Below are positions 1-64,000 of a DNA stretch of 64,000 bases, one piece after another; within the stretch, counting starts at the first letter, position 1; the number at the start of each line of letters is the position of its first letter. Position numbers and translations under genes: made by a program. The DNA comes from an uncultured Candidatus Bathyarchaeia archaeon (GTDB lineage: Archaea > Thermoproteota > Bathyarchaeia > TCS64): assembly GCA_964529745.1 (NCBI GenBank), contig CAZGZR010000004.1, positions 551-64,550 of the forward strand, in the 5' to 3' direction. The notes beneath the pieces are model-generated. The model made no database searches. It saw only the letters and a program-made list of their open reading frames with translations, and had not been told where the DNA came from.

Positions 1-198
1 GGTTCCCTTCTGTACGTCTGTGAGCTCCCCGAGGTCCACCTTGTAGATCCAGACTTTCCCCGGGACTCCCTGTAGCTTCTCCCAGGTCGGGTATATGCTC
101 TTCACGGGTACGCTGCTGTCAGGGAAGACGGCGCCGTACTTCACTATGCCCTCCGCGTTCAGGTAGGCGGTTCCTCTATAGTCAGGTCTGCTAATCAT
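1..198 (-). CDS. Hypothetical protein, partial (runs off window)
   Basis: Manual translation MISRPDYRGTAYLNAEGIVKYG...; ATG overlaps the end of the upstream ORF. Confidence 0.65.
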   Translation of the reverse strand, partial: MISRPDYRGTAYLNAEGIVKYGAVFPDSSVPVKSIYPTWEKLQGVPGKVWIYKVDLGELTDVQKGT

Positions 199-472
199 CT
201 TCTGTCTTCTCCTCTACCCACACGAAGCTATACGAGCACCGGGGTAAAGCCACTATGTCTATGGGCTCCGTCGGGAAGTCCCTGCATTCCTGGGGGCGTT
301 TCTCGTAGATCAGGCATTCCCCCGTCTCTGGGTTAAAGTGCCGGCAGTCCCCGTTATTCACAACCTTGAAGAACATGTTTGCCTCTACGTAGGCTCTGAC
401 TCGAACCGGCAGGGTCTCAGGGCGGCAGCAGTCGCCGCAGCCGCAACACGCCCCTTCACGCACCCACGGCAC
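191..472 (-). CDS. YkgJ-like CxxCxxCC metal-binding protein
   Basis: CCGCGDCC...C...C.IYEKRPQECRDFP motif; start moved to GTG 472 after the upstream stop. Confidence 0.75.
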   Translation of the reverse strand: MPWVREGACCGCGDCCRPETLPVRVRAYVEANMFFKVVNNGDCRHFNPETGECLIYEKRPQECRDFPTEPIDIVALPRCSYSFVWVEEKTEDD

Positions 473-474
473 AG

Positions 475-843
475 CTACCCCTCTATTACTCCATGGATCT
501 CTACAAGCCTGAGCTTCCCCACTACCTGCTGTTTCATGTATATCTGGTCCGGGTCGTCCCAGATGTCCCACATCTCGTTCTCTGTGCCCTGCGCGATTAC
601 GCCAGCTTCGTCGAGGATCGCCCATCTCTGGGGCTCGTTTAAGAGGAGTATTTCTTTCAATTTCTTCCTGCCGTGATCCATGACGCAGTGTTCACAGTAG
701 AGGTCGCTGTAGTCATGGTCGGCGCAGAGCGAGTTAGCGCCTCTGCCTGAGAGGTTACAATAGAGCTCCGTTAGGGGGTATTCTCGGCCACACTCCGCAC
801 ATCGAGCATATATTTCACGTATTGCCTGCTCTTCTGGAATCAT
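475..843 (-). CDS. Zn-finger hypothetical protein
   Basis: CAEC, YCEHC motifs; operonic overlap. Confidence 0.65.
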   Translation of the reverse strand: MIPEEQAIREIYARCAECGREYPLTELYCNLSGRGANSLCADHDYSDLYCEHCVMDHGRKKLKEILLLNEPQRWAILDEAGVIAQGTENEMWDIWDDPDQIYMKQQVVGKLRLVEIHGVIEG

Positions 844-1028
844 TCAGCACCGTCTCTCTCCTCGAAGAGGCCGCGATCAGGGTTGCTAGAACACGTACCG
901 CAGACGTTGGGGTATTTCGCTCTCACAGACGCCGTGCAGTGAACATAGCCCCTGCCACTGTGCTTACATTCCTTGGGCCGGGGATCTCTGTCCGAGTACG
1001 GGAACGGCGACGGCTCCTTACCCTTCAC
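840..1028 (-). CDS. Small Cys-rich protein
   Basis: 62 aa, CGTC; 4-nt start/stop overlaps on both sides. Confidence 0.6.
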   Translation of the reverse strand: MKGKEPSPFPYSDRDPRPKECKHSGRGYVHCTASVRAKYPNVCGTCSSNPDRGLFEERDGAE

Positions 1029-1426
1029 GACGTCTCACCTGTTACCTGTCTGAGTGTTTCAAGCCTCACGAAGTTAGCTAGAAACCCGACGTCCTTGAGC
1101 ACCAAATCTGTGAACTTGACCGCTACCGTGAGTTGAGCCGGGGACATGTTCACGGGATCCATGTCGAAGTACAGGGCCTGCTTTCTGGTTTTTCCTATCT
1201 GTAGCATCGTCTTTGTCAATGATTTGATGTACCTTTTTATCGGGTCTTCCTCTAACTCCTCATTGATGTACAGTTTTATTATGCCGCTTATTGTATCAGA
1301 TAGGTCTAGACACTCATCGGAGGTTACATTCATCTTCACTAACTCCTCGGTACAGAAAGGCGAGTAGTTTTCCTTGAAACACCTTGCAGCGTTCTCCAGC
1401 AACTCGGTTCTTCTTTCAGCGCTCAT
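1025..1426 (-). CDS. Hypothetical protein
   Basis: 133 aa ORF in tight operon. Confidence 0.65.
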   Translation of the reverse strand: MSAERRTELLENAARCFKENYSPFCTEELVKMNVTSDECLDLSDTISGIIKLYINEELEEDPIKRYIKSLTKTMLQIGKTRKQALYFDMDPVNMSPAQLTVAVKFTDLVLKDVGFLANFVRLETLRQVTGETS

Positions 1427-1428
1427 AA

Positions 1429-1713
1429 TTATTCAGTCTCCTCATATCTCTCTATTTTAATGATCGCCCAATTCAAACAAGGCGTGTTTTCTGTCGGTAA
1501 TTTACGGATAATCGGTTCACCTTTTAACTGTTCACCCGATTGGTTGTATACGCTAATTTTGATTTTCACTTCACTAAGGGCTGTTTTGTATTTATCGACT
1601 TCTTTCAATGCCCTATGTAGCGGACAATCTAGCTCACAGTCGTCGGGATCACATACCATCTGATCCCCGTTTCTATCGGTTTCCCCCTCAACCATACACA
1701 GGTACTCCATCAT
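1429..1713 (-). CDS. Hypothetical Cys-rich protein
   Basis: 94 aa ORF in tight operon. Confidence 0.6.
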   Translation of the reverse strand: MMEYLCMVEGETDRNGDQMVCDPDDCELDCPLHRALKEVDKYKTALSEVKIKISVYNQSGEQLKGEPIIRKLPTENTPCLNWAIIKIERYEETE

Positions 1714-1916
1714 TTTTTCCTTCCTTTGTGTTTCTTTAACGATTCAGCGACAAAATAATCAACTCCCTCTCTTGGTGCATGTTTCAGATACTCTGCATGA
1801 TCTCTATCCAACATTCTTTGAGTTCTGTACCCAATATAGAAACTATGTAACGCTTTTAATCCAAGCAATAAATAAGACCCTATACCAATATTAACAAGTA
1901 AGTTCAGGAGATTCAT
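1710..1916 (-). CDS. Small membrane protein
   Basis: N-terminal hydrophobic helix, basic tail. Confidence 0.6.
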   Translation of the reverse strand: MNLLNLLVNIGIGSYLLLGLKALHSFYIGYRTQRMLDRDHAEYLKHAPREGVDYFVAESLKKHKGRKK

Positions 1917-2083
1917 TTTTTCCCTCCTTTATCTGAGGCTACGGATGTTTTGTACGGTCTAATGTAGCCTTCTTCTTCTGCACATTGTTTACAGAAATAC
2001 TTGACCTCCTCATCACTACCCTCCGCAGGTAGACCAATGACGATAATTTCTTTTACTTCGCCACACTTACTACAGATATTCAT
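1913..2083 (-). CDS. Small Zn-finger protein (not in ORF track)
   Basis: MNICSKCGE...FCKQCAEE, 56 aa; ATGA overlaps with neighbours. Confidence 0.65.
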   Translation of the reverse strand: MNICSKCGEVKEIIVIGLPAEGSDEEVKYFCKQCAEEEGYIRPYKTSVASDKGGKK

Positions 2084-2211
2084 GGTTCCGATCTCCTAAG
2101 TTCTTTAGAGTCTAAGGGGCATTCGATGTCTAACGCCTCTAAGCAGATCTCCCGCTTACATTCTCTGCACATGATGTCTCTCTCAGCATGTTCCTCCAGG
2201 TAATAATCCAT
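2080..2211 (-). CDS. Small Cys-rich protein (not in ORF track)
   Basis: MDYYLEEHAERDIMCRECKREIC...CP, 43 aa; fills operon gap exactly. Confidence 0.55.
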   Translation of the reverse strand: MDYYLEEHAERDIMCRECKREICLEALDIECPLDSKELRRSEP

Positions 2212-2214
2212 TTC

Positions 2215-2526
2215 TCACCCTCCCTGAGGCCCTACGGACTTGTAGAGCTCCATGGGCCGCCCGTACTTCTTGAGCCACACCACCATAGGTTTCTTGGTGC
2301 TCTCCAGCATCTTCTCGAGGCGAGCTCGTACCTCTTTCTCCGAGCCGTAGAACCGGGCCAGAGGGTTGAACCATATCGTCCAGTACCTGCTATCCCCCAG
2401 AGGGTGCCTCTTCTTCAGGATCAGGAACGCCGGCTTCTCCGCTATTGGCTTTCCTTCCCACTGGAGATAGTAGGCCTCGTCCGCCTCCCCAGCGAGAATA
2501 TCCAGCGCGAGTTCTAACCTACTCAT
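2215..2526 (-). CDS. Hypothetical protein
   Basis: 103 aa ORF, operonic. Confidence 0.6.
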   Translation of the reverse strand: MSRLELALDILAGEADEAYYLQWEGKPIAEKPAFLILKKRHPLGDSRYWTIWFNPLARFYGSEKEVRARLEKMLESTKKPMVVWLKKYGRPMELYKSVGPQGG

Positions 2527-2948
2527 CTCATGTACCTTTCTAACGCTTTACGATCCTTAATCCAGCCTGTATGTCCAGCGCTCCATCTATATAGCCTATA
2601 AAGGTTCTCTACCTCGAGTCGGATCATATCTTCGGGCAGCAGCCTCATGATCTCCTCGCGCCGGTACTCCTCGTCATGGAGGATGCGGTCAAGGTACGGG
2701 GTGTAGTAGTCGCCATCTTCTTCGAGCCCTGGCCACCCCATAAATACACCCTGTACGGACCTGGGGCGCCCTGTAGCCATCAGCTTCTCTGCTAGGTACC
2801 GTCGAACCTCTGGGTGAGTGGGGAACCTGATCCTCTTTGTGTCGTCCTCGAGCAGTTGGCTCTTATCGTTCAGGAACTTGTAAAACCCGACTGTTGAGGG
2901 AAACCTGCCTTTGAACCTCTTCTCTAGGGTTCTTCCCGTGACAATCAA
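2523..2948 (-). CDS. Hypothetical protein, first gene of left operon
   Basis: TTG start preceded by GGAGG RBS and promoter/operator. Confidence 0.65.
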   Translation of the reverse strand: MIVTGRTLEKRFKGRFPSTVGFYKFLNDKSQLLEDDTKRIRFPTHPEVRRYLAEKLMATGRPRSVQGVFMGWPGLEEDGDYYTPYLDRILHDEEYRREEIMRLLPEDMIRLEVENLYRLYRWSAGHTGWIKDRKALERYMR

Positions 2949-2969
2949 CCCGTGGCCTCCACATGTGTT

Positions 2970-2984
2970 TATACAAATTGTATA
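2970..2984. promoter_or_regulatory. Palindromic operator copy 1 (TATACAAATTGTATA) overlapping minus-strand TATA-like box
   Basis: 7-1-7 palindrome, one of six copies, all just upstream of start codons. Confidence 0.75.
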
Positions 2985-3040
2985 TTTATGGTTTAGGATT
3001 GGGGCTGCAAAACCCTCATAAACCCCTTTTCAGAGTAGTA

Positions 3041-3121
3041 TTTGGCCCCCGGGAAGGCTAGTGTAGCTCATCCATGGAGTGAGTACCCGTGGCCAAACGG
3101 GATAGCACACCCGGGGCCAAA
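3041..3121. ncRNA. Candidate structured small RNA (multi-branch hairpin)
   Basis: Closing stem TTTGGCCCC(C)GGG/CCCGGGGCCAAA; inner stems GCTA/TAGC, CTCA/TGAG, CCCGT/ACGGG; intergenic. Confidence 0.45.
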
Positions 3122-3243
3122 TTATAACGGGGTCTTACATGGAGGAGCTTTTCAGAGCCGGTTTCGCTCTCGGGATTAAACTCGGAAAAGAGATCAACCT
3201 GACCTCAAACCTTCCAGAAATAGTGAAGACTATACGGGAGGTC

Positions 3244-4086
3244 CTAGCCGCGTCCCAGGTACCGGCGTAGCTTGGCCGTCTTCTCCGCTAAGTCCAGGAA
3301 GTCGCTTAGAGACCTCATGTAGCACAGCAGCACAGCCCACAGCCCCACCCCCAGACCTATCATGCCCCACGCAGAGGGTGTAGAATAGTGAAAGAACAGG
3401 GCCAGAACCGCTATAGCGAAGGCTATTAGGGTGGTCACCGCTTGGGTCCTGGTTATCCACCACGCCTTTGTTCCCATGACGTCTAGCGCCGCCTGCCTGA
3501 AGCCGCAGCCGCTTTCCTCGGGGGCCTCCCCGTCATAGCAGCGTAGACAGTCGGTGTCGTTCTGCATACACGAGGCTGCTATGAACCGCCCCTGATCCAT
3601 GAGCTCCTTCCGCAGCTGCTCCCCCAGATCCTTCGTCTCAGTCAGCGCCTCACCCCACGTCTTCCCATCCTGGATCACCAGCCTTAACCCGTTGTTGGCG
3701 AGCTCCTTAAACGAGTCCAGGGCGTTCGTCGTGAAGCTAAACGGCTTGTTGTACCCCCAATAGACTCGACCCTGCTTCCAGGCCTCCACCCCTAGCTTTT
3801 GGGCGCTTAGGCACGCCATGGTGTAGATCACCGGCGGCGCCTCGTCCACATTATCCAGGTCCACAACCTTTTCGCTGCTGCAGCCGTATAGGGCTGTCTC
3901 GTTGCCGTGGTTATAGAAGGCCAGCAGGTCCTTACCCTTCCAGGCGTCCATTACCTCTTGACGGGTTACAATGCCCCCCTCCAGCTTCACCGGCGGATCG
4001 GGGAAAATGCCGGCAGCCTCCAACCCCCACTCGTGGCTGTATACGGTAACCTCGTCGAACACCGGTGCAACCAGAAGGACGTCCAT
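3244..4086 (-). CDS. Clan CD (caspase/gingipain-fold) cysteine peptidase-like protein with C-terminal TM helices
   Basis: FYNHG and YTMACLSA His/Cys dyad motifs; two hydrophobic C-terminal segments. Confidence 0.6.
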   Translation of the reverse strand: MDVLLVAPVFDEVTVYSHEWGLEAAGIFPDPPVKLEGGIVTRQEVMDAWKGKDLLAFYNHGNETALYGCSSEKVVDLDNVDEAPPVIYTMACLSAQKLGVEAWKQGRVYWGYNKPFSFTTNALDSFKELANNGLRLVIQDGKTWGEALTETKDLGEQLRKELMDQGRFIAASCMQNDTDCLRCYDGEAPEESGCGFRQAALDVMGTKAWWITRTQAVTTLIAFAIAVLALFFHYSTPSAWGMIGLGVGLWAVLLCYMRSLSDFLDLAEKTAKLRRYLGRG

Positions 4087-4087
4087 G

Positions 4088-4324
4088 CTACTTTCTTCCG
4101 TTGACCTGTTCCAGTACCTTCCGTCTAAGCTTAGGGTCCCGCTGAAGACTAAGCATAAACGGCGCTACGACGCCGGACTCTATGGCCGGCGGTATGTTGT
4201 CATGCTCAAGACTGTCCCGGAGCTCCTTGAACGTCATGGACACCATGCCGGAGATCACCTTCTCGTCTGGGCAGGCCTCCGCCTCCATCTTGAGAGCCGC
4301 TATAGCCAGCTGTCTAGTGTTCAT
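4088..4324 (-). CDS. Hypothetical protein
   Basis: 78 aa, operonic. Confidence 0.6.
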   Translation of the reverse strand: MNTRQLAIAALKMEAEACPDEKVISGMVSMTFKELRDSLEHDNIPPAIESGVVAPFMLSLQRDPKLRRKVLEQVNGRK

Positions 4325-4553
4325 CCGGTTTACCCTCGTTTTCCGCTATTTCAACGATTCTCTGAACCGCCGCCTGCGTAGCCTGTCTCTCCACCAGGAG
4401 AGTGTACGCCACAACCAGGACGAGCCCCAAGACTATGAGGACCACGCCCTCAGGAAGAATAAGGCCCTGCTGTACGAAGTCCAGCCCCAAGTAGATCAGG
4501 GCTACACCGACGGACAACAGAGCGCTTTTCCCCGCTTGATCAAGTGAAACCAT
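4314..4553 (-). CDS. Small 2-TM protein (holin-like)
   Basis: Two hydrophobic helices and charged tail; start moved to ATG 4553 (MVSLDQ). Confidence 0.6.
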   Translation of the reverse strand: MVSLDQAGKSALLSVGVALIYLGLDFVQQGLILPEGVVLIVLGLVLVVAYTLLVERQATQAAVQRIVEIAENEGKPDEH

Positions 4554-4635
4554 ACCATATACACAGGGTTCTCCCGATTTAAAATAACCCTCCACCAGTA
4601 GTAATATACTGGACGACCCTAACTATAATCTCGAG

Positions 4636-5187
4636 ATGTCTGAAACCAGCTCAACCCTAGAGTACCTACCTCTAGTAGCTTCGGCGCCCCTAAGGAGCAT
4701 AGGAAGTGCCCTGGACCCCTCGCTAGCTCAAGGACTCGAGGACCAGTTAGTGGCTACCGTCGAGCAGAGAGGCCGCAAGTTCAGCAAGCTCGAGGTGCTG
4801 TACAGTCCCCTGGCGCCGCCGGCGTTGGCTTGGAGGTACGAGTGTCAGACGTGCCGGTTCTGGCAGGATCCCAACAAGTGCAGCATAGTCGGGGTCGACG
4901 ATGTGGACACATACGGGCCTCTCTTCGGCGGAGAAGCCGTAGGGCCCCGTCACTGGTGCGCCCTCTGGCTTAGCCCTGAGGCTGTGCCTCCTCTTCATTG
5001 GCTCCACAGCCAGATTGACCCCCGGGTCATAGACAGCTACCGGACCGCCGCCGTGGCGACGGGCAGTGACGGGCTCCCCGCTCGAGGCGCAGGGAGAAGG
5101 ACGGGCACCGCTAAGGAGCCTACGGGTCCCCTGGGGCGGCTATCCGAGGAGGCCCGCCGGATAAGGCACATGCTTTTAGCCAAGTAG
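4636..5187 (+). CDS. HiPIP-like 4-Cys protein with C-terminal GTAKEPTGPLGRLSEE tag
   Basis: CQTCRFW...CSIVG...VGPRHWCALW resembles the HiPIP C-x2-C-xn-C-xn-WC pattern. Confidence 0.55.
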   Translation: MSETSSTLEYLPLVASAPLRSIGSALDPSLAQGLEDQLVATVEQRGRKFSKLEVLYSPLAPPALAWRYECQTCRFWQDPNKCSIVGVDDVDTYGPLFGGEAVGPRHWCALWLSPEAVPPLHWLHSQIDPRVIDSYRTAAVATGSDGLPARGAGRRTGTAKEPTGPLGRLSEEARRIRHMLLAK

Positions 5188-5302
5188 GTCTAGGGTATAC
5201 TGTAGCTCTTCGTGTGCTATGCCCCCATTTAGACTCGAGGAGCTACCTGTCTCCAACTATGTTGAACATATATTTCAACAATAATGATCACAATAGTAAC
5301 CA

Positions 5303-5455
5303 ATGTACACATTAATTCTCATGTAAACTATCGTTTTAATTGTAATATTTGTAATATTTGTCATCTATCGTATACATAAGTTCTAATGTAAATTATCGTT
5401 TTAATTATAAAATTTTGTTACCTATCATACATTGATGTACACCTAAATTCTCACA
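5303..5455. repeat. AT-rich degenerate ~65-bp tandem repeat (2-3 units)
   Basis: ATGTAAAYTATCGTTTTAATTRTAA at 5321 and 5386; ATGTACAC..AATTCTCA at 5303 and 5436. Confidence 0.6.
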
Positions 5456-5756
5456 AATGCGTATTAATATGAATAAATGTGCATCTTAATCGTACAACTA
5501 AATTAGATGTGTTAATCATAAAAATTATATCCTGTCAAGAAAAAGAAGGTATTACAGACTCGCGCCTCCGGCAAGGCCCATCTACGGGTGGGGTTCCTGT
5601 CAAAATAGTCGAGCTAACGCGTGAAGCTGCTGACGAGCAGTGAAGGACGATAGGTGAGTCGGGTGTGCCCCTGCAAATAGTGACGTGGGGACCGAGGGAG
5701 GCCGGACCCGATAAACCGCCTCACACTATATGTTATACATACCTCTTATGTTTCTA

Positions 5757-7016
5757 TTATGCTGGTGGAGTGAAGTGAGTTATTGCGCCGGTTTGTCGGA
5801 GTAACGCGATTGTGTTTCCCGAACCCATCAGCGTCGTTACAACTATTTGTTGTCCTGCATAGTTATAGACTCCTAAATCTAAGCCCCGGTCTTGGGTTGG
5901 AGCTCCTTGATCGTCATATGTATATACGTCGTCGAAGAGCCAGTGTGTCTGGTTCGCGCTTTGGTTGCCAACGGATATGCCGTCATAACCGCCGTTAGAT
6001 TGGTCGTTGTTGAACACGGAGGGACCTATAAGTTTAAGGTACTTTATCCCGTAGGCTAGTAGGATTCCATTCAGCTCGTTTTCATGGTAGCTGCCTCCGA
6101 TTATCTTCAACTCGCTTATGTTCCAGGCGTCGTCTCTGCCTCTTATGTATGCTCCGTTGCTTTGGTTAGAGTATCCCTCACAGTCTTCCATGCAGAGGCG
6201 TCTACCACCCATCTGGGCTCTATACCCGTTTTGAATGTTCTCATAGGCTTTACATCGGATCAGGGTTACATCGGTCCAGTAGTAATCCAGGGCTACGCCT
6301 GTACCGCCTTCGATGTTCCAGCCGTCTTCAGTGTTTTCGTGGGATTCACAGCCGATAAACTCTACGTTATGGATAATGCCGTTGTTGAAGCCCTTTCTAC
6401 CGTTACTCCATGACTCGCAGTTTATTACGCAGACATCTTCACACGGAGTTGCGGGTAGACTTCCCTCAAAATAGATGCCGTCTTGGCCGTTCGAGTAGGT
6501 TCTACAGTTCTCGAGATAGACACCTAACCCCTTGAGGTATATTCCCTTTCCATTGAAATCGTGTGCAGCTACATCTTTTATCGTGATATCTTCTCGTCGG
6601 GTTCCGTCCGTCGCTACGCCACACCACAGGTCTGTATTATAAATAGCTTTATTCCCGTTTAACATGCCCCCTAAAAAGGTAACCTTGTCCCCCGTTATGA
6701 TAAACATGTGGTGATTCCCACCAAGGTCAACCTCCGCGTTATACAGGTTTACGACTACATTATCACCTGTCTCTAGCTGTGCATCTGTGGTAAGTTCTCC
6801 GATTAAGACTACCTCTTCCTGCCATGTTCTCCCTGCGGTAAGCTCGCTTAAGGCCCCCGTCCATGCCGCCGAAAGAGTATCATAGCGTGTCACATCTCCC
6901 GTTATACCATTCTTGGTGTAATAGACAGTCGTTCCATCCTCTTCTTCACTCCAAAGCATACACGATGTAGCTACCTCAGCCACAGCGACCCCTGAGCCTT
7001 GAGGCGGAAACGGCAT
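5757..7016 (-). CDS. Right-handed beta-helix (pectin-lyase-like) protein, probable spike/receptor-binding protein
   Basis: Repeated C.s..N..dG.. coils; N-terminal MPFPPQGS tag. Confidence 0.8.
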   Translation of the reverse strand: MPFPPQGSGVAVAEVATSCMLWSEEEDGTTVYYTKNGITGDVTRYDTLSAAWTGALSELTAGRTWQEEVVLIGELTTDAQLETGDNVVVNLYNAEVDLGGNHHMFIITGDKVTFLGGMLNGNKAIYNTDLWCGVATDGTRREDITIKDVAAHDFNGKGIYLKGLGVYLENCRTYSNGQDGIYFEGSLPATPCEDVCVINCESWSNGRKGFNNGIIHNVEFIGCESHENTEDGWNIEGGTGVALDYYWTDVTLIRCKAYENIQNGYRAQMGGRRLCMEDCEGYSNQSNGAYIRGRDDAWNISELKIIGGSYHENELNGILLAYGIKYLKLIGPSVFNNDQSNGGYDGISVGNQSANQTHWLFDDVYTYDDQGAPTQDRGLDLGVYNYAGQQIVVTTLMGSGNTIALLRQTGAITHFTPPA

Positions 7017-7074
7017 CTAAACACTACTCCAAACAACAAATACAACTTAGCATACTTTAAGTTCACGTTATCTC

Positions 7075-7524
7075 TTAGTCGTACCTCACCACTATCGTTT
7101 CGGCCCAAAGCTGGCGTACCAAGTTCGCAGAGACCCTGATCTTCACATTGTCGCCCGGGTTCAGCGCAGCCCAGAACGCTGGCGCATCTGCCAGAGCGTC
7201 GAAGCATAGCTCCGTGTCTAGGACGCCCGCGATAGCGTTAACGGTGGTCACGGTGTGGGTATTGTAGACCTCACCACAGGCTCCAGCGTAGTAGTTCACG
7301 GTCAGGTTATTGGCTCCCGCGACCCTTGGCCACATCACTATCTCGACGCTGGTGGGGCTCGTCCAGTCGTGGGGCACACGAAAGCTAGCCCAACCCAAGT
7401 TACCACCGTCGATTCTGGCCGGGTGTATCGAGGCGCCGCCGCCATAGTCAAGCTGGGTGATGAACTGTGCGCTGAACTGTCTTGTGGACGCTGGTGCTTC
7501 TGAACCCTGTGGAGGAAAAGGCAT
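7075..7524 (-). CDS. Beta-rich putative virion protein
   Basis: Same MPFPPQGS N-terminus; beta-sandwich-like pattern. Confidence 0.65.
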   Translation of the reverse strand: MPFPPQGSEAPASTRQFSAQFITQLDYGGGASIHPARIDGGNLGWASFRVPHDWTSPTSVEIVMWPRVAGANNLTVNYYAGACGEVYNTHTVTTVNAIAGVLDTELCFDALADAPAFWAALNPGDNVKIRVSANLVRQLWAETIVVRYD

Positions 7525-7537
7525 CTAAAACCTCCTC

Positions 7538-7960
7538 CTAGGAGGGTACACCTACTATCTCAACAACCTTTATGGCTAGAGCCGTGTGAGCCCCCCCATA
7601 CTGAAGATTGATGCTGTCCCCTGTCGTCACCACTATGTCGAAGGCGTAGGCACAGTCCGCCGTCAACGCTACGTTGCCGTTCAAATGCTCCGTAACCGTG
7701 ACCCCTGCCCTCGTCCTAGTTACGCTTAGCACCGCCGCGCCGTTGAACGCTGCGTAGATCCTGAACGTCGTAGGGCTATAAGTGGGTGTAAGGGCTGCGC
7801 CGAAGATATCCGTATTCGCAAGTACCGGCGTGTTGAACACCTCTCCCTTCAGCACGCCCTCTCGGACGGTCCGAAGCGCAGCCGTAAGTACAGTACCAAG
7901 CGAGTCCTCAAGTGCGGCCTCTACGGCTGCCTGTACCTCAGCCTCCGTTATTCCTGTCAT
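7538..7960 (-). CDS. Putative virion protein
   Basis: Ala/Val/Thr-rich, helix then beta domain; structural context. Confidence 0.6.
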   Translation of the reverse strand: MTGITEAEVQAAVEAALEDSLGTVLTAALRTVREGVLKGEVFNTPVLANTDIFGAALTPTYSPTTFRIYAAFNGAAVLSVTRTRAGVTVTEHLNGNVALTADCAYAFDIVVTTGDSINLQYGGAHTALAIKVVEIVGVPS

Positions 7961-7965
7961 CTACT

Positions 7966-8757
7966 CTATGCCTCCGGCCACTTCAGAACCTTATCTACAG
8001 GGCTCTCCGTCTCAGGCTCCTCTTCCGGGTAAGACACTGGACACTCGGGGACGCCGTCCTCGGGGTCTGGGTGTTTCAGCACTTTCAGCAACGATGCCTC
8101 AGGAGTCTCCGGTGCGGGGGGTAGCTGCTCCTGTATCCCAGGTAACAGTTCCAGGAGGGAGATCAACCTGTCTAGCCTCGAAACCACCTGGTCCAGCCTG
8201 TAGTACGCCCCCAAGGGGCCAGCTAAGCCATGACGGTCTATCCAGTACCCTTGTCTCGCCTCCAGAATCTCGGTGAACTCTACGCTGCTCAGGGCAACGG
8301 CGGCCAGTATGTCATCGTCTATCCCTATCTGGAATCCTAGAAGCATCAGATCCGATATCCATTTCGCCCACTCCGTGTTCCTGTCGAAGGTCACCAGGTA
8401 GTACGCTATGTCCAGGGTCTGGTTGACGCCCGTGTTGTTGTGAGCCTCCAGGCTGAGGGGGTTACTCTGGGTGCACAGCACCCACAGCGGGTACGGGGAG
8501 TCCAGCACACTGTGAACCATAGGCACGTTATGTTCCTTTACCTCCACCTGTCTCTGAACGAAGTAGAAGTTACTCGTCGGAGGGCCGGGGGTGAGCTCCC
8601 CGTAGTTCACCACAAATATCTGCCATACTATATCGGCGGTGGGTGGGGCTATGCTTATGTCTGTCTGCCCCGGCGCGAAAGTCGTCTCCACGGGGTACTG
8701 CTTGAAGCGTCCCATCCTAGTGTTTATCGCTATGCGAACCTCTTGTGGCTGGTACAC
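7966..8757 (-). CDS. Putative virion protein with Pro/Glu-rich tail
   Basis: Beta-rich N-domain, P/E-rich C-terminus with duplicated KVLK.P. Confidence 0.6.
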   Translation of the reverse strand: MYQPQEVRIAINTRMGRFKQYPVETTFAPGQTDISIAPPTADIVWQIFVVNYGELTPGPPTSNFYFVQRQVEVKEHNVPMVHSVLDSPYPLWVLCTQSNPLSLEAHNNTGVNQTLDIAYYLVTFDRNTEWAKWISDLMLLGFQIGIDDDILAAVALSSVEFTEILEARQGYWIDRHGLAGPLGAYYRLDQVVSRLDRLISLLELLPGIQEQLPPAPETPEASLLKVLKHPDPEDGVPECPVSYPEEEPETESPVDKVLKWPEA

Positions 8758-8876
8758 TACTTAGCCTCCTTCCCCTTCTTGCTAAAGTCCAGTACCTCGT
8801 ACTCGACGCCCTTAGGGGCACGGGTCACCTTCACGATGCCTTGGCCTTTCGGTGCGTAGATCTTTAGCTTGGTCAT
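8757..8876 (-). CDS. Small basic protein (not in ORF track)
   Basis: MTKLKIYAPKGQGIVKVTRAPKGVEYEVLDFSKKGKEAK; stop overlaps next start. Confidence 0.55.
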   Translation of the reverse strand: MTKLKIYAPKGQGIVKVTRAPKGVEYEVLDFSKKGKEAK

Positions 8877-8911
8877 CACCATCTCTAAAGGTTAAGGGTT
8901 CTTCAAGCTTA

Positions 8912-10366
8912 TTATATTGCTCTAATCCCCCAGACCCGCATCTCGCCTCTTCCATCGATCAGATCCTGTGTTTTCACTATGTTGAAGCCGTTTTCACGTA
9001 TTAGGCGGGTCAACAGGTTCAGGGTGAAGAAGTAGAACTCGCACGGCTCACAGTATTTCCAGTCGGGGCCAAAGTCTCGGTTGTTCTGGGATGCCCCTGT
9101 CTTCAGCAGCAGCAGGCCGCCGGGCTTGAGCAGCTTACGCATTAGGTTTAACTCGTAGCTGGGTCTATGGAAGTGCTCTATAGTCTCCTTGGTCACTATG
9201 GCGTCAAAGTAGCCCTCCGGCCACGGCGCCGTCTCCAGGTACCCTATATGCATCTTTATAGAGAAGTGCTCCGCACCCCACTCGGCGCTCGTCCTGTTTG
9301 GCTCCACACCGTAGACCTCATAGCCTCTCTCAGCTAACCCAGCTGAGTGATACCCCGTAGCGCATCCCACATCTAGAACCCTGCCGCTACGCACATAGGG
9401 TCGTATCTCGTTCAGCAGCAGCTTACCCGCGATCTCGGTCTGGCCGGGAGCTAGCTCCTCTTTTGCGAATACCTTCCTCTCCAGTTTGTCATCGGGTGCG
9501 TATCCCTGCCTGTCTCTGTTCTTCACATAGATCAAGCCGCAGCCGTCGCAGGTGACGAAGGTGGCGCCGCTCTTCTCGAACGCCGGTGTGTACTCCTTGC
9601 TGTGACACACCACACACTCGTCTAAGGGATAGCCGCCGGAGTCCAGCACCGCATCCAGAGTCTTCTTTAAACCCGTCCCCTCGAGGGATAGCTCAGTTTT
9701 CTTTAGGCGTCCTAATATCAAGGGCCACTTTCCCCTTAGGCTCCTCCTGTTTCGGCTGGGCTGAGTGTTCACATTCTGGAGGCTCATTATCTTGGGTACA
9801 TAGATAGCCCTGTACCCCGCCCTCATCATCCAGTAGAATATCTTGAAGTCCCAATAGTAGCCGTGGTCTACCATGTGGTGCGTCTCCCTGAACGCGTCCC
9901 TGTTATACAGCTGCCCGGAGCCTATTATCTGGGCTACGTCGTCCGCTCTCGTTATCTGATTGGTTCTCCTGATATCCACAATGTTATCCTTGACAGCTAA
10001 CACATCTCCGTAGATCACACCTACGTCGGGTGCTGCATACTCCTCGAGCACGCTTCTACGGTCTGACAGCATAAGATCGTCGTCGTCATTCCACGCAACG
10101 AATTTGTTCTCTGCTTCAAGTAGAGCTCTATGCACTGCATGAACTACGTCTATGTGGTGATCCTCTATCTCCGGGGTTACGTCCTGAGTGAAGACTTTTG
10201 CGCCACGGTCAAGCAGCCAGGCCTCCACCGCTTCAAGTCGGTTTCCCAGCTTAACGGGGTCCAGATAGATCCTGATCTCATCAGGGTCCTGCTCCTCTAT
10301 ACTCTTGTATGCCTCCTCCAAAAGACGACCTTCTCGAGATACCAGCATACACGCCGAGAACTTCAT
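8912..10366 (-). CDS. GT2 glycosyltransferase fused to Zn-binding class I SAM methyltransferase
   Basis: WNDDDD (DxD) in N-domain; CVVC..CDGC and VLDVGCATG in C-domain. Confidence 0.8.
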   Translation of the reverse strand: MKFSACMLVSREGRLLEEAYKSIEEQDPDEIRIYLDPVKLGNRLEAVEAWLLDRGAKVFTQDVTPEIEDHHIDVVHAVHRALLEAENKFVAWNDDDDLMLSDRRSVLEEYAAPDVGVIYGDVLAVKDNIVDIRRTNQITRADDVAQIIGSGQLYNRDAFRETHHMVDHGYYWDFKIFYWMMRAGYRAIYVPKIMSLQNVNTQPSRNRRSLRGKWPLILGRLKKTELSLEGTGLKKTLDAVLDSGGYPLDECVVCHSKEYTPAFEKSGATFVTCDGCGLIYVKNRDRQGYAPDDKLERKVFAKEELAPGQTEIAGKLLLNEIRPYVRSGRVLDVGCATGYHSAGLAERGYEVYGVEPNRTSAEWGAEHFSIKMHIGYLETAPWPEGYFDAIVTKETIEHFHRPSYELNLMRKLLKPGGLLLLKTGASQNNRDFGPDWKYCEPCEFYFFTLNLLTRLIRENGFNIVKTQDLIDGRGEMRVWGIRAI

Positions 10367-10368
10367 TT

Positions 10369-11046
10369 CTAGTCCGCCCTGTGCACCGTGATAGTGAAGT
10401 CATGAGGCATGTACGTATGGTCGAGGGTAACCTTCCTGCCTAAAAACCACATACAGTGATCCAGAACCTTAATGGGGTCGTACTGAAAGTCCCTCGAGTT
10501 AACATGGTCCGCATGGGTGGATAACATGTTGAACGCCATAGCCTTTCTGGTCGCCGCCCAGCAGTTATCAAGTATCTGGTACGCCCATCTGTGCTGTTCT
10601 TCGGGGTTCCCTATCTTCTTCGTGAGCACGCCGGACATTATCACGTAGTCGTATTGTCTATCCAGAGCCTCCACCATGTCGTGAACCTTGAAGCTTATCG
10701 GGTTTCTAGAGGGCAATAAGTTAGGGTAATGTTCTTCTGCTTTTTTCACCATTTTGGTGGATATGTCTATTCCTGTGTAGCTCCACGGGTAATCATATTT
10801 GTCCCTCAGATAGTCGATTAGATTACCCAGACCGCAGCCTACATCTAGTATCGTTATGTTTCTAAACAGTCTCCCCCACACGGAACAGATATCGGGTATT
10901 ATCCTGCATAGGACCTCGAACCTTTTCCTCTGACTGCGCCAGCTGCCCCAATCTAAGGCCTGGGGACTGAACCCATATCTCTCAACATTACAATCCCAAT
11001 ACTTCTCAAGGTTCTCTACTTTATTCACTTCCTCTACTTTATCCAC
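10369..11046 (-). CDS. Class I SAM-dependent methyltransferase (sugar-cluster type)
   Basis: ILDVGCGLG, YTGIDIS, C-terminal DHTYMPHDFTI. Confidence 0.85.
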   Translation of the reverse strand: MDKVEEVNKVENLEKYWDCNVERYGFSPQALDWGSWRSQRKRFEVLCRIIPDICSVWGRLFRNITILDVGCGLGNLIDYLRDKYDYPWSYTGIDISTKMVKKAEEHYPNLLPSRNPISFKVHDMVEALDRQYDYVIMSGVLTKKIGNPEEQHRWAYQILDNCWAATRKAMAFNMLSTHADHVNSRDFQYDPIKVLDHCMWFLGRKVTLDHTYMPHDFTITVHRAD

Positions 11047-11726
11047 TCTCTCGCCCCCGGTCCATACCTCATTAAGGGATCCAGTATACTTATGTCTCCA
11101 TAGGGTTCATACGTGCACCGCCATTGTTGGACTTCTACCTCTATCCCTGCCTCCTTGAAGAGCTCCGTGTCCAAGTAATTTTTGTATGCGGTGCCCCCTG
11201 AGAGGTAAGTGTCCGCGTTGTATAATCTGCACAGGTCTACAAGCAGCTGATTACCTCCCTCCGCTAGTCCTTTCCCCGTGAGAGGTTCAACGCGCTTCAC
11301 CATGGATATTACGTCGCTCAGCAAAACCATGTGCGTGTCTATCCCTAAAATCTCCTTTAAGGTATAGATTCCCGTTAAGCTTACGTCCACCAGCATCTCC
11401 CGGTCTAGGCTTAGCTCTGCCGTCTTGTACCCAACGAGGAAAAACGGCTTCTCATGGTAGCACTGTTTTAGTGTTTTCAGGTGCTTATCCATCCATCGCC
11501 CGGGAACCAACCGTACCTGATTGATGGGCTTGAACAGGTCTTCATGGTTGACGGGAATGGTTCGCAGCAGCTTGTCCTCGTTCATCCACAACTCGTAGCG
11601 CTGCTGCCAGCTGCCCTTCTTGAACTGGAGACTATCGAGTATAACAAATACATCTGACTCTATCATGCGATTGAAAAAATGAAGGCAGGGAAAGGGCCTA
11701 GGTTGGTATGCTGCTAATGTCACCAT
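11034..11726 (-). CDS. WbqC-like protein
   Basis: YQP.PFP..FFNRM..SDVFVILD..QF, YLSG, SILD signatures. Confidence 0.85.
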   Translation of the reverse strand: MVTLAAYQPRPFPCLHFFNRMIESDVFVILDSLQFKKGSWQQRYELWMNEDKLLRTIPVNHEDLFKPINQVRLVPGRWMDKHLKTLKQCYHEKPFFLVGYKTAELSLDREMLVDVSLTGIYTLKEILGIDTHMVLLSDVISMVKRVEPLTGKGLAEGGNQLLVDLCRLYNADTYLSGGTAYKNYLDTELFKEAGIEVEVQQWRCTYEPYGDISILDPLMRYGPGAREWIK

Positions 11727-12354
11727 AGAGTTGTACCACCTTGAAGGGTTCAGCCGCGTGATACCCTGCGTGGAGACCCCAATACTCCGCCCTAACCCTT
11801 ATTGCCTCTGGACTCCTTGGGTGCGGCCACGGTCTGCACTCCGTGATGTAGGCCTTCATCGCCTCCACCTTCTTTTCAAGGGTCTCAGCTATATCTACGA
11901 AAAGGTTTGGCTCGAACTCCCCTACTCTCCATACGGTGGACTCGAAGCAGATCAGGTTTATCCTCCTATGCTCCTTTGGTCTCGAGTACACCCGGGCGGT
12001 CTCGTAGATTATCCTGTGATCCTTGTTGAGCTGGGTTGGGCTGTTGGTTATGAGCAGGTTGGGCTCAAGTTCCAGGGCCTCGAACCTTTTGTTTATGTCT
12101 ATCTGGGCGTAGGTGTCAAACCTTTGGTTAGCTAGGTTAAGCCATTTTACATCTGTTACTCCTAGTATAGCGCAGGACGCTACGGCCTGGTCCCTCAGGT
12201 CGTCGTATTTGGGGGCGTGGAGCAGGCCGTCACTGGCGAACACCAGGGTAATCTCTGTCTCTTTCTCTGTGGCCAGCTTCGCTATGTAGCCTCCTGCACC
12301 TATCACCGCGTCGTCCGGGTGGGCGCACAATACCACTACTTTCATCTTTATCAC
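11698..12354 (-). CDS. PIG-L/LmbE family deacetylase
   Basis: AHPDD, DH, KKVEAM..Y and HPRS motifs. Confidence 0.9.
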   Translation of the reverse strand: MIKMKVVVLCAHPDDAVIGAGGYIAKLATEKETEITLVFASDGLLHAPKYDDLRDQAVASCAILGVTDVKWLNLANQRFDTYAQIDINKRFEALELEPNLLITNSPTQLNKDHRIIYETARVYSRPKEHRRINLICFESTVWRVGEFEPNLFVDIAETLEKKVEAMKAYITECRPWPHPRSPEAIRVRAEYWGLHAGYHAAEPFKVVQLYGDISSIPT

Positions 12355-13208
12355 CTTAGGGGGACGTCGGGTAGACGCCCAGCTATCTCCCCGTCTCTAT
12401 AGACTATCTTGAAGGGGAGCTCTTCCAACTGTTCCCTTATCACCGCCGGCAGAACCTTAAGCCCATCAATGAAGCGTTTTTCTAGGGGTACGCAGTGGCG
12501 CCGGCAGTAATCACGATACCATTCGGGGGCTAGTTTCTTCACTTTCTCAAGGGTCAGCCCCTTCTCGGCCTCCACGTACTCGGGTATGGACCCATGGGAC
12601 CCGTCTAGAATCCAGTCCGGTTGACGCATCCGGTACCAGACTCTCCACGCTGGCCTTACTAGGCTCAGGTTCACCCCGAACATTCCCATCATTGTTCTCG
12701 ATTTTAAATCCGGGAAGGTGGGTCTATCCCTCGAGGCCGGTGGATCCGCCTCAATTATCCGTCCCACCTTATGAAACAGCAGCTTGTGAGGGACGTTACA
12801 CGGGGTTCTGTCGAATACATGTGTGTAGTCCCCGCAGAGGTTGATGTCTCCGCAGCGGATCATCCACCGTTTGTTACGGTTCTCTTCAACCAGCCTCTTT
12901 AAAGACTTAGTGCTGTATGGGCCGTCGCTGTTCATGACTAGGTTCGCGTCCTGCATCAATATCCAGGGGTGGCTGCAGAGCTCTATGGCCCTGTAACGAC
13001 TCTCGTACATGAGCAGCCCGCTCTCTATTTTTACTTCTCCCGGAATGTTTAGCTCTGCTAGGGTTTCCTCCGCCTCTTTTACAGTGTTATCCCAACTGCC
13101 GTTATCCAGGACCACCACCTCGTCCGCGAACCCGTCCACACTCTTTAGGGCGAGGGGTATGCTTTCCTCTTCGTTCCAGCTGATCACCGATACGCTGATC
13201 TTAGTCAT
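12351..13208 (-). CDS. GT2 glycosyltransferase
   Basis: ISVSVISWNEE, VVLDNGSWDNT. Confidence 0.85.
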   Translation of the reverse strand: MTKISVSVISWNEEESIPLALKSVDGFADEVVVLDNGSWDNTVKEAEETLAELNIPGEVKIESGLLMYESRYRAIELCSHPWILMQDANLVMNSDGPYSTKSLKRLVEENRNKRWMIRCGDINLCGDYTHVFDRTPCNVPHKLLFHKVGRIIEADPPASRDRPTFPDLKSRTMMGMFGVNLSLVRPAWRVWYRMRQPDWILDGSHGSIPEYVEAEKGLTLEKVKKLAPEWYRDYCRRHCVPLEKRFIDGLKVLPAVIREQLEELPFKIVYRDGEIAGRLPDVPLR

Positions 13209-14008
13209 GTTTATCCAGGTACCCTAGTTTCTTCAGTCGCTCCTGGAGCATCTTCGTCTCACTAGGCGGAGGCATCTCCGTCAGGTCCAGCACCACAGGC
13301 AGGATATCCTTGATGTGAGGCGGTTTCTCGAATCCTAGGGGTATGCTGCTGCTGAGGAAGGAGTACCTGGTATGGTAGCCCCGGGTGCACTCATTGTGTC
13401 CTGGGATAACTACGCGGCCGCTCTTCCGCGTCAGCATACCGTGGTCGCTCATTATCAACAAGACGCCGTCGTCACCCATAGCCACCTTGACCGTCTTGGC
13501 CATGTCAGCGCACCAGACGTAGAGCTTGTCCATCGTCTCCTGGCTCCAGGCGTACATGTGCTGCAGAAAGTCGGTTCCCCAGATATGGATCATGAGGAGC
13601 GGCGGCTTCTTCTTTAGGGCCTCCATGTACAGGCTGCGCCTATGATTCATCTGGATCCAGCACTCCCCAGCGAACGTTCTCATGGCCACGGGCTTACCCA
13701 TCGCCCTAGTCATACGTCCCTCGGGGAACCAATCTATGTTCTCATGGGGTACCTGTATTGCTACGCTGCCGGGAACCAGGTCGAACAGGTTGGGGACCTT
13801 CAGCGCTTTTTTACGGTACTGGTTCCCTGTTACACCGTTCTCTTTAGGCATCTTCCCGGTGGTTATGACGGCCCACAGCTGGGCGGTGGAGGGATCGTTT
13901 ATCCCTATGTTGTTGTCCACCTTCCAGCACTCGGCTTGGGCGAGCTCAGGGATATCCTTCGCTATGCTCCACTCAAGCGCATCGAAATCCGAGGATGCAA
14001 ACGCGCAT
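13201..14008 (-). CDS. Alkaline-phosphatase/sulfatase-superfamily protein with a +1 frameshift at 13985-13987
   Basis: ATG 14008 gives MRVCILGF; +1 shift gives DALEW...; SDHG and C-terminal ERLKKLGYL motifs. Confidence 0.7.
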
Positions 14009-14758
14009 CTACACCATCACCTCCTCTAAGATTATTTCTCCCTGTCTCAATTCATCCCAATGTAGAGACATATGACAATTTCGACATAAACTTGTAAGGT
14101 TTGAGGGGTTATTATTAGTTTTAATGTGATCTATGTGGTGTACATGTAGTTTATACTCTAATTCATCTTGATTTATTCCACATAGTTGACAAGTATAGCT
14201 ATCTCTTTTTCTTATTATCTCTTTAAGTTCTGTACAAAATTCTGCACCGTAAGGCTCAAAGGATATCCCCCCCTGCCAATTAGGGTGATTCTCCCCCGCA
14301 TTTTCTCCCTTCTTAAACTGAGTTTCTCTAAAGTTTGTTATTCCTTCAGGAGACATCCATTCCTCTATTGGTTTTCCTTTTAAGGGTGAAGGTTGACCAA
14401 GATGGGCTTCTGACATGTGGTTAGCATATTCTAGATCTTGCCATAACTCTTTAATTCTCTCTGAGTTCTTCTCTCGGAAGCGTCCTAGGCTTAAGGTTTC
14501 CTCACGTGATCTCGTTGGTATACTGTATCTCTTCATAGCTGTCTGAATCGCCTGTCGTGAACAAGGGTATAGATCGGCTATTTCATTCTGACTTAAGTTG
14601 TCTTCTAAGTATAGTTTAGCTAATTTTTCTCTATCTAAATATAACTTCATCCTTGCCTTGTCATGACATTCATGAGAACAGTATTTTGCTGTGTCTTCTC
14701 GATATGGTCTAACCTCAAAAAGGTTACCACAGTACTCACAAATTAAACTAATAGGTAT
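14009..14758 (-). CDS. HNH homing endonuclease with N-terminal Zn finger and HTH
   Basis: CQLC..VHHID..N..NL..LCRNCH; AT-rich; in-frame CEYC..YCSHEC extension back to ATA 14758. Confidence 0.85.
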   Translation of the reverse strand: MPISLICEYCGNLFEVRPYREDTAKYCSHECHDKARMKLYLDREKLAKLYLEDNLSQNEIADLYPCSRQAIQTAMKRYSIPTRSREETLSLGRFREKNSERIKELWQDLEYANHMSEAHLGQPSPLKGKPIEEWMSPEGITNFRETQFKKGENAGENHPNWQGGISFEPYGAEFCTELKEIIRKRDSYTCQLCGINQDELEYKLHVHHIDHIKTNNNPSNLTSLCRNCHMSLHWDELRQGEIILEEVMV

Positions 14759-14760
14759 GC

Positions 14761-15513
14761 TTAGACCTCCTTATCCAGTATCAGTATCGCCTGCTCCCGG
14801 GGGCTTCGGTGCTCCCCGGGGATCTCCTTCCGGTCTGGCCACAGCAGCAGCCTTCCCTTGAAGGGCGGTGTCAGTTTGCTCGTCGCCTCGTCTATCTCCT
14901 TGAGCATGTACCTGTGGCTTATCAGGCCGTCTTCTCTTATCGTGAACACCGGCATCGTGGGGGGAAGCATAGCCACCACCAGCCTCTTCTCCGTGTGATC
15001 CCACATCTGCTGAAGGGGTTCATAGAGTAAAGGTAGGTGCTGTACTACTTGGAGGCTGAAAACAGTATCGTAGACCCCTGTATGAGGCGGCGCCCACCCC
15101 CTCAGTCCTGATATGTCGAATACGTCCCCTACCTCAAAGCAGGCCTCATTAAGGGGGAAACATTCTCGGGCCAGCTTTATCATGTTCTCACAGTCTAGCC
15201 CCAAGTACTCCGATATGAGGGCAGACCCCATCTTTAGCACCCCAAACAGGTGTCCAACGCCACACCCCATGTCTAGCACTGTCTCCCCGCGTAGATACTG
15301 CACCACCCTCTGTGTTCGATGTCTTTTCCCTCTCTGCCCTATCGTTCTGGGCTTATAATCTGGGGACGGGTTACCCCAGCCCTTCAGACACTCCGCTGCG
15401 TGGTCTGGGTTATGCGTCCACGGCTCCCAGAACCTGTTCTCAGGGTCTAAGGGTCGTCCCTTACTCCCCCACTCTTTGTAGAGTGGGCTGTCCTTTGCGT
15501 TCAGTCTCTTCAT
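14761..15513 (-). CDS. Class I SAM-dependent methyltransferase
   Basis: VLDMGCGVG, YLGLD, VVQHL. Confidence 0.85.
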   Translation of the reverse strand: MKRLNAKDSPLYKEWGSKGRPLDPENRFWEPWTHNPDHAAECLKGWGNPSPDYKPRTIGQRGKRHRTQRVVQYLRGETVLDMGCGVGHLFGVLKMGSALISEYLGLDCENMIKLARECFPLNEACFEVGDVFDISGLRGWAPPHTGVYDTVFSLQVVQHLPLLYEPLQQMWDHTEKRLVVAMLPPTMPVFTIREDGLISHRYMLKEIDEATSKLTPPFKGRLLLWPDRKEIPGEHRSPREQAILILDKEV

Positions 15514-16571
15514 CCTAATCCCTCTATTATCTCGAGCTCCTCTTCAATGACGCCTATATTCGTGCTCCTGTCAAACTTCAGACCCTGCCTTATGGAGTCA
15601 CTACATAGAATCTGATACAGCACGGGGTCCTCCTTCAGTATCTCTAGGATATGCCTCTTGGTCGGCTCGAAGTCCTTGAACACCAGGCCCACGGATCCCA
15701 TCTGCTCCCTGCACGCCCCCGCCTCTCTCGCCACTGGATAGCAGCCGGCGTTCATGCCCTCGTAGAGCATTAGACTCGCGGACTCCGCTGGGCTGGGATG
15801 AAACAGAACTTTGCTGGCTGCCATGAAGCCGGCTACCAGGCGGCGAGGTATGTTCACGTAGTGCTCAAAGTTAAGGGAGTCCGTCAGTTGTTTGACGTCC
15901 ATGGGGTCCTTCACCAGGAAAATCCCTACTACGGTTAGACCCACCTCGCTGAGCTCCGTAGCCTCCTGGAACTCCTGACTCAATACCTTGGCGCCCTCTT
16001 TCTTCCCTCCAAACCAGCTGTGCCGGTACTTCGCTGAAAACACGACGTCTATTTTTCTGTCCTCCCAAGGCATAGCCGCCTCCCGGAAAGGTCGATAGTC
16101 GTGAGGGGCATAGATCACCCGGGGCTCTGGGGCGTTAGGGGGAATGTATGGCGCTAGTATCTTCTTCTGGGTCTCGCTGTTGGTCCATATCCTGGCCACG
16201 GCGTCGGGGTTCCACCTAGTAGGAGGCGCTATGTTCCAGCAAACCACAGGGCATTTCACGTACTCACCTATCCAACTGTAGTCTAGATACGGCACTAGGA
16301 GCATGTCGCTCTTATTCCACTCTTCAAGTGGCATCCGCTGCGGGGTTTGTCTCTGAATCGGGTACCCAAACTCAAAGTTATCCAGGGTCAGGTTGTATGC
16401 AAGGTGGTAATCCAGTATTCTCTCTTTCTGGGATATGTGGCCTCCCAGGAAGTTTCCGTACACCTTGACGTCGTGACCCATGGAGGCGAAGCAGTCGGCG
16501 AACCCGGATATCATGGTCTGCTGGCGTCCGCCGGCGCTGGCTAGGTTATACTCTAATACGCTGATCTTCAT
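15510..16571 (-). CDS. GT4 (GT-B) glycosyltransferase
   Basis: GG..Q N-motif, HPSPAESASLMLYEGMNAG (EX7E). Confidence 0.8.
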   Translation of the reverse strand: MKISVLEYNLASAGGRQQTMISGFADCFASMGHDVKVYGNFLGGHISQKERILDYHLAYNLTLDNFEFGYPIQRQTPQRMPLEEWNKSDMLLVPYLDYSWIGEYVKCPVVCWNIAPPTRWNPDAVARIWTNSETQKKILAPYIPPNAPEPRVIYAPHDYRPFREAAMPWEDRKIDVVFSAKYRHSWFGGKKEGAKVLSQEFQEATELSEVGLTVVGIFLVKDPMDVKQLTDSLNFEHYVNIPRRLVAGFMAASKVLFHPSPAESASLMLYEGMNAGCYPVAREAGACREQMGSVGLVFKDFEPTKRHILEILKEDPVLYQILCSDSIRQGLKFDRSTNIGVIEEELEIIEGLG

Positions 16572-17707
16572 CCTCTCACCTTCACCCCTAGATCCTTAAG
16601 GCGGTCCTTGACGTCGCTCTCCTGCTTAGATAGATAGCTGATCTCATTATAGTAGTCCGTGAACAGTTTTTCGTACCTGTCTAGCGCCTTCTCCATATTG
16701 AAGGTAGTCTCTAGCTCCTTTGTCTGCCGCCACCTGATCGCATTCCACTCGGGCTCGGAGGTTAAGAGTACGCTTAGCATCCTAGCCCAACTCTGGGGGT
16801 CGTCATGGTATGCGTTGAGGGCCGCCTTGAAGGAGTTCCCCCACCCGCACCTACTTACCACGCAGGGTACCCCTGCTGCATAGGCCTGAAGCACGGACTG
16901 AGGGAGGTTCTCGCTGAAACTGGGGAGCGCGAACACCCGGGTCTCCTTGAACAGCAGGTTAAGGTCCTCCATGTAGCCAGTAAACTTGTAGTCTTTACCC
17001 TCCTCGAGGCCTAGAACCTGAAGCATATTATCAAGTATGGGGGAAAGCGTGGGGCCTGCCCCCACTATCGCAAGCTCCGCCTCTGGAACCTTTGATTTAA
17101 CCAGGTTAAACGCCTGTATAAGGGTGATATGGTTTTTAATGGGGTAGACCCGGGCCAGACATGTCACCACCGGATCAGGACTCATGGGCTGCCTCTCTAT
17201 CGCGTCTACGTCCACGATCGTCGGTATCACAGAGCATCTTTCCCCGCCTACCATGCTCTTAACTTGACCAGCGGTGTTTTCGCTCGCCGCTATTATGTGG
17301 TCGACGCCTGCGAGGGCTGACACCACGAAGGGTATTACCTCATGGTATTCCGGTAGGGTAAGCAGCTCTAACAGGTTTATCCCCAGCCTCATGAAGATAG
17401 GGTAGTTGCTCTTAAGCCTCGACAGGTCGCTGTAGGTTGTTATGTTGAAGTTGTGTATCACAAAGATATCGGGGTTCAAGGCCTCCGTTGCCTCCGCCAC
17501 CGATCTCGTCGCATAGTACATAGGCACCGGTGAATCCGTTTTTGCCTCAAGGAACGGCTTCTCTGTGTTTATATCCAGAGGAGGCACATGTAGAAGCATA
17601 ACCTCTATGTCTCTTTCCCTAAGTTTTCTCGCTACAAGCTCGGCCTGAGGGGTAGACCCTGTTCGCCCACCTATCTGAGTGGTCCAAACTACCTTAATTT
17701 TGCTCAT
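16568..17707 (-). CDS. GT4 glycosyltransferase
   Basis: ARVYPIKN, PSFSENLPQSVLQAYAAGVP. Confidence 0.9.
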   Translation of the reverse strand: MSKIKVVWTTQIGGRTGSTPQAELVARKLRERDIEVMLLHVPPLDINTEKPFLEAKTDSPVPMYYATRSVAEATEALNPDIFVIHNFNITTYSDLSRLKSNYPIFMRLGINLLELLTLPEYHEVIPFVVSALAGVDHIIAASENTAGQVKSMVGGERCSVIPTIVDVDAIERQPMSPDPVVTCLARVYPIKNHITLIQAFNLVKSKVPEAELAIVGAGPTLSPILDNMLQVLGLEEGKDYKFTGYMEDLNLLFKETRVFALPSFSENLPQSVLQAYAAGVPCVVSRCGWGNSFKAALNAYHDDPQSWARMLSVLLTSEPEWNAIRWRQTKELETTFNMEKALDRYEKLFTDYYNEISYLSKQESDVKDRLKDLGVKVRG

Positions 17708-17719
17708 TTAATCACATAC

Positions 17720-17872
17720 CTATGGCTTCAGCCGCTGAGTTTTAGGTTTCCCCCAATCGTCCAGATAGTCACATATTATCTGATCATACGCCTGCTCAAT
17801 GGTGATCCCCATCTTAGCGGCGTACTGTTTAACCCGGGTATGGGCTCGGTCCGTTATCTCAGGTCGAGGCAT
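17720..17872 (-). CDS. Ribbon-helix-helix-like regulator (not in ORF track)
   Basis: MPRPEITDRAHTRVKQYAAKMGITIEQAYDQII..., 50 aa, heads the glyco operon. Confidence 0.6.
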   Translation of the reverse strand: MPRPEITDRAHTRVKQYAAKMGITIEQAYDQIICDYLDDWGKPKTQRLKP

Positions 17873-17960
17873 ACTATATTAACTGTCAGTAATGTCTTTT
17901 ATGTCATTTTCTCCGGGATTTCTTAAATCTTCTTCAGAAACTATAAACAATGGAAAAAAA

Positions 17961-18701
17961 ATGTCACAGACATTATCGTTAGGAGAACTAACACCTAACA
18001 TGCCAGAGCAGAAACGAAGCAAGCTAGCAACCGCCAGTGGATGGGACTGGAAAACCGCCGGAGACATCAACGAGGCTGATATCTTCGAGAGAGAGTACAA
18101 CGCCATCACCGGCTACTACTACGCCGAGAACACTCCCATGGGAAGGTCTATCCTAGCCCTGTTCCAGCACTACAAGCCAGTAGTTGCTGCATGGGTCAAG
18201 GAGTTTAGCTACAACGAGGACAAGGTGGGGGGCTCCTTCGCAGGGATACACGCCCAAGGCGCACAGGAGACCCTGATAAGGCCCCTCGTCCCCGAGTCCT
18301 TCGCACACGCTCAGTACACCCAGCAAGGTGCAGCCGCACCTGAGACCATCAACCTCATCCCCGACGACACACAAGCGGACGGGTCCACGGAGACAGCTAC
18401 CGAGGACGTGAAGACCTGGATCATCTTCGGTTACGCCGAGCTCATCGCAGGCGTCCCCATCGCAACCATCGTCCAGGAGCACATCAACGACCAGGAGGGC
18501 CTAAGAAACCCCCTGTACTGCTATCCTCAGACAGCAATGACCGACCTGCTCCTCTACGAGAGGGGTTCCGCCCTCTGGATCGAGACAAAGGAGCAGCTGG
18601 ACATCGACTACTTCGTTCGGAACGACACCGTAACTGGATTCTGGCCGATAGGCCTAGAATGCATCACTGAGAGCGGCATCACCGATATCTATCTCGGCTA
18701 G
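17961..18701 (+). CDS. Candidate major capsid protein (jelly-roll-like)
   Basis: Acidic 246 aa protein with beta-rich C-half, strong C-ending codon bias, first gene of a divergent operon. Fold is inferred. Confidence 0.45.
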   Translation: MSQTLSLGELTPNMPEQKRSKLATASGWDWKTAGDINEADIFEREYNAITGYYYAENTPMGRSILALFQHYKPVVAAWVKEFSYNEDKVGGSFAGIHAQGAQETLIRPLVPESFAHAQYTQQGAAAPETINLIPDDTQADGSTETATEDVKTWIIFGYAELIAGVPIATIVQEHINDQEGLRNPLYCYPQTAMTDLLLYERGSALWIETKEQLDIDYFVRNDTVTGFWPIGLECITESGITDIYLG

Positions 18702-18717
18702 GCTGGAGGTTATCTAA

Positions 18718-19020
18718 ATGGGTTTAGGTAAACTTCCAGGTCAGCAGCTGATAACGGTCGGTTGCAGAGACGGGCCTTCAAGCTACGCTCGAAGCGGATT
18801 CAACATCAGGGTCGACGTCGGCGATATCACCAAAGAGACAGACGTATTAGGCATCTACACTAACAGCCCCCAGATCGCGGCTCAGATCTCAGGCTTCAGC
18901 GGGAACAAGGTCATAGCCATAGCTTACTACCAGAGAGGCGTTCCAGGCGTCTTCCAGGAAGTGAGTGCGGGCACCGACCTTAGCGACGTAAGGTTCTGCG
19001 CTGTCGCCAAAGGGCGCTAG
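18718..19020 (+). CDS. Putative virion protein
   Basis: GGAGG RBS; MGLGKLPGQ N-terminus; beta-rich. Confidence 0.6.
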   Translation: MGLGKLPGQQLITVGCRDGPSSYARSGFNIRVDVGDITKETDVLGIYTNSPQIAAQISGFSGNKVIAIAYYQRGVPGVFQEVSAGTDLSDVRFCAVAKGR

Positions 19021-19063
19021 GCAGGCTTCCTAATTCCTGTAAAAATAGAGAGATGAAGGAAAG

Positions 19064-19972
19064 ATGGAGAAACAAACAACCATCAAGGAACGCTTGCTAG
19101 GCACCGGAGACAACTTTATCCTTCTTTTTGCCACCAAAGAAAGCGGCGGCGTTTCAGGTGAGAAGCCCCCCGCAGGCAGAGCCTTCTTCTTTAAGACCCT
19201 CGCCTCCATAGAGCTCAACAGGATTTACAGGGAAATCATGACCGCCGAGACGGCGGACTACTTGGCCACCGAGACCGGCATAGACTGGGGATACCTAGGA
19301 TCTACTGGAATCGGCTCAGGAGACGACATACTTAGGATCGAGAACGATCCTTGGTGGATGTATCACTTCGGTTACTCCCCTCTCCAGTGGAGCCTCAGGG
19401 TCTATAAGAGGCTTGACGTCGGCGACCCGATAACTGGTTGGGAATACAGCCTCAGCGACGAGCCGGACCCCACCGCAGGGGACGACTATGGGTACGTTTC
19501 AGGCAGGGAGTGTCTTGATTACTGGGATCCCCCTATCACGACGGAGACCGTGGCCTTCAGAAGCAAAGATAACGGACGCATGTGGGATTGGGGCTTCTAC
19601 AACGAAAGCGACGAGAGGCAGATCAACCCCATTCTGCACATCGTAGGCGCCGCATACAAGATCATACCGATAGTAAAGACGACGATCCAGGACAAACTGA
19701 TAACCGGTGAGATCCCCCGGCGGCTAATAACCGTCGACGGACTCAAGAACTTTACCGAGGAGACCATAATCCCCAAGGAATGGAAAGCCGTGGGGAACGA
19801 GCAGGAGGTAACCTTCGATCAGATAACCGGCGTGTTCGCTCGGGGTCAGAGAGTTGTACGAATGCCCGTCATGGAGGAAACCGCAGCTAGACTAGGTGCA
19901 TTTATGGCTCCTGGAGAAGACGCATCAAAGGCTATTGACCGCCTACTCAACCAGCAGGTAAGGAGGGCCTAA
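19064..19972 (+). CDS. Putative virion protein
   Basis: 302 aa, acidic/aromatic, in candidate structural operon. Confidence 0.6.
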   Translation: MEKQTTIKERLLGTGDNFILLFATKESGGVSGEKPPAGRAFFFKTLASIELNRIYREIMTAETADYLATETGIDWGYLGSTGIGSGDDILRIENDPWWMYHFGYSPLQWSLRVYKRLDVGDPITGWEYSLSDEPDPTAGDDYGYVSGRECLDYWDPPITTETVAFRSKDNGRMWDWGFYNESDERQINPILHIVGAAYKIIPIVKTTIQDKLITGEIPRRLITVDGLKNFTEETIIPKEWKAVGNEQEVTFDQITGVFARGQRVVRMPVMEETAARLGAFMAPGEDASKAIDRLLNQQVRRA

Positions 19973-19974
19973 TA

Positions 19975-20352
19975 ATGGGCGTAAGTAAACTACCTGATCA
20001 ACGTAGGTGGATTCAGAGAACCCGGGAAGGAGACATAACCGGCCCCAGCGCCGGCGCCAACCTGGTAACCTATGAGTCCGACTATGAATCCAGGCTAACA
20101 CGTCTCGAGATCCACAGCGACAGAGGTGGCTTCTTTGAGGTCTATGAGCGCAACCACAACGGCAGCAGCCCCGTAAAGAGGGCTAGCTTCCGCATGGCTT
20201 CAAGCGGAGGCGAGATAAACCGTAAGGGCACCCTCGAGGACCCGATACTAACCTGGGCCGCAGGGAAGGAGCTCACAGTCCAGATCGTGCCAAGCGGCGG
20301 AGCAGCTGAAAAGTCTCAGGCATGGATAACATTCTGGGAAGAGAATCCATAG
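19975..20352 (+). CDS. Putative virion protein
   Basis: MGVSKLPDQ N-terminus; beta-sandwich pattern; T-run after stop. Confidence 0.6.
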   Translation: MGVSKLPDQRRWIQRTREGDITGPSAGANLVTYESDYESRLTRLEIHSDRGGFFEVYERNHNGSSPVKRASFRMASSGGEINRKGTLEDPILTWAAGKELTVQIVPSGGAAEKSQAWITFWEENP

Positions 20353-20502
20353 ACTTAATTTCCCCCCTTTTTTTGATTATCTGTGAATAGCTTAAGAGAT
20401 TCTGTATCTAGGTGGACTTGTTCAGGGGTAGGTACACGGAAAGCAGTGGCTAACTGGTGTACTTCATCTAAAAACAGGGGAAAAGCCAGAAAAAAGTAGG
20501 GG

Positions 20503-20952
20503 CTACTTCGTAAGCGTCGGGATGGCTACCGCCGGCTTCAGCGCATACGCGGGAGTGCCGTTCTTCACGAGCGTGGGAGTCTTCTCTGTCACCCTTGTCG
20601 GTAGAGCGAAAGGTACTCCTCGAGGAGGCTGACCGGTGGTGGGGTCGACGTTGCCCTGCTTCTTGTTGTACATTTCCTTCCCGTTGCCTTTCCCAAACGA
20701 AGGCAACATGCTCGATAGCTCCGGGAGAGGCGGGAGATTAGGCAGATCAAGCTTAGGAAGCGTGGGGAACCCCTCTAACTTTGTTCCTGGCTTCTCTAGA
20801 CTCTTCTGGATATCGCCAAGCATCTCATTGGGACCCTTCGGCAGGGAGAACCCCATGCTGGTTTTAACCATGCTGCTGAACTGTTTCTCAGGCTGAGCTA
20901 GGAACTCCGTGAAGCCGCTTAGCTTCGGTGCAGATTGGGGTAATGCGACCAT
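20503..20952 (-). CDS. Pro-rich hypothetical protein
   Basis: LP repeats. Confidence 0.6.
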   Translation of the reverse strand: MVALPQSAPKLSGFTEFLAQPEKQFSSMVKTSMGFSLPKGPNEMLGDIQKSLEKPGTKLEGFPTLPKLDLPNLPPLPELSSMLPSFGKGNGKEMYNKKQGNVDPTTGQPPRGVPFALPTRVTEKTPTLVKNGTPAYALKPAVAIPTLTK

Positions 20953-20963
20953 TTCTAGCTACC

Positions 20964-21212
20964 TCACTTCCTCACGAGATCAACCGGTGTGTCCAGCGCC
21001 TCCGCGACTCCGCCCCCCAGAGTCTTTAGGGCGCTGCTGCCGGCGGTAACGACGTCGTTGACAGCGTTGTGGGGTCCAGCGTCTCCCAGAGGGCCCTTGT
21101 TGAGAGACACCGTTATGTCACCGCTTATACTCGCCGGGATGCTTGCTAGACTATCAAGGACTCCCTTCACTATCTGGTGAGGTAGCTCCTTGGGTATTTC
21201 CGGGGTCTTCAC
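20964..21212 (-). CDS. Small amphipathic protein
   Basis: 82 aa, Ala/Gly-rich helices. Confidence 0.55.
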   Translation of the reverse strand: MKTPEIPKELPHQIVKGVLDSLASIPASISGDITVSLNKGPLGDAGPHNAVNDVVTAGSSALKTLGGGVAEALDTPVDLVRK

Positions 21213-21257
21213 TTTAAGTCACTATGAGTAGATAGATAATCAATGCTTTTAAGTTTT

Positions 21258-21572
21258 CTAGAAGATTTGCCGTAATAACGCATCAAGCATAGCCTTAGGT
21301 ATCAACGGCTTTATCACAAAATAGTAGACCCCCGCCGTGATCAGCAGTCCAAGTATCAAACCAACCCCCATTCCCACCAGAAAACTCGTTTGATTCCACT
21401 CTGAAACAAGAAAACTGGCTCCACAGTGGGGGCACTTCACCCATCCAGGGGCTACGTTAAACGTTGTTTTGCAGAAGGGACATACAAAGGTGAGCTCCGG
21501 CCACTGGCTTTCCCAGACCTTAATGGGTAAAGGCGGATATGGGGGCGGTAAAAGACTCAGGTACTGCTGCAA
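21258..21572 (-). CDS. PPPYPP / Zn-ribbon / TM protein
   Basis: PPPYPPLP, CPFC..CPHC, GMGVG TM helix. Confidence 0.65.
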   Translation of the reverse strand: MQQYLSLLPPPYPPLPIKVWESQWPELTFVCPFCKTTFNVAPGWVKCPHCGASFLVSEWNQTSFLVGMGVGLILGLLITAGVYYFVIKPLIPKAMLDALLRQIF

Positions 21573-21583
21573 TTAACCCTCTC

Positions 21584-23062
21584 CTACACCAAGGCGCAAT
21601 ACTTCAGCAGCCCATAACCAAGGACCGCACTCTTCTCAGCGGGTATCTGACTCATTTTCTTCTTTACGTCATCTATGCTGTCTATGTAGAACCGGTCTAG
21701 CGCGTGGGCCGTGATGCCTCCAACGTGGGGGGTGGCCATGCTCGTCCCTATCATCATGTCGTAGCCGTTGGGGAAGTAGTCGTTTATCCCGTCGTACCAG
21801 GGAGTGCAAGCCGCTACGATCTGGCTGTTCTGGTCTCCGCCTATGCCGGCGACGTCCGGCTTCAAGAAGTTGTCCCCGTATTCCTGGTAGTGCTCGTCAA
21901 AGGCGCTGGGATTCTCTTCATACCAGGTTCCTTGAGGCCCACGGCTTGTGTAGCTCGAGGCTCGGGGTTCCTTCCAGTCCATGGCACCCACCGTTAGAAC
22001 GTATGGAGACGCCCCCGGGCTGTTTATGCTCCAGTCTAGTCCGTCGTTGCCGGCAGCCACTATGAAGTTTGTACCGTACTTCTTGTACAGGTTCTCCACG
22101 AGGACGCACTCGGGATCATCCTTAACGGATCCCATCAAGGGACCACCCAGACTCATGTTGACCACCTTGGCGCCCTTCTTGGCGCAATACTCCATGGCCT
22201 TCATGATCTGGAAACTCGTCGCAGGCCCTAGTGCTGAGAACACTTTCACATGAAGGTAACGTGGAGCCGAGGCTACGGGAATAAATTTACCGTATCTGGG
22301 AGAATCTGCAGCACGGCCAAAGGCACAGCTTGAGACCCAGCTGCCGTGCCCCATTGTGTCGAAGGGCGGCTCCACTGTTAGGCTTATAGTGTCGTAGTCA
22401 ACGAAAGGTACCCCCAGGGCCCCGTTGAAGGGGAAAGGAGGCGGAGCGTTTACCCCTGTATCTATCACTGCTACCTTTGTCTCCTCGGAGAGAACATTTT
22501 CGACTGGTGCCTCCATTAGCTGTCTAGTCTGGGTCACCAGCTTCCAGTCTCTTGTAGTGAGCATAGGGGGGAACCCGCCGAATATCTTACTTAGGCTCTC
22601 CTCTGGGCTCTTCAAGATATCCAGCGGCGTCGATAATATGTCTAGAGCTGCTTGAAGGGGTGTAGGTATCTGAGCAGCTGGCTTAAAGTCTATGCCTAGA
22701 CCCCCTAACTCGTTACGCGACAGCTTCGAGAGTACAGGGTCACGGAAGACCGCGATGCGCTTGAATATCTCATCAACCCCCACGGCCATGGGGGATACAC
22801 GTTTCTGCATGGAGACCTGGATTACCCCCGACCATCGAGCTACTTTATCGAAGTCTCCCGGTTCAGGTAGATCACAGAAAACAAAGTCATCCACCACGCC
22901 CTGAACAGAGTATCCCTCGTTTCTCAGCTGGGCCGCCACATTGGGGGCTTCTCCCGGCTGCACATGAACAGTAGCCAGTATTCCCTTCAGGTCTTTACCT
23001 TTTCGCTCGGCCTGCTTGAAGGCCGTCTCCGCCCATGGATTTACTTTTCCATCCATCACCAT
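21584..23062 (-). CDS. Subtilisin-like S8 serine protease with propeptide
   Basis: VIDTG, GHGS, AAGN, GTSMATPH catalytic motifs. Confidence 0.93.
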   Translation of the reverse strand: MVMDGKVNPWAETAFKQAERKGKDLKGILATVHVQPGEAPNVAAQLRNEGYSVQGVVDDFVFCDLPEPGDFDKVARWSGVIQVSMQKRVSPMAVGVDEIFKRIAVFRDPVLSKLSRNELGGLGIDFKPAAQIPTPLQAALDILSTPLDILKSPEESLSKIFGGFPPMLTTRDWKLVTQTRQLMEAPVENVLSEETKVAVIDTGVNAPPPFPFNGALGVPFVDYDTISLTVEPPFDTMGHGSWVSSCAFGRAADSPRYGKFIPVASAPRYLHVKVFSALGPATSFQIMKAMEYCAKKGAKVVNMSLGGPLMGSVKDDPECVLVENLYKKYGTNFIVAAGNDGLDWSINSPGASPYVLTVGAMDWKEPRASSYTSRGPQGTWYEENPSAFDEHYQEYGDNFLKPDVAGIGGDQNSQIVAACTPWYDGINDYFPNGYDMMIGTSMATPHVGGITAHALDRFYIDSIDDVKKKMSQIPAEKSAVLGYGLLKYCALV

Positions 23063-23080
23063 TTCACCATTTTTTAGAGC

Positions 23081-24070
23081 TTATACTAGGAGGAAGTTAT
23101 CCGCCCAAGCGGTACCTCCTTTCAGGTAATACCAGGATACCCCCCACAGGTAAATATGACAGATGTTCGATGACAGCCTATTTTCCTCCTGGTAAACCTC
23201 CACGCCCTCCTCGAGGACCTTGAACAGATTATCCTCGAACCTGATCTCTACCCGATCCGGGTCTTTGGCCCTATCCTTACCATATAGTACATAGTCTCCC
23301 AGGGCGTTTATGCTGAATCTGTTTTTTATTCCCCACACGAATACATTATATCCCTGATTATAGGGAAGGGAGTACATTTCCTCTGATTCGGGCAGCACGG
23401 TCAACGCGCAGATCTCGTAATAGTCACTGTGTAGAGCAGCCGATATCCTCTTACCTGTGACGTCCACGGGTTTCTCGTTCCATATACCCCCGCCGCGTCC
23501 TGTGTTTGGACAAGATATCTCTAGGCGCCCGTTTTGCTCAGATGCTTTTCCAATTCCAGAATAGGGGCTAGCTATAGTGAATATATTCCAGACTTTTTTA
23601 TCGAGCTCATTGTCGTTGAAGTTATCCCAGAGCACATCGGTCTCGTAGGTTGGGAGCACTATAGGTAGACTCGGAGGCAGCTGTATAGGTAGACCCGTCT
23701 CACCTAAAACCACTCTCAGCTTAACCTGCTTTTTCTCAATGGTCACCGTATCCTGATATTTCCCTTGTCTGTCTGTCATTCCCGATGAGAGACTATCGTT
23801 ATTCCCATAGATGCTTACAGGGAATAACGGTACTCCTAGTCCTGTCTTCTTCTCCAGGACCTCCGCCAAGACCTCAGCATCCAAAGCGGCATCCTCGAAA
23901 CTGGTGCTAACCAAGCTGGCTTTCAGATCAAATGGACTAATCGAGTCCAGCACTCTACCCAACTTTGGCAGCATTAAGGAGACCGTCCTTAAGGAGACCG
24001 TGGGAGTGGGAACACCCTCCAGGGTTAGATTCCTTAGGGCCGCCTCCACCTCAGGGGATACCTCACTCAA
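23081..24070 (-). CDS. Putative virion protein with C-terminal lectin-like beta-sandwich
   Basis: WDNFNDNELD..W start of ConA/LamG-like domain, ends ADNF. Confidence 0.55.
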   Translation of the reverse strand: MSEVSPEVEAALRNLTLEGVPTPTVSLRTVSLMLPKLGRVLDSISPFDLKASLVSTSFEDAALDAEVLAEVLEKKTGLGVPLFPVSIYGNNDSLSSGMTDRQGKYQDTVTIEKKQVKLRVVLGETGLPIQLPPSLPIVLPTYETDVLWDNFNDNELDKKVWNIFTIASPYSGIGKASEQNGRLEISCPNTGRGGGIWNEKPVDVTGKRISAALHSDYYEICALTVLPESEEMYSLPYNQGYNVFVWGIKNRFSINALGDYVLYGKDRAKDPDRVEIRFEDNLFKVLEEGVEVYQEENRLSSNICHIYLWGVSWYYLKGGTAWADNFLLV

Positions 24071-24330
24071 TGTTTGTTCACCTTCTTAGAGGGTTCAACA
24101 AGTTCCTTAGCTAAGTTAAGCATGGGCTCCATTTCCTTATCAAGCTTCTCTAAAAGTTCAACCCCCTTCTTCATCGTCGGCTCCGTTTTTTCTATAACCT
24201 GACGTAGCTCTCTTACTTCCTTCACTAGCTCCGGTGCGTTTTTATTGAAAACCTTAATCTCCACTACAAGGGTTTTTACATCATCACGTAGATCCCCTAT
24301 AGCCGCGCTCAACTCCTGAAACATCGCCAT
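24067..24330 (-). CDS. Coiled-coil protein
   Basis: Heptad pattern. Confidence 0.6.
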   Translation of the reverse strand: MAMFQELSAAIGDLRDDVKTLVVEIKVFNKNAPELVKEVRELRQVIEKTEPTMKKGVELLEKLDKEMEPMLNLAKELVEPSKKVNKH

Positions 24331-24351
24331 AAATTAGAGTATGTCGATAGA

Positions 24352-24612
24352 TTAGAAAAATATTGGTATTCCCATCCTTTAGCTACCTTTATACTCTTCA
24401 ATAATCTAAGGGCTAAATGGCTAAAAATGCCACCCGCACGGACAATCAACCTGAAAGGAGTCGATCTATCAGCCTACGATATCTGCTATAGTAATCGTAA
24501 AGGAGAAGTACTATGTATAAACGCCCCCGACAAAGACGAGTTAAAAGAACTCTTCACATGGGCGTTAGCTGAAGTAGAGATGAACCCTTAGAGTTAGAAA
24601 AATATTGGTATT
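24352..24612. repeat. 19-bp direct repeat TTAGAAAAATATTGGTATT (24352-24370 and 24594-24612)
   Basis: Exact match; second copy is the 3' end of the UbiA gene. Confidence 0.85.
24427..24591 (+). CDS. Small hypothetical protein between the direct repeats (not in ORF track)
   Basis: MPPARTINLKGVDLSAYDICYSNRKGEVLCINAPDKDELKELFTWALAEVEMNP. Confidence 0.5.
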   Translation: MPPARTINLKGVDLSAYDICYSNRKGEVLCINAPDKDELKELFTWALAEVEMNP

Positions 24613-25469
24613 AAAAGTGGGATCGACGCTATCAGCGGAAATAGCATCATAACCCCCAGACAGAAAATCACTCCTCGAGGAAAGTCGTAATCCAGGATTA
24701 TCCCCAGGAAATGGCTTATGGGTAGTATAAGCACCGTCCAAAGAGTCACCTGAGGCATCAGACCCATCAAGACGAAGGCTACCTGCATAACCATTGATCC
24801 AGTCGCCAAGAACATCCATATCTGACTCGGCTGTATCTTAGCCTTCATCATGTAGTACGCCACAGTCTTTATCTTTTTCTGGAAGTCAGTCTCAACGTCC
24901 GGCCACTGATCTAATGTGTATATTATGCCGGCCCAGAACCCTAGTAGTATCCCAGCAGCCAGACCCGTAGCATCCACCGGCTTCAACAGAGAATACGCGA
25001 AAGTGGTCGCACCGAATCCATGTCCTAGAAAAAGCGCTATCTCCCCTAGGCCTCGAGGCTTGAAGAAGTCTGTATAGGTTATAGCCATGGCCGGCCCAAT
25101 AGCGTACACGAGAATAACGTCTAACCTAAGCGGCGCATACGTCACTAGGAGGGCTATGCTAAGTAAACCGAAACCAATGGCTGAAGCTATTACCTCCGTC
25201 TCGGTTAGCAGCTTTAGAGGCAGCACCTGCGCCCCAGCCGTGTAGGGCTTTATGGTGCTCCCGTTCTCGGCGGAGTCAAGGCCTCGGGCGTAGTCTCTCC
25301 AGCTGTTTATGAAGTGGGCGCTAAAAAGCCAGAATAGGGTAGCCAAGAAGGATACCCCCCACATCTTCCAGTTGAAGCCGGCTAAGGTGACGCCTAACAG
25401 GGTGTTGAACAGCATCCATGGGAACACGAATAGTCTCGTCGCCATTATCCAGGCTTTTACTTTGCTCAT
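24594..25469 (-). CDS. UbiA/MenA-family prenyltransferase
   Basis: W..ATR, NSWRDY..GLD, D..PDVETD..K.KT motifs; multiple TM helices. Confidence 0.85.
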   Translation of the reverse strand: MSKVKAWIMATRLFVFPWMLFNTLLGVTLAGFNWKMWGVSFLATLFWLFSAHFINSWRDYARGLDSAENGSTIKPYTAGAQVLPLKLLTETEVIASAIGFGLLSIALLVTYAPLRLDVILVYAIGPAMAITYTDFFKPRGLGEIALFLGHGFGATTFAYSLLKPVDATGLAAGILLGFWAGIIYTLDQWPDVETDFQKKIKTVAYYMMKAKIQPSQIWMFLATGSMVMQVAFVLMGLMPQVTLWTVLILPISHFLGIILDYDFPRGVIFCLGVMMLFPLIASIPLLIPIFF

Positions 25470-25852
25470 TGTACCACCTTCGCTACTATGGCGCTCATGG
25501 CCCTAAAGGATTTGGCCCACTTCTCGCATTCTATCAGGTTTATGTTGCCATCGGATGCGGTCTCTATCACGAAGTTACCCTTGGTTATTGCTTCTCTCAG
25601 CGATAGATCGCCGGACACCACATCTAAGAAGCAGTCCATGGTGCACTTCAGTACATGGACGGGTTCCTCATTTCCTTCTGCGTACACGATCCTTTGACCG
25701 TCACATTTCAGCTTAAGGGTCTCGCCGTCTATGCCAACAACCTTCAGCATAGACACCCTGCCCTTTCCTTCCTGGTAAAACTCCTCCGCCTCCTTATAGA
25801 AACGATCTTGAAGCTGTAGGAGCTTATCAACTATCTTTTTTACGTTACCCAT
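25466..25852 (-). CDS. SCP2 lipid-binding domain protein
   Basis: F.DVVSGDLSLREAITKGNFVIE resembles SCP2 C-terminal pattern. Confidence 0.65.
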   Translation of the reverse strand: MGNVKKIVDKLLQLQDRFYKEAEEFYQEGKGRVSMLKVVGIDGETLKLKCDGQRIVYAEGNEEPVHVLKCTMDCFLDVVSGDLSLREAITKGNFVIETASDGNINLIECEKWAKSFRAMSAIVAKVVQ

Positions 25853-26608
25853 CTACATCATCCTCTCTAACACTTTCTCAAGAATCACCCGACGTATCGA
25901 CTTCCCCCTCTTCCTCAGAATAACCGGGTTCTTCATGGCTTCGAGCACCAGTTCAACGGGAAAGTGGTTTATCAACTTGTTTTTTGCTACATCTAGCCGC
26001 ATCGGTATCTCCATTAGCGTCGGTATCCCCTGGTCCTCAAAGTCGTGATCCTCAGGAAAAATGTTGAATCCATAACCACACCTAGGGCACTCCACTAGGG
26101 TCATGTTCTTGACGAGTCCTAGGATAGGAGTCTCTGATTCCCTGCAGAGCTCTATAACCCGCTCCACATTGGACTTAGCTAAAACGCTGGGAACCGTCAC
26201 GACAAGCACATAGTCCATCAGAGGGATCATCGCCTGAGGCTCATTTCCGGTTCCGGGGGGAAAATCCACTATCAGATACTCTAGCCCGCTCCAGTCTGTT
26301 TCAGTGAAAAGCTGCTTAGCGGCTGCTGATAAGTCGTCACCCGCCCACATCACCGGGTCACCCTCAGAGGCTAATTGACCTAGTGATATGAACTTTAGCC
26401 CATCCTCGTCTGTTGGGATGAACCTGTCATCTTCAACGACAAGGGGTGCTTTACAGAGTATATCGGTCAGGTTAGGGCCTGTCAGGTCGACGTCCAGCAT
26501 ACCTGTACGGTATCCTTTACGCTGGAGGGCCCTTGCTAGGCTGTGAGCTACTGTGGTTTTACCTGTTCCGCCCTTTCCGCTTATGACTCCTATCTTCGTA
26601 AGCGTCAT
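25853..26608 (-). CDS. Mrp/NBP35 (ApbC-like) P-loop ATPase
   Basis: SGKGGTGKTT, DVDLTGP, DFPPGT, NM...CPRC. Confidence 0.85.
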   Translation of the reverse strand: MTLTKIGVISGKGGTGKTTVAHSLARALQRKGYRTGMLDVDLTGPNLTDILCKAPLVVEDDRFIPTDEDGLKFISLGQLASEGDPVMWAGDDLSAAAKQLFTETDWSGLEYLIVDFPPGTGNEPQAMIPLMDYVLVVTVPSVLAKSNVERVIELCRESETPILGLVKNMTLVECPRCGYGFNIFPEDHDFEDQGIPTLMEIPMRLDVAKNKLINHFPVELVLEAMKNPVILRKRGKSIRRVILEKVLERMM

Positions 26609-26651
26609 AATCTATATACTGAGGTATGACAGTTTTAAATCATAGTGTGAC

Positions 26652-26852
26652 ATGTCCGAAAGAATCTCCGTCAGAGTGACGGTTGAGGAAAAGGAAATGG
26701 CCGATAAGCTAGCCAATTATCTCTACACAAAAGGCAAAATACAGGAAAACAACGTAAGTGAGGCAGTCAGGCTTAGCATACGGTTTCTAACCCAGGAGCT
26801 CCTTAAAAACATCGAGGCCGAACGTCTAGGCGTGTTGCCAAGGAAGATGTAA
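26652..26852 (+). CDS. Ribbon-helix-helix regulator
   Basis: RISVRVT..EK...NVSEAVR. Confidence 0.7.
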   Translation: MSERISVRVTVEEKEMADKLANYLYTKGKIQENNVSEAVRLSIRFLTQELLKNIEAERLGVLPRKM

Positions 26853-26854
26853 CA

Positions 26855-28294
26855 ATGTCAGACAGAAACAGAAACAAGAACCAGAACAAGGAGTTACCAT
26901 CTCTGAATAACTCTCAAGGAGACCCTCAGGGGGAAACCTCAGAGGATCGCCACGAGCCCCTCAGAGAGGGTGAACCTGAAGAAAACCCCACTCCAGAGGA
27001 CCCTCGAGAGACGGCCCGTAATATGCTCAGACAAGGAATACCAGAAGAAGAAATAGCAACTAAAACGGGTTTAACCACAGCCGTCATATACGGTCTAAAA
27101 GGCGCTCTTCGGTCCTCGGGTGAACTTGTCCCTGAAGGAGAGGCAGAGGAGACCCCCTCCTACCTTCCCCCAGAGATACAGTACATACAAGATGCTAAGG
27201 CATTCATTCAGTCACGTCTATCAGAAATATACGGGATAGGAGCTTCAGATAAGGTAGTCATGAGGGCGCTTAACGATGATGTTAGCGCCATGAGGGACCC
27301 CAACCTACTTCACGCATTCATAAAGAGCCTGGCGATTAAGGCTAATGATCAGCAGCTGGGTATCTTCTTGATTAGACCCCTGTTCAATCAGTATCCTATG
27401 CTACCTAACATGGTGGACATGGTGACTCGAGGACAGAATGCCCCTAACACGCAGCCAATGTACTTGGGTGGCTCCACAGGGTGGAGTGGACGCCCTGACT
27501 ATACATATAGGTTCAACACGGGGTTTGGAACCGGATATGGACAGGAGTATGGATTCCCATCTGTTCCTGTTCATCAAGGTTATCCACCCGGGTATTTCTC
27601 GCCTAGCTACAATATGCCCCCGAAACCTCCAGGTAAAGTGCACAAGGTGGTCTATGACGGTCAGGAGATAGAGACCGATGCAGATGGGTACAGAGCATGG
27701 CAGAAGTTCATTCAGGAAGAGAAGGACCGGGAAGAGGAGAAGGAGCAGAGGAAAGAGAAGCACGAGCTTGAGATGACTGAACTGAAGAAGCGCATCGAGG
27801 ACAGCGGAAAGGATGAAAAAACCATACCGGTTGATATTGACGGACAGAAGATAGACGTACCGATGTCCATGGCGCCTCTATATTTGGGTCTTAAGGAGAA
27901 CCCAAAGATGGAGGAACTTAGAACCAAACTGGAAGAGGCGAAAGAAGCGCGTAACAGAGAGTCACTTGAACGCCTAGAGAAAAAAATTGAGGATCAGCCC
28001 TCTTTCATGGATCAGCTGAATTACTATAACAGCGTAGCGCCACAGTTGGGGTTCCACACAGGGGCTAAATCGACTCTAGACCTGGTGGACTCCGCTAGAG
28101 AGGATTTTAACGTCGTTGCTCAAAAAATCCTTAGCAAGATGCCGGGGGGCAATCAGGACTTTATTCCCCAGGTAAATAGAACTCCCCAAGAGAGGGACGA
28201 AAAGGCACGGCAGATACTCGAGGGACTTGATAAAACCGAGGGTCTCCTGGCCGCCGAGGACGAGCTGATGAAGGCTGCTAGCAAGGTAACATAG
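26855..28294 (+). CDS. Large HTH / G-Y-P-rich / coiled-coil protein
   Basis: N-terminal HTH (EEIATKTGLT), low-complexity middle, coiled coils. Confidence 0.7.
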   Translation: MSDRNRNKNQNKELPSLNNSQGDPQGETSEDRHEPLREGEPEENPTPEDPRETARNMLRQGIPEEEIATKTGLTTAVIYGLKGALRSSGELVPEGEAEETPSYLPPEIQYIQDAKAFIQSRLSEIYGIGASDKVVMRALNDDVSAMRDPNLLHAFIKSLAIKANDQQLGIFLIRPLFNQYPMLPNMVDMVTRGQNAPNTQPMYLGGSTGWSGRPDYTYRFNTGFGTGYGQEYGFPSVPVHQGYPPGYFSPSYNMPPKPPGKVHKVVYDGQEIETDADGYRAWQKFIQEEKDREEEKEQRKEKHELEMTELKKRIEDSGKDEKTIPVDIDGQKIDVPMSMAPLYLGLKENPKMEELRTKLEEAKEARNRESLERLEKKIEDQPSFMDQLNYYNSVAPQLGFHTGAKSTLDLVDSAREDFNVVAQKILSKMPGGNQDFIPQVNRTPQERDEKARQILEGLDKTEGLLAAEDELMKAASKVT

Positions 28295-28348
28295 CAACCC
28301 CTTTTTTTATACCTAACAACATATCTTTCATAGAGGAGATATCTGGCT

Positions 28349-28591
28349 GTGACCGATAGCGACCTTAATACTCTTCTACGGCAGCTGGTGCCGGCGCCGC
28401 CACCGTATCCACCCGTACCCTTGTTTCTGTTAGAGAACGAGACCGCCCTAAAGGAGATTTTTAAACCGACGTTTAGAAATGACATACTTTTAGACTCGGT
28501 TTCGTGGGGTGTAGGTGTAGGGATAAGCCGGATCATAAGACAGGCACTATCACAGTTGAAGATACCTGGAGCAAAAAGTGTGGAGATCTAG
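28349..28591 (+). CDS. Small PPPYPP protein with GxGxG segment
   Basis: PPPYPPVP...WGVGVG; GGAG RBS. Confidence 0.6.
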   Translation: MTDSDLNTLLRQLVPAPPPYPPVPLFLLENETALKEIFKPTFRNDILLDSVSWGVGVGISRIIRQALSQLKIPGAKSVEI

Positions 28592-28593
28592 AT

Positions 28594-30402
28594 ATGAGTA
28601 GGGAAGAGAGACAGGACCCCTTTGAGGCGATAGCGAAGGGATTGAAGCAGGTTCAAACCGTAGTAACTACTTTTGACCAGGGAATGAAGGTAATAGACGA
28701 CATGGCCAAGAGGATTGATGATCAGTTCGGTGTCCCACAAAATGAACCGGCGCCGCAGCTCCCTAAATCCCCCGAGAGGCCACCCGCTGCGACTAAAGTG
28801 TACGGCGCAGAGGCCAAGACCTACAAAGGACAGACAGACGTAGACTACTGTATCGAATGTCTAACAGGCACAACTAAGCTGTACACAGGTAACTCGACTG
28901 TTAAGATAAGTAGCATACTGGATAAACACACAGTAATCGGTCACACAGGACAAGTTGAGAGTATTGATAATGTGATTAGCAGAGACTACGATGGCCCATT
29001 AGTAGAGTTAAAGTTTGCTTACACTAACATTCCGCTATACATATCCCCGGAACACCCCGCATACATTGTCAGAAACGTTAGAAAGCCTCAGTCTACATGG
29101 AGAGAAGAGGGAATACAAGAAAAAGACTTAGATTGGGTTCCATGTGAAGAGTTAACTGACAGAGATTTCATTGCTTTTCCTAGGATAAGGGAAATTAAAG
29201 ATGTAGAAATAGCCTCTGAGCGACTTATGGAACTGTCAGGTATATATATAGCTGAAGGGAGCCCAGACAAACAAGAAAGGGGTTTGAATGTAATCTTTAG
29301 CTTTGGACGAGATGAAGTCGAGCTAATAGGAGACACCGTAAACCTGATTGAGAATATCTATGGGATTACTCCCTGTGTTACAGACACCGAAACTCAGACT
29401 GCAGTAAGGGTGATTTTTTCTAGTAAATACTATGGCCCATATTTCGAGCAGTTTGGCAAGGGAGCTAAGAATAAAACTATTCCACAGTGGGTACTCTACC
29501 TACCTGAATACAAGCAAGTTAAGTTACTTAGAGGTGCCTTTAGGGGTGATGGATCACCAGGAGAATACTGTTTCAGATATACAACGGTATCAGAACAGCT
29601 AGCTTACAGACTTAGATTACTGTTATTCCGGCTGGGTATACTACATGGCGTATATGAGAGAGAAAAAGATGATTCTGAGATAAATGGCCGTAAGATAAAG
29701 GGCGGAACATATTACGAGATAACAATATCTGGAGACGCCGCTAGACAATTTGCAGAGATAACTGATTTCGAATATGACGGAGGAGAAAAAACAGCCGGTA
29801 ACCATGGATACGTCACGGCGAACTACGTCTTCATACCTATAAAAGAAGCGAGAAAAATTCACTTTAAGGGGAAACTCTATAACCTACATGTACCTGGCTC
29901 CGAGTCTTATCTGACTATTCACGGTGCTCTGCATAACTGTGCGGTCAAGCACAGCCAGACGGCCAAGGTTCTCATGAGAGAGGCACTACAGAGAGCAGAG
30001 TCAAACGGTGTGGATACAGAGGGTGTGAAAGAGAAGGTCCGGGGCGTCGTTGAGGAGCTGTCCGGCCTGGAAGACGACACAACCACTGTATCCAGTCAGC
30101 AGGTGATAATCCTTAACGGCGCCTCCAGAGACCTACGTAAGTTCATCTATGAGTCCAGGGCTGAGATTGGGGGAGCGAAAATAAGCACTCTCCGAGAGAT
30201 CAAGACCATGATAGATCAGCTGGTGGAGGCCACTTACAAGGTTAGAGAGACAGAGGAGTGTATAGGCTGCACCACTGAGCAGATATGCGGCGGGATAGCT
30301 GAGTGCGTGGATTTTGTCGATAAGAATGTGGAGGGTATTAGGGACCCGGCGGTGATACGTAAGGTATTAGCTGAAGCCCGGCGAAAGTACGGCAGAGAAT
30401 AA
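28594..30402 (+). CDS. Helical Cys-motif hypothetical protein interrupted by an intein (mature ~242 aa)
   Basis: Start ATG 28594; extein junction restores YCIECAVKH. Confidence 0.8.
   Translation: MSREERQDPFEAIAKGLKQVQTVVTTFDQGMKVIDDMAKRIDDQFGVPQNEPAPQLPKSPERPPAATKVYGAEAKTYKGQTDVDYCIECLTGTTKLYTGNSTVKISSILDKHTVIGHTGQVESIDNVISRDYDGPLVELKFAYTNIPLYISPEHPAYIVRNVRKPQSTWREEGIQEKDLDWVPCEELTDRDFIAFPRIREIKDVEIASERLMELSGIYIAEGSPDKQERGLNVIFSFGRDEVELIGDTVNLIENIYGITPCVTDTETQTAVRVIFSSKYYGPYFEQFGKGAKNKTIPQWVLYLPEYKQVKLLRGAFRGDGSPGEYCFRYTTVSEQLAYRLRLLLFRLGILHGVYEREKDDSEINGRKIKGGTYYEITISGDAARQFAEITDFEYDGGEKTAGNHGYVTANYVFIPIKEARKIHFKGKLYNLHVPGSESYLTIHGALHNCAVKHSQTAKVLMREALQRAESNGVDTEGVKEKVRGVVEELSGLEDDTTTVSSQQVIILNGASRDLRKFIYESRAEIGGAKISTLREIKTMIDQLVEATYKVRETEECIGCTTEQICGGIAECVDFVDKNVEGIRDPAVIRKVLAEARRKYGRE
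28858..29937 (+). mobile_element. Intein with LAGLIDADG homing endonuclease (360 aa)
   Basis: Starts CLTG, SPEHP block B, LSGIYIAEGS and LLRGAFRGDGS, ends LYNL...LHN followed by Cys. Confidence 0.93.
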
Positions 30403-30443
30403 AGATTTATCGAAGCCCCGTCCCCTTCTTTCTTAGAGCAGCT

Positions 30444-30899
30444 ATGAGTGAGAAAAAGGGGTACGGATACGGTAACCCTGACGAAGAGGAGACCCGAAGG
30501 AAGGCGCTGAAGGCTACAGAGATTTTCCTGGAGGAGAAATTAGGTTCCAGGGTGATAACCGTCGACTTGGATGGTGATCTACCGGTTAGGAGTACAGGAC
30601 GTATGTTTGGAACCGCAAAAGAGCCTACGGGCCCCCTTGGCCGCCTCTCCGAGGAAGAAAGAAAGCTGAGACATGGGGGATCCATGGTGCTGATAGCAGA
30701 CCCCGAGGTAACCGAGATAGTCCGGGAGAATCCTAAGCTCTCATTTGCGGAGAGAATACAGGCTATCAAAGAGACACCGTGGGCCCAGAATTGGGCGAAG
30801 GGTATGTGTAACCTCGTTAGACCTGATATCTCGCCTGAAGAAAAGGAAACGTGCGTGACCGACCTATCCGAATACCTGGCTAGAAAAGCGGTTACCTAG
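30444..30899 (+). CDS. Hypothetical protein with GTAKEPTGPLGRLSEE tag
   Basis: 16-aa identity with the 4636..5187 product. Confidence 0.7.
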   Translation: MSEKKGYGYGNPDEEETRRKALKATEIFLEEKLGSRVITVDLDGDLPVRSTGRMFGTAKEPTGPLGRLSEEERKLRHGGSMVLIADPEVTEIVRENPKLSFAERIQAIKETPWAQNWAKGMCNLVRPDISPEEKETCVTDLSEYLARKAVT

Positions 30900-30917
30900 A
30901 AAAAGAAAAAAGGAGGT

Positions 30918-31109
30918 TTAAGCCATAGCAGTGGCCCAGGCGTCTCCCCAGTTGGTCTCGGTTAGAGCCGCCTTCATGCCCTTAAGGCAGATGGCCACGT
31001 CCATTCCGCCTTTCTTGCCACAGTCGTAGTACTTTGAGGCGCCTCCGAGGGCGCTGATCTTCGCTATGTACTTTCTCTTGCCCTTTTCGATCATGGCTGC
31101 CTTGCTCAT
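30918..31109 (-). CDS. Small basic protein (possible nucleoprotein)
   Basis: K/A-rich, 62-63 aa, biased codon use. Confidence 0.55.
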   Translation of the reverse strand: MSKAAMIEKGKRKYIAKISALGGASKYYDCGKKGGMDVAICLKGMKAALTETNWGDAWATAMA

Positions 31110-31130
31110 GTCAGATCGATCTTTAGGTTA

Positions 31131-31541
31131 TTGGGAATACATATAAGCCTTCCCGGACTACAAATGTATTCGGTTTGTGGTCTCTTGAAGAAGGAAATTA
31201 CGCTGACCGTCAGAATGACACCTGAGATGTATGGTTCCATCGAAAAGAACGCGGAGCGGGCGAAAGTCAGTCTAGCCGAGGTGGTTAGAAGGGCGGTACG
31301 GTACACCTTGAGTGATGATGTTCTGTTGGTTTCCTTGAACAACTATGAGAGATCGTACCTGGAGGAAGTGGCCAACAACTTGGGGGTTATGCCGAGTGAG
31401 GCTATAAAGATGCAGCTGCTTGCGATGAAGGTGATGGAGACCTACGGTGTCTTCAAGTCTATAAAGCCAATAAATGAGATGCTAGAAGAGTTAGAATCCA
31501 AGCGTCATATAGAGGAGGATAAAGCAGATGTCCAAACATAA
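31131..31541 (+). CDS. Tandem RHH/CopG-like regulator
   Basis: LTVRMT..MY..I...A....SLAEVVR; true start probably further downstream. Confidence 0.65.
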   Translation: MGIHISLPGLQMYSVCGLLKKEITLTVRMTPEMYGSIEKNAERAKVSLAEVVRRAVRYTLSDDVLLVSLNNYERSYLEEVANNLGVMPSEAIKMQLLAMKVMETYGVFKSIKPINEMLEELESKRHIEEDKADVQT

Positions 31542-31630
31542 CCGTCAAAGTGAGTACCGCCTAGATGAGGCGGTTAGCAGGGTTAAAGGCCTTCCAGAGG
31601 GTCCGAAGAAAGAGATGATAATTAAAGCCG

Positions 31631-32353
31631 TTGTCAACTATATCAATGGAGTCATGGGATATGGCTGAAGAAGATCAACCAGAAGAATATGAGATACAGT
31701 TTATGCCGGATAAACGATGGCTACCTGTAGCTGGACCCCCGTTCGGGAGTCGAGAAAAAGCAGAGGAACACCTGGAGGAGTATCGAAAGAGGTTAGGTGT
31801 AGAGGTTCGCGTGGTTCGTCGCCCAAAGATCTATGAGATATGGAACTTCAACGAATTAGCGCCAAGACTGAATGGAACCGACAGAGCTCTTAGAGAATTG
31901 AAGAAAAGAGGAGAAGCCGGTGCAATAGTTGGGTGGGCGATATATAAGCAGAGAGTAGAACAGCTAATAGGAAGCGCCCTGGGAGAAGGTAAGGAGGGGC
32001 CGTTTGCCCGAGAACCGAGTTATCGTGGTCCTCTCTACGCTGACCTTGATGCTGCGGGTGAGACCAATCTTATCTCGCGGATAGAAAAGCTTTGGGAGAA
32101 ATACCCTGACCGAGTGCCAAGTAACGAGGTTCTTGATCTTAAAGAGGCATGGAACGAAGAGTTCACTAGACGAGTGGGCCGAAGTATCCCCCGGTCACCG
32201 CAGGACCTCACCCGGGAAGACATAGATGCGTCGAAGAAGGTTACCAAGGAGCTCTACCAGAAGAAGGCGGAGCGGTCCGTAGATGAAGAAATGGCTGAGC
32301 TTGAGCGGATGAAGAAGGACCTAGAGGAGAAGATGCGGCGCCTCCGAGGCTAA
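31631..32353 (+). CDS. Hypothetical protein
   Basis: 240 aa, coiled-coil C-terminus. Confidence 0.65.
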   Translation: MSTISMESWDMAEEDQPEEYEIQFMPDKRWLPVAGPPFGSREKAEEHLEEYRKRLGVEVRVVRRPKIYEIWNFNELAPRLNGTDRALRELKKRGEAGAIVGWAIYKQRVEQLIGSALGEGKEGPFAREPSYRGPLYADLDAAGETNLISRIEKLWEKYPDRVPSNEVLDLKEAWNEEFTRRVGRSIPRSPQDLTREDIDASKKVTKELYQKKAERSVDEEMAELERMKKDLEEKMRRLRG

Positions 32354-32359
32354 CCGGTA

Positions 32360-32701
32360 ATGTCTGCTATAGATAAGGCCATCCAGGATCATGAGCGCAT
32401 ATTATCTGACGGTCTCACCGAGGCGGACGGATATAAACGCCGACTAGACACCCTAATAGAGCTTAAGAAGATACACCATGAGCATGTTGACCTCTCTCAA
32501 TATCCTGGCGGGGAGAAACCGACGAGAAGAGAGAGGGCTAAGGCGTTGAGTCTTTTGTGCTGGGGTGACTTGGCGGGCTGCTGTGCACCGTCGAAGGGCT
32601 GTACTACGCATCTGGCGGTCTGTGAGTTTCTGGGGGTTGACCCTGAGGAAGTTTTCTCTGCTAAGGTTAAAGCGGTCAGGAAGGTCATGGATTCTGTGTG
32701 A
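32360..32701 (+). CDS. Cys-cluster protein
   Basis: CWGDLAGCCAPSKGC. Confidence 0.6.
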   Translation: MSAIDKAIQDHERILSDGLTEADGYKRRLDTLIELKKIHHEHVDLSQYPGGEKPTRRERAKALSLLCWGDLAGCCAPSKGCTTHLAVCEFLGVDPEEVFSAKVKAVRKVMDSV

Positions 32702-32830
32702 TCCCCAAATCGGGGAAGAGGAAGAGGATTGGCGCCGCCTTTAGGGAAATTCAGTTTTTCTTCAGAGTTATGGTTATCCCCGGCGACGTCGATATCTTAG
32801 AAGCTATACCTGAGATATAAAGTTTCTAGG

Positions 32831-33154
32831 CTAAGTGTATAGCTCTCTGAAGGCGTGGCTATACAGAACTGCGTTTATCTGTTCTACTGTTTTCTTTGTC
32901 GCTTCTACATTGTTATCGTCTATTGCGTCGTACAATATGTTCGAGAGTTGAACTAAGTCTCCATTAACATTGCAGGTTCTAGAAGCACTATCGCTGAGTC
33001 CCTTAATTGTCTCAGCCTGCGGTAAAGCTAACTCACGAAGGCTGGTGTCCCGTGTGTCTCCTCTCTTTATCAATCTGAGTACGGCATCAATTTGATCAAG
33101 CTCCATTTCCATGCTCATACCCTTAACAAAGCAACGCGCTGGAACTTCCATCAC
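32831..33154 (-). CDS. Helical hypothetical protein
   Basis: 107 aa, GAGG RBS. Confidence 0.55.
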   Translation of the reverse strand: MMEVPARCFVKGMSMEMELDQIDAVLRLIKRGDTRDTSLRELALPQAETIKGLSDSASRTCNVNGDLVQLSNILYDAIDDNNVEATKKTVEQINAVLYSHAFRELYT

Positions 33155-33206
33155 AGTTACCTCTAACTAGAACATAACGTGATGATAGATAAATGTATTT
33201 TTAGGT

Positions 33207-33803
33207 CTAGATGGTCTCTGCCTCGTAGACGTCTATCTTCTTCATAAGTGAGAGCGTTTTCCACCATGCTTCGGCCTGCTGAACCTCGACGGATAGATCG
33301 TTGTCGTACTCAGGGAAAGGCTGAGCTGCTAGCTCCAGGAGGGGCGCAAGTTTGAGGTCCCGCCTGTACTGGTTAACCTCCTCGAAGGTGATTTTCTCCC
33401 TGTCTTTGAAGGGCTCCCGTTCCTCGGGTCCGAGTGCGGCGAGCTCGTAGGCGGTGGACTTGGCTATGCCTCCCTGCCTGTATAATTCCTCGAAGCACGG
33501 CTCGAGCGTCGTTAGGCTGATGAGGCGGAACACCGCCGCTTGGCTGATGTTGAGGAGGCCTGCAAAGTGGTCCTGGGTTAGGGTTACCTCGTGGGGTCCC
33601 TCGCCTTTGTCCAGGGGTACCTTCTCTCCTATCAGGCGGGCTATCTCGCGGCCCTCCTCAAAGGGGTCTCCCCGGCGGTGGATGATGTACAGCTGGTCAA
33701 GGACCACCTGCTGCTGCTCCCCTATCTCAACGGGTTTATCCTCGTTCACGCTATCAACTCCCTTTCCTCTTACTCCCTTGGTGCCGTCTTTGATGATAGC
33801 CAC
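33207..33803 (-). CDS. ParB/Spo0J-like HTH protein lacking the N-terminal CTPase domain
   Basis: P.EE...I..L..LTQ..FA.LL.ISQ..V.RL..L...G.I..S.AY.LA pattern; no GxRR. Confidence 0.6.
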   Translation of the reverse strand: MAIIKDGTKGVRGKGVDSVNEDKPVEIGEQQQVVLDQLYIIHRRGDPFEEGREIARLIGEKVPLDKGEGPHEVTLTQDHFAGLLNISQAAVFRLISLTTLEPCFEELYRQGGIAKSTAYELAALGPEEREPFKDREKITFEEVNQYRRDLKLAPLLELAAQPFPEYDNDLSVEVQQAEAWWKTLSLMKKIDVYEAETI

Positions 33804-33878
33804 GTCGACGATCCCATTTAGTAAATAAGACCTTAATCTTATCCCCTGTTTTCATTGGCTCTCTCTTTTTTGCCATAC

Positions 33879-34580
33879 TCATTTTTTTAGCACCTCCAGT
33901 TGGAAGCCGTGACCCTTGATTTTGTCGACCGCTGGGGGTATCCTGTTTTCTTGGTTTATGTACTCGAAGTGGAACCTGGGGAACCGGAGTATGACGCCTG
34001 GCTTGTACTCTTTGACTCGGTTTAATGGTTCTCCTTTTGTGTCGTAGGCTCTGTTAATGACATACTTCACAGAGGGCGTTTTAACAAGGAAAGCCTCTGT
34101 GTCATACATCTTTTTCAGGGTGTGCTTAGCGTTTGACTTGGCTGAGGATAGATCCCAGAGGTCCCCGATACACAGGTGGACGTCCTGCTTCTCCGTGGGG
34201 CACCACTCGTCTCTGAGCTTGTATCCGAACTGAGGTATAGCCCGGGGATGGACTAGCATAAGCTGGCTTAGCCCCGGCGTGAGGTTAGAGAGATCACTGT
34301 TTATGGGAATCTTCTTTGATACGCCGTCCATTATGGCCTCCTCAATGTAGTCAGGCACGAAAGGGTAGTTGCCCTTACCGATCCACATGATTACGTGCCG
34401 GACCCCGTTGGCGTCTGGTGGTGTCACGATGGGGGCGCGGAAGTAGCCTCCAGGGTACTCGACGACGGGATCCACCAGGAAGCTTGTTAGGGGTAGCCCC
34501 CCGATGCTCTCACTTACGCATAGGTAGAGGCTGTTTTCCTTTCGGGTTCCGCAGCCTCTTTCAGGGACGGTTTCACTCAA
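33879..34580 (-). CDS. Hypothetical protein
   Basis: ERGCG.RK..SLY N-terminus; preceded by operator. Confidence 0.7.
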   Translation of the reverse strand: MSETVPERGCGTRKENSLYLCVSESIGGLPLTSFLVDPVVEYPGGYFRAPIVTPPDANGVRHVIMWIGKGNYPFVPDYIEEAIMDGVSKKIPINSDLSNLTPGLSQLMLVHPRAIPQFGYKLRDEWCPTEKQDVHLCIGDLWDLSSAKSNAKHTLKKMYDTEAFLVKTPSVKYVINRAYDTKGEPLNRVKEYKPGVILRFPRFHFEYINQENRIPPAVDKIKGHGFQLEVLKK

Positions 34581-34596
34581 ACAAGGTCACGGATAA

Positions 34597-34611
34597 TATA
34601 CAATTTGTATA
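34597..34611. promoter_or_regulatory. Palindromic operator copy 2 (TATACAATTTGTATA)
   Basis: 16 bp upstream of start 34580. Confidence 0.75.
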
Positions 34612-34753
34612 ATATATGAGGTTAGTGCTTTGTGTAGTGGTTGCCGCACTCCGTGCAGATTATTGAGACCCTGCCTGCGTGCTGGTCCTCATCTATCCTG
34701 CCGAGGGCCCCGCAGCGGGAGCACCTTTCCCAATAGAGAGTTTCGGTCAAGGG

Positions 34754-35281
34754 TTAAGCTTCTATGAGGATTGAGTCTACGCTGATCTTGGTGTCGAGAT
34801 GGGGGCTGCTGGTGATCCACACGGCGTCTATGGGCTCCGTAACGCCTATGTTCTCTATCTCCCAGGTCTCGTAATCGTCTTTCAATACCTGGTATTTCAC
34901 GTAGGCGGATTTGAAGCCTGTCGGCCTTGTAACCATACAGTCTATGCCTATGAGGGAACGCCAGTCTACGTCTTTCTTGGCGGTGAAAGTGATCTTGTCG
35001 ACGCCCTCGAGGTCGACGTACTGTAGTATGCCGCCGATGTAGAAGGCACCGAATGCGGCCTGCTTACATGTGATATCCACTACGCCTATGGCGGGGGGGT
35101 CTAGACGTCGTTGCTCAACTTCGGTGCCGATGGTTGGAACCCAGTCCCCTAACGACAAGAAGGGGTCAAACAGGAAGCTCTTGGTGGAGAAGAAGCTGCC
35201 GGTGACTTTCTTGGGTGCAAGCTGATCGACGAGGCTGCTTAGAGACTGCATATCAGTTATCTCTATTGTGGGTTTCCTCAA
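34754..35281 (-). CDS. Beta-sandwich (carbohydrate-binding-like) protein
   Basis: DL.G...ITF...ISVDSI pattern. Confidence 0.55.
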   Translation of the reverse strand: MRKPTIEITDMQSLSSLVDQLAPKKVTGSFFSTKSFLFDPFLSLGDWVPTIGTEVEQRRLDPPAIGVVDITCKQAAFGAFYIGGILQYVDLEGVDKITFTAKKDVDWRSLIGIDCMVTRPTGFKSAYVKYQVLKDDYETWEIENIGVTEPIDAVWITSSPHLDTKISVDSILIEA

Positions 35282-35353
35282 TATAGTTTGCGCTGGATAA
35301 CCTGTGCAGGTGTCAGGGTTTTTATGTGGTACCCCCCAGTTGTTAGGTATACC

Positions 35354-36160
35354 ATGTCCATGCTCACGCCGGATATGCTTAAGGCCCGGATAAGGCTAGC
35401 AATGAGGCACCCCAACTCGGCTACTCCTGCAAGAGAGATTATTGAGAAGGCCCTAGAGAAAAGAGTCTATGTGGCGTTTAGCGGTGGCCGCTGTAGCCAG
35501 GTAACCCTCCACCTGGTCATACAGCAGGATCCAGATATCCCCGTGATGTTCAACAACACCGGCGTAGAGTACCCTGAAACCGTGAAACATGTGCACCGGA
35601 TCGCCGAGGAATGGAACCTAAACTTCAAGGAGATACGCCCAGAAACCGATTACTGGACCCTCGTTAAAGAGCACGGGTTCCCCCAGCTGAGGGGCTCCTC
35701 TAAGAAGAAGGGACGGCCAAGGAAGCCGGCGTGCTGCAGGTACCTGAAAGAGGAACCGGCTAAAAGATACATGGAGGAGCACCACATGGATGGCTTTATC
35801 TCGGGGCTTCGGGTAGAGGAGAGCCGCCCCCGGGCGTTGGCGATATACCAGAGGGGTCCCTATTACTTGGCTAAGAGGGACGGTATCTGGAAGTTCCACC
35901 CGGTGGCTGTGTGGTCCATGGGAAAGCTCATGAGGTATGTGAAGGACCACGATATCCCTTTGAACCCGCTTTACGAGAAGGGCCTGCCTCGAGTAGGCTG
36001 TATGCCGTGCACTGGATTCTTGGACTGGCGGCAGCAGCTGATGGAGGTTAACCCAGAGTATTATAAGTGGCTTAACCGGGAGTACCAGAAGTCGCTAGGC
36101 GAGCCTACCCTATGGGAGTTCGTCGACGAATACGATCTCTGCGTCGAGGACCTCAAGTAA
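35354..36160 (+). CDS. PAPS-reductase-family protein (variant PP-loop)
   Basis: AFSGGRCS, NTGVEYPET, CC..LK.EP, GLRVEES..R, RVGCMPC. Confidence 0.85.
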   Translation: MSMLTPDMLKARIRLAMRHPNSATPAREIIEKALEKRVYVAFSGGRCSQVTLHLVIQQDPDIPVMFNNTGVEYPETVKHVHRIAEEWNLNFKEIRPETDYWTLVKEHGFPQLRGSSKKKGRPRKPACCRYLKEEPAKRYMEEHHMDGFISGLRVEESRPRALAIYQRGPYYLAKRDGIWKFHPVAVWSMGKLMRYVKDHDIPLNPLYEKGLPRVGCMPCTGFLDWRQQLMEVNPEYYKWLNREYQKSLGEPTLWEFVDEYDLCVEDLK

Positions 36161-36269
36161 TCCCTTTATGGGATTACGTTAATGTTCACCGTTTAGAAAC
36201 CTTGTTTTAACAGCATTATAACCCGTGTAACAGCACAAGATATAAATTACTGTCTGTTGTTAAGAATAA

Positions 36270-36350
36270 CTGAGGGTTGGGCGCGTAGGGGTCCAGGGCC
36301 ATTCCGGATCAAGAACCTCTGGGCCTTCTCACCCTCAGCCTGAACTTTTT
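36270..36350 (+). ncRNA. Candidate hairpin small RNA upstream of origin
   Basis: TATAAATTA at 36241; CTGAGGGT/ACCCTCAG stem plus 11-bp inner stem with G-U pairs; T5 at 36346-36350. Confidence 0.5.
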
Positions 36351-36537
36351 GAGGTAGTCCAGCGCCACTGGACTACGTAACTGTTTTAATGGTGATATAC
36401 CCCCTCTAGATTGATCCGGAATGGAACGTGATCAATGTAATCTCAAAGAGGATAAGTTTCTCTCCCGGCCGCCGATCGTCTCCTACAGACAGGATAATCC
36501 TAATATCTGTGATACAATTATACCGCTGCTTCTAACT

Positions 36538-36692
36538 TCTACGCAGGTAGTCTACTGGGAGGAGACTACCTACTCCGAAGGTCTACTAGCAAAAACTACA
36601 GGTAGTAGTCTACCAGTAGACTACTACCCCCCCTATTTCACTAATAGTCAATCGGAGGAGATAGTCTCTTGTCAGTAGACTACCTGCGTAGA
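36538..36692. repeat. 155-bp imperfect palindrome with GTAG(T/A)CTAC iterons; candidate replication origin
   Basis: Perfect 20-bp outer arms (36538-36557/36673-36692) and 13-bp central arms (36601-36613/36616-36628). Confidence 0.8.
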
Positions 36693-36701
36693 CGACAGAA
36701 G

Positions 36702-37256
36702 ATGATTAAACAGCTCACAAAACTAATCTTTCTATCTGATATACCTCACGAATGGGTTCTAGATGAGCTACATAACCTCGTCTTAAACATGAGCAGCTTC
36801 AAGGTTTTGGCCTGCATCCTCAATCACCGGGCAGCCACGGCCTACTTTCTAAGAAGCGAGCTCAAGATGACGAAACCGACGGTCTACAAGTCTCTGAATT
36901 ATCTAAAGGATCAGGGATACATCGTTGAGTCTAGGCCTGTGTCAATTAAGGGGACCAGGAGCGTGAAGGTGTATGCGGTCCCCGATTACACAGCCGACGA
37001 CGTTCTACACGCCAGGGAGAAAGACAGGATCACTAGGACGCCGGCGTACACAGAGGTAGAGAGGATATACCAGGCTATGCTTGACGATTATCTCCTGTTG
37101 AAGATAACTAACTATCTGCCTGAGAGGAAAAAGATCTACACCGGTTCGCTGAACGAAGTGGGAAGAAAACTCGTCAAGGGCGTAAGGTGGCTGGATATAC
37201 AGCCTATGGTTCTACAGAAATTTGAGGATCAAGGCTACAAAGTAGTAGTGGGGTGA
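36702..37256 (+). CDS. Winged-helix protein, candidate origin-binding initiator
   Basis: LKMTKPTVYKSLNYLKDQGYIVE wHTH; directly before mcm; ATG 36702. Confidence 0.75.
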   Translation: MIKQLTKLIFLSDIPHEWVLDELHNLVLNMSSFKVLACILNHRAATAYFLRSELKMTKPTVYKSLNYLKDQGYIVESRPVSIKGTRSVKVYAVPDYTADDVLHAREKDRITRTPAYTEVERIYQAMLDDYLLLKITNYLPERKKIYTGSLNEVGRKLVKGVRWLDIQPMVLQKFEDQGYKVVVG

Positions 37257-37260
37257 CAAT

Positions 37261-39318
37261 ATGGCAGAACAAAAAGAGGAAACATACGACTCTCAATTTA
37301 TACAGTTTATAGAGGATTACAAAATAGGGAGGGGATACCCCTACGAAAAGAAAATATCCTTATTGGTAACCGAAGGAAAGAGAAGCTTAACCGTAGACTA
37401 TACTGACTTGTACGCTTACGATATTGGCCTGGCAGTTAAGGTTCTTAACAACCCGATCTTGATGCTCAAGGAGTTTGGGGTAGCTGTGTTTCAGAAGATG
37501 CGGCCAAGTCTATCTCCTCTAGATGCAGAGCAGTTAAGGGCCTACGAAGAAAAAGAGAACGTGATCACTGTCAGGTTCAATAAGGTACCGAATCTAGTAT
37601 CATTACGCCACCTGGAAGCAGCTCACATAGGGACGATGATAACCGTGACCGGCATAGTGGTAAGCACCAGGGTACCTTATCCAAAGCTAACAAAAGCCGT
37701 GTTCAGGTGCATGACCCCCGGGTGCAAAACGGTCTCAAATGAGTTAGTGCAGCCCTACGAATTCCTGTTCCCGACACCGGGAGAGTGCCCCAACTGCAAG
37801 GGTAATATGTGGATCGTCGACCCAATGCTAAGCACATACACGAATGTTCAAGAAGTAAAAATTCAGGAGCGACCTGAGGAACTTCCCCCGGGTCAATTAC
37901 CTCACAGCATCAAGGTCCTCCTTAAAGACGACTTAGTGAACACCGTGAATCCAGGAGACCGAGTGACTCTAACCTGCATAGTCTCCGCTAAACAGGTGAA
38001 ACCAAAGTCCCTTGAAATGGAGCTACTGCTAGAGGGAAACTACGTTGAGCAGATAGCGCCGGGGCAGGAGTCCATGGAGATGTCACCAGAGGATCTAGAC
38101 AAGATAAAGGAGCTCGCAGCGGATCCCTACATATTCAACAAGTTAGTGGAAAGCATGGCGCCGAGCATCTATGGGCACAGGTACATCAAAGAGGCCATGG
38201 CGGAAGCTCTCTTTGGTGGGGTCCCTAAACAGATAGGAACCACAAGGATAAGAGGAGATGTAGACGTTCTGATGGTAGGTGACCCGGGCACCGCCAAGAG
38301 CCAGATGCTCGAGAGAGCAGCTAGACTAGCTCCCCGGGGGCTACTGACGACAGGTAGAGGGTCGACGGCGGCGGGGCTCACGGCGGCAGCCATCCAGGAG
38401 AGAGGAGGCGGCGGCTTCGTCCTCGAGGCGGGGGCCCTGGTTCTCGCGGATAAGGGTGTCTGCTGCATAGACGAGATCGACAAGATGAGGGACGAGGACA
38501 GGGGCGCCATACACCCCGCCATGGAGCAGCAGGTGGTGAGCATCGCCAAAGGAGGGATAGTTGCGACCCTCAATGCAAGGACAGCGGTGATAGCTGCAGC
38601 GAACCCCACCCTGGGGCGGTATAACCCCTACCAGACGATAACCGAGAACATCACATTATCGGTGCCCCTGCTAAACCGGTTTGATACCATATTCGTGATG
38701 AGAGATGAGCCGAATCCTGAGCGGGATGCGGAGATGGCGGACCACATCTTAAGGATGCACCGAGCCCCAGAGGAGATGAAGGCGCCGATACCTGACGAGC
38801 TTCTACGCAAGTACATAAACAGCGCAAAGGCGATAACGCCGACGCTGACGGACGAGGCGGTTAAGATGCTGCGAGACTTTTACCTGAAGCTTAGAGCCGC
38901 GTCCGTCGATTCAACCATAATGATAACGGCTCGACAGCTGGAGAGCCTGATAAGGCAGAGTGAGGCAAGGGCGAGGGCACGGCACAGTAAAGAAGTGACG
39001 GAAGAGGACGCTATGGGTGTCATAGCCCTGATGAACAACGTCATGACCCAGATAGGCATAGACCCAGAGACGGGACAACCGGACCTAGATATAATCTTGA
39101 CCGGGAAACCAAAGAGCCTTCAGGATAAGCTTCAGAGATTGCTCACAGTGATAAGGGAGATGTCAGTGAACACGGCTGTAAGAGACGATGATCTATACGA
39201 AGTTCTCCAAAGTGACCACGGCATGGCCCTCAGCGAGTCCGCTAGACTGGTTGGCATATTGATGAGGGATGGAGCAATATTCAGTCCACGCCCAGGGTTC
39301 TACAAGGCCATAAGCTAG
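37261..39318 (+). CDS. mcm: MCM replicative helicase
   Basis: Zn finger, GDPGTAKSQ, CCIDEIDKM, AAANP, ITARQLES, C-terminal wH. Confidence 0.97.
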   Translation: MAEQKEETYDSQFIQFIEDYKIGRGYPYEKKISLLVTEGKRSLTVDYTDLYAYDIGLAVKVLNNPILMLKEFGVAVFQKMRPSLSPLDAEQLRAYEEKENVITVRFNKVPNLVSLRHLEAAHIGTMITVTGIVVSTRVPYPKLTKAVFRCMTPGCKTVSNELVQPYEFLFPTPGECPNCKGNMWIVDPMLSTYTNVQEVKIQERPEELPPGQLPHSIKVLLKDDLVNTVNPGDRVTLTCIVSAKQVKPKSLEMELLLEGNYVEQIAPGQESMEMSPEDLDKIKELAADPYIFNKLVESMAPSIYGHRYIKEAMAEALFGGVPKQIGTTRIRGDVDVLMVGDPGTAKSQMLERAARLAPRGLLTTGRGSTAAGLTAAAIQERGGGGFVLEAGALVLADKGVCCIDEIDKMRDEDRGAIHPAMEQQVVSIAKGGIVATLNARTAVIAAANPTLGRYNPYQTITENITLSVPLLNRFDTIFVMRDEPNPERDAEMADHILRMHRAPEEMKAPIPDELLRKYINSAKAITPTLTDEAVKMLRDFYLKLRAASVDSTIMITARQLESLIRQSEARARARHSKEVTEEDAMGVIALMNNVMTQIGIDPETGQPDLDIILTGKPKSLQDKLQRLLTVIREMSVNTAVRDDDLYEVLQSDHGMALSESARLVGILMRDGAIFSPRPGFYKAIS

Positions 39319-39659
39319 TGTGAGGGGTTAAGCCAGAAGAGTGAATCCCTTTTCTCTATTACTAAGCTATGGTAACTAAAGGGATAGGGCTTATCTGGGT
39401 TAGGAACGAGTTCTCGGGTGACGAGGCCCTTCTTCCTGAGATGGTAGAAATAGATCCTCATGGATTCATAGTTACCCCGTCTAATGTGAACCCCTACCGT
39501 ATCTGCTTCGTCACAGAACCGGTTCCACTCCTGATTGACCTGTGTAATAGTTTTTCGGGGATTAAGGTACAGGTAGTTGCGGATCCACAGTCCCTTAATG
39601 CTAGTGGTGGATCCCTGATGCCTGTAACGCTCAACAAGCTCTCGCTCCCAAGGCTCCAT
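39315..39659 (-). CDS. Winged-helix DNA-binding protein
   Basis: NYESMRIYFYHLRKKGLV; start moved to ATG 39659. Confidence 0.6.
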   Translation of the reverse strand: MEPWERELVERYRHQGSTTSIKGLWIRNYLYLNPRKTITQVNQEWNRFCDEADTVGVHIRRGNYESMRIYFYHLRKKGLVTRELVPNPDKPYPFSYHSLVIEKRDSLFWLNPSH

Positions 39660-39698
39660 GACAGGTGTTAATAACCGTAATAACAATTTAAGTTTAGC

Positions 39699-39977
39699 AT
39701 GTCCACGATGGACCGTTGGACCGGTGGAGCTCGCCCCCGTCAGGAACCAAGGATAGCTAAGGAGATAATACCCCTGGAAAAGTGGGGCGAGTACAGAGGA
39801 TACGGGATATGGCTTCACCCCATCCACGGTTACTTCGTCATAAAGGAGGGCTGGCAGAGGATGAACCTGCAACGGATAGACACCCCTGAGGACGCCAGAG
39901 ACTTCATTAACAAGTTGCCCCCGCATCCAACCTTCTATGAAACCTTAATGAGGATATCCGGGCACAAGGTTAGATGA
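39699..39977 (+). CDS. Hypothetical protein
   Basis: 92 aa, divergent from the previous gene. Confidence 0.5.
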   Translation: MSTMDRWTGGARPRQEPRIAKEIIPLEKWGEYRGYGIWLHPIHGYFVIKEGWQRMNLQRIDTPEDARDFINKLPPHPTFYETLMRISGHKVR

Positions 39978-39978
39978 G

Positions 39979-40956
39979 TTACTGATATCGGTCTAGCTTG
40001 GTGTTATTGTCTAAATTTTCTAAACGTCTTATTATCTTCTGGGAGTCTCCCTTGTCGTACTTTATCCAGGGTACCACCATATAGAAGCGGCGGTTAACCC
40101 ACCGTCTAAGGTGGTGATGGTAGGTTCCCCTCATGTCGTTATAGGGCATCACATAGGGCATTACTCCGAGATCGATGAGTGTCTGTACCCTGTGCTTGTC
40201 CTGCTCGTAAGTAGTGTTGTAGCCTATCAGCACGTAGAACATTAGGTGACGTGGTTTTATGCCGGCGTCTAGAAGCGTCTTTATGCCCTTCAGTACAGGG
40301 GGTTCTATCTCAGGGAAGTCCCACGCGAAGTATAGCCGTCGATACCTGAAGGTTTGATCGTAGTACCATACCTGACTAAGGAGCTCTGCGTTCTCGGGGG
40401 TAACAAGTCTGATGTCCAGGCCCTGGCTGAAGGACGTCTTTTTTCTTAGGTCTATCAACTCCTCTAGCTTGGTGACATAGTTAGGAGAAGCTAGAAAGTT
40501 GTTATCGAGAATCTGGATCTTGTTGAACCTTGGTTCCAGGAACTCCTCTATTGGTGAGTGTTCACATATCCAACCCTCCTTCTTTGGAACGACGCAGAAG
40601 GGACAGTTACGGATGCACCCCCTGCTGGTGAAACCAAGGCTGTAATCTACATCTGGGTAAAGACTGTAATCGGGTTTCAGATGCCGGGCCTCGAGAGGTA
40701 TTTTGCTGGTCAAGTTGAATCCGGTGCCGCCGAAGAATATCTCTGCGTCCGGGTACCAGGTTGAGGCCAGTATAGCCTTTTCCCGGTTCTTTGTGAAGAC
40801 GCAGCTGATATAAACCTCGTCTGGGTTGTGGTCTGAGGCTCCAAAGGATACCTCGTTGCCCTGTTTTTTAAAGTAAGTTGACAGTTGCATAAGGGCGAGG
40901 TTAGGGTAGTCGCTGCCGTCGGCGTCGATGAGGAGTACGTGTTTATTCATGGTCAT
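39979..40956 (-). CDS. Radical SAM protein (virus-associated type)
   Basis: TSRGCIRNCPFC, LDNNFL, QGLDIRL. Confidence 0.9.
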   Translation of the reverse strand: MTMNKHVLLIDADGSDYPNLALMQLSTYFKKQGNEVSFGASDHNPDEVYISCVFTKNREKAILASTWYPDAEIFFGGTGFNLTSKIPLEARHLKPDYSLYPDVDYSLGFTSRGCIRNCPFCVVPKKEGWICEHSPIEEFLEPRFNKIQILDNNFLASPNYVTKLEELIDLRKKTSFSQGLDIRLVTPENAELLSQVWYYDQTFRYRRLYFAWDFPEIEPPVLKGIKTLLDAGIKPRHLMFYVLIGYNTTYEQDKHRVQTLIDLGVMPYVMPYNDMRGTYHHHLRRWVNRRFYMVVPWIKYDKGDSQKIIRRLENLDNNTKLDRYQ

Positions 40957-42433
40957 TGAAATACTCCGTTAGTCTGCCTACGTTCTCAGGTGGGGGCTCG
41001 TAGCTGTCGGTTCTGATCCGTCTTTCACACATCTCTACGTATTCGGGGTTGATCTCTATGCCTATGAAGCGACGGCCAAGCCTTCTTGCTACACGAAGTG
41101 CAGTTCCTGATCCTGCGAAGGGGTCAAGGACAACACCGTTTCGGGGGCAGCCGGCTTTTATGATCGGTTCGATTAACGCGGGAGGAAACACCGCAAAGTG
41201 TGCTCCAGAGAAAGAATAGGTGTTTATTTCCCACAGGTCCCCCGGATTTTTACCTTTTGAGTTTCCTAAAGCATTGTCGTGTGGTTTTCCTTCCCTACGA
41301 GCCTGAGCCCTTCTTTGTTGATATTGGTTGTACTGAGTGGATGAATCAAATTTAGTTTCGTATCTTTCAGCTAATCCCTTTACTATATCTGCGGGTCTAT
41401 TGCCGTGTCCAGGTGCATCACCGTATAACTCCCCCTGTTTATCTCCACCCATTTGCTGCATTACGGTGGGCTGAGTTATGCGCTGAATAGACGACTCCAT
41501 GTAAGGCTCTCTTATCGCGTCAAGATCAAAATAGTATTGAAGGTTTATGGTAGCACCCAACAGCTCCTTAGGTATCTCGTCTCTGCGTTTTACGCCGCCG
41601 TGGTCTCTCCACCACTCCTTAAGTTTTAACCAAGTAAGATGTCGAAGAGGTTGCTTCTCTTTGTTGGGTTGGTTTCCGACTATATGGTAGTTGCTCCGGG
41701 CGTCACTGCGGACTAAGAAGAAGACGAACTCGTAACTGCTGGTGAATCTATCTCTTGTGCTCTCTGGCATGTGATTAGGCTTATACCAGATAGCAGCGTT
41801 TCTAACGAGCCAACCGTCCTCTTGGAGGGCTATAGCTACCCTCGAGGGGATTAAGAGAAGCTGCTTAGGCTGAAGCCAGCTGGTAGAGGGTCCATAGTAC
41901 CGTGCTCGATTCTGGTGGCCTTTATGTTTGTTCCCCGTAAGATCACTTTTATCGTATGCTGGATCAGTGCCGCCGGTTATGCTGCAATAGCTATCTCCTA
42001 AGTTGAGCCAATAGGATCCATGGGGATTCAACACGCGCTTGATCTCGTGGGCGACCTCGACCATGTGATCTATGTACATTTGGGGATGGGGTTCGAGGCC
42101 TAGACACCCGAGCCAGGCACCACAAAGAGAACAAAAACTACCGCTATTAGTTGGTCTAGAAATCTCGTCTTGTCTATCCGGGTTCGTTAATGTGGACGTC
42201 GAATAATCACCGGGTTTATTGCCTCTCTTATATCCCTGCCATGATAGGTTTTCACCCCACTCGTGATTACAAGTTGGGTCTCCTCCCCAGATCGTAGGAG
42301 GCACCCCATAATCTCTAAGCCCCCAATAGGGTGGAGACGTAACAGCTAGGTCGACGCAGGACTCGGGCCACACCTTCATGATGGCTCTACAGTCACCGCA
42401 CAGAACTTGGTTAACAGGTACCTCGTCACTCAT
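40943..42433 (-). CDS. Beta-class DNA methyltransferase (SPPY, probably m4C)
   Basis: TSPPYW ... HFAVFP ... VLDPFAGSGT. Confidence 0.92.
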   Translation of the reverse strand: MSDEVPVNQVLCGDCRAIMKVWPESCVDLAVTSPPYWGLRDYGVPPTIWGGDPTCNHEWGENLSWQGYKRGNKPGDYSTSTLTNPDRQDEISRPTNSGSFCSLCGAWLGCLGLEPHPQMYIDHMVEVAHEIKRVLNPHGSYWLNLGDSYCSITGGTDPAYDKSDLTGNKHKGHQNRARYYGPSTSWLQPKQLLLIPSRVAIALQEDGWLVRNAAIWYKPNHMPESTRDRFTSSYEFVFFLVRSDARSNYHIVGNQPNKEKQPLRHLTWLKLKEWWRDHGGVKRRDEIPKELLGATINLQYYFDLDAIREPYMESSIQRITQPTVMQQMGGDKQGELYGDAPGHGNRPADIVKGLAERYETKFDSSTQYNQYQQRRAQARREGKPHDNALGNSKGKNPGDLWEINTYSFSGAHFAVFPPALIEPIIKAGCPRNGVVLDPFAGSGTALRVARRLGRRFIGIEINPEYVEMCERRIRTDSYEPPPENVGRLTEYFNDHE

Positions 42434-43751
42434 TCACCGCATACTCCGTTAACTTTATGGGGATAGCGTTGACTCTTTGGACGCCTATCTTATGCCACTT
42501 CTTCTTTATCTCTATCCCCACGTAGTTGATCCCCAGCTGCTTGGCTGCCACGCACGTCGTATAGGTCCCGCCGAAGGGGTCGACGGCTAACCCTCCTGGA
42601 GGCGTACCCAGCCTCAGCAGCCAGGCCATGAGCTTCACCGGCTTGACCGTGGGGTGAACATTTCTACGGGGCGTAGTCTTGGCGCCGTCGAGCCGCGCTT
42701 TTCTCCCTCCCGATAGATTCAGTTTAGACTTTGGCTTTTTCTTTGGACCCTTGTAGACTCCGTACTCCTTCTCCTTGGTGGTGGGTTTAGGGACGTCCAG
42801 GAACCCGTATGTCTCCACCCACACCTTACGGTTCCAGTAGGCAACGTCTTCTACTATGCCGTGGGCGTCGGCCCACAGGTCGAGGTCGAAGTATCGCCAG
42901 CTGTCCCCCTCGTCTCCGTAGGTGTGCTTAGCCTCTATCTCCGTCGGCTCTCTATCATAGTGGCCATAGGCTACACGGTTAAAGGGGCCGAGGTGGTGGT
43001 GAGGCTCTATCTTACCGGACTTGGTTATCGTGCCGTCGCTTAGAGCCTGATCTGACACTATGAGATTAGCGGGGAACCTACCCTCCCCTGGGTCTCGTCT
43101 CACGGCGTGAGCCTTACCCTGGAAAGCACTGTTACGCGCAGACTCGTATAGGTCCTTCCTGTACCAGTTGTTATCCTCAAGGGCCTCCTCACCAGAGAGA
43201 GGGATAAGGCAGTCACCTACATTGATGGCGCCCGTTCCCCACTCCATGACGTTCTCGGCTATCGTGGGCTCGCTCAGGGGCTTATGAACCATAAGAACCG
43301 GTTCAAGGGCTGGTTTCAGCCCCGTTATACTTTTCCAACCATTATACCGCTCTGCAACAGGAAACGATTCATTAAAAAGAGGTAGCATAGGTGAGGCTTT
43401 TTTTTCTAGCTCCTTTCTGATGTCCATAGCCTTAGGAAACCCTGTTTTGTATATCCAGGATATGAAGCTCTGAGTGGTGACGAACCCCACCTTCTCCAAG
43501 AGCAAGACCATTCGTGCGAGGAGGTCCTGACGGGGGCTACACATCACGAACGCTATGCCCCCGGGCTTAAGCACCCGGTGCATCTGGGTAAACGCCTCAA
43601 GGGGCGGCAGCGTCTTATCCCAATCCAGCTCCATGTACTCTAGACCGTATGGGGGGTCCGTTGCGAAAGTGTCCACTGTGTTGTCTTCCCAGGTGTCCAT
43701 GACCGGGATGCAGTCGCTACAGATCAGTTGATTAACCGGCGGCTTAGGCAT
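42426..43751 (-). CDS. Beta-class DNA methyltransferase (DPPY, probably m6A)
   Basis: TDPPYG ... GFPKA ... HPTVKP ... DPFGGT. Confidence 0.92.
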   Translation of the reverse strand: MPKPPVNQLICSDCIPVMDTWEDNTVDTFATDPPYGLEYMELDWDKTLPPLEAFTQMHRVLKPGGIAFVMCSPRQDLLARMVLLLEKVGFVTTQSFISWIYKTGFPKAMDIRKELEKKASPMLPLFNESFPVAERYNGWKSITGLKPALEPVLMVHKPLSEPTIAENVMEWGTGAINVGDCLIPLSGEEALEDNNWYRKDLYESARNSAFQGKAHAVRRDPGEGRFPANLIVSDQALSDGTITKSGKIEPHHHLGPFNRVAYGHYDREPTEIEAKHTYGDEGDSWRYFDLDLWADAHGIVEDVAYWNRKVWVETYGFLDVPKPTTKEKEYGVYKGPKKKPKSKLNLSGGRKARLDGAKTTPRRNVHPTVKPVKLMAWLLRLGTPPGGLAVDPFGGTYTTCVAAKQLGINYVGIEIKKKWHKIGVQRVNAIPIKLTEYAVNE

Positions 43752-43755
43752 TGCT

Positions 43756-44382
43756 TCACCACTTCCTATCGAAGCTTTCTTTCATCATGGTGCCGGCTAT
43801 CTTCACGTAGTACATCGCCTGCTCTATCCTCTCCCAGCCGAGGACGTCCTTGATCTCGTAGGGGCTGAACCCTTTACGGGCTAGCATGGTCGCAAAGGTG
43901 CCTCGGAGGCAGTGGGGGAAAAGCCGGTGGTGTAGATCGGTTCTGTCTTCCAGGTCTGTGAGGAGACGGTTAACGTATTGGCGCCAGGGGTATACCTCCA
44001 TTACCTCTCTGTGGTCCTTGTAGAACCACTTCAGTTGATCTTTGTACTCGGGGACGACGGGTATGGTGCGGGCCCCCGCCGGCGTCTTTGGCTGCCAGTA
44101 TCCTGAGGGCTTGGTGATCTTGTTTTTCTTGTTGCGGTACTCTTCTCTGCAGGGGGTGCAGTCGCACTTCATTCGGGAGGGTATTGTTATTATCTCCCGG
44201 GGCCAATTCACCCAATCTTTTTTCATGTGTGTGAACTCGCTTACCCTGAACCCGACGTAGACGAGGCTGCGGAACGAAAAATCGTCTAGTCGGGTGGCGC
44301 AGGCGTCTAGCACGGCGTCAACTTCCGGATCGGTTAGAATGTTTTCCTTTGTCTTGGGCTTAGAGTAGTCCTTGCGAGTCAT
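43756..44382 (-). CDS. Compact tyrosine recombinase, SNJ2-like integrase
   Basis: GFRVSE, CDCTPC insert, WQPKT, HCLR, LGW, catalytic Y; 208 aa. Confidence 0.85.
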   Translation of the reverse strand: MTRKDYSKPKTKENILTDPEVDAVLDACATRLDDFSFRSLVYVGFRVSEFTHMKKDWVNWPREIITIPSRMKCDCTPCREEYRNKKNKITKPSGYWQPKTPAGARTIPVVPEYKDQLKWFYKDHREVMEVYPWRQYVNRLLTDLEDRTDLHHRLFPHCLRGTFATMLARKGFSPYEIKDVLGWERIEQAMYYVKIAGTMMKESFDRKW

Positions 44383-44420
44383 TGTGTTACATCTCTTTCA
44401 ACTTATGTAATAAGTCTTAA

Positions 44421-44762
44421 GTGCGTAGGGAGAACGGCTTAGGTGAGGCCACCATTTTGGTGAAAGACGAGATCGACGAGATAAAGAAACGCATGATGCG
44501 TGAGATTATCAAGGAACACAAGGACCGCAATGATCTTACTGAGGCGCTAGCCTTCCTCCGGGAGATACGCGCAATGGCGGTACAGATGGATTGGGATCCA
44601 TGGCTGACGAGGCAGGCGCTGGTGATGGCCCTCGAGTTCGACACCTTGGCCGCCTTGGAGAAGGGCGTAACTCAGCAGCAGCTGGACAACTTTGATGCCC
44701 CCGTGAAGGTAAACGTAAGGGAGCTTCATGAGGAGTTCAAGAGACACGGGGTGAAGTGGTGA
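44421..44762 (+). CDS. Hypothetical protein
   Basis: Helical ORF divergent from the integrase. Confidence 0.6.
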   Translation: MRRENGLGEATILVKDEIDEIKKRMMREIIKEHKDRNDLTEALAFLREIRAMAVQMDWDPWLTRQALVMALEFDTLAALEKGVTQQQLDNFDAPVKVNVRELHEEFKRHGVKW

Positions 44763-44766
44763 TGAG

Positions 44767-45060
44767 ATGAACGGAGAAAAGACATCTAAAGACTCTATAC
44801 CAGAGGAGGGACGTATCAAGATTGACGAAAAGACTCGTAAACTGTTTAAAGATCACGATAATAGTCTTAAGGTCTCTGTTGAGGATAAATCCTGTATAGA
44901 CTTCATAGAGGATTTGAAGACCCATTGTGCGGACGAGATACAAGGCTCTAAAAGCTTGATAAAAGAAGGGGTTAACTCAAGATACTACGAAGGAATGAAA
45001 GACGCCTATGAGATAGTTTTAGAGAAGATAAAGACGTTTGAAGGTGAAGATGATGCTTGA
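44767..45060 (+). CDS. Hypothetical protein
   Basis: Operonic, YYEGMKDAY. Confidence 0.6.
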   Translation: MNGEKTSKDSIPEEGRIKIDEKTRKLFKDHDNSLKVSVEDKSCIDFIEDLKTHCADEIQGSKSLIKEGVNSRYYEGMKDAYEIVLEKIKTFEGEDDA

Positions 45061-45397
45061 CGAGAGAACCGCACTACTTTACATCTTGAAGGATGCTGTT
45101 GAGAAGATACAGAGCCACGAGGAGACCCTTAGACACATAGTTGAAGAGCTAACCCAGGCATCCCCCCTAACTGGTGAAATGGTGAAAGATGAAGAGATCT
45201 ATGAGAGCGTCACGGTGAGGTCCCAGCACAGAGTCACCTTAAAGATGGTTCCTGAGGGATCGGTGTGTCATCTTCACATATACAGGTCGAAACGCCCCCG
45301 GTCATGCAGCTGCGGCGGAAAAGAAGACTGCCCCCTGTGTGAAGGGGAGGGACAATACTATCCTGTGACGGGGGTGCTGCTGGAGAGGGTTACATGA
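45038..45397 (+). CDS. Hypothetical protein with C-terminal Zn finger
   Basis: CSC...CPLCEGEG. Confidence 0.6.
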   Translation: MKVKMMLDERTALLYILKDAVEKIQSHEETLRHIVEELTQASPLTGEMVKDEEIYESVTVRSQHRVTLKMVPEGSVCHLHIYRSKRPRSCSCGGKEDCPLCEGEGQYYPVTGVLLERVT

Positions 45398-45684
45398 CTC
45401 GTCACAGTTGGGACTACGAGAAGAGTCCTGGACGCGCTATCTGTGGTAACTGTGGAATGGACGTTAAGGCCTGGAGAGTGAAAGAGGGAGGCCTACCTGA
45501 GTGTAAACCTGAGAACGTATTCAAGCAGAGTAGCCTAGACTGTAAGGATCACATGACCGCTGCGATAGCCGGGAGCCTCAACTGCTGGTACTGTGGCCGC
45601 ATGTACACCAAGGCAGAGCTCAAGGCGGGGCGAAAAATCAGTGAAAACCGGGTGGAAAAAGCCCTGAATCCCGTTCAAAAATAA
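45394..45684 (+). CDS. Zn-finger protein
   Basis: CGNCG, CWYCG. Confidence 0.6.
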   Translation: MTRHSWDYEKSPGRAICGNCGMDVKAWRVKEGGLPECKPENVFKQSSLDCKDHMTAAIAGSLNCWYCGRMYTKAELKAGRKISENRVEKALNPVQK

Positions 45685-45921
45685 CCCGGTTTCATCATGT
45701 AATCAAGTTTCTATGAAAATGCTGTAAAGTAGGGCTCTGGTTGCCGTGAAGAACGCAAGTCAGGGAGGGGGTTACTTAAGCGTGTTTCGTTAAGACTGTT
45801 TGGGAATCCCGTTAATTTACCCACTTTTCCTGTACTCCACTACATAAACCTGTGAAACATAAATATGAGGCTTAGAGCGTAGACCTTATAACCCTATGGA
45901 ATAGATACAGATGAGACGGAT

Positions 45922-46161
45922 TTGCCACGAAAACCGCCAAGTCAGATTGTAGCCGCAATTTACAATGTAATAAACGTAAAACGAGCTATGAGCGTGAACC
46001 AGATAGCGGCGGAGGCCGGCATATCATGGAGAACAGCCAGGGACTACGTTGATCTTATCCTGAAGGTACAGGACCAACCCCCACTAATAGTCGTCCCCAT
46101 GGAGGACGGGTTTGACAGATACAAGAGGGAGAGTATGGCAGGGAGGCCTCCTAAGAAGTGA
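45922..46161 (+). CDS. HTH regulator
   Basis: MSVNQIAAEAGISWRTARDYV. Confidence 0.7.
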   Translation: MPRKPPSQIVAAIYNVINVKRAMSVNQIAAEAGISWRTARDYVDLILKVQDQPPLIVVPMEDGFDRYKRESMAGRPPKK

Positions 46162-46314
46162 CCGAGATAAACAGGAACAAGCTCAGGCAGGAGACGGTAG
46201 CCTTCATGACCGATGGGTGGAGTCGTCATGAGCGGACGCATTTTGACGACTGGCTGGAGGAAGAAGTGAAGCCCTACTACTCAGAGCTATACCGTTTCAT
46301 CAAGGAGGGAGAAT

Positions 46315-48126
46315 ATGACCCCACAGCCTAAAAGTATCTTAATAGGGTTTGCGGGGGGCAGCGGAAGCCCCGTGTACCTAGAGCAACATCATACAACCAT
46401 AAGCGGCCAAACCCAGAAGTCCGGGAAGACCACGGGCGTAAAAGCGATGATAGCACGCAGCGCCATGAGGGCCGTGGTGTTCCTCACCAAACGAGGCGAG
46501 ATAGGGTTCCATGGGTTCCCCGAGATCCAGCCTTATTACCGAGAACCCAAGAAGGGGGCACTCATAGACTGGCAGTACGTGGAGGCGATACTTACCGCCA
46601 CCATGGGAGAGAAGATGAAGATAGAGAGGAGCTTCATAATCAACGCCTGCAAGGGAGCACATAGCCTTGAGGACGTGTACCAGAACATCTTAGGGCGCAA
46701 AGAGAAGGCACGCAGAGGCTTCGACATATCGGTGTACACCAACTTGGCCGCCTACTTCGAGATAATCCTACCCCAGATCAAGGCGCGAAGTTTCGCCACG
46801 AGTCTACCCCTTGAGAAGGGCGTCAATGTGATGAACCTGCTGGACCTCACGGAGGAGATGCAGGCCCTGGTCCTCCAGGCGACCCTCACCTACATCATGG
46901 ACCGGATGCGAGGGGTGATAGCGGTGATCCCCGAGGCCTGGAAATTCATACCCAAAGAGGGAAACCCAGTAAAACTAGCAGCTGAAAGCTTCATCCGCCA
47001 AGGAGCCGCTCTCAACAACTACCTATGGATTGACAGCCAAGATCTAACGGGTGTGGACACCAAACTGTTGAAGCAGTGTAACAACTGGCTTATGGGATTC
47101 CAGAGAGAGCTCAACGAGGCGGAGCGGGTAGCTAAGACGGCGGGCAAGAAGGTAAGCTACACCATGATCCAGTCGTTGAAGCTGGGGCACTTCGTGCTTC
47201 TCCAGGGGACGGAGGACCCCAAGTTGGTGTACCTGTGGCCGGATAGGGTGCCGATGCAGATGGCGATTGATGTGGCTATGGGACTAATTGAACCGGAGGT
47301 AGTGAAGGCATACCTGGAGAAGCTTAGCGAAAAATCGCTGGAAGAGGAGGAGGAGATGTACAGACAAAAATGCGAGGAGCTTGAAACCGAGAAAAAGCGC
47401 CTAGAGGATGAGTTAGAGAAGCTGAGGAGCCAGCCTCCTGAGGGAGGGGTGGACCCTGAGATCGTGGAGAAGGTGCAGCGCCTGGAGGCCGAGGTAACGG
47501 AGCTTAAGGTGCTGAAAGAGGAGTACGATGAACTCAAAGCTGAGAAAGAAGTGGCAGAGGGTCAATGTGACAAGCTGCTCAAGGAGAAAACCGCCCTCGA
47601 GGGGGAGAACACCAAACTGTCTAATGAAGTGGCTAGGATGGAGAACAATGTGAGGTCCGTTGATCTCATAGCCGAGGCGGTGGCAAACATAGTGTTCCCC
47701 AAAGTAGAAGATAAAATCGTGGAGAAACTGAACCTGTCCGCTCCTCGAGGGGAAGCCGAGTTGGGGGTAGACGTCGAACTAGAGACCTCAAAACCCCATC
47801 TTACGCTAACGGAGAGCCGCTACAAGGTGACCTTCAAGGAAGACACCCAGGAAGGAAGAATCCTGTTGCTATGGATTCGGGGGGAACTGAACAAAGGGGA
47901 GGGGTTCACAAAGGGTAAGGTAAGGACCCTCTACAAGAAGTATGGCTGGGATAACTATCACGCCCGGTGGACGGGGGACGCCCTAACAAAACTCGTAGAT
48001 TACGGCTTCCTGGAGACAAAGGTATTCGGGAACCGCACCGACTATTTATTCACCATGACCCCCGAAGAGGCAGCGAAAGAAGACAAGATGGATCTCGAGG
48101 TTGTACCCAAGCTGGTGAAAGTTTGA
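46315..48126 (+). CDS. HerA/FtsK-like ATPase with coiled coil and C-terminal wHTH
   Basis: GQTQKSGKTT Walker A, VIPEAW Walker-B variant, R.G, IDSQ. Confidence 0.75.
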   Translation: MTPQPKSILIGFAGGSGSPVYLEQHHTTISGQTQKSGKTTGVKAMIARSAMRAVVFLTKRGEIGFHGFPEIQPYYREPKKGALIDWQYVEAILTATMGEKMKIERSFIINACKGAHSLEDVYQNILGRKEKARRGFDISVYTNLAAYFEIILPQIKARSFATSLPLEKGVNVMNLLDLTEEMQALVLQATLTYIMDRMRGVIAVIPEAWKFIPKEGNPVKLAAESFIRQGAALNNYLWIDSQDLTGVDTKLLKQCNNWLMGFQRELNEAERVAKTAGKKVSYTMIQSLKLGHFVLLQGTEDPKLVYLWPDRVPMQMAIDVAMGLIEPEVVKAYLEKLSEKSLEEEEEMYRQKCEELETEKKRLEDELEKLRSQPPEGGVDPEIVEKVQRLEAEVTELKVLKEEYDELKAEKEVAEGQCDKLLKEKTALEGENTKLSNEVARMENNVRSVDLIAEAVANIVFPKVEDKIVEKLNLSAPRGEAELGVDVELETSKPHLTLTESRYKVTFKEDTQEGRILLLWIRGELNKGEGFTKGKVRTLYKKYGWDNYHARWTGDALTKLVDYGFLETKVFGNRTDYLFTMTPEEAAKEDKMDLEVVPKLVKV

Positions 48127-48134
48127 CGGAGGGC

Positions 48135-48797
48135 ATGGTTCCATACTTTGAGGTACCCGACGAGGAGTTGCGGTGGCTGGTTGACAAGGTGAACAGCAGG
48201 CTAAAGGCGCCTCTGCCGGCAGAGGAGATACTTAAGTACGCTCGAGAAGATTTCACTAAGGCTAATCTGGCTCAGGCGGCGCTTTTGTTTAAGATGCAAG
48301 ATAGTTACTGCACCAGGTGCGGCGCGTGCTGCCGGACAAGCAACCCGATAGACTTCACCAAGGAGGAGCTTAGAGCCGTGGCCAAGCGGCTAGGCACCAG
48401 CTACAAGCGTCTGAAGAGGAAGCTGAGGGCGACGCCACGGGGTGACGGCCGAATAATGGTGCCGGGTAAGCCCTGCCCTTTCCTCGAGGGGCGCAACCAT
48501 TGTACGATATACGATCTGCGTCCTATTGTGTGTAGATGCTATCCCTTAGGAAAGGGGGTAGGGATGGCGATCCAGGGAAAGGGGTTTATGATGCCGAGCA
48601 GCAGCTGCGAGGCCGTACAGGGGATGATGACAGACGTAGTTTTGGCTCACATCGCTTTGGGTAATCTACTTGATGAAAACGACACCATTAGAATCGAGTT
48701 GGATTCAGCCTTCTTAGATAAAATAGATAAGATAAGGGAGTACCCTAAAGCGATTCAGTTTCAGATGCTCTACGAAGCCATGGAGGTTACGCCGTAA
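48135..48797 (+). CDS. YkgJ-like CxxCxxCC protein
   Basis: CTRCGACC, CPFL, CTIY..RP..CR.YP; start ATG 48135. Confidence 0.8.
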   Translation: MVPYFEVPDEELRWLVDKVNSRLKAPLPAEEILKYAREDFTKANLAQAALLFKMQDSYCTRCGACCRTSNPIDFTKEELRAVAKRLGTSYKRLKRKLRATPRGDGRIMVPGKPCPFLEGRNHCTIYDLRPIVCRCYPLGKGVGMAIQGKGFMMPSSSCEAVQGMMTDVVLAHIALGNLLDENDTIRIELDSAFLDKIDKIREYPKAIQFQMLYEAMEVTP

Positions 48798-49327
48798 TGC
48801 CCTGGGAGAGATACCAGCCCCCGACGGTGGGAAAAGGAGGGTCCCCCATGAGGGACAAGGTATCAGTCAGGAAGGACGGGTTTAGCATAAGCAATAACCT
48901 GTACGAAGAACACCTGTGCGACCCGAATAGGCCTCTGATAGAGATATTCGTGAATAAGGATACTCAAGAGATCGGGTTCAGAGCCTCAGAGTACGGACAT
49001 AAACCAAGGCAAAGGAAAGACACTACCTGCGCCATTGTCTACGCTAAAGGCATTATGGCCACCTGGAAACCAATTCCTGGTAGGTATCCAGCGAGATATG
49101 ACCCAGACGCCGACTTGGTTGTGTTTAAGCCAAAGCTTACGGGTAACATTGAGCAGCGGGAGAATCCACTTGAAGAACAACCTGGGAGGAAGGTGTGCCC
49201 TCAGGGCCTTGAAAAGCCCCTCGAGGACCCGGACATCTGCCGCAGCCGCTGCGAAGGATTCTATAAAAGAAGGTACGGTGACAACCCAGAATCGTGTAGA
49301 TGGAACGGATGGGAAGAGGGTGTATAG
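48797..49327 (+). CDS. Hypothetical protein
   Basis: 176 aa, operonic. Confidence 0.6.
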   Translation: MPWERYQPPTVGKGGSPMRDKVSVRKDGFSISNNLYEEHLCDPNRPLIEIFVNKDTQEIGFRASEYGHKPRQRKDTTCAIVYAKGIMATWKPIPGRYPARYDPDADLVVFKPKLTGNIEQRENPLEEQPGRKVCPQGLEKPLEDPDICRSRCEGFYKRRYGDNPESCRWNGWEEGV

Positions 49328-49537
49328 ACAAATAATGGTTGACGCTAGAGCCCTGATCGAACACCATGAGGAGAGAACGGGCCGCTGTTTCACAATGGCG
49401 TGTAGGTGGAACAAAGATGAGGGCTGCGATAAGCCTAAGGAGGCGCCGTGCCCCCAAGAGGTGGTGCTGACCGGGAACATGGACGCCGGCGCCGGTATAG
49501 ACATGAAGAGGGAGTGGAAAAAACGGGTACCAGTATA

Positions 49538-50401
49538 GTGGAGAGAGGAGTCCCCGACGTCTACATGGAGATGGATCGGCGGGACCAGTTACAGATAGTA
49601 GCCGAGGCCATGGGCGAAGTTGTAGAAGAGCTCGTTTATGTGGTTCAGGGGAAGAAAGGCCTCAGCTACAAGGGAGTTAACACCATAGGCTTCTATATGG
49701 GGGACTTAGGGGTTGAGGAATGGGTGGACTGGCAGAGAATACAGATGGGGGAACAGATGTACTGGAGCGCCACCGTCAGAGGGTACAACGAGCGGTACAA
49801 CCTGAAAGCACTAGGAACCGCCGAGGCCCCCGAGATGATGGAGGTCTACGACAGAGACGACAAAAAAAACAAGATACCGGACGGTAAAGGCGGTTTTAAG
49901 ACCCACCTAGAGTTTGACCGGTTTTGTCGTCGCAAGGCTCTAAGCATGGCGCAGCGGAACGCCAAGCGGGCGGTTATACCTGAACCCGTGTTACTGAAAT
50001 GGCTAAACTACTTCTGGGATAAGAAGCAGGGGAAAGATGTGGAGATCCCCTTCAAGGTAAAGGCAGTGGATGCCGACTTTAAGGTAGTGGACGAAGCAGG
50101 AAAGGAAAAAACGAAACCTAAACCTCAAAGGAGAGACAGGACGAAGAAGAGCGAACCACAGCCGACGGGAAACGAAAAACCGACTGTTGAGATGGTGACG
50201 GCGATCCTGAGCCTGGGGGGCTTCAACAAGAAGAAGGCAGAGCAGCTCATGGAGATCAGAGAAGAAGAGAAGTACATAGTGGTGAAGCTAAAAGATGATA
50301 TACCGGATGAAGAGTATTACCGCCTAGAGCAATCCCTAACAAGCTTTAAACCCGAGTACCGAGAAACCGGTGGGTACGGCGAGTTCTACATAGAAAAGTG
50401 A
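49538..50401 (+). CDS. Possible single-strand annealing (Rad52/Sak-like) protein
   Basis: GLSYKG..., ATVR...GTAE, KALSMAQRNAKRA helix; family call weak. Confidence 0.45.
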   Translation: MERGVPDVYMEMDRRDQLQIVAEAMGEVVEELVYVVQGKKGLSYKGVNTIGFYMGDLGVEEWVDWQRIQMGEQMYWSATVRGYNERYNLKALGTAEAPEMMEVYDRDDKKNKIPDGKGGFKTHLEFDRFCRRKALSMAQRNAKRAVIPEPVLLKWLNYFWDKKQGKDVEIPFKVKAVDADFKVVDEAGKEKTKPKPQRRDRTKKSEPQPTGNEKPTVEMVTAILSLGGFNKKKAEQLMEIREEEKYIVVKLKDDIPDEEYYRLEQSLTSFKPEYRETGGYGEFYIEK

Positions 50402-50408
50402 GGCTTAC

Positions 50409-51404
50409 ATGCAGACAAGCGACTATGAGGAACCCATAGAGGCCCCCAACAGGTGCTCGGAGTGTGGCTCTAGAAACTTGGTAACCACTCAAGACACCCT
50501 CGAGGTAGTGTGCCGCGACTGTGGAACTGTATTGACGACGGTAGTGGCCAACCGAGATAGAGAGTGGAGGGCCTTTTCCTACGATGAACACCAGACACGA
50601 ACAAGAACGGGCCCGCCTCTTGATAGTCGTATAGAGAAGCCGTTGACGACGTACATACCTCAGAACGGCATAGACACGAACGGGAACCTTCTGGACTTAG
50701 AGACCCGACGACAGATGCGACGGATCTCGAGGTGGAACAACAGGGTTAACACCTTCGACTCCAGGGATCGAAACTTCAGGATAGCACAGACAGATCTTCT
50801 TACAATAAGAGATAACCTAAACATCCCTAACGGAGTCTATGAAACCTCTCTGTTTGTCTACCGTAAAGCCCTGGACGCATCGCTCATTAGAGGAAGAACG
50901 ATAAAAGACATAGCGCTGGCAGCCATGTACATGGCGTGCAGAATCAATGATCACCCCATCTCCATCACCGAGTTTGCGGAGAAGGGGGACTTAAAGAAGA
51001 AAGACCTGGCCCGCTGCTACCGGCTGCTGATCCGAAACCTAGACATTGATATCCCCAACCCTCAAGAGAAGCAGAGGATAAAGCGTATAGCTAACAAGCT
51101 GGAGATGAACCTTACAGTTCAGCAGTACGCATACCTGATCCTCCAAGAAGCGAAACGGCTGAGATCCACCATAGGTAAAGACCCAAAAGGATTAGCAGCG
51201 GCCGCACTCTACCTGGCTCAGAGATATATTGACTCTGGCGAGAAACCTAAAACACAGGAAGAGATAGCAAACGAAGCTAAAACGACGGAGGTAACCGTCC
51301 GTAACCGGTATAAAGGGCTCATAAATGACCTAGGCGAGGAAAAACTTCTCGAGATAAGAGACCACCTAAGAGGCTCGAATTTCTACTTTTCTGATGCCTC
51401 ATGA
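50409..51404 (+). CDS. tfb: Transcription initiation factor TFB (TFIIB)
   Basis: CSECG..CRDCG ribbon, EWRAF, RTG, two cyclin repeats, GKDP.GLAAAALY, TTEVTVRNRYK. Confidence 0.95.
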   Translation: MQTSDYEEPIEAPNRCSECGSRNLVTTQDTLEVVCRDCGTVLTTVVANRDREWRAFSYDEHQTRTRTGPPLDSRIEKPLTTYIPQNGIDTNGNLLDLETRRQMRRISRWNNRVNTFDSRDRNFRIAQTDLLTIRDNLNIPNGVYETSLFVYRKALDASLIRGRTIKDIALAAMYMACRINDHPISITEFAEKGDLKKKDLARCYRLLIRNLDIDIPNPQEKQRIKRIANKLEMNLTVQQYAYLILQEAKRLRSTIGKDPKGLAAAALYLAQRYIDSGEKPKTQEEIANEAKTTEVTVRNRYKGLINDLGEEKLLEIRDHLRGSNFYFSDAS

Positions 51405-51703
51405 AACAGGTGCGTCGGGTCCTCAGGGTGAGCTCGGCAGAAAAACACGTCGGCGCCGTAGTCTAATGCAAGCCGCCAAGCAGCTAGAGCAGGTTTAAGC
51501 TTCTTAAACAGGTACACGCTGGGCTGCACCAGCTCACCGTCGTCGGTCTCCTCGATCACCCGTTTAAGGTTCACGTAAAACTGTGTGCTGGTTCGAGGCC
51601 GAAAAGTATAGCCCAGAAGAAAGGGACCTCCCGGGTTCTCGAGATCCCTTAGCGAATCTAATATTTGATGGGCTTTACTCACTCTGACCAAATGGCTCGA
51701 CAT
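51383..51703 (-). CDS. Cas2/VapD-fold-like protein
   Basis: LLGYTF...FYVNLKR...LVQPSVY. Confidence 0.45.
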   Translation of the reverse strand: MSSHLVRVSKAHQILDSLRDLENPGGPFLLGYTFRPRTSTQFYVNLKRVIEETDDGELVQPSVYLFKKLKPALAAWRLALDYGADVFFCRAHPEDPTHLFHEASEK

Positions 51704-51768
51704 AAACTATACACTTACACTATATTTTAATAATATCTTACGTTATACCCTATACAAGTGCACGAGTT

Positions 51769-52119
51769 ATGAAGAAGGGTATCGTAATATTCGCTATCCC
51801 CCGGCGGTGGCCTCCTGACGCACCGGCTGAGGAGCAACGAGACCTCTACGAGGAGATAAAGACGGGAAAGAAGACCGTGGAGTACAGGGACGCAACACCG
51901 TATTGGGCGAAAAGGCTTCTTATCCATAAAAGGGTTCCACCGACAAAGTACCGACACAGCTTCAAGCACCAGCTGAAAGTGAAGAGGGCTTGGTTCACCG
52001 TAGGGTTTCCCAAGGGGAGTGTCCCGCGCCTCGAGGCCGACATAACTGATCTTATCTACGACTCGGATACAGAGCAGTTCGAGATACACATAGCCAATGT
52101 GAAGGAGGTAAAGGAATGA
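51769..52119 (+). CDS. ASCH domain protein
   Basis: YEEIKTGKKTVEYR..TPYW..RL. Confidence 0.8.
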   Translation: MKKGIVIFAIPRRWPPDAPAEEQRDLYEEIKTGKKTVEYRDATPYWAKRLLIHKRVPPTKYRHSFKHQLKVKRAWFTVGFPKGSVPRLEADITDLIYDSDTEQFEIHIANVKEVKE

Positions 52120-53520
52120 AGGAAAATGATCCGAGATTCAACCGTCTTAAAGAGCTTGGCCATAAATGTGGGTTTCTAGGGGTTAGCTGGGATACCTCAA
52201 AAGAGGGAATCATTATTAGGATTTGTTTCGACTCCCCAGAAGAAGTAGAGAAACCTGTCTCTCCATGCGGTAGCAGTCTAGAAGACAGTGTAAAGATTAG
52301 GGAGGTGACGGAGTGACAGAGAAAAAAGAGTTTCAGTTCATAGAGATCGATGCCCTAGCGAGCCTGGAAGAGGAGTTCGAGCAGGGAGGCCGCCCCTTCC
52401 AGGGGTACCTCATGAGAAAGGTGCTGGACACCGTGGCGCCCGGGTGGAGAAAAGAGCATCCGCAGTACAAGATACTCCTGAAACAAGAGGAAGCTAGAGA
52501 CAAGATTCAGGGACGAAAGTAAAATGGATGATGAGATGTGTGTTCTCTGCCGTAAGGCTATGGGGCGAGGTACTAAGCCCCGCTACGTCATAGATTGGGA
52601 GAAAGGGGAGCTGCTAGGTAGGGCTCACACTGGCTGCGTAGACGAAACCTTGGAACCCAGATTCTATTATCCTGTGATGCCTCCGGCTTCCTTGGAGATA
52701 GCGTTTGCGAAGAGGCTTAAACCGGTGATAGACGATATCAGTATGCGGAACGAGGGAAAAAAATGGGATAAAAACGACTTCAATAAGTTTCAGTTAGCCA
52801 CGGCGGTAATATTCAAGGTCTCGAACGCGGAAGAATTTGCTGAGCATCCCAGAGTGAAGGCGTTAACCAGCTGGTGGCTGACCGGCTCAAAGATAATAGA
52901 TCAGGACGAATACGATTCTTATTTTGAGTGGATACACAGCTTTTTAGAGGAGGGGTAAAAAAATGGGCAAATTAGGTATTTTTCAAGATATTAAATGTTT
53001 ATTAGGTCTTCATAGGATGCACGCCTTCAATTTTTATGATGAACACGGAAATCTATGGTATACAGATGAATGTTTAAACTGTTCACATGGGGTATGCTTC
53101 AGATTTGTTCGTAAGTTATCTGAAGAAGAAAGAGAAAAACCAATCTGGGAGATACTAGGAACAACAAGAGAGATTTATTATGGGGAAGACAATAAGGTGA
53201 GAAAACAATTTCTGGAGGTTTCAACATCAAGACCCCCTTGGTTGTACCTACATAGAGCCTATTTATAGGTAGGATAATTAAAATCGGGGTATCCTTGTAT
53301 AACCTGAATGTGGGTGTTAAAGAAGCTAGACGAGTTGATCATGAAACACGCGGTATTGAAAGGCCTAGCGTTTGGGGTTATCCTCTTCATCATATTTCCT
53401 CTGTGGGGTATCTTAGGGAGACTAGAGCAAATAATGATGTGGCTGAAGGGATACGACTACGATAGAGGGTACAGCGGGTACCGCCACAGAGAGACCGGGA
53501 AAAGACCCCCCTCGTCTTGA
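52116..53520 (+). other. Run of five small orphan CDS (52116-52316, 52313-52522, 52524-52958, 52963-53268, 53308-53520)
   Basis: Co-oriented, mostly overlapping or adjacent ORFs. Confidence 0.6.
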
Positions 53521-53554
53521 TGGATTATTAAATACCTCCTAGAGAATACTGTAA

Positions 53555-54403
53555 GTGGCTATGTTCAAGGAAAGGATTCACCCTAATCTAGTATCCGTCC
53601 AAAACATATTCTTCGGACGAATGTACACCAGCGACCTGATCCTGATGTACCGCGCCATAACTGGACGATACATAGAGTACCCCAGCCTCTTCGCAATGAC
53701 CGCCTGCCTGGGACTATTCCATGACACCACCCAGGCGCTGGGGCTTGTCGGTGCCCCCACCACAACCGCGCTGATGGTCGGAAACATGGCCGAGATATAC
53801 TACAACGACGCCGTTAGAAACACGGTGTTCAACCTCGACGTCGAGGAGTTCCAGGACCCGGAGCTCCTGGAGGGCTGGGACGGATTCACCGATCTGCTAT
53901 GGAAAGACATTAAGCGCATGAAGCTAACACCGCCTAAGCTACCCACGCTGGCCTTCGATATCCCTAAAATCACGATCCCCCCTGAGCAGCTCGATACCCT
54001 GTCCATAGAGGACCGATTCGTGTACTACATCTACAGGGGCGACGTCGAGTGGACCGAATACGGCTTAAAGACGATATCGCAGTACACCCCTGAAATGGTG
54101 CCCCTAATATCCACCTTCTACCCAGACTTCAAGAGGATCATGGAGCTCTACGGCGAATGGGTAGGCTCCAGAATATTCCGAGAAGAGGCCACCGAGAGAG
54201 CAAAGATCATAACCAAAGTGGTTTTCCTCAGCAACTACCGTTGGTACGCCCTGGTGGGTGATCTCCTGTCCCCCGTCGACGTGATATTCATGCGGTCAGG
54301 GTTCCAAAGAGGCCTGCTAAAGGTGGCGGACATGATAAGGAGGGAGGCAGAGGGGATCCACCTAGTATCTGAAAAGGAGGCATACCCTAAGGCCTGGCTG
54401 TGA
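53555..54403 (+). CDS. Hypothetical protein
   Basis: 282 aa; TATA-like TTATTAAATA upstream. Confidence 0.7.
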   Translation: MAMFKERIHPNLVSVQNIFFGRMYTSDLILMYRAITGRYIEYPSLFAMTACLGLFHDTTQALGLVGAPTTTALMVGNMAEIYYNDAVRNTVFNLDVEEFQDPELLEGWDGFTDLLWKDIKRMKLTPPKLPTLAFDIPKITIPPEQLDTLSIEDRFVYYIYRGDVEWTEYGLKTISQYTPEMVPLISTFYPDFKRIMELYGEWVGSRIFREEATERAKIITKVVFLSNYRWYALVGDLLSPVDVIFMRSGFQRGLLKVADMIRREAEGIHLVSEKEAYPKAWL

Positions 54404-54413
54404 GGCGACCGCC

Positions 54414-54947
54414 CTGAGGGAGAAACTGAAGGAACGCCTAAGTGAGCGCCTACGGTTCAGGGGAACCGTCGAGAAGTACGGACTTAAGCCGGCGTACAAG
54501 GGGCTCCCCCTCGAGACTATTTTGCTGGTTGACATATACCTGATTTCTGGTGAAATGGTGACAGATCACCTTTGGCTTAATGTGACAAAGGGGTTCAAGG
54601 CGCTAGGAACCCTCTACCCTGGAGACGTCGTAGCCTTCGATGCTCGAGTGACGTCCTACTTGAAGGGCTACGAGGGTGAGGGTGAGCCCCAGGAGTTAGA
54701 CTACAGGCTGAGCCGCCCCACAAACGTTAAGTTATGGCGCCGCGGCGACACGGGGAGCCCAGACTATTACCTGGTGTGCCCTGAGTGTGGATACCATAAC
54801 CGCCAGGGAGAAGAAAACTGCCGGCGCTGCAGGGAGCTCCTGGTCCAGATATCTGGACAAGAGGAGTGTGTACCCGAGTATACACCCTCCTCGAGGACGC
54901 TGTATCAGCAGCAGACGCTTTTCCCTGAAGCTGAGGAGGAGAAGTGA
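54414..54947 (+). CDS. Virus-type hypothetical protein with C-terminal Zn ribbon; probable CTG start
   Basis: In-frame LREKLK..RFRG..EKYG.K..YKG..TILL extension, TDHLW, FDARV..Y.KGY; CPEC..CRRC. Confidence 0.65.
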   Translation: MREKLKERLSERLRFRGTVEKYGLKPAYKGLPLETILLVDIYLISGEMVTDHLWLNVTKGFKALGTLYPGDVVAFDARVTSYLKGYEGEGEPQELDYRLSRPTNVKLWRRGDTGSPDYYLVCPECGYHNRQGEENCRRCRELLVQISGQEECVPEYTPSSRTLYQQQTLFPEAEEEK

Positions 54948-55003
54948 ATTAGGCTTGAATATATGTACATATACTATTGACCATATATCGGAGTCTCTAA
55001 GGC

Positions 55004-55543
55004 ATGTCTTGGAATAACGAGAACCGTAAGCGGCTTGAAGAAATCTATACTCGCCTTGGAGAGACGCCCCCCTGTCCCGTTATTAAAGGGGTCTTATTAA
55101 GGGAGATACGAGAACAAACTGAGTATTGCCTACTAATTAATCCTTATGGTAAAACCCCTGAAGAGGTTGGTCTTGACGTATACAGTCAAGACTATCACCT
55201 GAGAACAAGACTGGTCTCTGGGTCTTATCTGAATAAATCGACGAGAAAACCCCTGCTTATCTCTACTGAACTCTACAACGGCGACACGTCTCCTGTCGTA
55301 GCTGACATAATAACGGCGGTTGGAAACCAAGACGATGTATTCTGTAAGGGAGGCTACGTGTACGGAGAACATGGCTTCGTGTGCTATCACAGAACAAAGT
55401 CATGGGATTCACTGGAGGCTATGACGCTCCGGGAAGCCCTAAAGCGAAGGGGAGGGGACAATAAGCCAACATTTGAGGCGTTCAATCATTTTTATAGTAA
55501 AATCTGCGAGTATCAATTCAAGGATAACGGAATACCCCTTTAA
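55004..55543 (+). CDS. Hypothetical protein
   Basis: 179 aa. Confidence 0.6.
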   Translation: MSWNNENRKRLEEIYTRLGETPPCPVIKGVLLREIREQTEYCLLINPYGKTPEEVGLDVYSQDYHLRTRLVSGSYLNKSTRKPLLISTELYNGDTSPVVADIITAVGNQDDVFCKGGYVYGEHGFVCYHRTKSWDSLEAMTLREALKRRGGDNKPTFEAFNHFYSKICEYQFKDNGIPL

Positions 55544-56242
55544 TTAAGAAGAGGCTCTACTATAATGCTCTAAGGCTTCTTTTCCCTTTTCCGTGATCCT
55601 GTATCGGGCTCGGTGATGCCTAACTTTGGTACTTGGATTGATGCTTAGATGCCAGTCCGAGGTTATCATGCCTTCATCCAGGAGTGTCTTTAGGCTGCGG
55701 CTGTAGCTAGCATATTTCCTGTTGGCCTTAGCGGTGCCCTCATGAAGTTCATCTACCCAGTCAAAGTGTTTCTTCACCACGGGGCTGTCTTTCATCTCGG
55801 GATGCTCGAGGGAGAGCCTGACCGCCATTATGCGGCCCATGAAGTTGTAAGGTGCAGCAGACTGCCCTATCCTCTTTCCCATTAAAGCCGAGGCTACTTT
55901 CATCTGAGGAGGCGCGTGGTCATACTCATGGTCCCAATAATCTATCGTTTGTAGACCTGTTTGACCTGGGCGGACTCTGTACTGTTTCCCCATAGCCTCT
56001 ATTTCCTTTATTTTCTCCTCAAGCTTCTCTTCTGGGACCACAACCATCTCCCAGCCCCATTTTCTCCTCTCTGTATAGGGGGTGATCCCCTCGGCTCTCA
56101 AGATGATCTCCGTCTGCTCTATGCCGTGGGTTGCCTCATGGTATCCATGCTCCTCGGGGTCCTTCAAGTCGTTGAGTACCTGGAGTATGCTAAGCATCTT
56201 TTTTCCCATTCTGAACCTTCTCATGTGTGGAGCGCTCCTCAT
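55544..56242 (-). CDS. Winged-helix protein with large internal insertion
   Basis: SYSRSLKTLLDEGMI...RYRITEKGKEAL. Confidence 0.65.
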   Translation of the reverse strand: MRSAPHMRRFRMGKKMLSILQVLNDLKDPEEHGYHEATHGIEQTEIILRAEGITPYTERRKWGWEMVVVPEEKLEEKIKEIEAMGKQYRVRPGQTGLQTIDYWDHEYDHAPPQMKVASALMGKRIGQSAAPYNFMGRIMAVRLSLEHPEMKDSPVVKKHFDWVDELHEGTAKANRKYASYSRSLKTLLDEGMITSDWHLSINPSTKVRHHRARYRITEKGKEALEHYSRASS

Positions 56243-56328
56243 AACTTAACGTTTAGTCAGTTAAGGGGAGCCCATCAGAACATATAAAAGTTAAGTTACC
56301 CTCGTCAAGGAGGTTAAGCCGTGAGTAA

Positions 56329-56877
56329 GTGCGGATATCCGCACGAACTCTTTCCTGTTTGGATATCCGAACAAGAAGGCGAAGACCGTCTTCACCTAAG
56401 GAGTTAATATTATCGATGGATCAGTTTTCCTAACTATGCTTGAGCCGTATGGCGCCCACTTTAGTATCTTGACGTCTATTGCGTTAAGTAGATCGACGTG
56501 CTTCCAGTAAACCGGATGTGTCTTTCTCTTGGCTATGATCCCTCTCTGCGTGAGCCTGTTCAGTGAGCGGTTCACCGAGTACCTGACATCTTCGTAGGGG
56601 CGCCCAGGAGGCCAGTCAGGATCCCCCATGTGAGCCATCCCATAATATATGCGTTGATCTAACGGTAGCCTCTCGAAGAGCTTACAGTATTTGGCGACGT
56701 CGGGGTATAGTGCACAGGTTACTTCCTTTGTTGTCATCCAGCCCTTGTTCTCCTTGAGGATGCGAAGGATATCCCGCTGTTCGTTGCTTAGTCCTCTTCC
56801 CATTTCTATCGGTATCAGAGTTAGAGTGATACCATTAAAAAGTTTGCGGGTTGGCCTATACGTTCGGATATCCTAAT
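56329..56877. promoter_or_regulatory. Three GGATATCC-centred palindromes (56329-56344, 56356-56373, 56862-56877)
   Basis: GTGCGGATATCCGCAC perfect; TGTTTGGATATCCGAACA; GTTCGGATATCCTAAT. Confidence 0.5.
56396..56803 (-). CDS. Winged-helix regulator with insertion
   Basis: LSNEQRDILRIL..MTTKEV...SVNRSLNRLTQRGII. Confidence 0.7.
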   Translation of the reverse strand: MGRGLSNEQRDILRILKENKGWMTTKEVTCALYPDVAKYCKLFERLPLDQRIYYGMAHMGDPDWPPGRPYEDVRYSVNRSLNRLTQRGIIAKRKTHPVYWKHVDLLNAIDVKILKWAPYGSSIVRKTDPSIILTP

Positions 56878-57047
56878 GAGAACGTATTATCCATATTAGC
56901 GAAACGGTGGTGGTAAAATTAACATGTTTAATGAAAACAGGGCTGAGGCTAGATCATGGGCTGCTGAAAAACATGGGTAGAATTAACAGATTTGTGTAAC
57001 CGTTAATCAATAATACTTCCTCTTGTGCCCGCACGAGAAAAAAGGGT

Positions 57048-57302
57048 TTAGAGGTTTAGTTCGCCTAGAACCTTTCCGTCCTGGTGATAGTGTTCCTTGA
57101 GGGCTTTCTTCAATGGGGCCAGGGCGTAATCGATCTCTATCTCCCGGACGTAGCCTATTGCGTTATCCCTCTCGGCGACCACTATAGCCATGATAGTCTC
57201 TGTTATGGCTGAAGCTTGCTCGGGCTCCATGATTCCGCTTAAGCGGTCTCGAAGGACGTCTAGCTGAGCCTCTGCCTCTTCTGATAAAGTAGGGTCTTTC
57301 AA
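57048..57302 (-). CDS. Hypothetical protein
   Basis: 84 aa, preceded by operator. Confidence 0.6.
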   Translation of the reverse strand: MKDPTLSEEAEAQLDVLRDRLSGIMEPEQASAITETIMAIVVAERDNAIGYVREIEIDYALAPLKKALKEHYHQDGKVLGELNL

Positions 57303-57323
57303 CTCAGAACCTCAGAATCAGGT

Positions 57324-57338
57324 TATACAACTTGTATA
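57324..57338. promoter_or_regulatory. Palindromic operator copy 3 (TATACAACTTGTATA)
   Basis: 21 bp upstream of start 57302. Confidence 0.75.
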
Positions 57339-57468
57339 TTTATCGTTTATGTGGAGAATGGCACCGCCGTAGAAATGGGAAGGGTCAGGATGCCTGAAGG
57401 GTGCCCTAGAGCCCTTCTTGAGGCCACACACTACGACGGTGCACAAATAAAGAAAAGGGCACCCGTGT

Positions 57469-58464
57469 TTATCGTTTGCGGTATCTGCTCCGATATTTCC
57501 TGAGGGTGTCCACCAGCTGGTCGACGTCGGCCTTGTTGTCGCAGAGTCGGCTAACACGTACCGCCTGCCGGACGTTCTCGGTGCCGAGGTCGCTACAAAC
57601 CTTCTCAGCTATGTACCTGGCTAAGTCTTCCGGTGTGCCTCCCATGATTAAAAGGTTGGTGGAGACGTTGAGAAACTGTTCCCGGGTGTACTCAGAGAAA
57701 TACAGCTGCTCAAACCTGCTAAGCAACTCGGCGCTGAGCCCCTTGACCGTATTAGCCGCCGCGAACACGACGGTTCCCAGCTGATCCTCTCGGTACCGCT
57801 GATACATGGTCTCGATAACCCTGCCGGTCTCCATGAGGCTAAGCAGCGGCGCGACGTCACGGTTACGGAGCTTATCGATCTCGTCTATGAGAAGAATCCT
57901 AGGCCGGTAACCCATGAGAAAATCGCTTAACCCTGGACCGGTTAGTCTGGACCCCAGCAGATAGTAGCTTCCAGGTATGCGTTCGAGCTCCATGAGGAAA
58001 AGCGTCTTAGCGCTTGCCGGCGGCCCATAAAGAAGCCAGTTGACGCGAACACCCATGTCGAGGGTGCGACGCAGCTGCTGTTTAACGTCGTCGTACCCTA
58101 TCACGCTGCTGAATAGGTCCGCCGGCGCCGTCGGTATCGTTACGGGGGCCGCGTCCTCCAGTTGGTTGACACCCACAGCCATGAGTGCCTCAGGTATGGC
58201 TTTAGGGTGCATGGTGACGTACCCGGTGCCGCTGTTAGACTTGTACACGCGCCGGAGAATCCCCCGAAGGTGCATAAGGTGCAGCAGCGGGGGGCTTATC
58301 GGCGGGCTGAAACTGTCCCACTGCCATCCCAACGTAAAAAAATAGGGGTCCTGGTAGTGCTTTTTCTCATAATCGTGAATGCGCTCAAGGTCCCCAGTGA
58401 CATTGGGGCGTTCATCAAGCAGCCTCAGTATCTCGATGACCACGGGTACCTTATCGATCTCCAA
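57469..58464 (-). CDS. AAA+ ATPase with N-terminal helical/wH domain
   Basis: YGPPASAKT, LLIDEIDK, AAAN, LLSRF. Confidence 0.88.
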   Translation of the reverse strand: MEIDKVPVVIEILRLLDERPNVTGDLERIHDYEKKHYQDPYFFTLGWQWDSFSPPISPPLLHLMHLRGILRRVYKSNSGTGYVTMHPKAIPEALMAVGVNQLEDAAPVTIPTAPADLFSSVIGYDDVKQQLRRTLDMGVRVNWLLYGPPASAKTLFLMELERIPGSYYLLGSRLTGPGLSDFLMGYRPRILLIDEIDKLRNRDVAPLLSLMETGRVIETMYQRYREDQLGTVVFAAANTVKGLSAELLSRFEQLYFSEYTREQFLNVSTNLLIMGGTPEDLARYIAEKVCSDLGTENVRQAVRVSRLCDNKADVDQLVDTLRKYRSRYRKR

Positions 58465-58466
58465 GT

Positions 58467-58661
58467 CTAACCCTCACTTGAAACGAGCTCAGTTGGGTAC
58501 CATTTCCCGTCTTTAATGACGATATGCCCCTCACGGTCTAGTTCAAGCAGCTTCATGCTCCAGGAGTTTTTCCCTAGGTGTAGATGATCGGCTAACTCAA
58601 GGCCGTTGAAACGGCCGGGGTTCTCTCGTATAGCGTTTAGTGCTCGGTCCTTGTTTGTCAA
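58467..58661 (-). CDS. Small wHTH protein
   Basis: AIRENPG..GLELADHL...LLELDREGHI; start approximate. Confidence 0.55.
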   Translation of the reverse strand: MTNKDRALNAIRENPGRFNGLELADHLHLGKNSWSMKLLELDREGHIVIKDGKWYPTELVSSEG

Positions 58662-58663
58662 GT

Positions 58664-60148
58664 CTACGCAACCGCCTCTAACTCTAACTCGTGTAGCTTC
58701 TTTATGTAACGCTGATACTGATTTAACCGGTCCTCGGGAGCGCAGTTGATGCAGTTGATAGATCCGTCCTCCAGTCTGATCTCGCGGCCGTCGGGTATAG
58801 CGGCGCCGCATTCCTCACAGGTGTAGCCTTCAACCGCTGGTGTGGGTTTAGCCGGGGGCTCGGGCTCCGGTATAGGTTCGGGCGCCGGCTCGATGGGTTC
58901 AGTGGGTTCTATTATCTGTCTACTTGATAAGAATAACCTTGTGTGCTCTTCTCCGTATATCGATCCCTCGTTCGCTCGCCAGATAGTCCCGTCCAGGTCC
59001 TTGTAGTCCATACTTGGATTCTTTAACTTGTTTATTGCCCTCTTCAATGCGTCGACGGCCGTGATCCCCCGGAAATGGGTCCAGGGGTGTGACTCATAGC
59101 CTGCAGCGGGGGAAATAGAAACTATGGGGCTGCCTCGAATATTATCCTTATCCTTGATGGATATGCTGTACTTGTGGTGTATCAGGTCTCTTAACTCGTT
59201 GTAGAGTTCGTCGATGGTCTCCACCGTTTCTTTAGTACGAGATAAAGGTTCGCCTTTACAATAGGGACAAACTATATCCGACTTGGATATGGTTTTTCCG
59301 CAGTGTCCGCAGCGGTACACTATCTCCAGGGGCTTATACAGCGTCGGAACAGGGCTCCAGTCTACCCACTCGGCGCCTAGATAGTTTCCGCCTATACAGG
59401 GGGCAATGTAATAGTATAGGTGACCCCTGTAGATCTCCGCGTCTACCTTGATGGGCATATCCGTAGATAGGGAAAGGGTTACTACCTCGGCTATTTTGCA
59501 CACCTGGTTAAAGAAGGGCGCTAAGTAGCCTACACTGAAGTTAGCTATTTGATGGGTACCGGCGTTGTCGTTATACTTGAGCTCTAGTATGTGGTCACTG
59601 CTTCTTTTGAGGGGTATATCCTCAGCGGATTCGTCGTCGTTGGCCCCAAACTTAACCTGATCCTCGGATAGTTTGATGCTGAAATGCTCGTAGCCGTTAA
59701 AGTCCTTCAAGACGGATCTAATAGACTCGGTTACTAGGCGTACCTCGGACTTGTAGAATATCCTGGGCTCGGGAACCTCCTCGTCGGGGGGCTCCAGTAA
59801 AGGGATCCGTTTCTCTCTGCGTAGATCGTCCGTGTAGACGAAAAGCAGCCGGCCTTTCTCCTCCTCTAACTCGATGGTTAACATGGCGTCCAGCTTCTTA
59901 GCGTTTGACCGGAAAACCGTGTTACGCGCCTTCACGACATTAAAGAAAAGGGTCCTCGTCTCGGTGCACTCGTACACGTCAAAAGCGTCCGCCGGGATCT
60001 CGAGGTCAAGGAGCCCCATGTGGCCGGGGTCCATTGTCACTAGGGTTACCTTGTCGGGGTAGAACGTAAAACGCGCCTCCTCAACTAAGGTACCCACTAC
60101 ATAGAGCAAATCCCGAATAAACTCGGGTCTACTTGTTTCTAACCTCAT
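58664..60148 (-). CDS. pcn: PCNA sliding clamp with ~245-aa C-terminal extension
   Basis: MDPGHMGLL, LSTDMPIK, YYIAP core; then Zn ribbon, unknown domain, P/E linker, CEEC..CINC. Confidence 0.88.
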   Translation of the reverse strand: MRLETSRPEFIRDLLYVVGTLVEEARFTFYPDKVTLVTMDPGHMGLLDLEIPADAFDVYECTETRTLFFNVVKARNTVFRSNAKKLDAMLTIELEEEKGRLLFVYTDDLRREKRIPLLEPPDEEVPEPRIFYKSEVRLVTESIRSVLKDFNGYEHFSIKLSEDQVKFGANDDESAEDIPLKRSSDHILELKYNDNAGTHQIANFSVGYLAPFFNQVCKIAEVVTLSLSTDMPIKVDAEIYRGHLYYYIAPCIGGNYLGAEWVDWSPVPTLYKPLEIVYRCGHCGKTISKSDIVCPYCKGEPLSRTKETVETIDELYNELRDLIHHKYSISIKDKDNIRGSPIVSISPAAGYESHPWTHFRGITAVDALKRAINKLKNPSMDYKDLDGTIWRANEGSIYGEEHTRLFLSSRQIIEPTEPIEPAPEPIPEPEPPAKPTPAVEGYTCEECGAAIPDGREIRLEDGSINCINCAPEDRLNQYQRYIKKLHELELEAVA

Positions 60149-60173
60149 TTTCTTGTGGCCTCCACCCTGAAAA

Positions 60174-60188
60174 TATACAACTTGTATA
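60174..60188. promoter_or_regulatory. Palindromic operator copy 4 (TATACAACTTGTATA)
   Basis: 25 bp upstream of the PCNA start. Confidence 0.75.
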
Positions 60189-60202
60189 TTTAACAGTTAA
60201 GG

Positions 60203-60222
60203 GGTGTAGCGATCGCTACACC
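60203..60222. terminator. Perfect 20-bp palindrome GGTGTAGCGATCGCTACACC
   Basis: Lies just past the stop of 60232..60366; terminator role is inferred. Confidence 0.4.
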
Positions 60223-60231
60223 AGGTTAATT

Positions 60232-60366
60232 TTAAGCACCTTCAAGAAAACGGTGCAGGTCCTCACGTTCACGACGCCGTCGGCGCCATCGACGTATAGG
60301 CTCCACTGCTACATAACCCAGCACAAAAAGAATGTAGATGATACAGACTAAGGTACAGGGGTTCAT
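60232..60366 (-). CDS. Small TM + poly-Arg peptide (not in ORF track)
   Basis: MNPCTLVCIIYILFVLGYVAVEPIRRWRRRRRERE..., ATGA overlap. Confidence 0.55.
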   Translation of the reverse strand: MNPCTLVCIIYILFVLGYVAVEPIRRWRRRRREREDLHRFLEGA

Positions 60367-60517
60367 GGGTTGTACGGCTCGATCGTTATTCTAATCAGGT
60401 CAGGGATTTTGAGGGTTTCTTTAACCCACTCGGCTGTATCGTCCTGACTCATGACGTCCTCACTCTCCTGGTCCTCAGTCTTCAAGAGGGTATAGAAAAG
60501 CTTAGAATCCGGCACGT

Positions 60518-60832
60518 CTAACCGCCTCGTGCCGCACTTAGCTTTTTTTCTACCGTCTCGGTTATGTGGTCCCATAGTTGGGGCTCAGTCATGACGGCTG
60601 CATAAAGCCTACGGTGTCCACCCTTACCGGTGGTTTCGGTGAAGTCGCATACAGTTTCGTCGACCATAGCGTTTAAGAAGTTGATAACTGAGGCTCGACT
60701 GATCGATCCCCTGGTCTCAGGGGACAGTCCTAACAGGTCGTTGACTTTTAGCCATACGTCCCGTGAAGACAGGTTTTTATTGGAACCCCAGAGTATACGC
60801 AGCATTTCCTTCTGGTAGTCCTTAAAGATCAT
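60518..60832 (-). CDS. BlaI/MecI/CopY-like winged-helix regulator
   Basis: MLRILW...SSRDVW...SRASVINFLN.MV...RLY. Confidence 0.7.
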   Translation of the reverse strand: MIFKDYQKEMLRILWGSNKNLSSRDVWLKVNDLLGLSPETRGSISRASVINFLNAMVDETVCDFTETTGKGGHRRLYAAVMTEPQLWDHITETVEKKLSAARGG

Positions 60833-60888
60833 TTCTAAGCCCTCCTGTGATAGGTCCAGAGATAAACTTGTTATTTTTTTTCCCTCCT

Positions 60889-61412
60889 TTACTTTTTATT
60901 CTGCCTCTCAGCTAAATTAGCTGAGGTCTCGGCTGTACCTTTCACCTGGTAAAACAGGTAACCCCCAGGGGCCACCACGAGATCAACGCTGTACTGTGGA
61001 ACCTCTACACACGCGACGGCCTGAGTTAACCGGTTCAACACCTGGATCGCCTCTTCTCTGGCTGCAAACTCTGACCGTCTACGCCTCAGGTAACCCTCAT
61101 AGCTGTACGGTATACCCCAAGCGGCATAAGCAGCCCTGGCCAACGCCTCCAGACAAAACCTTGAGGTCTGGACCCGGATCGGCTTATGGACCCCATAGCA
61201 CACCAGATCACCATTTCCGGCCTTTTCCAGCTGCTCGCCGCATACACCGCATTTTATGCTGAGCCCCGGCGCGTCCACGCTGGGCTCCAGCGCCGGCGCG
61301 TATTGTGCTATTGGGTAGGGCTCGATCGTGAACCATAACCAGCGCCGGGGGATAACCCCCCAGGGCTTAGCAGTGGGCAGCTTAGCTTTTAACGGATAGA
61401 TCATGAGCCCCA
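60889..61412 (-). CDS. Zn-ribbon hypothetical protein
   Basis: CGVCG...C..H; start approximate. Confidence 0.55.
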
Positions 61413-61415
61413 GGG

Positions 61416-62111
61416 TCACCTGTTGAAGTGTTGGGCCCAATACTCGGGGCGTAGTATCTCGCTGTGATCGAAACCGTCGGAGTCGCATAACTCCTTATAG
61501 AAACGGCCTAGGGGCGTAGGGTATTCTTTAATCCCCTCGGCCGTCTCAGCGTAGGCGTCCTTTTTCGGTAGGTTGATCAGCTCTATGTAAACGTCCCCGT
61601 CTCTCCAGTTTAGCAGCGTTATGAGATCGTTAATGGCCTCGAGGTCCTGGGTGTAGTTGTCGATCGCTATGTATGCGTAAAAGCCCCAGTGGTCCTTATT
61701 CCAGTCGCTGGCCCATATCTTGATCCAGTCGCCTGGCGGCTCAGCGTTAACGGTGTTCCAAAAGCCCTTATACTTCAATGCGTAGGGCTTAGCCTTCAGC
61801 TGCTCCTCAAGGTGCCGGCGCCGGTCCTCGCCTCGTTTTAATCCGTTCCCTGGCGTGTGGTGCCTGTACAGGTAGCCGTCGACGGGCTCCCCGTTGACCT
61901 CCTTATGGTCTAGGCATCCCTCGCAGCGCTCCTTAGTGATCCGATATAGGCACGTCATACAGGTGATCAGGGGCGTATCAGTGGTGAAACTTATCTTGCA
62001 GCTTATGCACCGGTAGATCCCCTGATCGGGGTCTTCGCATGTTACCCAGCGGCCTAATCCGCAGCTGGGACATTTCCCACTCGTTGAGTGGGTTAGTTGT
62101 GTGGCCTCCAT
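61416..62111 (-). CDS. Cys-rich (multi-Zn) hypothetical protein
   Basis: CPSC, CISC, CMTC, CEGC. Confidence 0.65.
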   Translation of the reverse strand: MEATQLTHSTSGKCPSCGLGRWVTCEDPDQGIYRCISCKISFTTDTPLITCMTCLYRITKERCEGCLDHKEVNGEPVDGYLYRHHTPGNGLKRGEDRRRHLEEQLKAKPYALKYKGFWNTVNAEPPGDWIKIWASDWNKDHWGFYAYIAIDNYTQDLEAINDLITLLNWRDGDVYIELINLPKKDAYAETAEGIKEYPTPLGRFYKELCDSDGFDHSEILRPEYWAQHFNR

Positions 62112-62129
62112 GTTTCCACCGTATAAGCT

Positions 62130-62144
62130 TATACAACTTGTATA
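62130..62144. promoter_or_regulatory. Palindromic operator copy 5 (TATACAACTTGTATA)
   Basis: 18 bp upstream of start 62111. Confidence 0.75.
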
Positions 62145-62183
62145 TTTAACGTTTAAGGCTATGTTTATGTTTAAGAAAAGGGG

Positions 62184-62639
62184 TTACTCGGGCCGGTATT
62201 TCTCGGGACCCTCGGTTAAAACGCCTCGATCGCTTATCTCGTGTTCGCACTCGCAACACTCGACGACTCCATAGGTATCACCTGGCTCGACGTTTTCGTA
62301 TCGGCCGGTTTCTGGGTTAAATTCCCAGGTGCTGCGCTCCTGATAGTACACAGTCTTAAGCGGACGACAACACTGGGGACAATAGGGCGGCGCGTAGACT
62401 CGGGGCGCCTGATCCATCTTAACCTCCAGAGTCTTTAGATAGGGTATAGACTCAGCTATTAAATCAAGGGCCTGGGGGATCGTTGAAGTGTCCCCCAGGT
62501 TGTCGCCGTTCATGCCTCCAGCTGGGTTAACGTAGTGGTAACCTACCGAGTATGGTTTCTCCGAGTCCTCCAGGTTGTGATAGATCACTACCGTAAGGGC
62601 CTCGTTATCCTTTTTTGGTTCTTTACTCACGTCGATCAC
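62184..62639 (-). CDS. Zn-ribbon hypothetical protein
   Basis: CPQC, CCEC. Confidence 0.6.
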   Translation of the reverse strand: MIDVSKEPKKDNEALTVVIYHNLEDSEKPYSVGYHYVNPAGGMNGDNLGDTSTIPQALDLIAESIPYLKTLEVKMDQAPRVYAPPYCPQCCRPLKTVYYQERSTWEFNPETGRYENVEPGDTYGVVECCECEHEISDRGVLTEGPEKYRPE

Positions 62640-63004
62640 CTGGGCCTGTGATCTGGGTACAACATGGACCCAGTTAATTGAACCATGTAGTCGCGGCCGC
62701 TCATTGCCTCGACGTACTCGATGATTGCGTTTTGCTTAGACGCCTCCAGCTGCTCGAACCGGATCACGTCATGCGCCAGCATAATCGTTAAGTCGCAGCT
62801 GTAACAAGCGGCGCACCGTTCGCAGTAATCGACGGTTTTACCTTTTCTGAAACGCTGGATTATACGCTTAGCGTGATCGGCGGTGTGATATCCTATAGAT
62901 CCGTCGACCATAGCTGCGATAACCCAGGTTTCGCCTTTCTCTTTTAGGGCCGCGTCGATCAACTCGATGCGGTCCTTTTCCGTTTCTGTGGCCTCATTGT
63001 TCAC
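62636..63004 (-). CDS. Hypothetical protein
   Basis: CERCAAC; start moved to GTG 63004 because the longer ORF begins inside the operator. Confidence 0.6.
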   Translation of the reverse strand: MNNEATETEKDRIELIDAALKEKGETWVIAAMVDGSIGYHTADHAKRIIQRFRKGKTVDYCERCAACYSCDLTIMLAHDVIRFEQLEASKQNAIIEYVEAMSGRDYMVQLTGSMLYPDHRPR

Positions 63005-63018
63005 TAACGAACACCGTT

Positions 63019-63033
63019 TATACAAGTTGTATA
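63019..63033. promoter_or_regulatory. Palindromic operator copy 6 (TATACAAGTTGTATA)
   Basis: 14 bp upstream of GTG 63004. Confidence 0.75.
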
Positions 63034-63664
63034 ATTTGGATATAAACCTTTTTTTTTAAAAAAAAGTTTAATTGATAGGGATCGATTTATCCAGGTTACC
63101 CAGGTTATTGTTACAAAACCGCACAGTTTTGTAATACCCAAATAATGCGTTATTTTGATAATAATCGAATTGATAATAAATTGTCTCATTTTTTTAAAAA
63201 ATTTTTTTTTTCAAAAAATAATATAGGTTATTTCTCCATAATCCCTTTAATTTTCCTATCAGCTGCTTAGTCATGAACCTGGAAAAAGCGATAATCGACG
63301 ATTACGCGGATCAAGTCATGTTTGAGGTTGAATTAATAAAGTCGCTTATGAAGGATAACAACCTGGAGACACTGAAACATTTTAGGGCCTTATCCCAGGA
63401 CGATCGATCACTCGTTTTAGACTTGTATCGGTAATCTCTTTTTTTTCCCTGACCGTCAACGTATTGACGTCTATCAATGTTTCTACGATCCATGCATGCC
63501 TAAGATATATTGAGATCTATCAATATTTTCTGGGGCCCTCGTGTTCGAGATCATGATGGTTGGGCGTCCAATATTTTAGCGGTCAGGACCCCCCCAAGAA
63601 CATCTTTAGGAGGACCCCCCGAGCGCGGGGGCTCCGTGATCCCGTATAATTTTTGTTTCTACGT

Positions 63665-64000
63665 CTACTTTCCAGCTGGCGTTTCCAGGTGTTGATAAAC
63701 CTGACTCATATCCTGGACCATACCCATGATCTCCCGGGCCTCTAGGGCGCCCTCCCGGTACGCCTCGAACTCTCCGGGGCTCACGGTCCTGAGGGCTTCC
63801 AGGAACTCGCCGGCGTGCACGAGCTCCTCCCTGGTTATGTCCAAGTATAGCTTCTCCAGGTGCCCCATGTCTGGGGGTAGGGCCTCAGCTATCTGTTCGT
63901 AGAGCTGGACGGCTTCGTACTCAGCCGCTACGCTTAGCCTTATGGCCCGGGCTGCCTCGTCGGGGGTGAACTTCCTAGGATACCTAGTGACTGAAGAGGG
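63665..64000 (-). CDS. Ferritin-like (rubrerythrin/encapsulin-associated Flp type) protein, 5' partial
   Basis: RAIRLSVAAEYEAVQLYEQ...DITREELVHAGEF di-iron motifs; frame open to the window edge. Confidence 0.85.
   Translation of the reverse strand, partial: PSSVTRYPRKFTPDEAARAIRLSVAAEYEAVQLYEQIAEALPPDMGHLEKLYLDITREELVHAGEFLEALRTVSPGEFEAYREGALEAREIMGMVQDMSQVYQHLETPAGK

Follow-up and report, generated by a model that had tools for sequence, protein, structure and literature searches.

What is the role of a perfect 15-base palindrome that recurs six times on a single contig of an uncultured archaeon, each time just ahead of a gene? The contig (C4) is 64.7 kb long, has a GC content of 51% versus 57%, and carries genes for MCM, a PCNA fusion, its own TFB, an integrase and two DNA methylases. 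It is a foreign mobile element of about 65 kb, and its host is apparently a sediment archaeon of the Bathyarchaeia. The window analyzed here is a stretch of 64,000 nucleotides of this contig. If the palindrome is an operator, as favored below, one DNA-binding protein would switch six gene groups off and on together.

A palindrome specific to one element

The palindrome, TATACAAnTTGTATA, consists of two 7-base arms around a single centre base (7-1-7). The six perfect copies of the preliminary description were recovered by an exact-match scan of the window (Table 1), and no match was found in 100 dinucleotide-preserving shuffles. With up to three mismatches allowed, there were 10 matches in the window, compared to 1.63 expected, and copies with one or two mismatches were absent from it. 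When the scan was extended to the genome (2,832,564 bases), all six exact copies were found on C4, none of the 161 contigs yielded another copy at 0 or 1 mismatch, and the 10 copies with two mismatches were scattered. Among all palindromes with 7-base arms in the genome, TATACAAnTTGTATA is the most recurrent and the only one concentrated on a single contig. Of 400 other genomes of the same class, 10 carry one copy each and none carries more than one; the reversed pattern, used as a control, matched in 13 genomes of this set. No additional relative carrying the motif was found in IMG/VR, a metagenome scan or the 400 class genomes. The lack of 0–1 mismatch copies elsewhere in the genome, and of multiple copies in any of the 400, makes a host regulon unlikely and an element-encoded factor likely.

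All 14 arm positions are invariant across the six copies and the centre base takes all four values, as would be expected if a symmetric dimer makes no use of the centre. Copies 2 and 6 have flanks unlike those of the other four but keep all 14 arm positions, which argues for selection on the dyad rather than for a copied cassette. Recent promoter copying, combined with the constraint on the TATA box, could be an alternative cause of the identity of the six sites. Six identical sites hold more information than specificity requires.

Promoter geometry and a proposed operator role

Each copy lies 14–25 nt upstream of a minus-strand start codon, and at copies 1, 3, 4 and 5 the minus strand reads TAAATATA into the palindrome, so both the spacing and the TATA-like lead-in given in the preliminary description were reproduced. 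The left arm forms the 3' half of a TATA-like box, and CTTAAACgtTAAATATA is common to four copies. The distance from the first base of the TATA-like 8-mer to the start codon is 33–44 nt at all six sites. A weak enrichment of exact TATA-like words is seen 30–45 nt ahead of long ORFs in this genome, and the promoters of relatives have a BRE plus TTTAAATA or TTTATATA at similar distances. The GTG start behind copy 6 agrees with the 122-aa gene call in the database (P0073). Place and orientation relative to the TATA-like box and start codon are the same in every copy. The palindrome marks a subset of the promoters, since at least 10 other promoter-like regions of the element have TATA-like boxes without it.

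Table 1. Palindrome copies, downstream motifs and relevant genes of the element (window coordinates).
Feature	Position	Strand	Details
Palindrome copy 1	2970..2984	-	TATACAAATTGTATA on +; 21 nt before TTG start of 2523-2948
Copy 1 module including TATA/BRE	extends to about 2998	-	
Palindrome copy 2	34597..34611	-	16 nt before TTG start of 33879-34580; upstream flank ATATTATA, TAAAC element absent
Palindrome copy 3	57324..57338	-	21 nt before start of 57048-57302; CATAAACGATAAATATA precedes
Palindrome copy 4	60174..60188	-	25 nt before ATG of PCNA fusion gene
Palindrome copy 5 with TATA and BRE	62130..62158 (palindrome 62130-62144)	-	TTTAACGTTTAAGG on +; 18 nt before next start
Palindrome copy 6	63019..63033	-	14 nt before GTG start (63004) of 62636-63004; upstream flank AAATTATA, T8A9 tract before it
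GAGGCCAC motif	2952..2959	-	10 nt after palindrome 1
GAGGCCAC motif	60155..60162	-	11 nt after palindrome 4
GAGGCCAC motif	62101..62108	-	21 nt after palindrome 5; codons 2-4 (E-A-T) of 61416-62111
GAGGCCAC motif	62988..62995	-	23 nt after palindrome 6; codons 4-6 (E-A-T) of 62636-63004
136-aa ribbon-helix-helix protein	31131..31541	+	RHH_1, E 5.8e-5; no palindrome ahead
198-aa protein	33207..33803	-	weak ParB-type HTH similarity, E 0.013; second gene behind palindrome 2
195-aa TrmB/MarR/Lrs14/Sta1-like regulator	36669..37256	+	just upstream of MCM; no palindrome ahead
TFB (TFIIB) homologue	50409..51404	+	36-43% identity to five host copies
232-aa protein	55544..56242	-	C-terminal winged-helix-like region; HTH_45/PadR, E about 0.002
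135-aa putative winged-helix protein	56396..56803	-	HTH_24/MarR_2, E about 0.007
AAA+ ATPase	57469..58464	-	weak clamp-loader similarity (PHROG 168, E 1e-5); last gene of PCNA operon
Putative small winged-helix protein, ~69 aa	58467..58676	-	DUF7343, E 0.0025, below threshold; PCNA operon
PCNA fusion	58664..60148	-	PCNA residues about 10-250 and zinc-ribbon-rich C-terminal half; first gene behind palindrome 4
P0001, 104-aa winged-helix protein	60518..60832	-	third gene behind palindrome 5
231-aa protein	61416..62111	-	several CxxC pairs; first gene behind palindrome 5
122-aa conserved protein (AAMVDGSIGYH...DYCERC)	62636..63004	-	first gene behind palindrome 6; followed by 62184-62639

The usual location of archaeal repressor sites is over the TATA box or immediately downstream of it. 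We consider it moderately probable, judging from sequence and position, that the palindrome is an operator at which a dimeric, element-encoded repressor blocks assembly of the pre-initiation complex. A homodimer (or dimer of dimers) would bind the 15-bp dyad, which would span about -26 to -11 of six strong BRE/TATA promoters; this placement is a prediction, as the start sites are themselves predicted, and protein binding, regulatory sign and the identity of the protein we infer likewise. With the left arm supplying the 3' half of the TATA box and the right arm occupying the region from there to the start site, a bound protein would exclude TBP/TFB or RNA polymerase. Six transcription units would thus be held silent together, namely the PCNA/small winged-helix/AAA+ module, the gene run containing P0001, and four groups of small genes with no assigned function, and loss of the protein would let all six promoters fire at once. 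The PCNA fusion and the run holding P0001, named as targets in the preliminary description, do lie behind palindromes. Its label of an early/replication regulon is only partly apt, since one target operon encodes the PCNA fusion and a clamp-loader-like AAA+ protein, but no palindrome precedes MCM, the main replication gene.

A diverged relative of 19 kb, from the same sediment study and with proteins 56–67% identical, aligns to 58.2–63.2 kb of the window in islands only. One of these islands is exactly the 29 nt of palindrome 5 with its TATA and BRE, and another (60108-60201) includes palindrome 4. Alignability at 80% or better suggests that the palindromes are conserved in this relative.

Other readers of the same sites were weighed. 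A full-length TFB is among the proteins of the element, and the motif covers the TATA box together with the bases that follow it, where TFB/TFIIB also contacts DNA (the downstream BRE of eukaryotes). The whole BRE-TATA-palindrome cassette is common to four sites. The basal machinery (e.g., the element TFB with TBP) might then recognize the palindrome as a class-specific core promoter element that marks a temporal class of strong promoters, with no dedicated repressor involved. We regard this as quite unlikely, given that asymmetric TBP/TFB complexes fail to explain a perfect 7-1-7 dyad with a free centre, and that two sites retain the dyad without the shared BRE. In addition, host promoters such as GTTAACG-TTTATATT have a BRE/TATA similar to that of the four strong sites, so a special TFB seems unnecessary.

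The sign of regulation is not fixed by sequence alone, and the site could instead bind an activator or host factor that recruits or stabilizes TBP. Copies 2 and 6 have the poorer TATA/BRE flanks and might need such help, but the four sites with near-consensus BRE/TATA should be strong unaided. Activator sites known from archaea are found upstream of the BRE and not over the TATA box and -12 region, and the host chromosome contigs are without a copy, contrary to a host regulon. A positively acting or host factor is thus decidedly unlikely.

The copies might also have no regulatory role. They could serve in recombination, belong to a replication origin, be targeted by a methylase or nuclease, or be remnants of duplicated promoters. 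Four of them fall within 5.7 kb, adjoining replication genes and an AT-rich tract, and the gene set of the element includes an integrase and two DNA methylases. According to a published report (PMC12141716), Sulfolobus origins contain an 11-bp element, ucm (ATTATACAAAC), that includes the half-site TATACAA, and its binder UBP interacts with MCM; the present element carries both MCM and PCNA. The same source describes ucm as a single, non-palindromic origin element and UBP as a saddle-shaped, beta-rich protein that is monomeric on DNA, whereas the copies here are promoter dyads, so that a match of only 7 bases is probably due to chance. Against any non-regulatory origin stand the constant placement and orientation and the absence of all six copies from genes. 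Remnants of duplicated promoters would not have preserved all 14 arm positions next to flanks that have diverged completely. Together these points make a non-regulatory origin highly improbable.

Candidate binding proteins

No single candidate for the repressor is given more than a low probability. Several features favor P0001. It lies in the target operon behind palindrome 5; its AF2 model is a confident winged helix (pLDDT 91.4) with a single C-terminal helix; 21 of 42 members of its family match Pfam Penicillinase_R (PF03965) at E<=0.1 (best 3.4e-6), with PadR matched by 11; the 19-kb relative retains an ortholog, P0003 (56% identity), along with the promoter islands; and one of the 10 two-mismatch genome copies directly follows a chromosomal paralog (C19:35186), for which a rough estimate of chance is about 1 in 100. 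It had been described as a BlaI/MecI/CopY-like autoregulated repressor that binds TACA-N3-TGTA as those proteins bind TACA-N2-TGTA. BlaI, MecI and CopY are dimeric winged-helix repressors of bacterial sigma-70 promoters that act on TACA/TGTA dyads with N2 spacing. The dyad is shared, but here the spacing is N3 and the operator would be a TATA-box one.

P0001 is a real winged-helix protein, although only loosely BlaI-like. By itself it gave no match in Pfam, and none to Penicillinase_R even at E<=10. Foldseek placed AbfR2/Lrs14, PadR, Fur and RosR at the top; BlaI-like Rv1846c came 9th and BlaI 41st (all TM 0.5–0.65). Neither a BlaR1-type sensor protease on the element nor a CopY cysteine (metal-site) motif in P0001 was found, and the model lacks the three-helix dimerization domain. 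The BlaI/MecI/CopY label of the preliminary description is weakly supported.

The pairing with the palindrome was not supported. Recognition helix (SRAS.IN.LN) and wing (TGKGGHRR.Y) vary very little from one family member to another, yet neither the palindrome (0–1 mismatch) nor the core TACAAnTTGTA occurs at any of 83 family loci, 80 of them chromosomal (1.02 Mb, short-loop subfamily) and three on viral contigs; the set covers these two groups only, and P0001 belongs to the long-loop subclade. The four paralogs in the host genome have no exact site, and one chromosomal subfamily has TGAAGG-N16-CCTTCA around its own TATA box instead. In the subclade P0001 to P0006, the loop before the recognition helix has 12–13 residues rather than 7–9, and this might change specificity. 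Only synteny links P0001 to the palindrome, and that it is the cognate, autoregulated repressor seems unlikely. At least six other putative DNA-binding proteins are encoded by the element. The gene for the 135-aa winged-helix protein has its own promoter, with TTTTTAATGG and an inverted repeat (GGTATCA-N9-TGATACC).

Related systems and a downstream motif

SSV1 F55 and SIRV1 SvtR are small virus repressors that hold off several early promoters by binding repeated sites over the TATA box or start. Their sites are tandem or imperfect repeats in viruses of the Sulfolobales, whereas the present element, which comes from an uncultured lineage, has six perfect dyads of identical sequence and several candidate binders. 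In Sulfolobales and their viruses, the aCcr1-box is situated between TATA and start codon, and a block of pre-initiation complex formation has been proposed; the binder is small (a 58-aa ribbon-helix-helix protein) and also virus-encoded (PMC9976878). As given there, this box differs in being 9 bp, degenerate, of another sequence and part of a host regulon. The ribbon-helix-helix protein of the element scored 19.4 bits against the aCcr1 family (cut-off 60) and has no link to the palindrome. In size and 7-1-7 layout, the palindrome matches the 15-bp, A+T-rich palindromic box (TTGCAAAATTTGCAA in the probe) of Ss-LrpB, a dimeric archaeal winged-helix regulator, which contacts two major-groove segments and the central minor groove of a box that belongs to the control region of the gene for Ss-LrpB itself (PMC1802622). 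The arm sequence of that box differs from the present one. Among the element proteins, none was recognized as an Lrp/AsnC protein with a RAM domain.

A second motif, GAGGCCAC, recurs downstream of palindromes 1, 4, 5 and 6. After palindromes 1 and 4 it lies within mini-ORFs (GTG GAG GCC ACG GGT TGA and GTG GAG GCC ACA AGA AAA TGA, respectively), the stop codons of which overlap the TTG start and the PCNA ATG. After palindromes 5 and 6 it is part of the first gene, and the E-A-T of the gene behind palindrome 6 is retained in the ortholog of the relative (P0074).

The palindrome and the promoters that carry it

The palindrome TATACAAnTTGTATA, a perfect 15-bp repeat with 7-base arms, is matched six times in the 64-kb window (starting at 2970, 34597, 57324, 60174, 62130 and 63019) and never in 100 dinucleotide-preserving shuffles, in agreement with the six sites of the preliminary description. 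There are no window copies with one or two mismatches, and allowing up to three mismatches gave 10 matches against 1.63 expected, the extra four all being three-mismatch copies. A scan of the 161 contigs of the 2.83-Mb genome placed all six copies on C4, a 64,740-base contig of which the window is positions 551-64550, and found no others with 0–1 mismatch on any contig, while two-mismatch copies number ten and are scattered. One of these (TATACAAGTTGTAAC, G000:C19:35186-35200) overlaps the stop codon of a chromosomal paralog of P0001, the 104-residue winged-helix protein encoded at 60518-60832, and lies 36 nt before the next gene; with ten such copies genome-wide, it may be a chance occurrence. 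Among palindromes with 7-base arms and loops of 0–4, this is the most recurrent in the genome and the sole one concentrated on a single contig. A single copy is present in ten of 400 further genomes from the class, and none has more than one; a reversed-pattern control matched 13 genomes.

No copy lies inside a convincing gene, so the proposed regulon survives the objection that the motif might be equally frequent within genes. At least ten TATA-like upstream regions on the element are without the palindrome, which would mark a regulon and is not a general promoter feature. As expected of an operator, it has dyad symmetry around an unconstrained centre base, recurs at several promoters and is not found elsewhere. 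A hairpin was rejected, since the arms are A+T-rich and a 1-nt loop is too short to close a 7-bp stem.

Each palindrome is followed by a minus-strand start codon, as first described, with gaps of 21, 16, 21, 25, 18 and 14 nt in order of coordinate. The start behind 63019 is a GTG at 63004, agreeing with the public call of a 122-aa gene. When the six regions are aligned, the 14 arm positions are the only invariant columns apart from scattered single bases, and all four nucleotides occur at the centre. The sites at 2970, 57324, 60174 and 62130 have a longer module in common, (C/T)TAAAC-NN-TAAATATACAAkTTGTATA; the flanks of 63019 and 34597 are unrelated, with AAATTATA or ATATTATA at the equivalent place. 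These two words and TAAATATA, present at the other four sites, are TATA-like 8-mers that begin 33–44 nt before the start codons, and it follows from the alignment that the first four bases of the palindrome are the last four of the 8-mer. A putative BRE, (C/T)TAAAC or TTAAC, lies 2–3 bases before the TATA box in four of the six sites and is missing from two. It is comparable to the GTTAACG of host-lineage promoters, and promoters of related archaeal genes have TTTAAATA or TTTATATA about 35–48 nt before the starts, preceded by a BRE-like word. Exact TATA-like words 30–45 nt before the start are weakly enriched among 1,286 long ORFs of this genome. The six regions thus contain what is expected of archaeal promoters, a host-like, A+T-rich 8-mer at promoter distance from a gene start. 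The word TTGTATAA in the downstream arm was rejected as the working TATA box because its distance to the start codons, only 21–32 nt, is too short at most of the six sites.

In archaeal promoters, the start of transcription is about 30 nt downstream of the TATA box, counted from its 5' end. If this usual distance applies here, the dyad would lie at roughly -26 to -11 and the leaders would be 3–14 nt long. The fixed place of the copies relative to TATA-like words and start codons disfavours a role in replication origin function or recombination. A core-promoter element read by the element's own TFB would account for the conservation just after the TATA box, yet it leaves the dyad unexplained, and the BRE and TATA box are host-like. 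All 14 arm positions are retained even where the flanks are unrelated, and such a perfect dyad, its centre base free to vary, points to a symmetric dimer. Lack of the motif outside C4 makes it more likely that the binder is an element protein. Binding by an activator or a host factor is possible, but is disfavoured by the position of the site and the lack of host copies. Judging from sequence, we lean slightly towards the palindrome being an operator at which a repressor encoded by the element acts. A symmetric dimer, or a pair of dimers, would read both arms; the site overlaps the TATA box and the region of polymerase loading, and binding there would silence six strong promoters jointly. Published archaeal repressor sites lie over the TATA box or the polymerase-loading stretch, and the box of dimeric Ss-LrpB is likewise a 15-bp palindrome (PMC1802622). 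A 7-mer common to the palindrome and the Sulfolobus ucm is probably due to chance, since the ucm is bound by UBP, a beta-rich protein that contacts DNA in monomeric form (PMC12141716).

The element and the genes behind the palindromes

C4 differs from the rest of the genome in GC content (51.0% vs 57.3%) and has a tetranucleotide correlation with it of 0.63, where typical large contigs have 0.98–0.99. Its ends, just outside the window, are long C, G and T homopolymer runs, likely assembly artefacts. Annotation with Pfam, PHROGs and NCBIfam revealed, besides the genes listed in the table, a tyrosine integrase, two N6/N4 DNA methylases, ParA, a glycosyltransferase and methyltransferase block, a subtilase and a beta-helix protein. 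Virion-type signals are limited to a weak partial terminase match (E 1.2e-5) and the 'tail fibre' match of the beta-helix protein. Compared with copies on other contigs of the genome, identities are 51% for MCM, 36–43% for TFB (five copies) and 36% for PCNA, and the relatives of one element gene are found almost exclusively in Bathyarchaeia or Bathyarchaeota; on these grounds the host is likely a member of the Bathyarchaeia, and C4 a putative member of the bin. Contig C6 is also a compositional outlier (63 kb, GC 49%, tetranucleotide correlation 0.56), C2 and C1 less so, and the bin may hold further foreign elements.

Coordinates of the gene runs, annotated genes, candidate binders, alignable islands and paralogs
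Feature	Coordinates	Strand	Remark
Run behind palindrome 63019	62636-63004, 62184-62639	-	
Run behind palindrome 62130	61416-62111, 60889-61488, 60518-60832	-	last gene encodes P0001
Run behind palindrome 60174	58664-60148, 58467-58676, 57469-58464	-	PCNA, winged-helix-like small ORF, AAA+ protein
Run behind palindrome 57324	57048-57302	-	
Run behind palindrome 34597	33879-34580, 33207-33803, 32831-33154	-	
Run behind palindrome 2970	2523-2948	-	plus about eight small ORFs
Genes with a palindrome-free TATA-like upstream region (examples)	55544-56242, 56396-56803, 36421-36678, 26652, 25853, 28504, 4636, 45922		
MCM	37261-39318		
PCNA	58664-60148		fused to zinc-ribbon-rich half
AAA+ protein	57469-58464		weak clamp-loader similarity
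TFB	50409-51404	+	full-length
Candidate binder, DUF7343-like	58467-58676		E 0.0025
Candidate binder, HTH_24/MarR_2	56396-56803		E about 0.007
Candidate binder, HTH_45/PadR	55544-56242		E about 0.002
Candidate binder, ParB HTH	33207-33803		E 0.013
Candidate binder, TrmB/MarR	36669-37256		Sta1/Lrs14 by NCBIfam
Candidate binder, ribbon-helix-helix protein	31131-31541		generic RHH_1 match
Islands in relative	58219-58395, 58806-58829, 59750-59974		
Island in relative	60108-60201		spans palindrome 60174-60188; gaps only at 60149-51 and 60165-66
Islands in relative	60609-60646, 61567-61752		
Island in relative	62130-62158		29 nt, exactly palindrome, TATA and BRE; flanking DNA non-alignable on both sides
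Islands in relative	62649-62689, 63130-63209		
P0001 paralogs in this genome (G000)	C152:2642-3040, C1:39135-39500, C11:12146-12559, C19:35185-35361		related loci L127-L206

The palindromes had been proposed to control early and replication genes. The PCNA/AAA+ module does stand behind one of them, but the MCM gene has no palindrome. The products of 33879-34580 and 2523-2948 gave look-up scores below 0.9 in the Atlas and no lead, and the product of 62636-63004 belongs to a family (AAMVDGSIGYH...DYCERC.AC) with homologs on a 223-kb contig labelled Candidatus Methanoperedens.

Four of the six palindromes are followed, at 10, 11, 21 and 23 nt, by the octamer GAGGCCAC, which occurs 12 times on C4 and 225 times genome-wide. 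At 2970 (2946-2966) and 60174 (60146-60166) it lies, on the minus strand, inside a mini-ORF of 5–6 codons, GTG GAG GCC ACx ... TGA, with a stop codon that overlaps the start of the main gene (TTGA, ATGA); at 62130 and 63019 the octamer codes for the N-terminal E-A-T of the products of 61416-62111 and 62636-63004. The E-A-T is kept (MIVEATKTE) in the ortholog of the latter in a diverged relative of the element. The octamer could be a start-site or 5'-leader element, or the remnant of a copied cassette of promoter plus first codons, and the mini-ORFs may reflect leaderless mini-ORF coupling.

Several other sequence features of the element were observed. A second promoter type (56804-56840, minus strand) has TTTTTAATGG followed by the inverted repeat GGTATCA-N9-TGATACC ahead of the winged-helix gene 56396-56803, and may be a separate autoregulatory site; TTTTAATGGTGATATACC (36384-36400, plus strand) precedes 36421-36678 and the TrmB-like gene. 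At 43756-44460, the 38 nt between the integrase gene and a divergent small gene hold TTACAT-N12-ATGTAA, a possible int/excision control region. The gene at 28504-30402 (plus strand) encodes a 632-aa protein with an inserted LAGLIDADG/intein-like segment (Pfam LAGLIDADG_3; PDB PI-PkoII, E 7e-5), and the intein endonuclease was its only match in a PDB sequence search.

P0001 and other candidate binding proteins

The preliminary description took P0001 for a BlaI/MecI/CopY-like protein. Its AF2 model (pLDDT 91.4) bears out the winged helix, with helices at 5-16, 23-33 and 46-58, a hairpin at 62-79 and one C-terminal helix at 83-101. P0001 itself gave no match to Pfam Penicillinase_R (PF03965), even at E<=10, and did not reach the curated score; across its family, 21 of 42 members match PF03965 at E<=0.1 (best 3.4e-6) and 11 of 42 match PadR, while a precomputed PF03965 label is attached to 3 of the 72 homologs in the database. 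In the 42-homolog alignment, there is little or no variation in SRAS.IN.LN and in the wing TGKGGHRR.Y. Foldseek against the PDB retrieved AbfR2/Lrs14 first (E 2.5e-4), then PadR, Fur and RosR, with BlaI-like Rv1846c at rank 9 and BlaI (1sd4) at rank 41, all at TM 0.5–0.65. PDB sequence searches with the family profile, and with 46315-48126 and 56396-56803, returned nothing significant, and the homodimer prediction for P0001 (score 0.00) was uninformative either way.

BlaI/MecI/CopY proteins combine an N-terminal winged helix with a multi-helix C-terminal dimerisation domain, are partnered by a sensor protease (BlaR1/MecR1) or, in CopY, have a C-terminal CxCx4CxC metal site, and bind the dyad TACA-N2-TGTA. 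P0001, in contrast, has one C-terminal helix and a single cysteine, without the CopY-type motif; no BlaR1/MecR1-type family is among the Pfam matches of the 109 element ORFs; and the element's TACAAnTTGTA is a TACA-N3-TGTA dyad. Taking together the family profile, model, fold search and missing protease and cysteines, P0001 is therefore a true winged-helix regulator whose family is nearly confined to Bathyarchaeia, and its resemblance to BlaI is only loose.

The suggestion that P0001 is the cognate binder of the palindrome fared worse. Its relatives are encoded in 164 stretches of species-representative genomes, often on large chromosomal contigs and with several in one genome, and the palindrome with 0–1 mismatch is absent from the best 80 of these 164 loci (1.02 Mb), where two two-mismatch copies lie far from the P0001-family gene. 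Three IMG/VR contigs with P0001 relatives have no palindrome within three mismatches, and there is no exact site at the four host-genome paralogs, two of which (C1 and C19) are followed by a conserved protein of ~95 aa. Near 83 family genes, TACAAnTTGTA, ACAAnTTGT and TACA-N2-TGTA have zero occurrences; TACA-N3-TGTA is found twice there and at five further places in the loci, numbers too small to demonstrate enrichment. In one chromosomal subfamily, the gene's own TATA box is flanked by another inverted repeat, TGAAGG-N16-CCTTCA. The spacing from helix 2 to the recognition helix is 12–13 residues in P0001, its homologs P0002-P0006 and a few others, against 7–9 in chromosomal proteins (measurable by pattern in 75 of 80 chromosomal loci; the other five and three viral loci did not fit), and the negative locus test therefore does not cover the subclade of P0001. 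In favour of the pairing, the diverged relative keeps both a P0001 ortholog and the promoter islands, and a two-mismatch copy directly follows the C19 paralog. We consider P0001 an unlikely binder of the palindrome.

A wider scenario, that mobile elements captured the long-loop subclade (P0001-P0006) and retargeted it to the TACA-N3-TGTA dyad over the TATA box, as a master switch silencing the sliding-clamp/clamp-loader-like module and regulators until induction, appears quite improbable; if true, it would provide the first defined regulator–operator pair and regulon for any Bathyarchaeia element. In a bolder variant, recognition of the dyad may also involve the element's private TFB, so that this class of promoters could be fired by the element alone.

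Other putative DNA binders of the element include those in the table, most of them matched below curated thresholds, and several zinc-ribbon proteins. Assignment of 31131-31541 to the aCcr1 family of ribbon-helix-helix repressors was rejected (19.4 bits against the NCBIfam cut-off of 60).

Bathyarchaeia are an abundant uncultured group, and we know of no experimental work on transcription control in their viruses or plasmids. That promoters of a mobile element can share an operator over the TATA box is well known in principle; the putative instance described here is new, in a lineage without an experimental system. The two half-site words were not found in an archaeal promoter context in the papers checked among the literature matches listed, and a paper on Bathyarchaeia viruses (PMC10848311) mentions putative transcription factors only, the words 'promoter', 'TFB' and 'PCNA' being absent from it. 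The palindrome offers a testable handle, with a single 15-bp probe, six promoters as they occur in nature and a few small candidate proteins that can be produced in E. coli. Should an element protein bind, the outcome would be a defined regulon with a virus-type PCNA and clamp-loader-like module among its members, the TATA-to-start geometry of promoters in the lineage, and a portable repressor–operator pair for archaeal in vitro transcription systems; should no candidate bind, a perfect dyad over the TATA box would demand a new explanation.

Possible conservation in relatives

The region is present in three DNA runs of one sediment study, and the element attains a depth of about 100 in this sediment. 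In one of these, comparison of 56000-64000 recovered the element itself and a 19,015-base contig of lower depth that aligns at >=80% only in the islands listed in the table, and the same island joints are seen in fragments from a second run. Contigs of the sequencing runs break at a T8A9 tract (63040-63075) just upstream of the sixth palindrome. On a contig of identical length, the protein database has the orthologs P0003 (of 60518-60832, 56% identity) and P0074 (of 62636-63004, 67%). That the promoter module stays alignable at 56–67% protein identity, judged by alignability and not base by base, supports, without proving, its conservation.

A scan of IMG/VR with the 15-mer gave, among the matches listed, single copies on different contigs only. 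With a 19-letter form (18 specified bases), there were 18 single matches, on contigs of 20–35% GC and one of 64%, whose only match to an element protein was a weak one (29% over 93 aa) to the glycosyltransferase ORF 12351-13208. The same form retrieved at least 119 stretches from metagenomes. A second palindrome copy was absent from all 129 loci checked (those of the scan and ten single-copy loci of class genomes), where the only matches to element proteins were one to TFB, in a genome of the class, and a weak one to the glycosyltransferase. Protein searches of IMG/VR with PCNA and TFB found no relatives, 61416-62111 has no homolog in the 70 other genomes of the family searched, and a search with the AAA+ protein gave three distant loci.

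A PCNA plus AAA+ pair is present on a 65.6-kb contig (51% GC) of another genome of the same family (G258:C43; L345, L347-L349; positions 121-3935), from which the palindrome is absent. This contig has six copies of TTCCTCCAAAA (gene strand TTTTGGAGGAA), extended to CTTTTGGAGGAAAA in 3–4 copies. The word looks like a shared ribosome-binding module and not like a palindrome; in the one place where the sequence was examined, it ends 5 nt before the ATG of the PCNA gene.

What the first reader, a model, noticed from the sequence alone, without database searches (positions are those of the whole stretch)
5104..30656. Identical 16-aa tag GTAKEPTGPLGRLSEE in two unrelated proteins, conserved only at protein level
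Seen: 5104-5151 (HiPIP-like protein) and 30609-30656 (orphan) encode the same 16 residues within LP.R..GR..GTAKEPTGPLGRLSEE.R..RH; 9 of 16 codons differ, all synonymously. Inference: strong purifying selection on a portable signal, such as a virion cargo-loading peptide, a cleavage site for one of the two encoded proteases, or a modification site. I do not recognise the motif.
Basis: partly seen in the sequence, partly recalled or inferred. Interest (0 to 1): 0.8.

Follow-up and report, generated by a model that had tools for sequence, protein, structure and literature searches.

The report
Portable 31-residue peptide module, twice
Two unrelated proteins of an archaeal mobile element carry the same short peptide because each has acquired a copy of a small, highly conserved and so far undescribed protein module, which probably acts as a shared docking handle.

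Summary
Window 5104-5151 and 30609-30656 encode the same 16 residues; 9 of 16 codons differ, all synonymously (pS 0.65, pN 0). The 16-mer is not a free-standing tag. It is the core of a 31-residue module, P-x-R-G-T-G-R-x-T-G-T-A-K-x-P-T-G-P-x-x-R-L-T-E-E-E-R-K-K-R-H. That module defines a family of 55-75-aa basic proteins (59 clusters) from sediment, subsurface and viral metagenomes. The family has no Pfam, NCBIfam or PHROG model.

An HMM built only from the free-standing proteins finds both window ORFs (E 5e-15 and 1.6e-13) and nothing else in the 2.8-Mb genome. The module occurs free-standing, in tandem, C-terminal (ORF A), internal (ORF B) and inside a Cys-rich protein, so "portable" is supported. 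AlphaFold2 gives no globular fold, only a confident C-terminal helix with one conserved face.

My best reading is a docking peptide that folds on a shared conserved partner, possibly nucleic acid. The partner is unknown. Cargo-loading, cleavage-site and modification-site readings gained no support. More distant homologues of both proteins have partly deleted the module. The gene neighbourhoods of the free-standing genes could not be fetched, and the complex prediction never ran.

The parts
4636..5187 (+). ORF A, 183 aa. The body has four conserved Cys and is weakly HiPIP-like. The module sits at the C-terminus.
   Evidence: In alignment A6, 17 of 20 family members lack the module entirely.
5077..5169 (+). 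31-residue module in A (aa 148-178).
   Evidence: HMM built from free-standing proteins only: 57.0 bits, E 5.3e-15. All 10 family-invariant residues are kept.
5104..5151 (+). 16-residue identical core, copy 1.
30444..30899 (+). ORF B, 151 aa, no known family. The module is internal (aa 47-77).
30582..30674 (+). 31-residue module in B.
   Evidence: HMM built from free-standing proteins only: 52.2 bits, E 1.6e-13. All 10 family-invariant residues are kept.
30609..30656 (+). 16-residue identical core, copy 2.
28504..30402 (+). Context: ORF 42 nt upstream of B on the same strand. It carries a 360-aa LAGLIDADG intein (nt 28858-29937) that splits a CxxC|xxKH motif. This is a weak lead to the N-terminal domain of the module-bearing protein P0017.
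   Evidence: BLASTP against P0017 gives E 0.027 over 19 aa only.
21584..23062 (-). Context: S8 subtilase with no evident signal peptide. It is a candidate only for the cleavage reading.
   Evidence: Pfam PF00082 E 6e-28. Sequence read.

Best explanation
The shared 16-mer is the core of a 31-residue basic module: a Gly/Thr/Arg/Lys-rich strand, P-x-RGTGR-x-TGTAK-x-PTGP, followed by a short helix, RLTEEERKKRH. The module is the conserved heart of an undescribed family of free-standing 55-75-aa proteins found in uncultivated mobile elements or viruses from sediment and subsurface samples. This element has no free-standing copy. Instead the module is built into two unrelated proteins, at the C-terminus of a four-Cys protein (A) and in the middle of an orphan protein (B).

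Shown: homology to the family, portability across several architectures, protein-level constraint, and the lack of a globular fold.

Inferred: the module is a docking peptide that is disordered alone and folds on a partner. It presents one conserved helix face (L22, T/S23, E26, R27, R30, H31) plus an extended Gly/Thr/Lys/Arg segment, and so ties A and B to the same conserved partner. Its composition has few hydrophobic residues, invariant Gly/Arg/Lys/Thr/His and net positive charge. For that reason I think the partner is most likely a polyanion such as DNA or RNA, less likely an acidic groove on a conserved protein.
For: A profile of the two window copies, searched against 1.84 billion representative proteins, gave 7 hits. 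Five are true: four free-standing proteins of 60-73 aa and one 238-aa protein with an embedded module. A word-index search with alignment A2 gave 59 clusters, nearly all of 55-75 aa. The reverse test used an HMM built from 60 free-standing proteins only. It hits A (E 5.3e-15) and B (E 1.6e-13) among 60,746 six-frame ORFs of the genome; the next best hit is E 0.66. Ten positions are invariant and about 13 more are at least 90% conserved in 60 sequences, and both window copies keep all ten.

Architectures seen: free-standing; tandem duplicate (P0034); with a CX9C tail (P0020, P0079, P0085); embedded (P0017, P0086, A, B). hhalign between P0017/P0086 and the B family aligns only the module (47 columns, probability 96.7%).

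AlphaFold2 with 60 sequences gave pTM 0.28 and no tertiary fold. The only segment with pLDDT near 91 is the helix at residues 51-62. Column entropies in the helix alternate 0, 0.12 | 0.78, 0.67 | 0.35, 0 | 0.75, 1.02 | 0, 0, which gives one conserved face with a period of about 4 residues. Free-standing proteins have pI 9.5-11 and the window modules carry net charge +3 to +5. The core shows pS 0.65 against pN 0. A and B share L19 and S23, states seen in 0 of 62 free-standing modules.
Against: No partner was identified, and no nucleic-acid-binding family matches: hmmscan of Pfam at E up to 10 found nothing relevant. The constraint on the fused copies is uneven. Between this element and its 83%-identical relative, the module is no better conserved than the rest of each protein (B 27/31 against 99/120; A 26/31 against 125/152). 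The relative's A copy has changed two family-conserved residues, G10R and R21W. The next homologues have deleted 12 aa (P0003) and 19 aa (P0006) of the module. Each window copy deviates at 2-3 nearly invariant positions. The gene neighbourhoods of the free-standing genes could not be seen, so there is no guilt-by-association evidence.
Confidence: 0.45

Rival explanations
1. Decaying fusion relic. An ancestral small-protein gene was fused into A and into B. The copies share sequence through common descent and residual constraint, but they no longer serve a common function.
For: The second half of the module is deleted in P0003 (B family) and P0006 (A family). P0005 has G10R and R21W at family-conserved sites. 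The module is no more conserved than the rest of either protein between the window and its 83% relative. The six embedded modules group together in a tree, SH-like support 0.93, which fits descent from one fused lineage.
Against: There are zero non-synonymous changes in the 16-codon core while synonymous sites are near saturation (pS 0.65). Both copies keep all 10 family-invariant residues. B and P0002 are identical over 16/16 core residues.
Confidence: 0.15
2. Virion cargo-loading or scaffold-binding peptide. The free-standing protein is an internal or scaffold protein, and the module carries A and B into particles, as encapsulin targeting peptides and the phage T4 capsid targeting sequence do.
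For: The peptide is short and portable, and it sits on unrelated proteins. A is a Cys-rich, possibly Fe-S protein with the module at its C-terminus, as in encapsulin cargo. Two family members are labelled 'viral metagenome' by UniRef. A beta-helix protein weakly resembles a tail fibre (PHROG E 2.9e-6).
Against: No capsid, portal, terminase or encapsulin shell was recognised among 63 ORFs (Pfam), 44 ORFs (PHROGs) or 36 ORFs (NCBIfam). The one PHROG terminase hit (E 1.2e-5, about 100 aa) lies in a protein that NCBIfam reads as coiled-coil Rad50/SMC-like. The module lacks the GSL motif and the LGI-type hydrophobic anchor of encapsulin peptides (PMC7925596, passages read). It is internal in B, whereas T4 targeting sequences are the N-terminal 10 residues (PMC9026906, passage read). 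The family was not found in IMG/VR or among GenBank phages.
Confidence: 0.12
3. Homotypic docking unit. Modules pair with one another, so that free-standing proteins dimerise and A and B form a heterodimer.
For: This element has exactly two copies. P0034 is a tandem duplicate within one chain. A and B share two lineage-specific states, L19 and S23, absent from 62 free-standing modules, as expected if the two sides of an interface co-evolve.
Against: The module has very few hydrophobic residues and a net positive charge, which is a poor basis for self-association. The two modules of P0034 differ at the variable positions. Most elements seem to carry a single small protein.
Confidence: 0.1
4. 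Protease recognition or cleavage site. The invariant R-x-x-R-H resembles a minimal proprotein-convertase site (resemblance recalled from memory), cut by the element's intracellular S8 subtilase or by the putative Cys protease next to A.
For: R27, R30 and H31 are invariant in 62 of 62 modules. The element encodes an S8 protease with no evident signal peptide.
Against: The R-x-x-R-H lies inside the one confidently predicted helix, and conservation follows a helix face rather than a linear P4-P1 pattern. Twenty further conserved residues upstream are more than a protease subsite needs. Cleavage would release only 5-6 residues from A and from the free-standing proteins.
Confidence: 0.08
5. Site of a covalent modification, for example on the invariant Lys13 or on the Thr residues, written by one enzyme of the element.
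For: K13 and several Thr are invariant. The element encodes many methyl- and glycosyltransferases and a radical SAM enzyme.
Against: No known modification motif was recognised. The transferase cluster resembles a surface-glycan locus. A 31-residue invariant stretch is long for a modification site.
Confidence: 0.05

Closest known systems
Encapsulin cargo targeting peptides (consensus DGSLGIGSLKG; PMC7925596, passages read)
   Same: A short conserved peptide attached to otherwise unrelated proteins, typically at the C-terminus of iron-related cargo. It is unstructured until bound.
   Different: The module is 31 rather than about 10 residues. It has no GSL motif and no hydrophobic-Gly-hydrophobic anchor at family level. 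It is internal in B and also exists as a free-standing protein. No HK97-fold shell gene was recognised in the window.
Phage T4 capsid targeting sequence of internal proteins (PMC9026906, passage read)
   Same: A portable peptide that sends different proteins to one destination, and a protease gene is encoded on the same element.
   Different: The T4 signal is the N-terminal 10 residues and is removed by the prohead protease. Here the module is C-terminal or internal and three times longer, and no head genes were found.
Basic Gly/Arg-rich nucleic-acid-binding peptides: AT-hook, the H-NS/Lsr2 'Q/RGR' motif, ribosomal-protein tails (recalled, not from a call)
   Same: Invariant Gly, Arg, Lys, Thr and Pro in a segment with no fold of its own, extreme conservation, and net positive charge.
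   Different: No Pfam AT_hook or other match at E up to 10, and no R-G-R-P core. The resemblance to the tail of ribosomal protein eS27 is not significant (PDB profile search E 0.48; hhalign probability 0.28% against the host S27e).
Short linear motifs of archaeal replication partners (PIP box Qxx[LIVM]xx[FY][FY]; recalled)
   Same: A peptide that recruits diverse proteins to one hub, and the element encodes its own PCNA, MCM and a clamp-loader-like ATPase.
   Different: The module has no Gln-x-x-hydrophobic-x-x-aromatic-aromatic pattern and no aromatic residue at all.

Membership tests
Undescribed small-protein family defined here (RGTGR-GTAK-PTG-RLTEEERKKRH module) | Match to a profile built from free-standing members only | tested here: met
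   A scores 57.0 bits (E 5.3e-15) and B 52.2 bits (E 1.6e-13) among 60,746 ORFs; the next best hit is E 0.66. The genome search with A3 gives the same two hits.
Undescribed small-protein family defined here (RGTGR-GTAK-PTG-RLTEEERKKRH module) | The ten invariant residues (P, G, R, A, P, G, L, R, R, H) | tested here: met
   The same ten columns stay invariant when A (alignment A4) or B (alignment A5) is added to 53 free-standing proteins.
Undescribed small-protein family defined here (RGTGR-GTAK-PTG-RLTEEERKKRH module) | Free-standing 55-75-aa architecture with the N-terminal Q-x-Q-R motif | tested here: not met
   A and B carry only the module inside larger proteins, and the genome has no free-standing member.
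Encapsulin targeting peptide | GSL motif or hydrophobic-Gly-hydrophobic anchor followed by a basic residue, at the C-terminal end | tested here: not met
   The family consensus has no GSL. Position 19 is K, G, D or E in 57 of 62 free-standing modules, S or Q in the other 5, and never hydrophobic. B's copy is internal. The motif definition comes from PMC7925596.
Encapsulin targeting peptide | Shell (HK97-fold) gene beside the cargo gene | tested here: not met
   No encapsulin or capsid family among 63 ORFs (Pfam), 44 ORFs (PHROGs) or 36 ORFs (NCBIfam). Remote folds were not tested.
T4-type capsid targeting sequence | N-terminal propeptide of about 10 residues | tested here: not met
   The module is at aa 148-178 of 183 in A and aa 47-77 of 151 in B.
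AT-hook (Pfam PF02178) | Profile match or R-G-R-P core | tested here: not met
   hmmscan at E up to 10 gave no such hit for five family members and both window modules.
Proprotein-convertase-type cleavage site | R-x-x-R motif | tested here: met
   R27 and R30 are invariant in 62 of 62 modules. The motif definition is recalled from memory.
Proprotein-convertase-type cleavage site | Actual cleavage by the S8 enzyme | not testable with these tools
   Needs biochemistry. The motif lies in a predicted helix.
Ribosomal protein S27e C-terminal segment | Profile-level homology | tested here: not met
   PDB profile search: best E 0.48. hhalign against the host S27e: probability 0.28%.
HiPIP (Pfam PF01355), for the body of protein A | Profile match above the curated cut-off, or the HiPIP fold | tested here: inconclusive
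   13.3 bits against a cut-off of 22, E 0.11. The AlphaFold2 model has mean pLDDT 43 and is unusable for fold search. No PDB sequence hit at E up to 10.

The most novel reading that the evidence does not exclude
The module is the functional core of a new class of mobile-element small proteins that dock onto a universally conserved host or element machine, such as chromatin/DNA, the ribosome or the replisome. Elements re-use it as a plug-in address label. In this element the label has been moved from its own gene onto two effector proteins, one of them a probable iron-sulfur protein, so that they are delivered to that machine.
Probability: 0.2. Interest if true: 0.8.

Novelty: new variant of a known kind. 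Interest (0 to 1): 0.55.

Why it matters
Portable address peptides are known for encapsulins, bacterial microcompartments and a few phage heads, but hardly at all for archaeal mobile elements. This case provides a sharply defined 31-residue unit with ten invariant residues. It has a family of at least 59 protein clusters, no annotation in any library searched, and natural fusions to at least three unrelated proteins. The combination makes function testable with a synthetic peptide (what does it bind?). If the peptide is an address label, it would also be a ready-made tag for archaeal systems. If it is only a decaying fusion, it still documents how a free-standing micro-protein is absorbed into larger genes.

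Tried and rejected
Searches for further copies.
- Exact back-translated patterns for the tag found nothing in IMG/VR or in 185,579 species genomes.
- The same pattern gave one hit in JGI metagenomes (L005). I judge it a chance hit: it lies in an Arg-rich frame of a high-GC contig and is overlapped by longer ORFs.
- Family-level patterns found nothing in genome contigs or IMG/VR.
- The search for related loci with A, B and alignment A2 in IMG/VR returned no real relative. L006 is a chance match. The genome contigs attempt with A2 was rejected because no stretch was conserved enough.
- tblastn against GenBank phages and PLSDB plasmids found no match.
- B was found in 0 of 400 other genomes sampled from the class, and the module profile in 0 of 400 sampled from the phylum.
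- Five IMG/VR loci with distant MCM genes (31-35% identity) hold no module and no homologue of A or B.

Searches for function.
- The ESM Atlas gave no usable hit.
- No paper in the library contains the motif strings.
- The eS27 tail resemblance is rejected as unsupported. The only residue of it is a post-hoc pattern coincidence, listed under things noticed in passing.
- P0016 (a 4449-aa Gly/Ser/Thr repeat protein) and P0021 (matches only on the flank) were dropped as unrelated.
- I considered that B and P0017 might be homologous beyond the module. hhalign aligns only the module.
- I considered that the intein-bearing ORF upstream of B might be homologous to the N-terminus of P0017. BLASTP gives only E 0.027 over 19 aa, so this stays a lead.

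Runs that failed.
- AlphaFold2 of protein A gave mean pLDDT 43, so no fold search was run.
- An IQ-TREE run timed out and FastTree was used instead.
- Complex prediction (A module against B module, alignments A4 and A5) never ran. The queue was full or the machine gave no answer. The homotypic-docking idea is therefore untested.
Full report
**Observation.** ORF A (4636-5187 +, 183 aa) and ORF B (30444-30899 +, 151 aa) both encode GTAKEPTGPLGRLSEE, at 5104-5151 and 30609-30656. Nine of 16 codons differ, all synonymously. By Nei-Gojobori counting the core has 9 synonymous differences on 13.8 synonymous sites (pS 0.65, near saturation) and none on 34.2 non-synonymous sites. The similarity extends to about 35 residues (74% identity, E 1e-11). 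It is the strongest similarity between any two of the 267 ORFs of at least 50 aa in the window; the other three pairs are ordinary paralogous domains. Across the full 31-residue unit pN is 0.19 and pS 0.78, so the flanks have diverged while the core has not. No third copy exists in the 2.83-Mb, 161-contig genome.

**Setting.** The window covers almost all of contig C4 (64,740 nt). The contig has no terminal overlap and no tRNA, and its GC is 51% against 57% for the genome.
- It encodes MCM, a TFIIB homologue, a PCNA fused to zinc ribbons, a clamp-loader-like ATPase, an integrase fragment and two DNA methylases.
- It also encodes PAPS-reductase-like and radical-SAM proteins, an Mrp/ApbC-type Fe-S carrier, two CxxCxxCC proteins, an S8 subtilase, a beta-helix protein and a long glycosyl/methyl-transferase cluster.
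- No capsid, portal or convincing terminase was recognised. The one PHROG terminase hit (E 1.2e-5 over about 100 aa) lies in a protein that NCBIfam reads as coiled-coil Rad50/SMC-like.
- B was found in none of 400 other genomes sampled from the same class.

I read the contig as an archaeal mobile element, either a plasmid-like element or a virus, that was binned with the genome. Earlier notes of this scan call the genome Bathyarchaeia; I did not test that name.

**What the tag is.** A profile of the two window copies (A1) was scored against all 1.84 billion representative proteins and gave seven hits at E up to 0.001. Two I set aside as unrelated: P0016, a 4449-aa Gly/Ser/Thr repeat protein, and P0021, which matches only the flank. 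The other five carry the motif. Four are free-standing proteins of 60-73 aa, and one is a 238-aa Cys-rich protein with the motif embedded.

A word-index search with an alignment of these (A2) returned 59 clusters at E up to 0.01, nearly all of 55-75 aa. They share three parts:
- an N-terminal K-x-Q-R-Q-R-x-x-D-P motif;
- an acidic linker of variable length;
- the sequence L-P-x-R-G-T-G-R-x-T-G-T-A-K-x-P-T-G-P-x-x-R-L-T-E-E-E-R-K-K-R-H.

In 60 sequences, ten positions are invariant and 13 more are at least 90% conserved.

The reverse test is independent of the window. An HMM built only from 60 free-standing proteins hits A (57.0 bits, E 5.3e-15) and B (52.2 bits, E 1.6e-13) among 60,746 six-frame ORFs of the genome. 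The next best hit is E 0.66. Both window copies keep all ten invariant residues.

The 16-mer is therefore the middle of a 31-residue module. About 12 of its 16 residues are what the whole family has at those positions. Only E14 (7 of 62 free-standing modules), L19 (0 of 62), G20 (25 of 62) and S23 (0 of 62) are lineage-specific states shared by A and B.

**Is it known?** None of the libraries or collections searched contains it.
- Pfam, NCBIfam and PHROGs have no model that matches it, even at E up to 10 (Pfam, NCBIfam) or up to 1 (PHROGs).
- No paper in the held library contains the motif strings.
- The ESM Atlas gave nothing usable.
- Exact back-translated patterns find no copy in 185,579 species-representative genomes or in IMG/VR.
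- tblastn finds none in GenBank phages or PLSDB plasmids.
- The profile finds none in 400 other genomes sampled from the phylum.

The sources of family members are marine-sediment, subsurface and 'viral metagenome' assemblies. Some members lie on contigs of 44-61 kb. The family thus looks confined to unbinned mobile elements.

**Portability.** The module occurs in five architectures:
- free-standing;
- twice in tandem in one chain (P0034);
- free-standing with a C-terminal CX9C extension (P0020, P0079, P0085);
- embedded after a CxxC in a Cys-rich protein (P0017, P0086);
- in A (C-terminal) and B (internal).

hhalign between P0017/P0086 and the B family aligns the module alone (47 columns, probability 96.7%). 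BLASTP aligns only the module between A and B.

In the A family, 17 of 20 aligned members (about 141 aa) end before the module. A and P0005 have it complete, and P0006 (67% identical) lacks 19 residues of it. In the B family, P0002 (83%) has it complete. P0003 (58%) keeps a degenerate first half and lacks 12 residues of the second half.

A FastTree of 69 modules puts the six embedded ones (A, P0005, B, P0002, P0017, P0086) in one group (SH-like support 0.93). Within it, A+P0005 sit beside (B+P0002)+(P0017+P0086). The tree has only 31 columns and no root, so this is weak but consistent evidence. Overall, A and B are no closer to each other (23/31) than each is to its best free-standing relative (24/31).

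**How strong is the selection?** It is strong on the family and on the core of these two copies (pN 0), but it is not uniform. Between this element and its 83% relative, the module is conserved about as well as the rest of each protein: B 27/31 against 99/120, and A 26/31 against 125/152. The relative's A copy has changed two family-conserved residues, G10R and R21W. Together with the deletions in P0003 and P0006, this shows that the fused copies can be relaxed or lost.

**Structure.** AlphaFold2 on a free-standing member with 60 sequences gives mean pLDDT 73 and pTM 0.28, with no tertiary fold. The only segment near pLDDT 91 is a helix over T-E-E-E-R-K-K-R-H-K. Column entropies along that helix alternate in pairs: conserved at 22/23, 26/27 and 30/31, variable at 24/25 and 28/29. 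The period is about 4 residues, so one face of the helix is conserved. The upstream half is a run of invariant Gly, Thr, Arg, Lys and Pro. Free-standing proteins have pI 9.5-11. These are the features of a peptide that is disordered alone and folds on a partner.

**Mechanism.**
- Shown: homology, portability, protein-level constraint, and no independent fold.
- Inferred: the module is a docking handle that attaches A and B to the same conserved partner. Because it has almost no hydrophobic residues and its invariant residues are those that usually contact phosphate backbones, I favour nucleic acid as the partner. An acidic groove on a conserved protein is the second choice. I found no direct evidence for any partner.
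- The cleavage reading has one point in its favour, the invariant R-x-x-R-H together with an intracellular S8 protease. Against it, the site lies in the helix, and cleavage would explain only a few of the 23 conserved positions.
- The cargo-loading reading lacks a container, since no shell or head genes were found. It also fails the encapsulin motif test and the T4 position test.
- The homotypic-docking reading (an A-B heterodimer) would explain the shared L19 and S23. It could not be tested because complex prediction never ran.

**Leads that did not hold.**
- The best PDB matches of the family profile are the C-terminal tails of eukaryotic eS27, at E 0.48. hhalign against the host S27e gives probability 0.28%. 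A pattern written after the fact, EPTG...[KR][IL]S, occurs only three times in all six-frame ORFs of the genome: in A, in B and in S27e. I record this as a coincidence that is not explained.
- The intein-bearing ORF directly upstream of B splits a CxxC|xxKH motif that resembles the N-terminus of P0017. BLASTP gives only E 0.027 over 19 residues.
- 'HiPIP-like' for A rests on a sub-threshold Pfam hit (E 0.11). The AlphaFold2 model of A is unusable (pLDDT 43).
- The 'clan-CD protease' at 3244-4086 has no family hit.

**Limits.**
- I could not see the gene neighbourhoods of the free-standing genes.
- Embedded copies may be under-counted. The exhaustive search sees only one representative per 50% cluster, and the word-index search covered only proteins of 24-128 aa.

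**Verdict.** The tag is a new, sharply conserved, portable 31-residue module. Its function is unknown. It is best read as a shared docking peptide (confidence 0.45), with a decaying fusion relic as the main rival.

Noticed in passing
window 28504-30402 (intein at nt 28858-29937): A 632-aa ORF of unknown family carries a 360-aa LAGLIDADG intein (C-L-T-G...H-N|C) inserted inside a CxxC-x-x-K-H motif. The exteins match no Pfam or PHROG family. This ORF and B are probably co-transcribed (42-nt gap).
   Followed up: partly
window 5305-5350 and 5370-5415: Two 46-nt direct repeats (85% identical, 65-nt spacing) lie in the AT-rich 570-nt gap downstream of ORF A. They could be a regulatory or origin-like element.
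   Followed up: no
window 25853-26608, 47967-48797, 191-625, 39979-40956, 4636-5187: The element has an iron-sulfur theme: an Mrp/ApbC-type Fe-S carrier with a CPRC motif (NCBIfam E 1.5e-52), two CxxCxxCC proteins, a radical-SAM protein, and the four-Cys protein A.
   Followed up: no
window 58664-60148: A PCNA (NCBIfam E 2.4e-37 over aa 11-250) is extended by about 240 residues that carry two zinc-ribbon-like motifs.
   Followed up: no
genome contig C3 (locus L007:1465-1665) compared with window 5116-5145 and 30621-30650: The post-hoc pattern EPTG...[KR][IL]S occurs only three times in all six-frame ORFs of the genome: in A, in B and at the C-terminus of host ribosomal protein S27e. Profile comparison does not support homology (probability 0.28%).
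   Followed up: yes
protein P0034 (103 aa, 767-nt ENA contig): This family member contains two complete modules in tandem in one chain. The two differ at the variable positions (SKD against PSG).
   Followed up: partly
window 8912-17707: Nine consecutive minus-strand genes encode glycosyltransferases, methyltransferases, WbqC-like, PIG-L deacetylase and phosphodiesterase-like proteins, interrupted by an HNH endonuclease gene (14009-14650). Beside them sits a beta-helix protein (5757-7016) with a weak tail-fibre match.
   Followed up: no
window 4602-4608: A TAATATA element lies about 30 nt upstream of the ATG of ORF A. This fits an archaeal TATA box for a leaderless transcript (judged by eye only).
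   Followed up: no

What the first reader, a model, noticed from the sequence alone, without database searches (positions are those of the whole stretch)
36241..36424. Hairpin RNA whose loop is exactly complementary to a site leading into the origin and mcm operon
Seen: TATAAATTA (36241), a long G-U-containing hairpin 36270-36338 and a T5 run. Its loop CCATTCCGGATCAA (36299-36312) is the exact reverse complement of TTGATCCGGAATGG (36411-36424), about 25 bp after a second TATA-like TTTTAAT (36384) and covering ATG 36421. A 9-bp hairpin (36354-36376) lies between. Known: loop-mediated antisense or pseudoknot control regulates bacterial plasmid replication (ColE1, IncI/IncB). Inference: RNA-based copy-number or lysogeny control of an archaeal MCM replicon, which I have not seen described.
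Basis: partly seen in the sequence, partly recalled or inferred. Interest (0 to 1): 0.85.

Follow-up and report, generated by a model that had tools for sequence, protein, structure and literature searches.

The report
Inverted repeat upstream of archaeal MCM operon
A perfect 14-letter inverted repeat sits in the control region in front of the replication-helicase genes of a mobile element in an uncultured sediment archaeon; it is unlikely to be chance and may act through RNA pairing, but no transcript or usable relative could be examined, so the RNA-control idea remains untested.

Summary
The 14-nt inverted repeat (36299-36312 / 36411-36424) is exact and unique in the 2.83-Mb genome. About 5e-4 such repeats are expected by chance in this 541-bp spacer. 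The hairpin carrying arm A is not better than shuffles (z -1.46). It disappears if the transcript is longer: a 36244-36445 RNA instead forms the A-B helix (P about 0.99). The "9-bp hairpin" is one of four 27-bp palindromic operators (AGGTAGTC-N11-GACTACCT), so DNA-binding control is clearly present. ATG 36421 opens an 85-aa ORF with no support. A promoter model built from this genome supports the second TATA (8.7 bits, start near 36411-36415) and a site at 36210 (8.0 bits), not TATAAATTA at 36241. The host is a Bathyarchaeia MAG. The element has one known relative, a 21.9-kb contig in the same sample, whose alignment stops at 36282; its spacer could not be fetched. No RNA run exists.

Verdict: real, non-random repeat; mechanism unresolved.
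- RNA pairing on the + strand, in trans or in cis: 0.42.
- Paired protein sites: 0.25.
- Invertible promoter segment: 0.12.
- Chance: 0.10.

The closest precedent is the phage P4 CI RNA, not ColE1.

The parts
35288..36160 (+). PAPS-reductase-family gene that ends the upstream unit. The same gene order is kept in the only relative.
   Evidence: Pfam PF01507, E 3.6e-33. The relative contig aligns over 35638-36282.
36199..36223 (+). Promoter-like element P0 (TGTTTTAACAGCATTATAACC). By the usual archaeal TATA-to-start distance the predicted start is near 36233-36246.
   Evidence: The genome-derived promoter matrix gives 8.0 bits at 36210 and 6.5 bits at 36199. It is 70% identical over 27 nt to the P2 region (repeat family D2). 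It lies in the block that aligns with the relative.
36241..36249 (+).
   Evidence: Present. It is not among the + strand hits of 5.5 bits or more, and scores 6.4 bits on the - strand.
36270..36338 (+). Predicted imperfect hairpin with 25 pairs, 4 of them G-U.
   Evidence: -33.1 kcal/mol, z -1.46. Pair list. It is lost in the fold of 36244-36445.
36299..36312 (+). Arm A of the perfect 14-nt inverted repeat (CCATTCCGGATCAA).
   Evidence: Unique in the genome.
36346..36350 (+). T5 run, a possible archaeal oligo-T terminator.
   Evidence: it is the only T5 run in the spacer, but T5 is a weak signal genome-wide. One low-depth contig of run X3 has a C inserted after 36347.
36352..36378 (.). Operator O1, AGGTAGTC-N11-GACTACGT.
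   Evidence: Repeat family D1 with 4 copies. GTAGTC..GACTAC occurs 5 times in the genome, 3 of them in this spacer.
36379..36392 (+). The predicted start is near 36411-36415.
   Evidence: Best + strand hit in the spacer at 8.7 bits; the 75th percentile of real upstream regions is 7.7 bits.
36411..36424 (+). Arm B of the inverted repeat (TTGATCCGGAATGG).
36407..36439 (+). Local hairpin TAGATTGATC / GATCAATGTA. It pairs the 5' half of arm B and leaves GAAUGG in its loop.
   Evidence: Inverted repeat I10. Unpaired probabilities.
36421..36678 (+). 85-aa open frame across the operators; probably not a gene.
   Evidence: No Pfam family. No homologue was found, and the ORF itself is absent from the protein collection, which does hold the neighbouring wHTH of this contig.
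36529..36701 (.). Large imperfect palindrome (66-nt arms, 79% complementary). It carries operators O2 (36545-36571), O3 (36600-36628) and O4 (36659-36685). It is a candidate origin or autoregulatory region.
   Evidence: I1 and D1. Fold of 36405-36720 gives -122.6 kcal/mol, z -9.06, with 0 of 100 shuffles as good.
36669..37256 (+). Winged-helix DNA-binding protein. It is 184 aa from ATG 36702, or 195 aa from TTG 36669.
   Evidence: Weak TrmB and MarR matches. One homologue, P0002, at 58% identity.
37261..39318 (+). Complete MCM helicase gene, a second copy in this genome.
   Evidence: Pfam MCM_N, MCM_OB, MCM and MCM_lid domains. Another MCM lies on contig C37. The best relatives are 45-54% identical.
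43756..44382 (-). 208-aa tyrosine recombinase, the only recombinase seen near the repeat.
   Evidence: Pfam PF00589, E 1.8e-13. PHROG integrase, E 3.6e-23.

Best explanation
The 541-bp spacer 36161-36701 is the control region of a winged-helix-protein plus MCM replication operon. The operon belongs to a mobile element in a Bathyarchaeia genome.

Two layers of control are visible.

Layer 1 is well supported as DNA-level. Four 27-bp palindromic operators (AGGTAGTC-N11-GACTACCT) are present. One abuts the best promoter in the spacer (P2), and three sit in a large palindrome just before the operon. They are most likely bound by a dimer of the winged-helix protein encoded next to them, for autoregulation and/or origin recognition. 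That assignment is inferred.

Layer 2 is the finding itself. The perfect 14-nt inverted repeat most likely works as RNA on the + strand. Transcripts started upstream, probably from the promoter-like site at 36210 rather than from TATAAATTA, carry arm A.
- If such a transcript stops at the T5 run, arm A sits in the top of a hairpin. It can then meet the 5' end of the P2 transcript, whose first letters are arm B. Contact could begin as a six-base loop-loop interaction (CCAUUC with GAAUGG) and extend to 14 pairs.
- If the transcript reads through, A and B form one long-range helix in the leader.

Either way the 5' end of the replication-operon RNA is tied up, which would damp wHTH-MCM expression as the element's dosage rises.

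Shown: the repeat, its non-randomness, the operators, the promoter-like scores and the predicted folds. Inferred: that these RNAs exist, that they pair, and the direction of the effect.
For: - The repeat is exact, sharp-edged and unique in the genome. About 5e-4 are expected by chance in this spacer.
- Its inverted orientation on one strand is what same-strand RNA pairing needs.
- The 14-mer is palindromic only in its central TCCGGA, unlike operators O1-O4. This fits a dimeric DNA-binding protein less well (sequence).
- Arm B begins at the start predicted for the best promoter-like site in the spacer: 8.7 bits, in the top quarter of 1206 real upstream regions.
- A second promoter-like site (8.0 bits at 36210) lies upstream of arm A. 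It is in the only part of the spacer that still aligns with the relative element.
- The + strand folds better than the - strand: -33.1 against -27.4 kcal/mol for 89 nt, and z -2.92 against -2.03 for 202 nt.
- In the short RNA, A36301 to C36305 are 74-100% unpaired. In the P2 RNA, GAAUGG is 42-100% unpaired, depending on the assumed 5' end.
- In a read-through RNA each A-B pair has probability 0.95-0.997, and the A-B fold is the minimum-energy fold at 15-70 C.
- The architecture has a working precedent upstream of replication genes. P4 CI RNA pairs with seqA and seqC of the same untranslated leader (PMC4825925, passage).
Against: - There is no RNA evidence at all: no listed run is RNA.
- There is no comparative evidence. 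The one relative could not be read beyond 36282, and no other relative was found.
- The hairpin alone is no better than shuffles (z -1.46), and it depends on where the RNA is assumed to start.
- T5 is a weak terminator signal, and a near-identical low-depth contig breaks it with an inserted C.
- Any DNA-level inverted repeat would give the same predicted RNA pairing.
- 14 of 14 Watson-Crick pairs with no wobble is more than RNA pairing needs.
- The target lies about 280 nt before the wHTH start codon, not at a supported ribosome-binding site or start codon.
- The rest of this spacer is demonstrably built from protein-type palindromes.
- The cofold gain over the two separate folds is only -6.9 kcal/mol.
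Confidence: 0.42

Rival explanations
1. The two 14-mers are DNA sites for a protein, such as a second regulator, the recombinase or a replication factor. Bound at both arms, centres 112 bp apart, the protein loops out operator O1 and promoter P2, or marks the edge of the origin. In this reading no RNA pairing matters.
For: - The spacer is dense with protein-type palindromes, four operators found almost nowhere else in the genome, so DNA-binding control is certainly at work here.
- Arm B overlaps the predicted start site of P2. That is where archaeal repressors commonly act (established knowledge, recalled).
- The repeat is perfect Watson-Crick with sharp edges.
- The hairpin that would argue for RNA is not significant.
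Against: - The 14-mer is not itself a palindrome beyond TCCGGA, and it occurs only twice.
- No candidate binder can be named.
- A 112-bp centre-to-centre distance is about 10.7 helical turns, so the two sites are not on the same face (my arithmetic).
- Inverted orientation is not required for looping.
Confidence: 0.25
2. The 14-bp inverted repeats are crossover sites of an invertible 98-bp segment (36313-36410). The segment carries operator O1 and promoter P2 and is flipped by a tyrosine recombinase. This would give an on/off switch for the replication operon of the fimS type.
For: - Perfect, sharp-edged short inverted repeats flank a promoter that reads out across one arm.
- A small 208-aa tyrosine recombinase is encoded 7.3 kb away.
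- FimB and FimE are of similar size (recalled, not from a call).
Against: - Only one orientation is seen in all contigs of three runs. Contigs hide minor forms, so this is weak.
- The recombinase is not adjacent.
- After inversion a 6.7-bit promoter-like site would still point rightwards, so a clean off state is not obvious.
- No second example was found.
Confidence: 0.12
3. The repeat is a chance match with no function, noticed because the reader was already looking at a repeat-rich spacer.
For: - Random genomes of this size and local composition give 2.75 such repeats against 9 observed, so a sizeable share of such repeats are chance.
- About 0.06 are expected per 64-kb window (my arithmetic).
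- Neither the hairpin nor T5 adds significance.
Against: - The expectation in this particular 541-bp spacer is about 5e-4.
- Arm B coincides with the predicted start of the best promoter.
- A second partner for arm B (GATCAATGTA, 36430-36439) makes an interlocking set of pairings.
Confidence: 0.1

Closest known systems
Satellite phage P4 immunity: CI RNA pairing with seqA and seqC in the leader of the replication operon (related: the c4 RNA of P1/P7, which I recall rather than read)
   Same: A small hairpin RNA is made from the same strand and the same leader as its target. Its sequence is complementary to a site about 100 nt away, so the DNA shows a short inverted repeat. The genes controlled are the element's replication genes, in a prophage/plasmid-type element (PMC4825925 passage; PMC3632133 passage).
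   Different: P4 has two targets flanking CI; only one was found here. P4 acts through bacterial premature termination, and CI is cut out by host RNases; neither is known for archaea. There is no sequence or structure match to any Rfam family. The replication protein here is an MCM, not a primase-helicase.
IncI-alpha / IncB plasmid repZ pseudoknot with its Inc antisense RNA
   Same: A hairpin loop is complementary to a downstream site on the same RNA.
   Different: In those plasmids the target lies next to the rep ribosome-binding site and is coupled to a leader peptide. Here the target is about 280 nt before the wHTH start, and the ORF at ATG 36421 is unsupported. No opposite-strand RNA is indicated.
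ColE1 RNAI/RNAII and R1 CopA/CopT cis-antisense control
   Same: Loop-initiated RNA-RNA recognition that sets replicon dosage.
   Different: Those RNAs are transcribed from the opposite strand across the target, so they are complementary over their whole length. Here complementarity is 14 nt, between two same-strand sites 98 nt apart.
Antisense RNA of the archaeal virus phiH (Stolt and Zillig 1993, as cited in PMC6210493)
   Same: RNA-level control in the immunity/replication region of an archaeal provirus-plasmid (passages).
   Different: As I recall it, the phiH RNA is a counter-transcript of the early lytic transcript, not a same-strand loop-target pair. The host and the replication protein (RepH) also differ.
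Autoregulated rep operons with palindromic operators, such as pRN1 Orf56/CopG binding its own promoter, and the pRN1 stem-loop origin
   Same: A small DNA-binding protein is encoded just before the replication protein, with palindromes and a large stem-loop in the adjoining non-coding DNA (PMC3869888 passages).
   Different: That protein has a different fold (ribbon-helix-helix rather than winged helix) and the replicase differs. The pRN1 origin lies downstream of the rep gene.

Membership tests
P4 CI / P1 c4 type same-strand antisense immunity RNA | A short sequence in the RNA is complementary to a target on the same strand in the leader of the controlled operon | tested here: met
   14 of 14 complementary, with 98 nt between the arms.
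P4 CI / P1 c4 type same-strand antisense immunity RNA | Two target sites (seqA and seqC in P4; a2 and b2 in P1, recalled) | tested here: not met
   No second match of 11 nt or more to the loop complement in the 64-kb window. The 9-10-mers seen are at chance level.
P4 CI / P1 c4 type same-strand antisense immunity RNA | A stable small RNA is actually produced from the leader | not testable with these tools
   No RNA run holds the DNA.
P4 CI / P1 c4 type same-strand antisense immunity RNA | Homology to the described RNA families (C4 and IsrK in Rfam) | tested here: not met
   No Rfam match at gathering score over the window. Over 36100-36760 no match had an E-value below 0.44, and none was to these families.
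Cis-antisense plasmid copy control (ColE1, R1) | The regulator is transcribed from the opposite strand across its target, giving full-length complementarity | tested here: not met
   The two complementary sites are separate 14-mers on one strand.
IncB / IncI-alpha pseudoknot control | The target adjoins the ribosome-binding site or start of the rep gene or of a coupled leader peptide | tested here: not met
   The wHTH starts at 36669 or 36702. The ORF at ATG 36421 has no homologue and was not called as a gene.
Invertible promoter (fimS-type inverton) | Short inverted repeats flank a promoter-bearing segment | tested here: met
   Arms at 36299 and 36411 with P2 at 36379-36392 between them.
Invertible promoter (fimS-type inverton) | Both orientations are present in a population | tested here: inconclusive
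   Only contigs, not raw reads, were available. All of them show one orientation.
MITE / small transposon with terminal inverted repeats | Multiple copies in the genome and a target-site duplication | tested here: not met
   The 14-mer occurs only at these two places. The flanks GG and AA are not a duplication.
MCM-encoding archaeal mobile element | A complete MCM that is additional to the chromosomal copy and sits next to mobile-element genes | tested here: met
   All four MCM domains are present. A second MCM lies on C37. An integrase, two DNA methylases and a ribbon-helix-helix protein are nearby. The element's borders were not determined.

The most novel reading that the evidence does not exclude
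An archaeal counterpart of P4-type RNA immunity. A small same-strand hairpin RNA is made from the leader of a provirus or plasmid replication operon, and its loop kisses the 5' hairpin of the wHTH-MCM messenger. This sets copy number or keeps the element quiescent. The hairpin region has diverged in a sister element living in the same sediment, as expected for heteroimmune elements. It would be the first RNA-based replication control shown for an MCM replicon, and the first trans-acting (non-counter-transcript) immunity RNA in archaea.
Probability: 0.2. Interest if true: 0.75.

Novelty: new variant of a known kind. Interest (0 to 1): 0.4.

Why it matters
How archaeal mobile elements that carry their own MCM helicase control their replication is essentially unknown. 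As far as I know, no origin or copy-control circuit has been worked out for one; the literature searches turned up none, but they were not exhaustive. This spacer offers a compact, testable circuit: four operators, a large palindrome, two promoter-like sites and one perfect 14-nt complementary pair. If the pair acts as RNA, a bacterial phage-satellite strategy would also exist in Archaea, with archaeal transcription machinery. If it acts as DNA, it still marks the regulatory core of a new Bathyarchaeia replicon.

Tried and rejected
**Searches for relatives, to test for compensatory change (all empty or too distant)**
- DNA 36160-37260 against 60 related genomes: 0 of 60 matched.
- wHTH against 400 genomes of the class: 54 of 400 had matches, all 36% identity or less and over the wHTH domain only. 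The two best (L094, L095) have no MCM beside them.
- P0002 against 70 genomes of the family: 0 of 70.
- PAPS reductase against 400 genomes of the class at E <= 1e-40: 0 of 400.
- Viral contigs: MCM gave 5 loci at 31-35% identity. The wHTH, its alignment, the PAPS reductase and the two-arm DNA pattern gave none.
- Metagenome contigs: the wHTH alignment and the two-arm pattern gave none.
- Genome contigs with MCM: the best 80 of 473 relatives were 45-54% identical, apparently ordinary Bathyarchaeia MCMs.
- Phage records with the 4-kb region: none.

**Other checks**
- Sequencing runs: no RNA holder listed. Of three runs laid, all contigs, two may be the source of this DNA.
- Perfect inverted repeats of 12 nt or more in 85 other MCM loci: 19 in 709,948 nt against about 7.7 expected, with no consistent position before the MCM.
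- tRNA and Rfam scans: nothing.
- Attachment-site idea: rejected. The only other partial copy of the 14-mer, a 9-mer at 44323 inside the recombinase gene, does not extend. No long direct repeats bound an element.
- MITE idea: rejected.
- GATC clustering: 4 sites in 170 bp, which is not unusual; 0.5-0.9% of windows have as many.
- Small ORFs in 36161-36420: four of 21-32 aa, none convincing.
- wHTH structure: the model was too poor to use, pLDDT 51. PDB sequence search gave only weak MarR-like hits, E 0.05 or more.
- Element borders by DNA comparison within the genus: uninformative.
- Apparent inverted contig ends are poly-C/poly-G artefacts.
- Earlier notes of this scan: nothing near this place and no look-alikes.

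Full report
**What is in the sequence**

- TATAAATTA at 36241-36249.
- A predicted hairpin at 36270-36338.
- A T5 run, which lies at 36346-36350.
- CCATTCCGGATCAA at 36299-36312 and its exact reverse complement at 36411-36424.
- TTTTAAT at 36384-36390.
- ATG at 36421.
- A 9-bp inverted repeat at 36354-36376.

The stretch is a 541-bp non-coding spacer. On its left is a PAPS-reductase-family gene (35288-36160). On its right is an operon of a winged-helix DNA-binding protein (36669 or 36702 to 37256) and a complete MCM helicase (37261-39318).

**Where it comes from**

- The window is contig C4 of a 2.83-Mb, 161-contig genome.
- The MCM's nearest relatives are all Bathyarchaeia genomes, at 45-54% identity.
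- The genome has another MCM on contig C37, so this one is an extra copy.
- Around it lie two DNA methylases, a radical-SAM protein, a ribbon-helix-helix protein, a LAGLIDADG-bearing ORF and a 208-aa tyrosine recombinase. This points to a mobile element.
- I could not fix the element's borders.

**Is it more than chance?**

The 14-nt inverted repeat is.
- With up to one mismatch the word occurs only at these two places in the genome.
- The whole genome has 9 perfect inverted repeats with arms of 14 nt or more and a spacer of 20-200 nt.
- Twelve random genomes with the same local composition gave 2.75 +/- 1.9.
- That is about 5e-4 expected in this spacer and about 0.06 in the window (my arithmetic).
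- Two of the nine repeats are in this spacer.

The hairpin is not.
- Its energy is -33.1 kcal/mol, z -1.46, and 17 of 200 shuffles fold as well.
- Its four G-U pairs out of 25 make the + strand fold better than the - strand (-27.4 kcal/mol, z -0.53). This is only a weak hint of an RNA on the + strand.
- The hairpin is fragile. Folding 36266-36440 keeps it. Folding 36244-36445 replaces it with a long-range helix between the two 14-mers, each pair at probability 0.95-0.997, and this A-B fold is the minimum-energy fold at every temperature tried from 15 to 70 C (z -2.92, 2 of 200 shuffles as good).

T5 is a weak signal here. In this genome 21% of gene-downstream stretches and 17% of gene-upstream stretches carry one. 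One low-depth, near-identical contig from a third run has a C inserted inside the T run.

**What the surroundings show**

- GTAGTC..GACTAC occurs five times in the genome, three of them in this spacer; the copy at 36659 is degenerate.
- Three copies lie in a large imperfect palindrome (36529-36701) whose fold has z -9.06.
- These are classic sites for a dimeric DNA-binding protein. The winged-helix protein encoded next to them is the obvious candidate. That assignment is inference: its structure model was too poor to use.

*Promoters.* I built a promoter matrix from 1206 upstream regions of this genome; it has an A-rich element followed by TTWWA.
The 75th percentile of real upstream regions is 7.7 bits.
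- With the usual archaeal distance of about 26 nt from TATA to start (established knowledge), transcription would begin at 36411-36415, on arm B.
- The next hit is at 36210 (8.0 bits), giving a start near 36244.

*The ORF at ATG 36421.* This 85-aa frame runs across the operators. It has no Pfam family and no homologue. It is absent from the protein collection that does hold the neighbouring wHTH of this contig. I treat it as not a gene.

*Arm B's local hairpin.* Arm B is part of a local hairpin, TAGATTGATC / GATCAATGTA at 36407-36439. This pairs its 5' half and leaves GAAUGG in the loop. In the short RNA, A36301 to C36305 of arm A are 74-100% unpaired, so a six-base loop-loop contact is possible.

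**Relatives**

The wHTH has one homologue among 5.8 billion clustered proteins: P0002, 58% identical, on a 21,907-bp contig.
- Laying three runs on the region found a contig of exactly that length in run X1, at depth 18 beside the window's own contig at depth 101.
- It has the same gene order. It aligns with the window from inside the PAPS-reductase gene up to 36282.
- From 36205 to 36282 there are no insertions or deletions.
- It then falls below 80% likeness until 37981.
- So the promoter-like part of the spacer is kept and the hairpin, both arms and the operators have diverged.
- That pattern is expected if the two elements have different specificities, but it does not test the hypothesis. 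I could not obtain the contig's letters.

All other searches for relatives were empty or too distant. No RNA run is listed.

**How it most likely works**

I put RNA-level pairing on the + strand first, at 0.42.

Reasons for:
- The two sites are in the orientation that same-strand pairing requires.
- The 14-mer is not a palindrome beyond TCCGGA, unlike the true operators.
- Arm B sits exactly at the predicted 5' end of the best promoter's transcript.
- Promoter-like sequence precedes arm A.
- The + strand folds better than the - strand.

Reasons against:
- There is no transcript evidence and no covariation evidence.
- The hairpin is not significant.
- The repeat is more perfect than RNA pairing needs.
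- The target is about 280 nt before the first supported start codon.

Rivals:
- Paired protein-binding sites, 0.25.
- An invertible 98-bp promoter segment flipped by the nearby small tyrosine recombinase, 0.12. Only one orientation is seen, but only contigs were available.
- Chance, 0.10.

**Comparison with what is known**

ColE1-type control uses an opposite-strand transcript and does not fit.
- The IncB pseudoknot has the loop-to-downstream-site geometry, but its target adjoins the rep start. That is not the case here.
- The closest precedent is satellite phage P4. In lysogeny its CI RNA, cut from an untranslated leader, pairs with seqA and seqC upstream and downstream on the same strand and stops expression of the replication genes (PMC4825925, passage read; PMC3632133, passage read).
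- This locus has only one target and no likeness to any Rfam family. It would work like P4 without being a member of that family.
- In archaea, antisense RNA in the immunity/replication region of virus phiH has been known since 1993 (PMC6210493, passages read).
- A repressor plus stem-loop origin is described for pRN1 (PMC3869888, passages read).
- I recall counter-transcripts reported for pRN1 and pSSVx, but found no held paper to confirm this.
- My searches found no description of RNA control of an MCM replicon. They were keyword searches of open-access text only.

**Verdict**

The repeat is a real, non-random inverted repeat in the control region of a nearly unique Bathyarchaeia MCM element. 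The RNA-control reading is plausible but untested. Part of the original description needs correcting: the 9-bp hairpin, ATG 36421 and the first TATA. Interest is moderate. If the RNA mechanism were confirmed it would be a new archaeal variant of a known bacterial strategy.

Noticed in passing
window 36352-36378, 36545-36571, 36600-36628, 36659-36685; palindrome 36529-36701: There are four copies of a 27-bp palindromic operator (AGGTAGTC-N11-GACTACCT). Three of them lie in a large imperfect palindrome whose fold has z -9.06, directly before the wHTH-MCM operon. This is a candidate origin and autoregulatory site of the element.
   Followed up: partly
run X1, record 2 (21,907-bp contig), matching window 35638-36282 and 37981-38957: A sister element with the same PAPS-reductase, spacer, wHTH, MCM order lives in the same sample at about one fifth of the depth. 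Its wHTH is 58% identical, and its spacer has diverged from 36283 onward.
   Followed up: partly
window 2956-2995, 57310-57349, 60160-60199, 62116-62155: A 40-nt motif with the palindromic core TATACAA(C/A)TTGTATA followed by TTTA recurs four times. Three copies sit just upstream of - strand gene starts (2948, 60148, 62111). It looks like a shared operator-plus-TATA promoter of a small regulon.
   Followed up: no
whole genome G000; window 36303 and 36415: TCCGGA occurs 298 times in 2.83 Mb (0.105 per kb). That is about a third of what the base composition predicts (my arithmetic). Two of the three copies in the window are the cores of the two 14-mers. Avoidance of this palindrome could reflect a restriction system.
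   Followed up: no
window 28504-30402: A 632-aa ORF has a LAGLIDADG domain (E 1.1e-11) and a faint likeness to the anaerobic ribonucleotide reductase large subunit. It may be an intein-bearing or homing-endonuclease-bearing gene.
   Followed up: no
window 46315-48126: A 603-aa ORF has a weak match to the terminase large subunit (PHROG 2666, E 1.2e-5). The element or its neighbourhood may therefore be a head-tailed provirus rather than a plasmid.
   Followed up: no
G000 contig C4, first about 50 and last about 100 bases (outside the window): The contig ends are poly-C/poly-G runs. This looks like a sequencing artefact, not terminal inverted repeats.
   Followed up: yes
window 36346-36350, run X3 record 11: A 195-nt contig from a later sample is identical over 36180-36373 except for a C inserted after 36347, which breaks the T5 run. 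Its depth is 2.5, so this may be an error.
   Followed up: no
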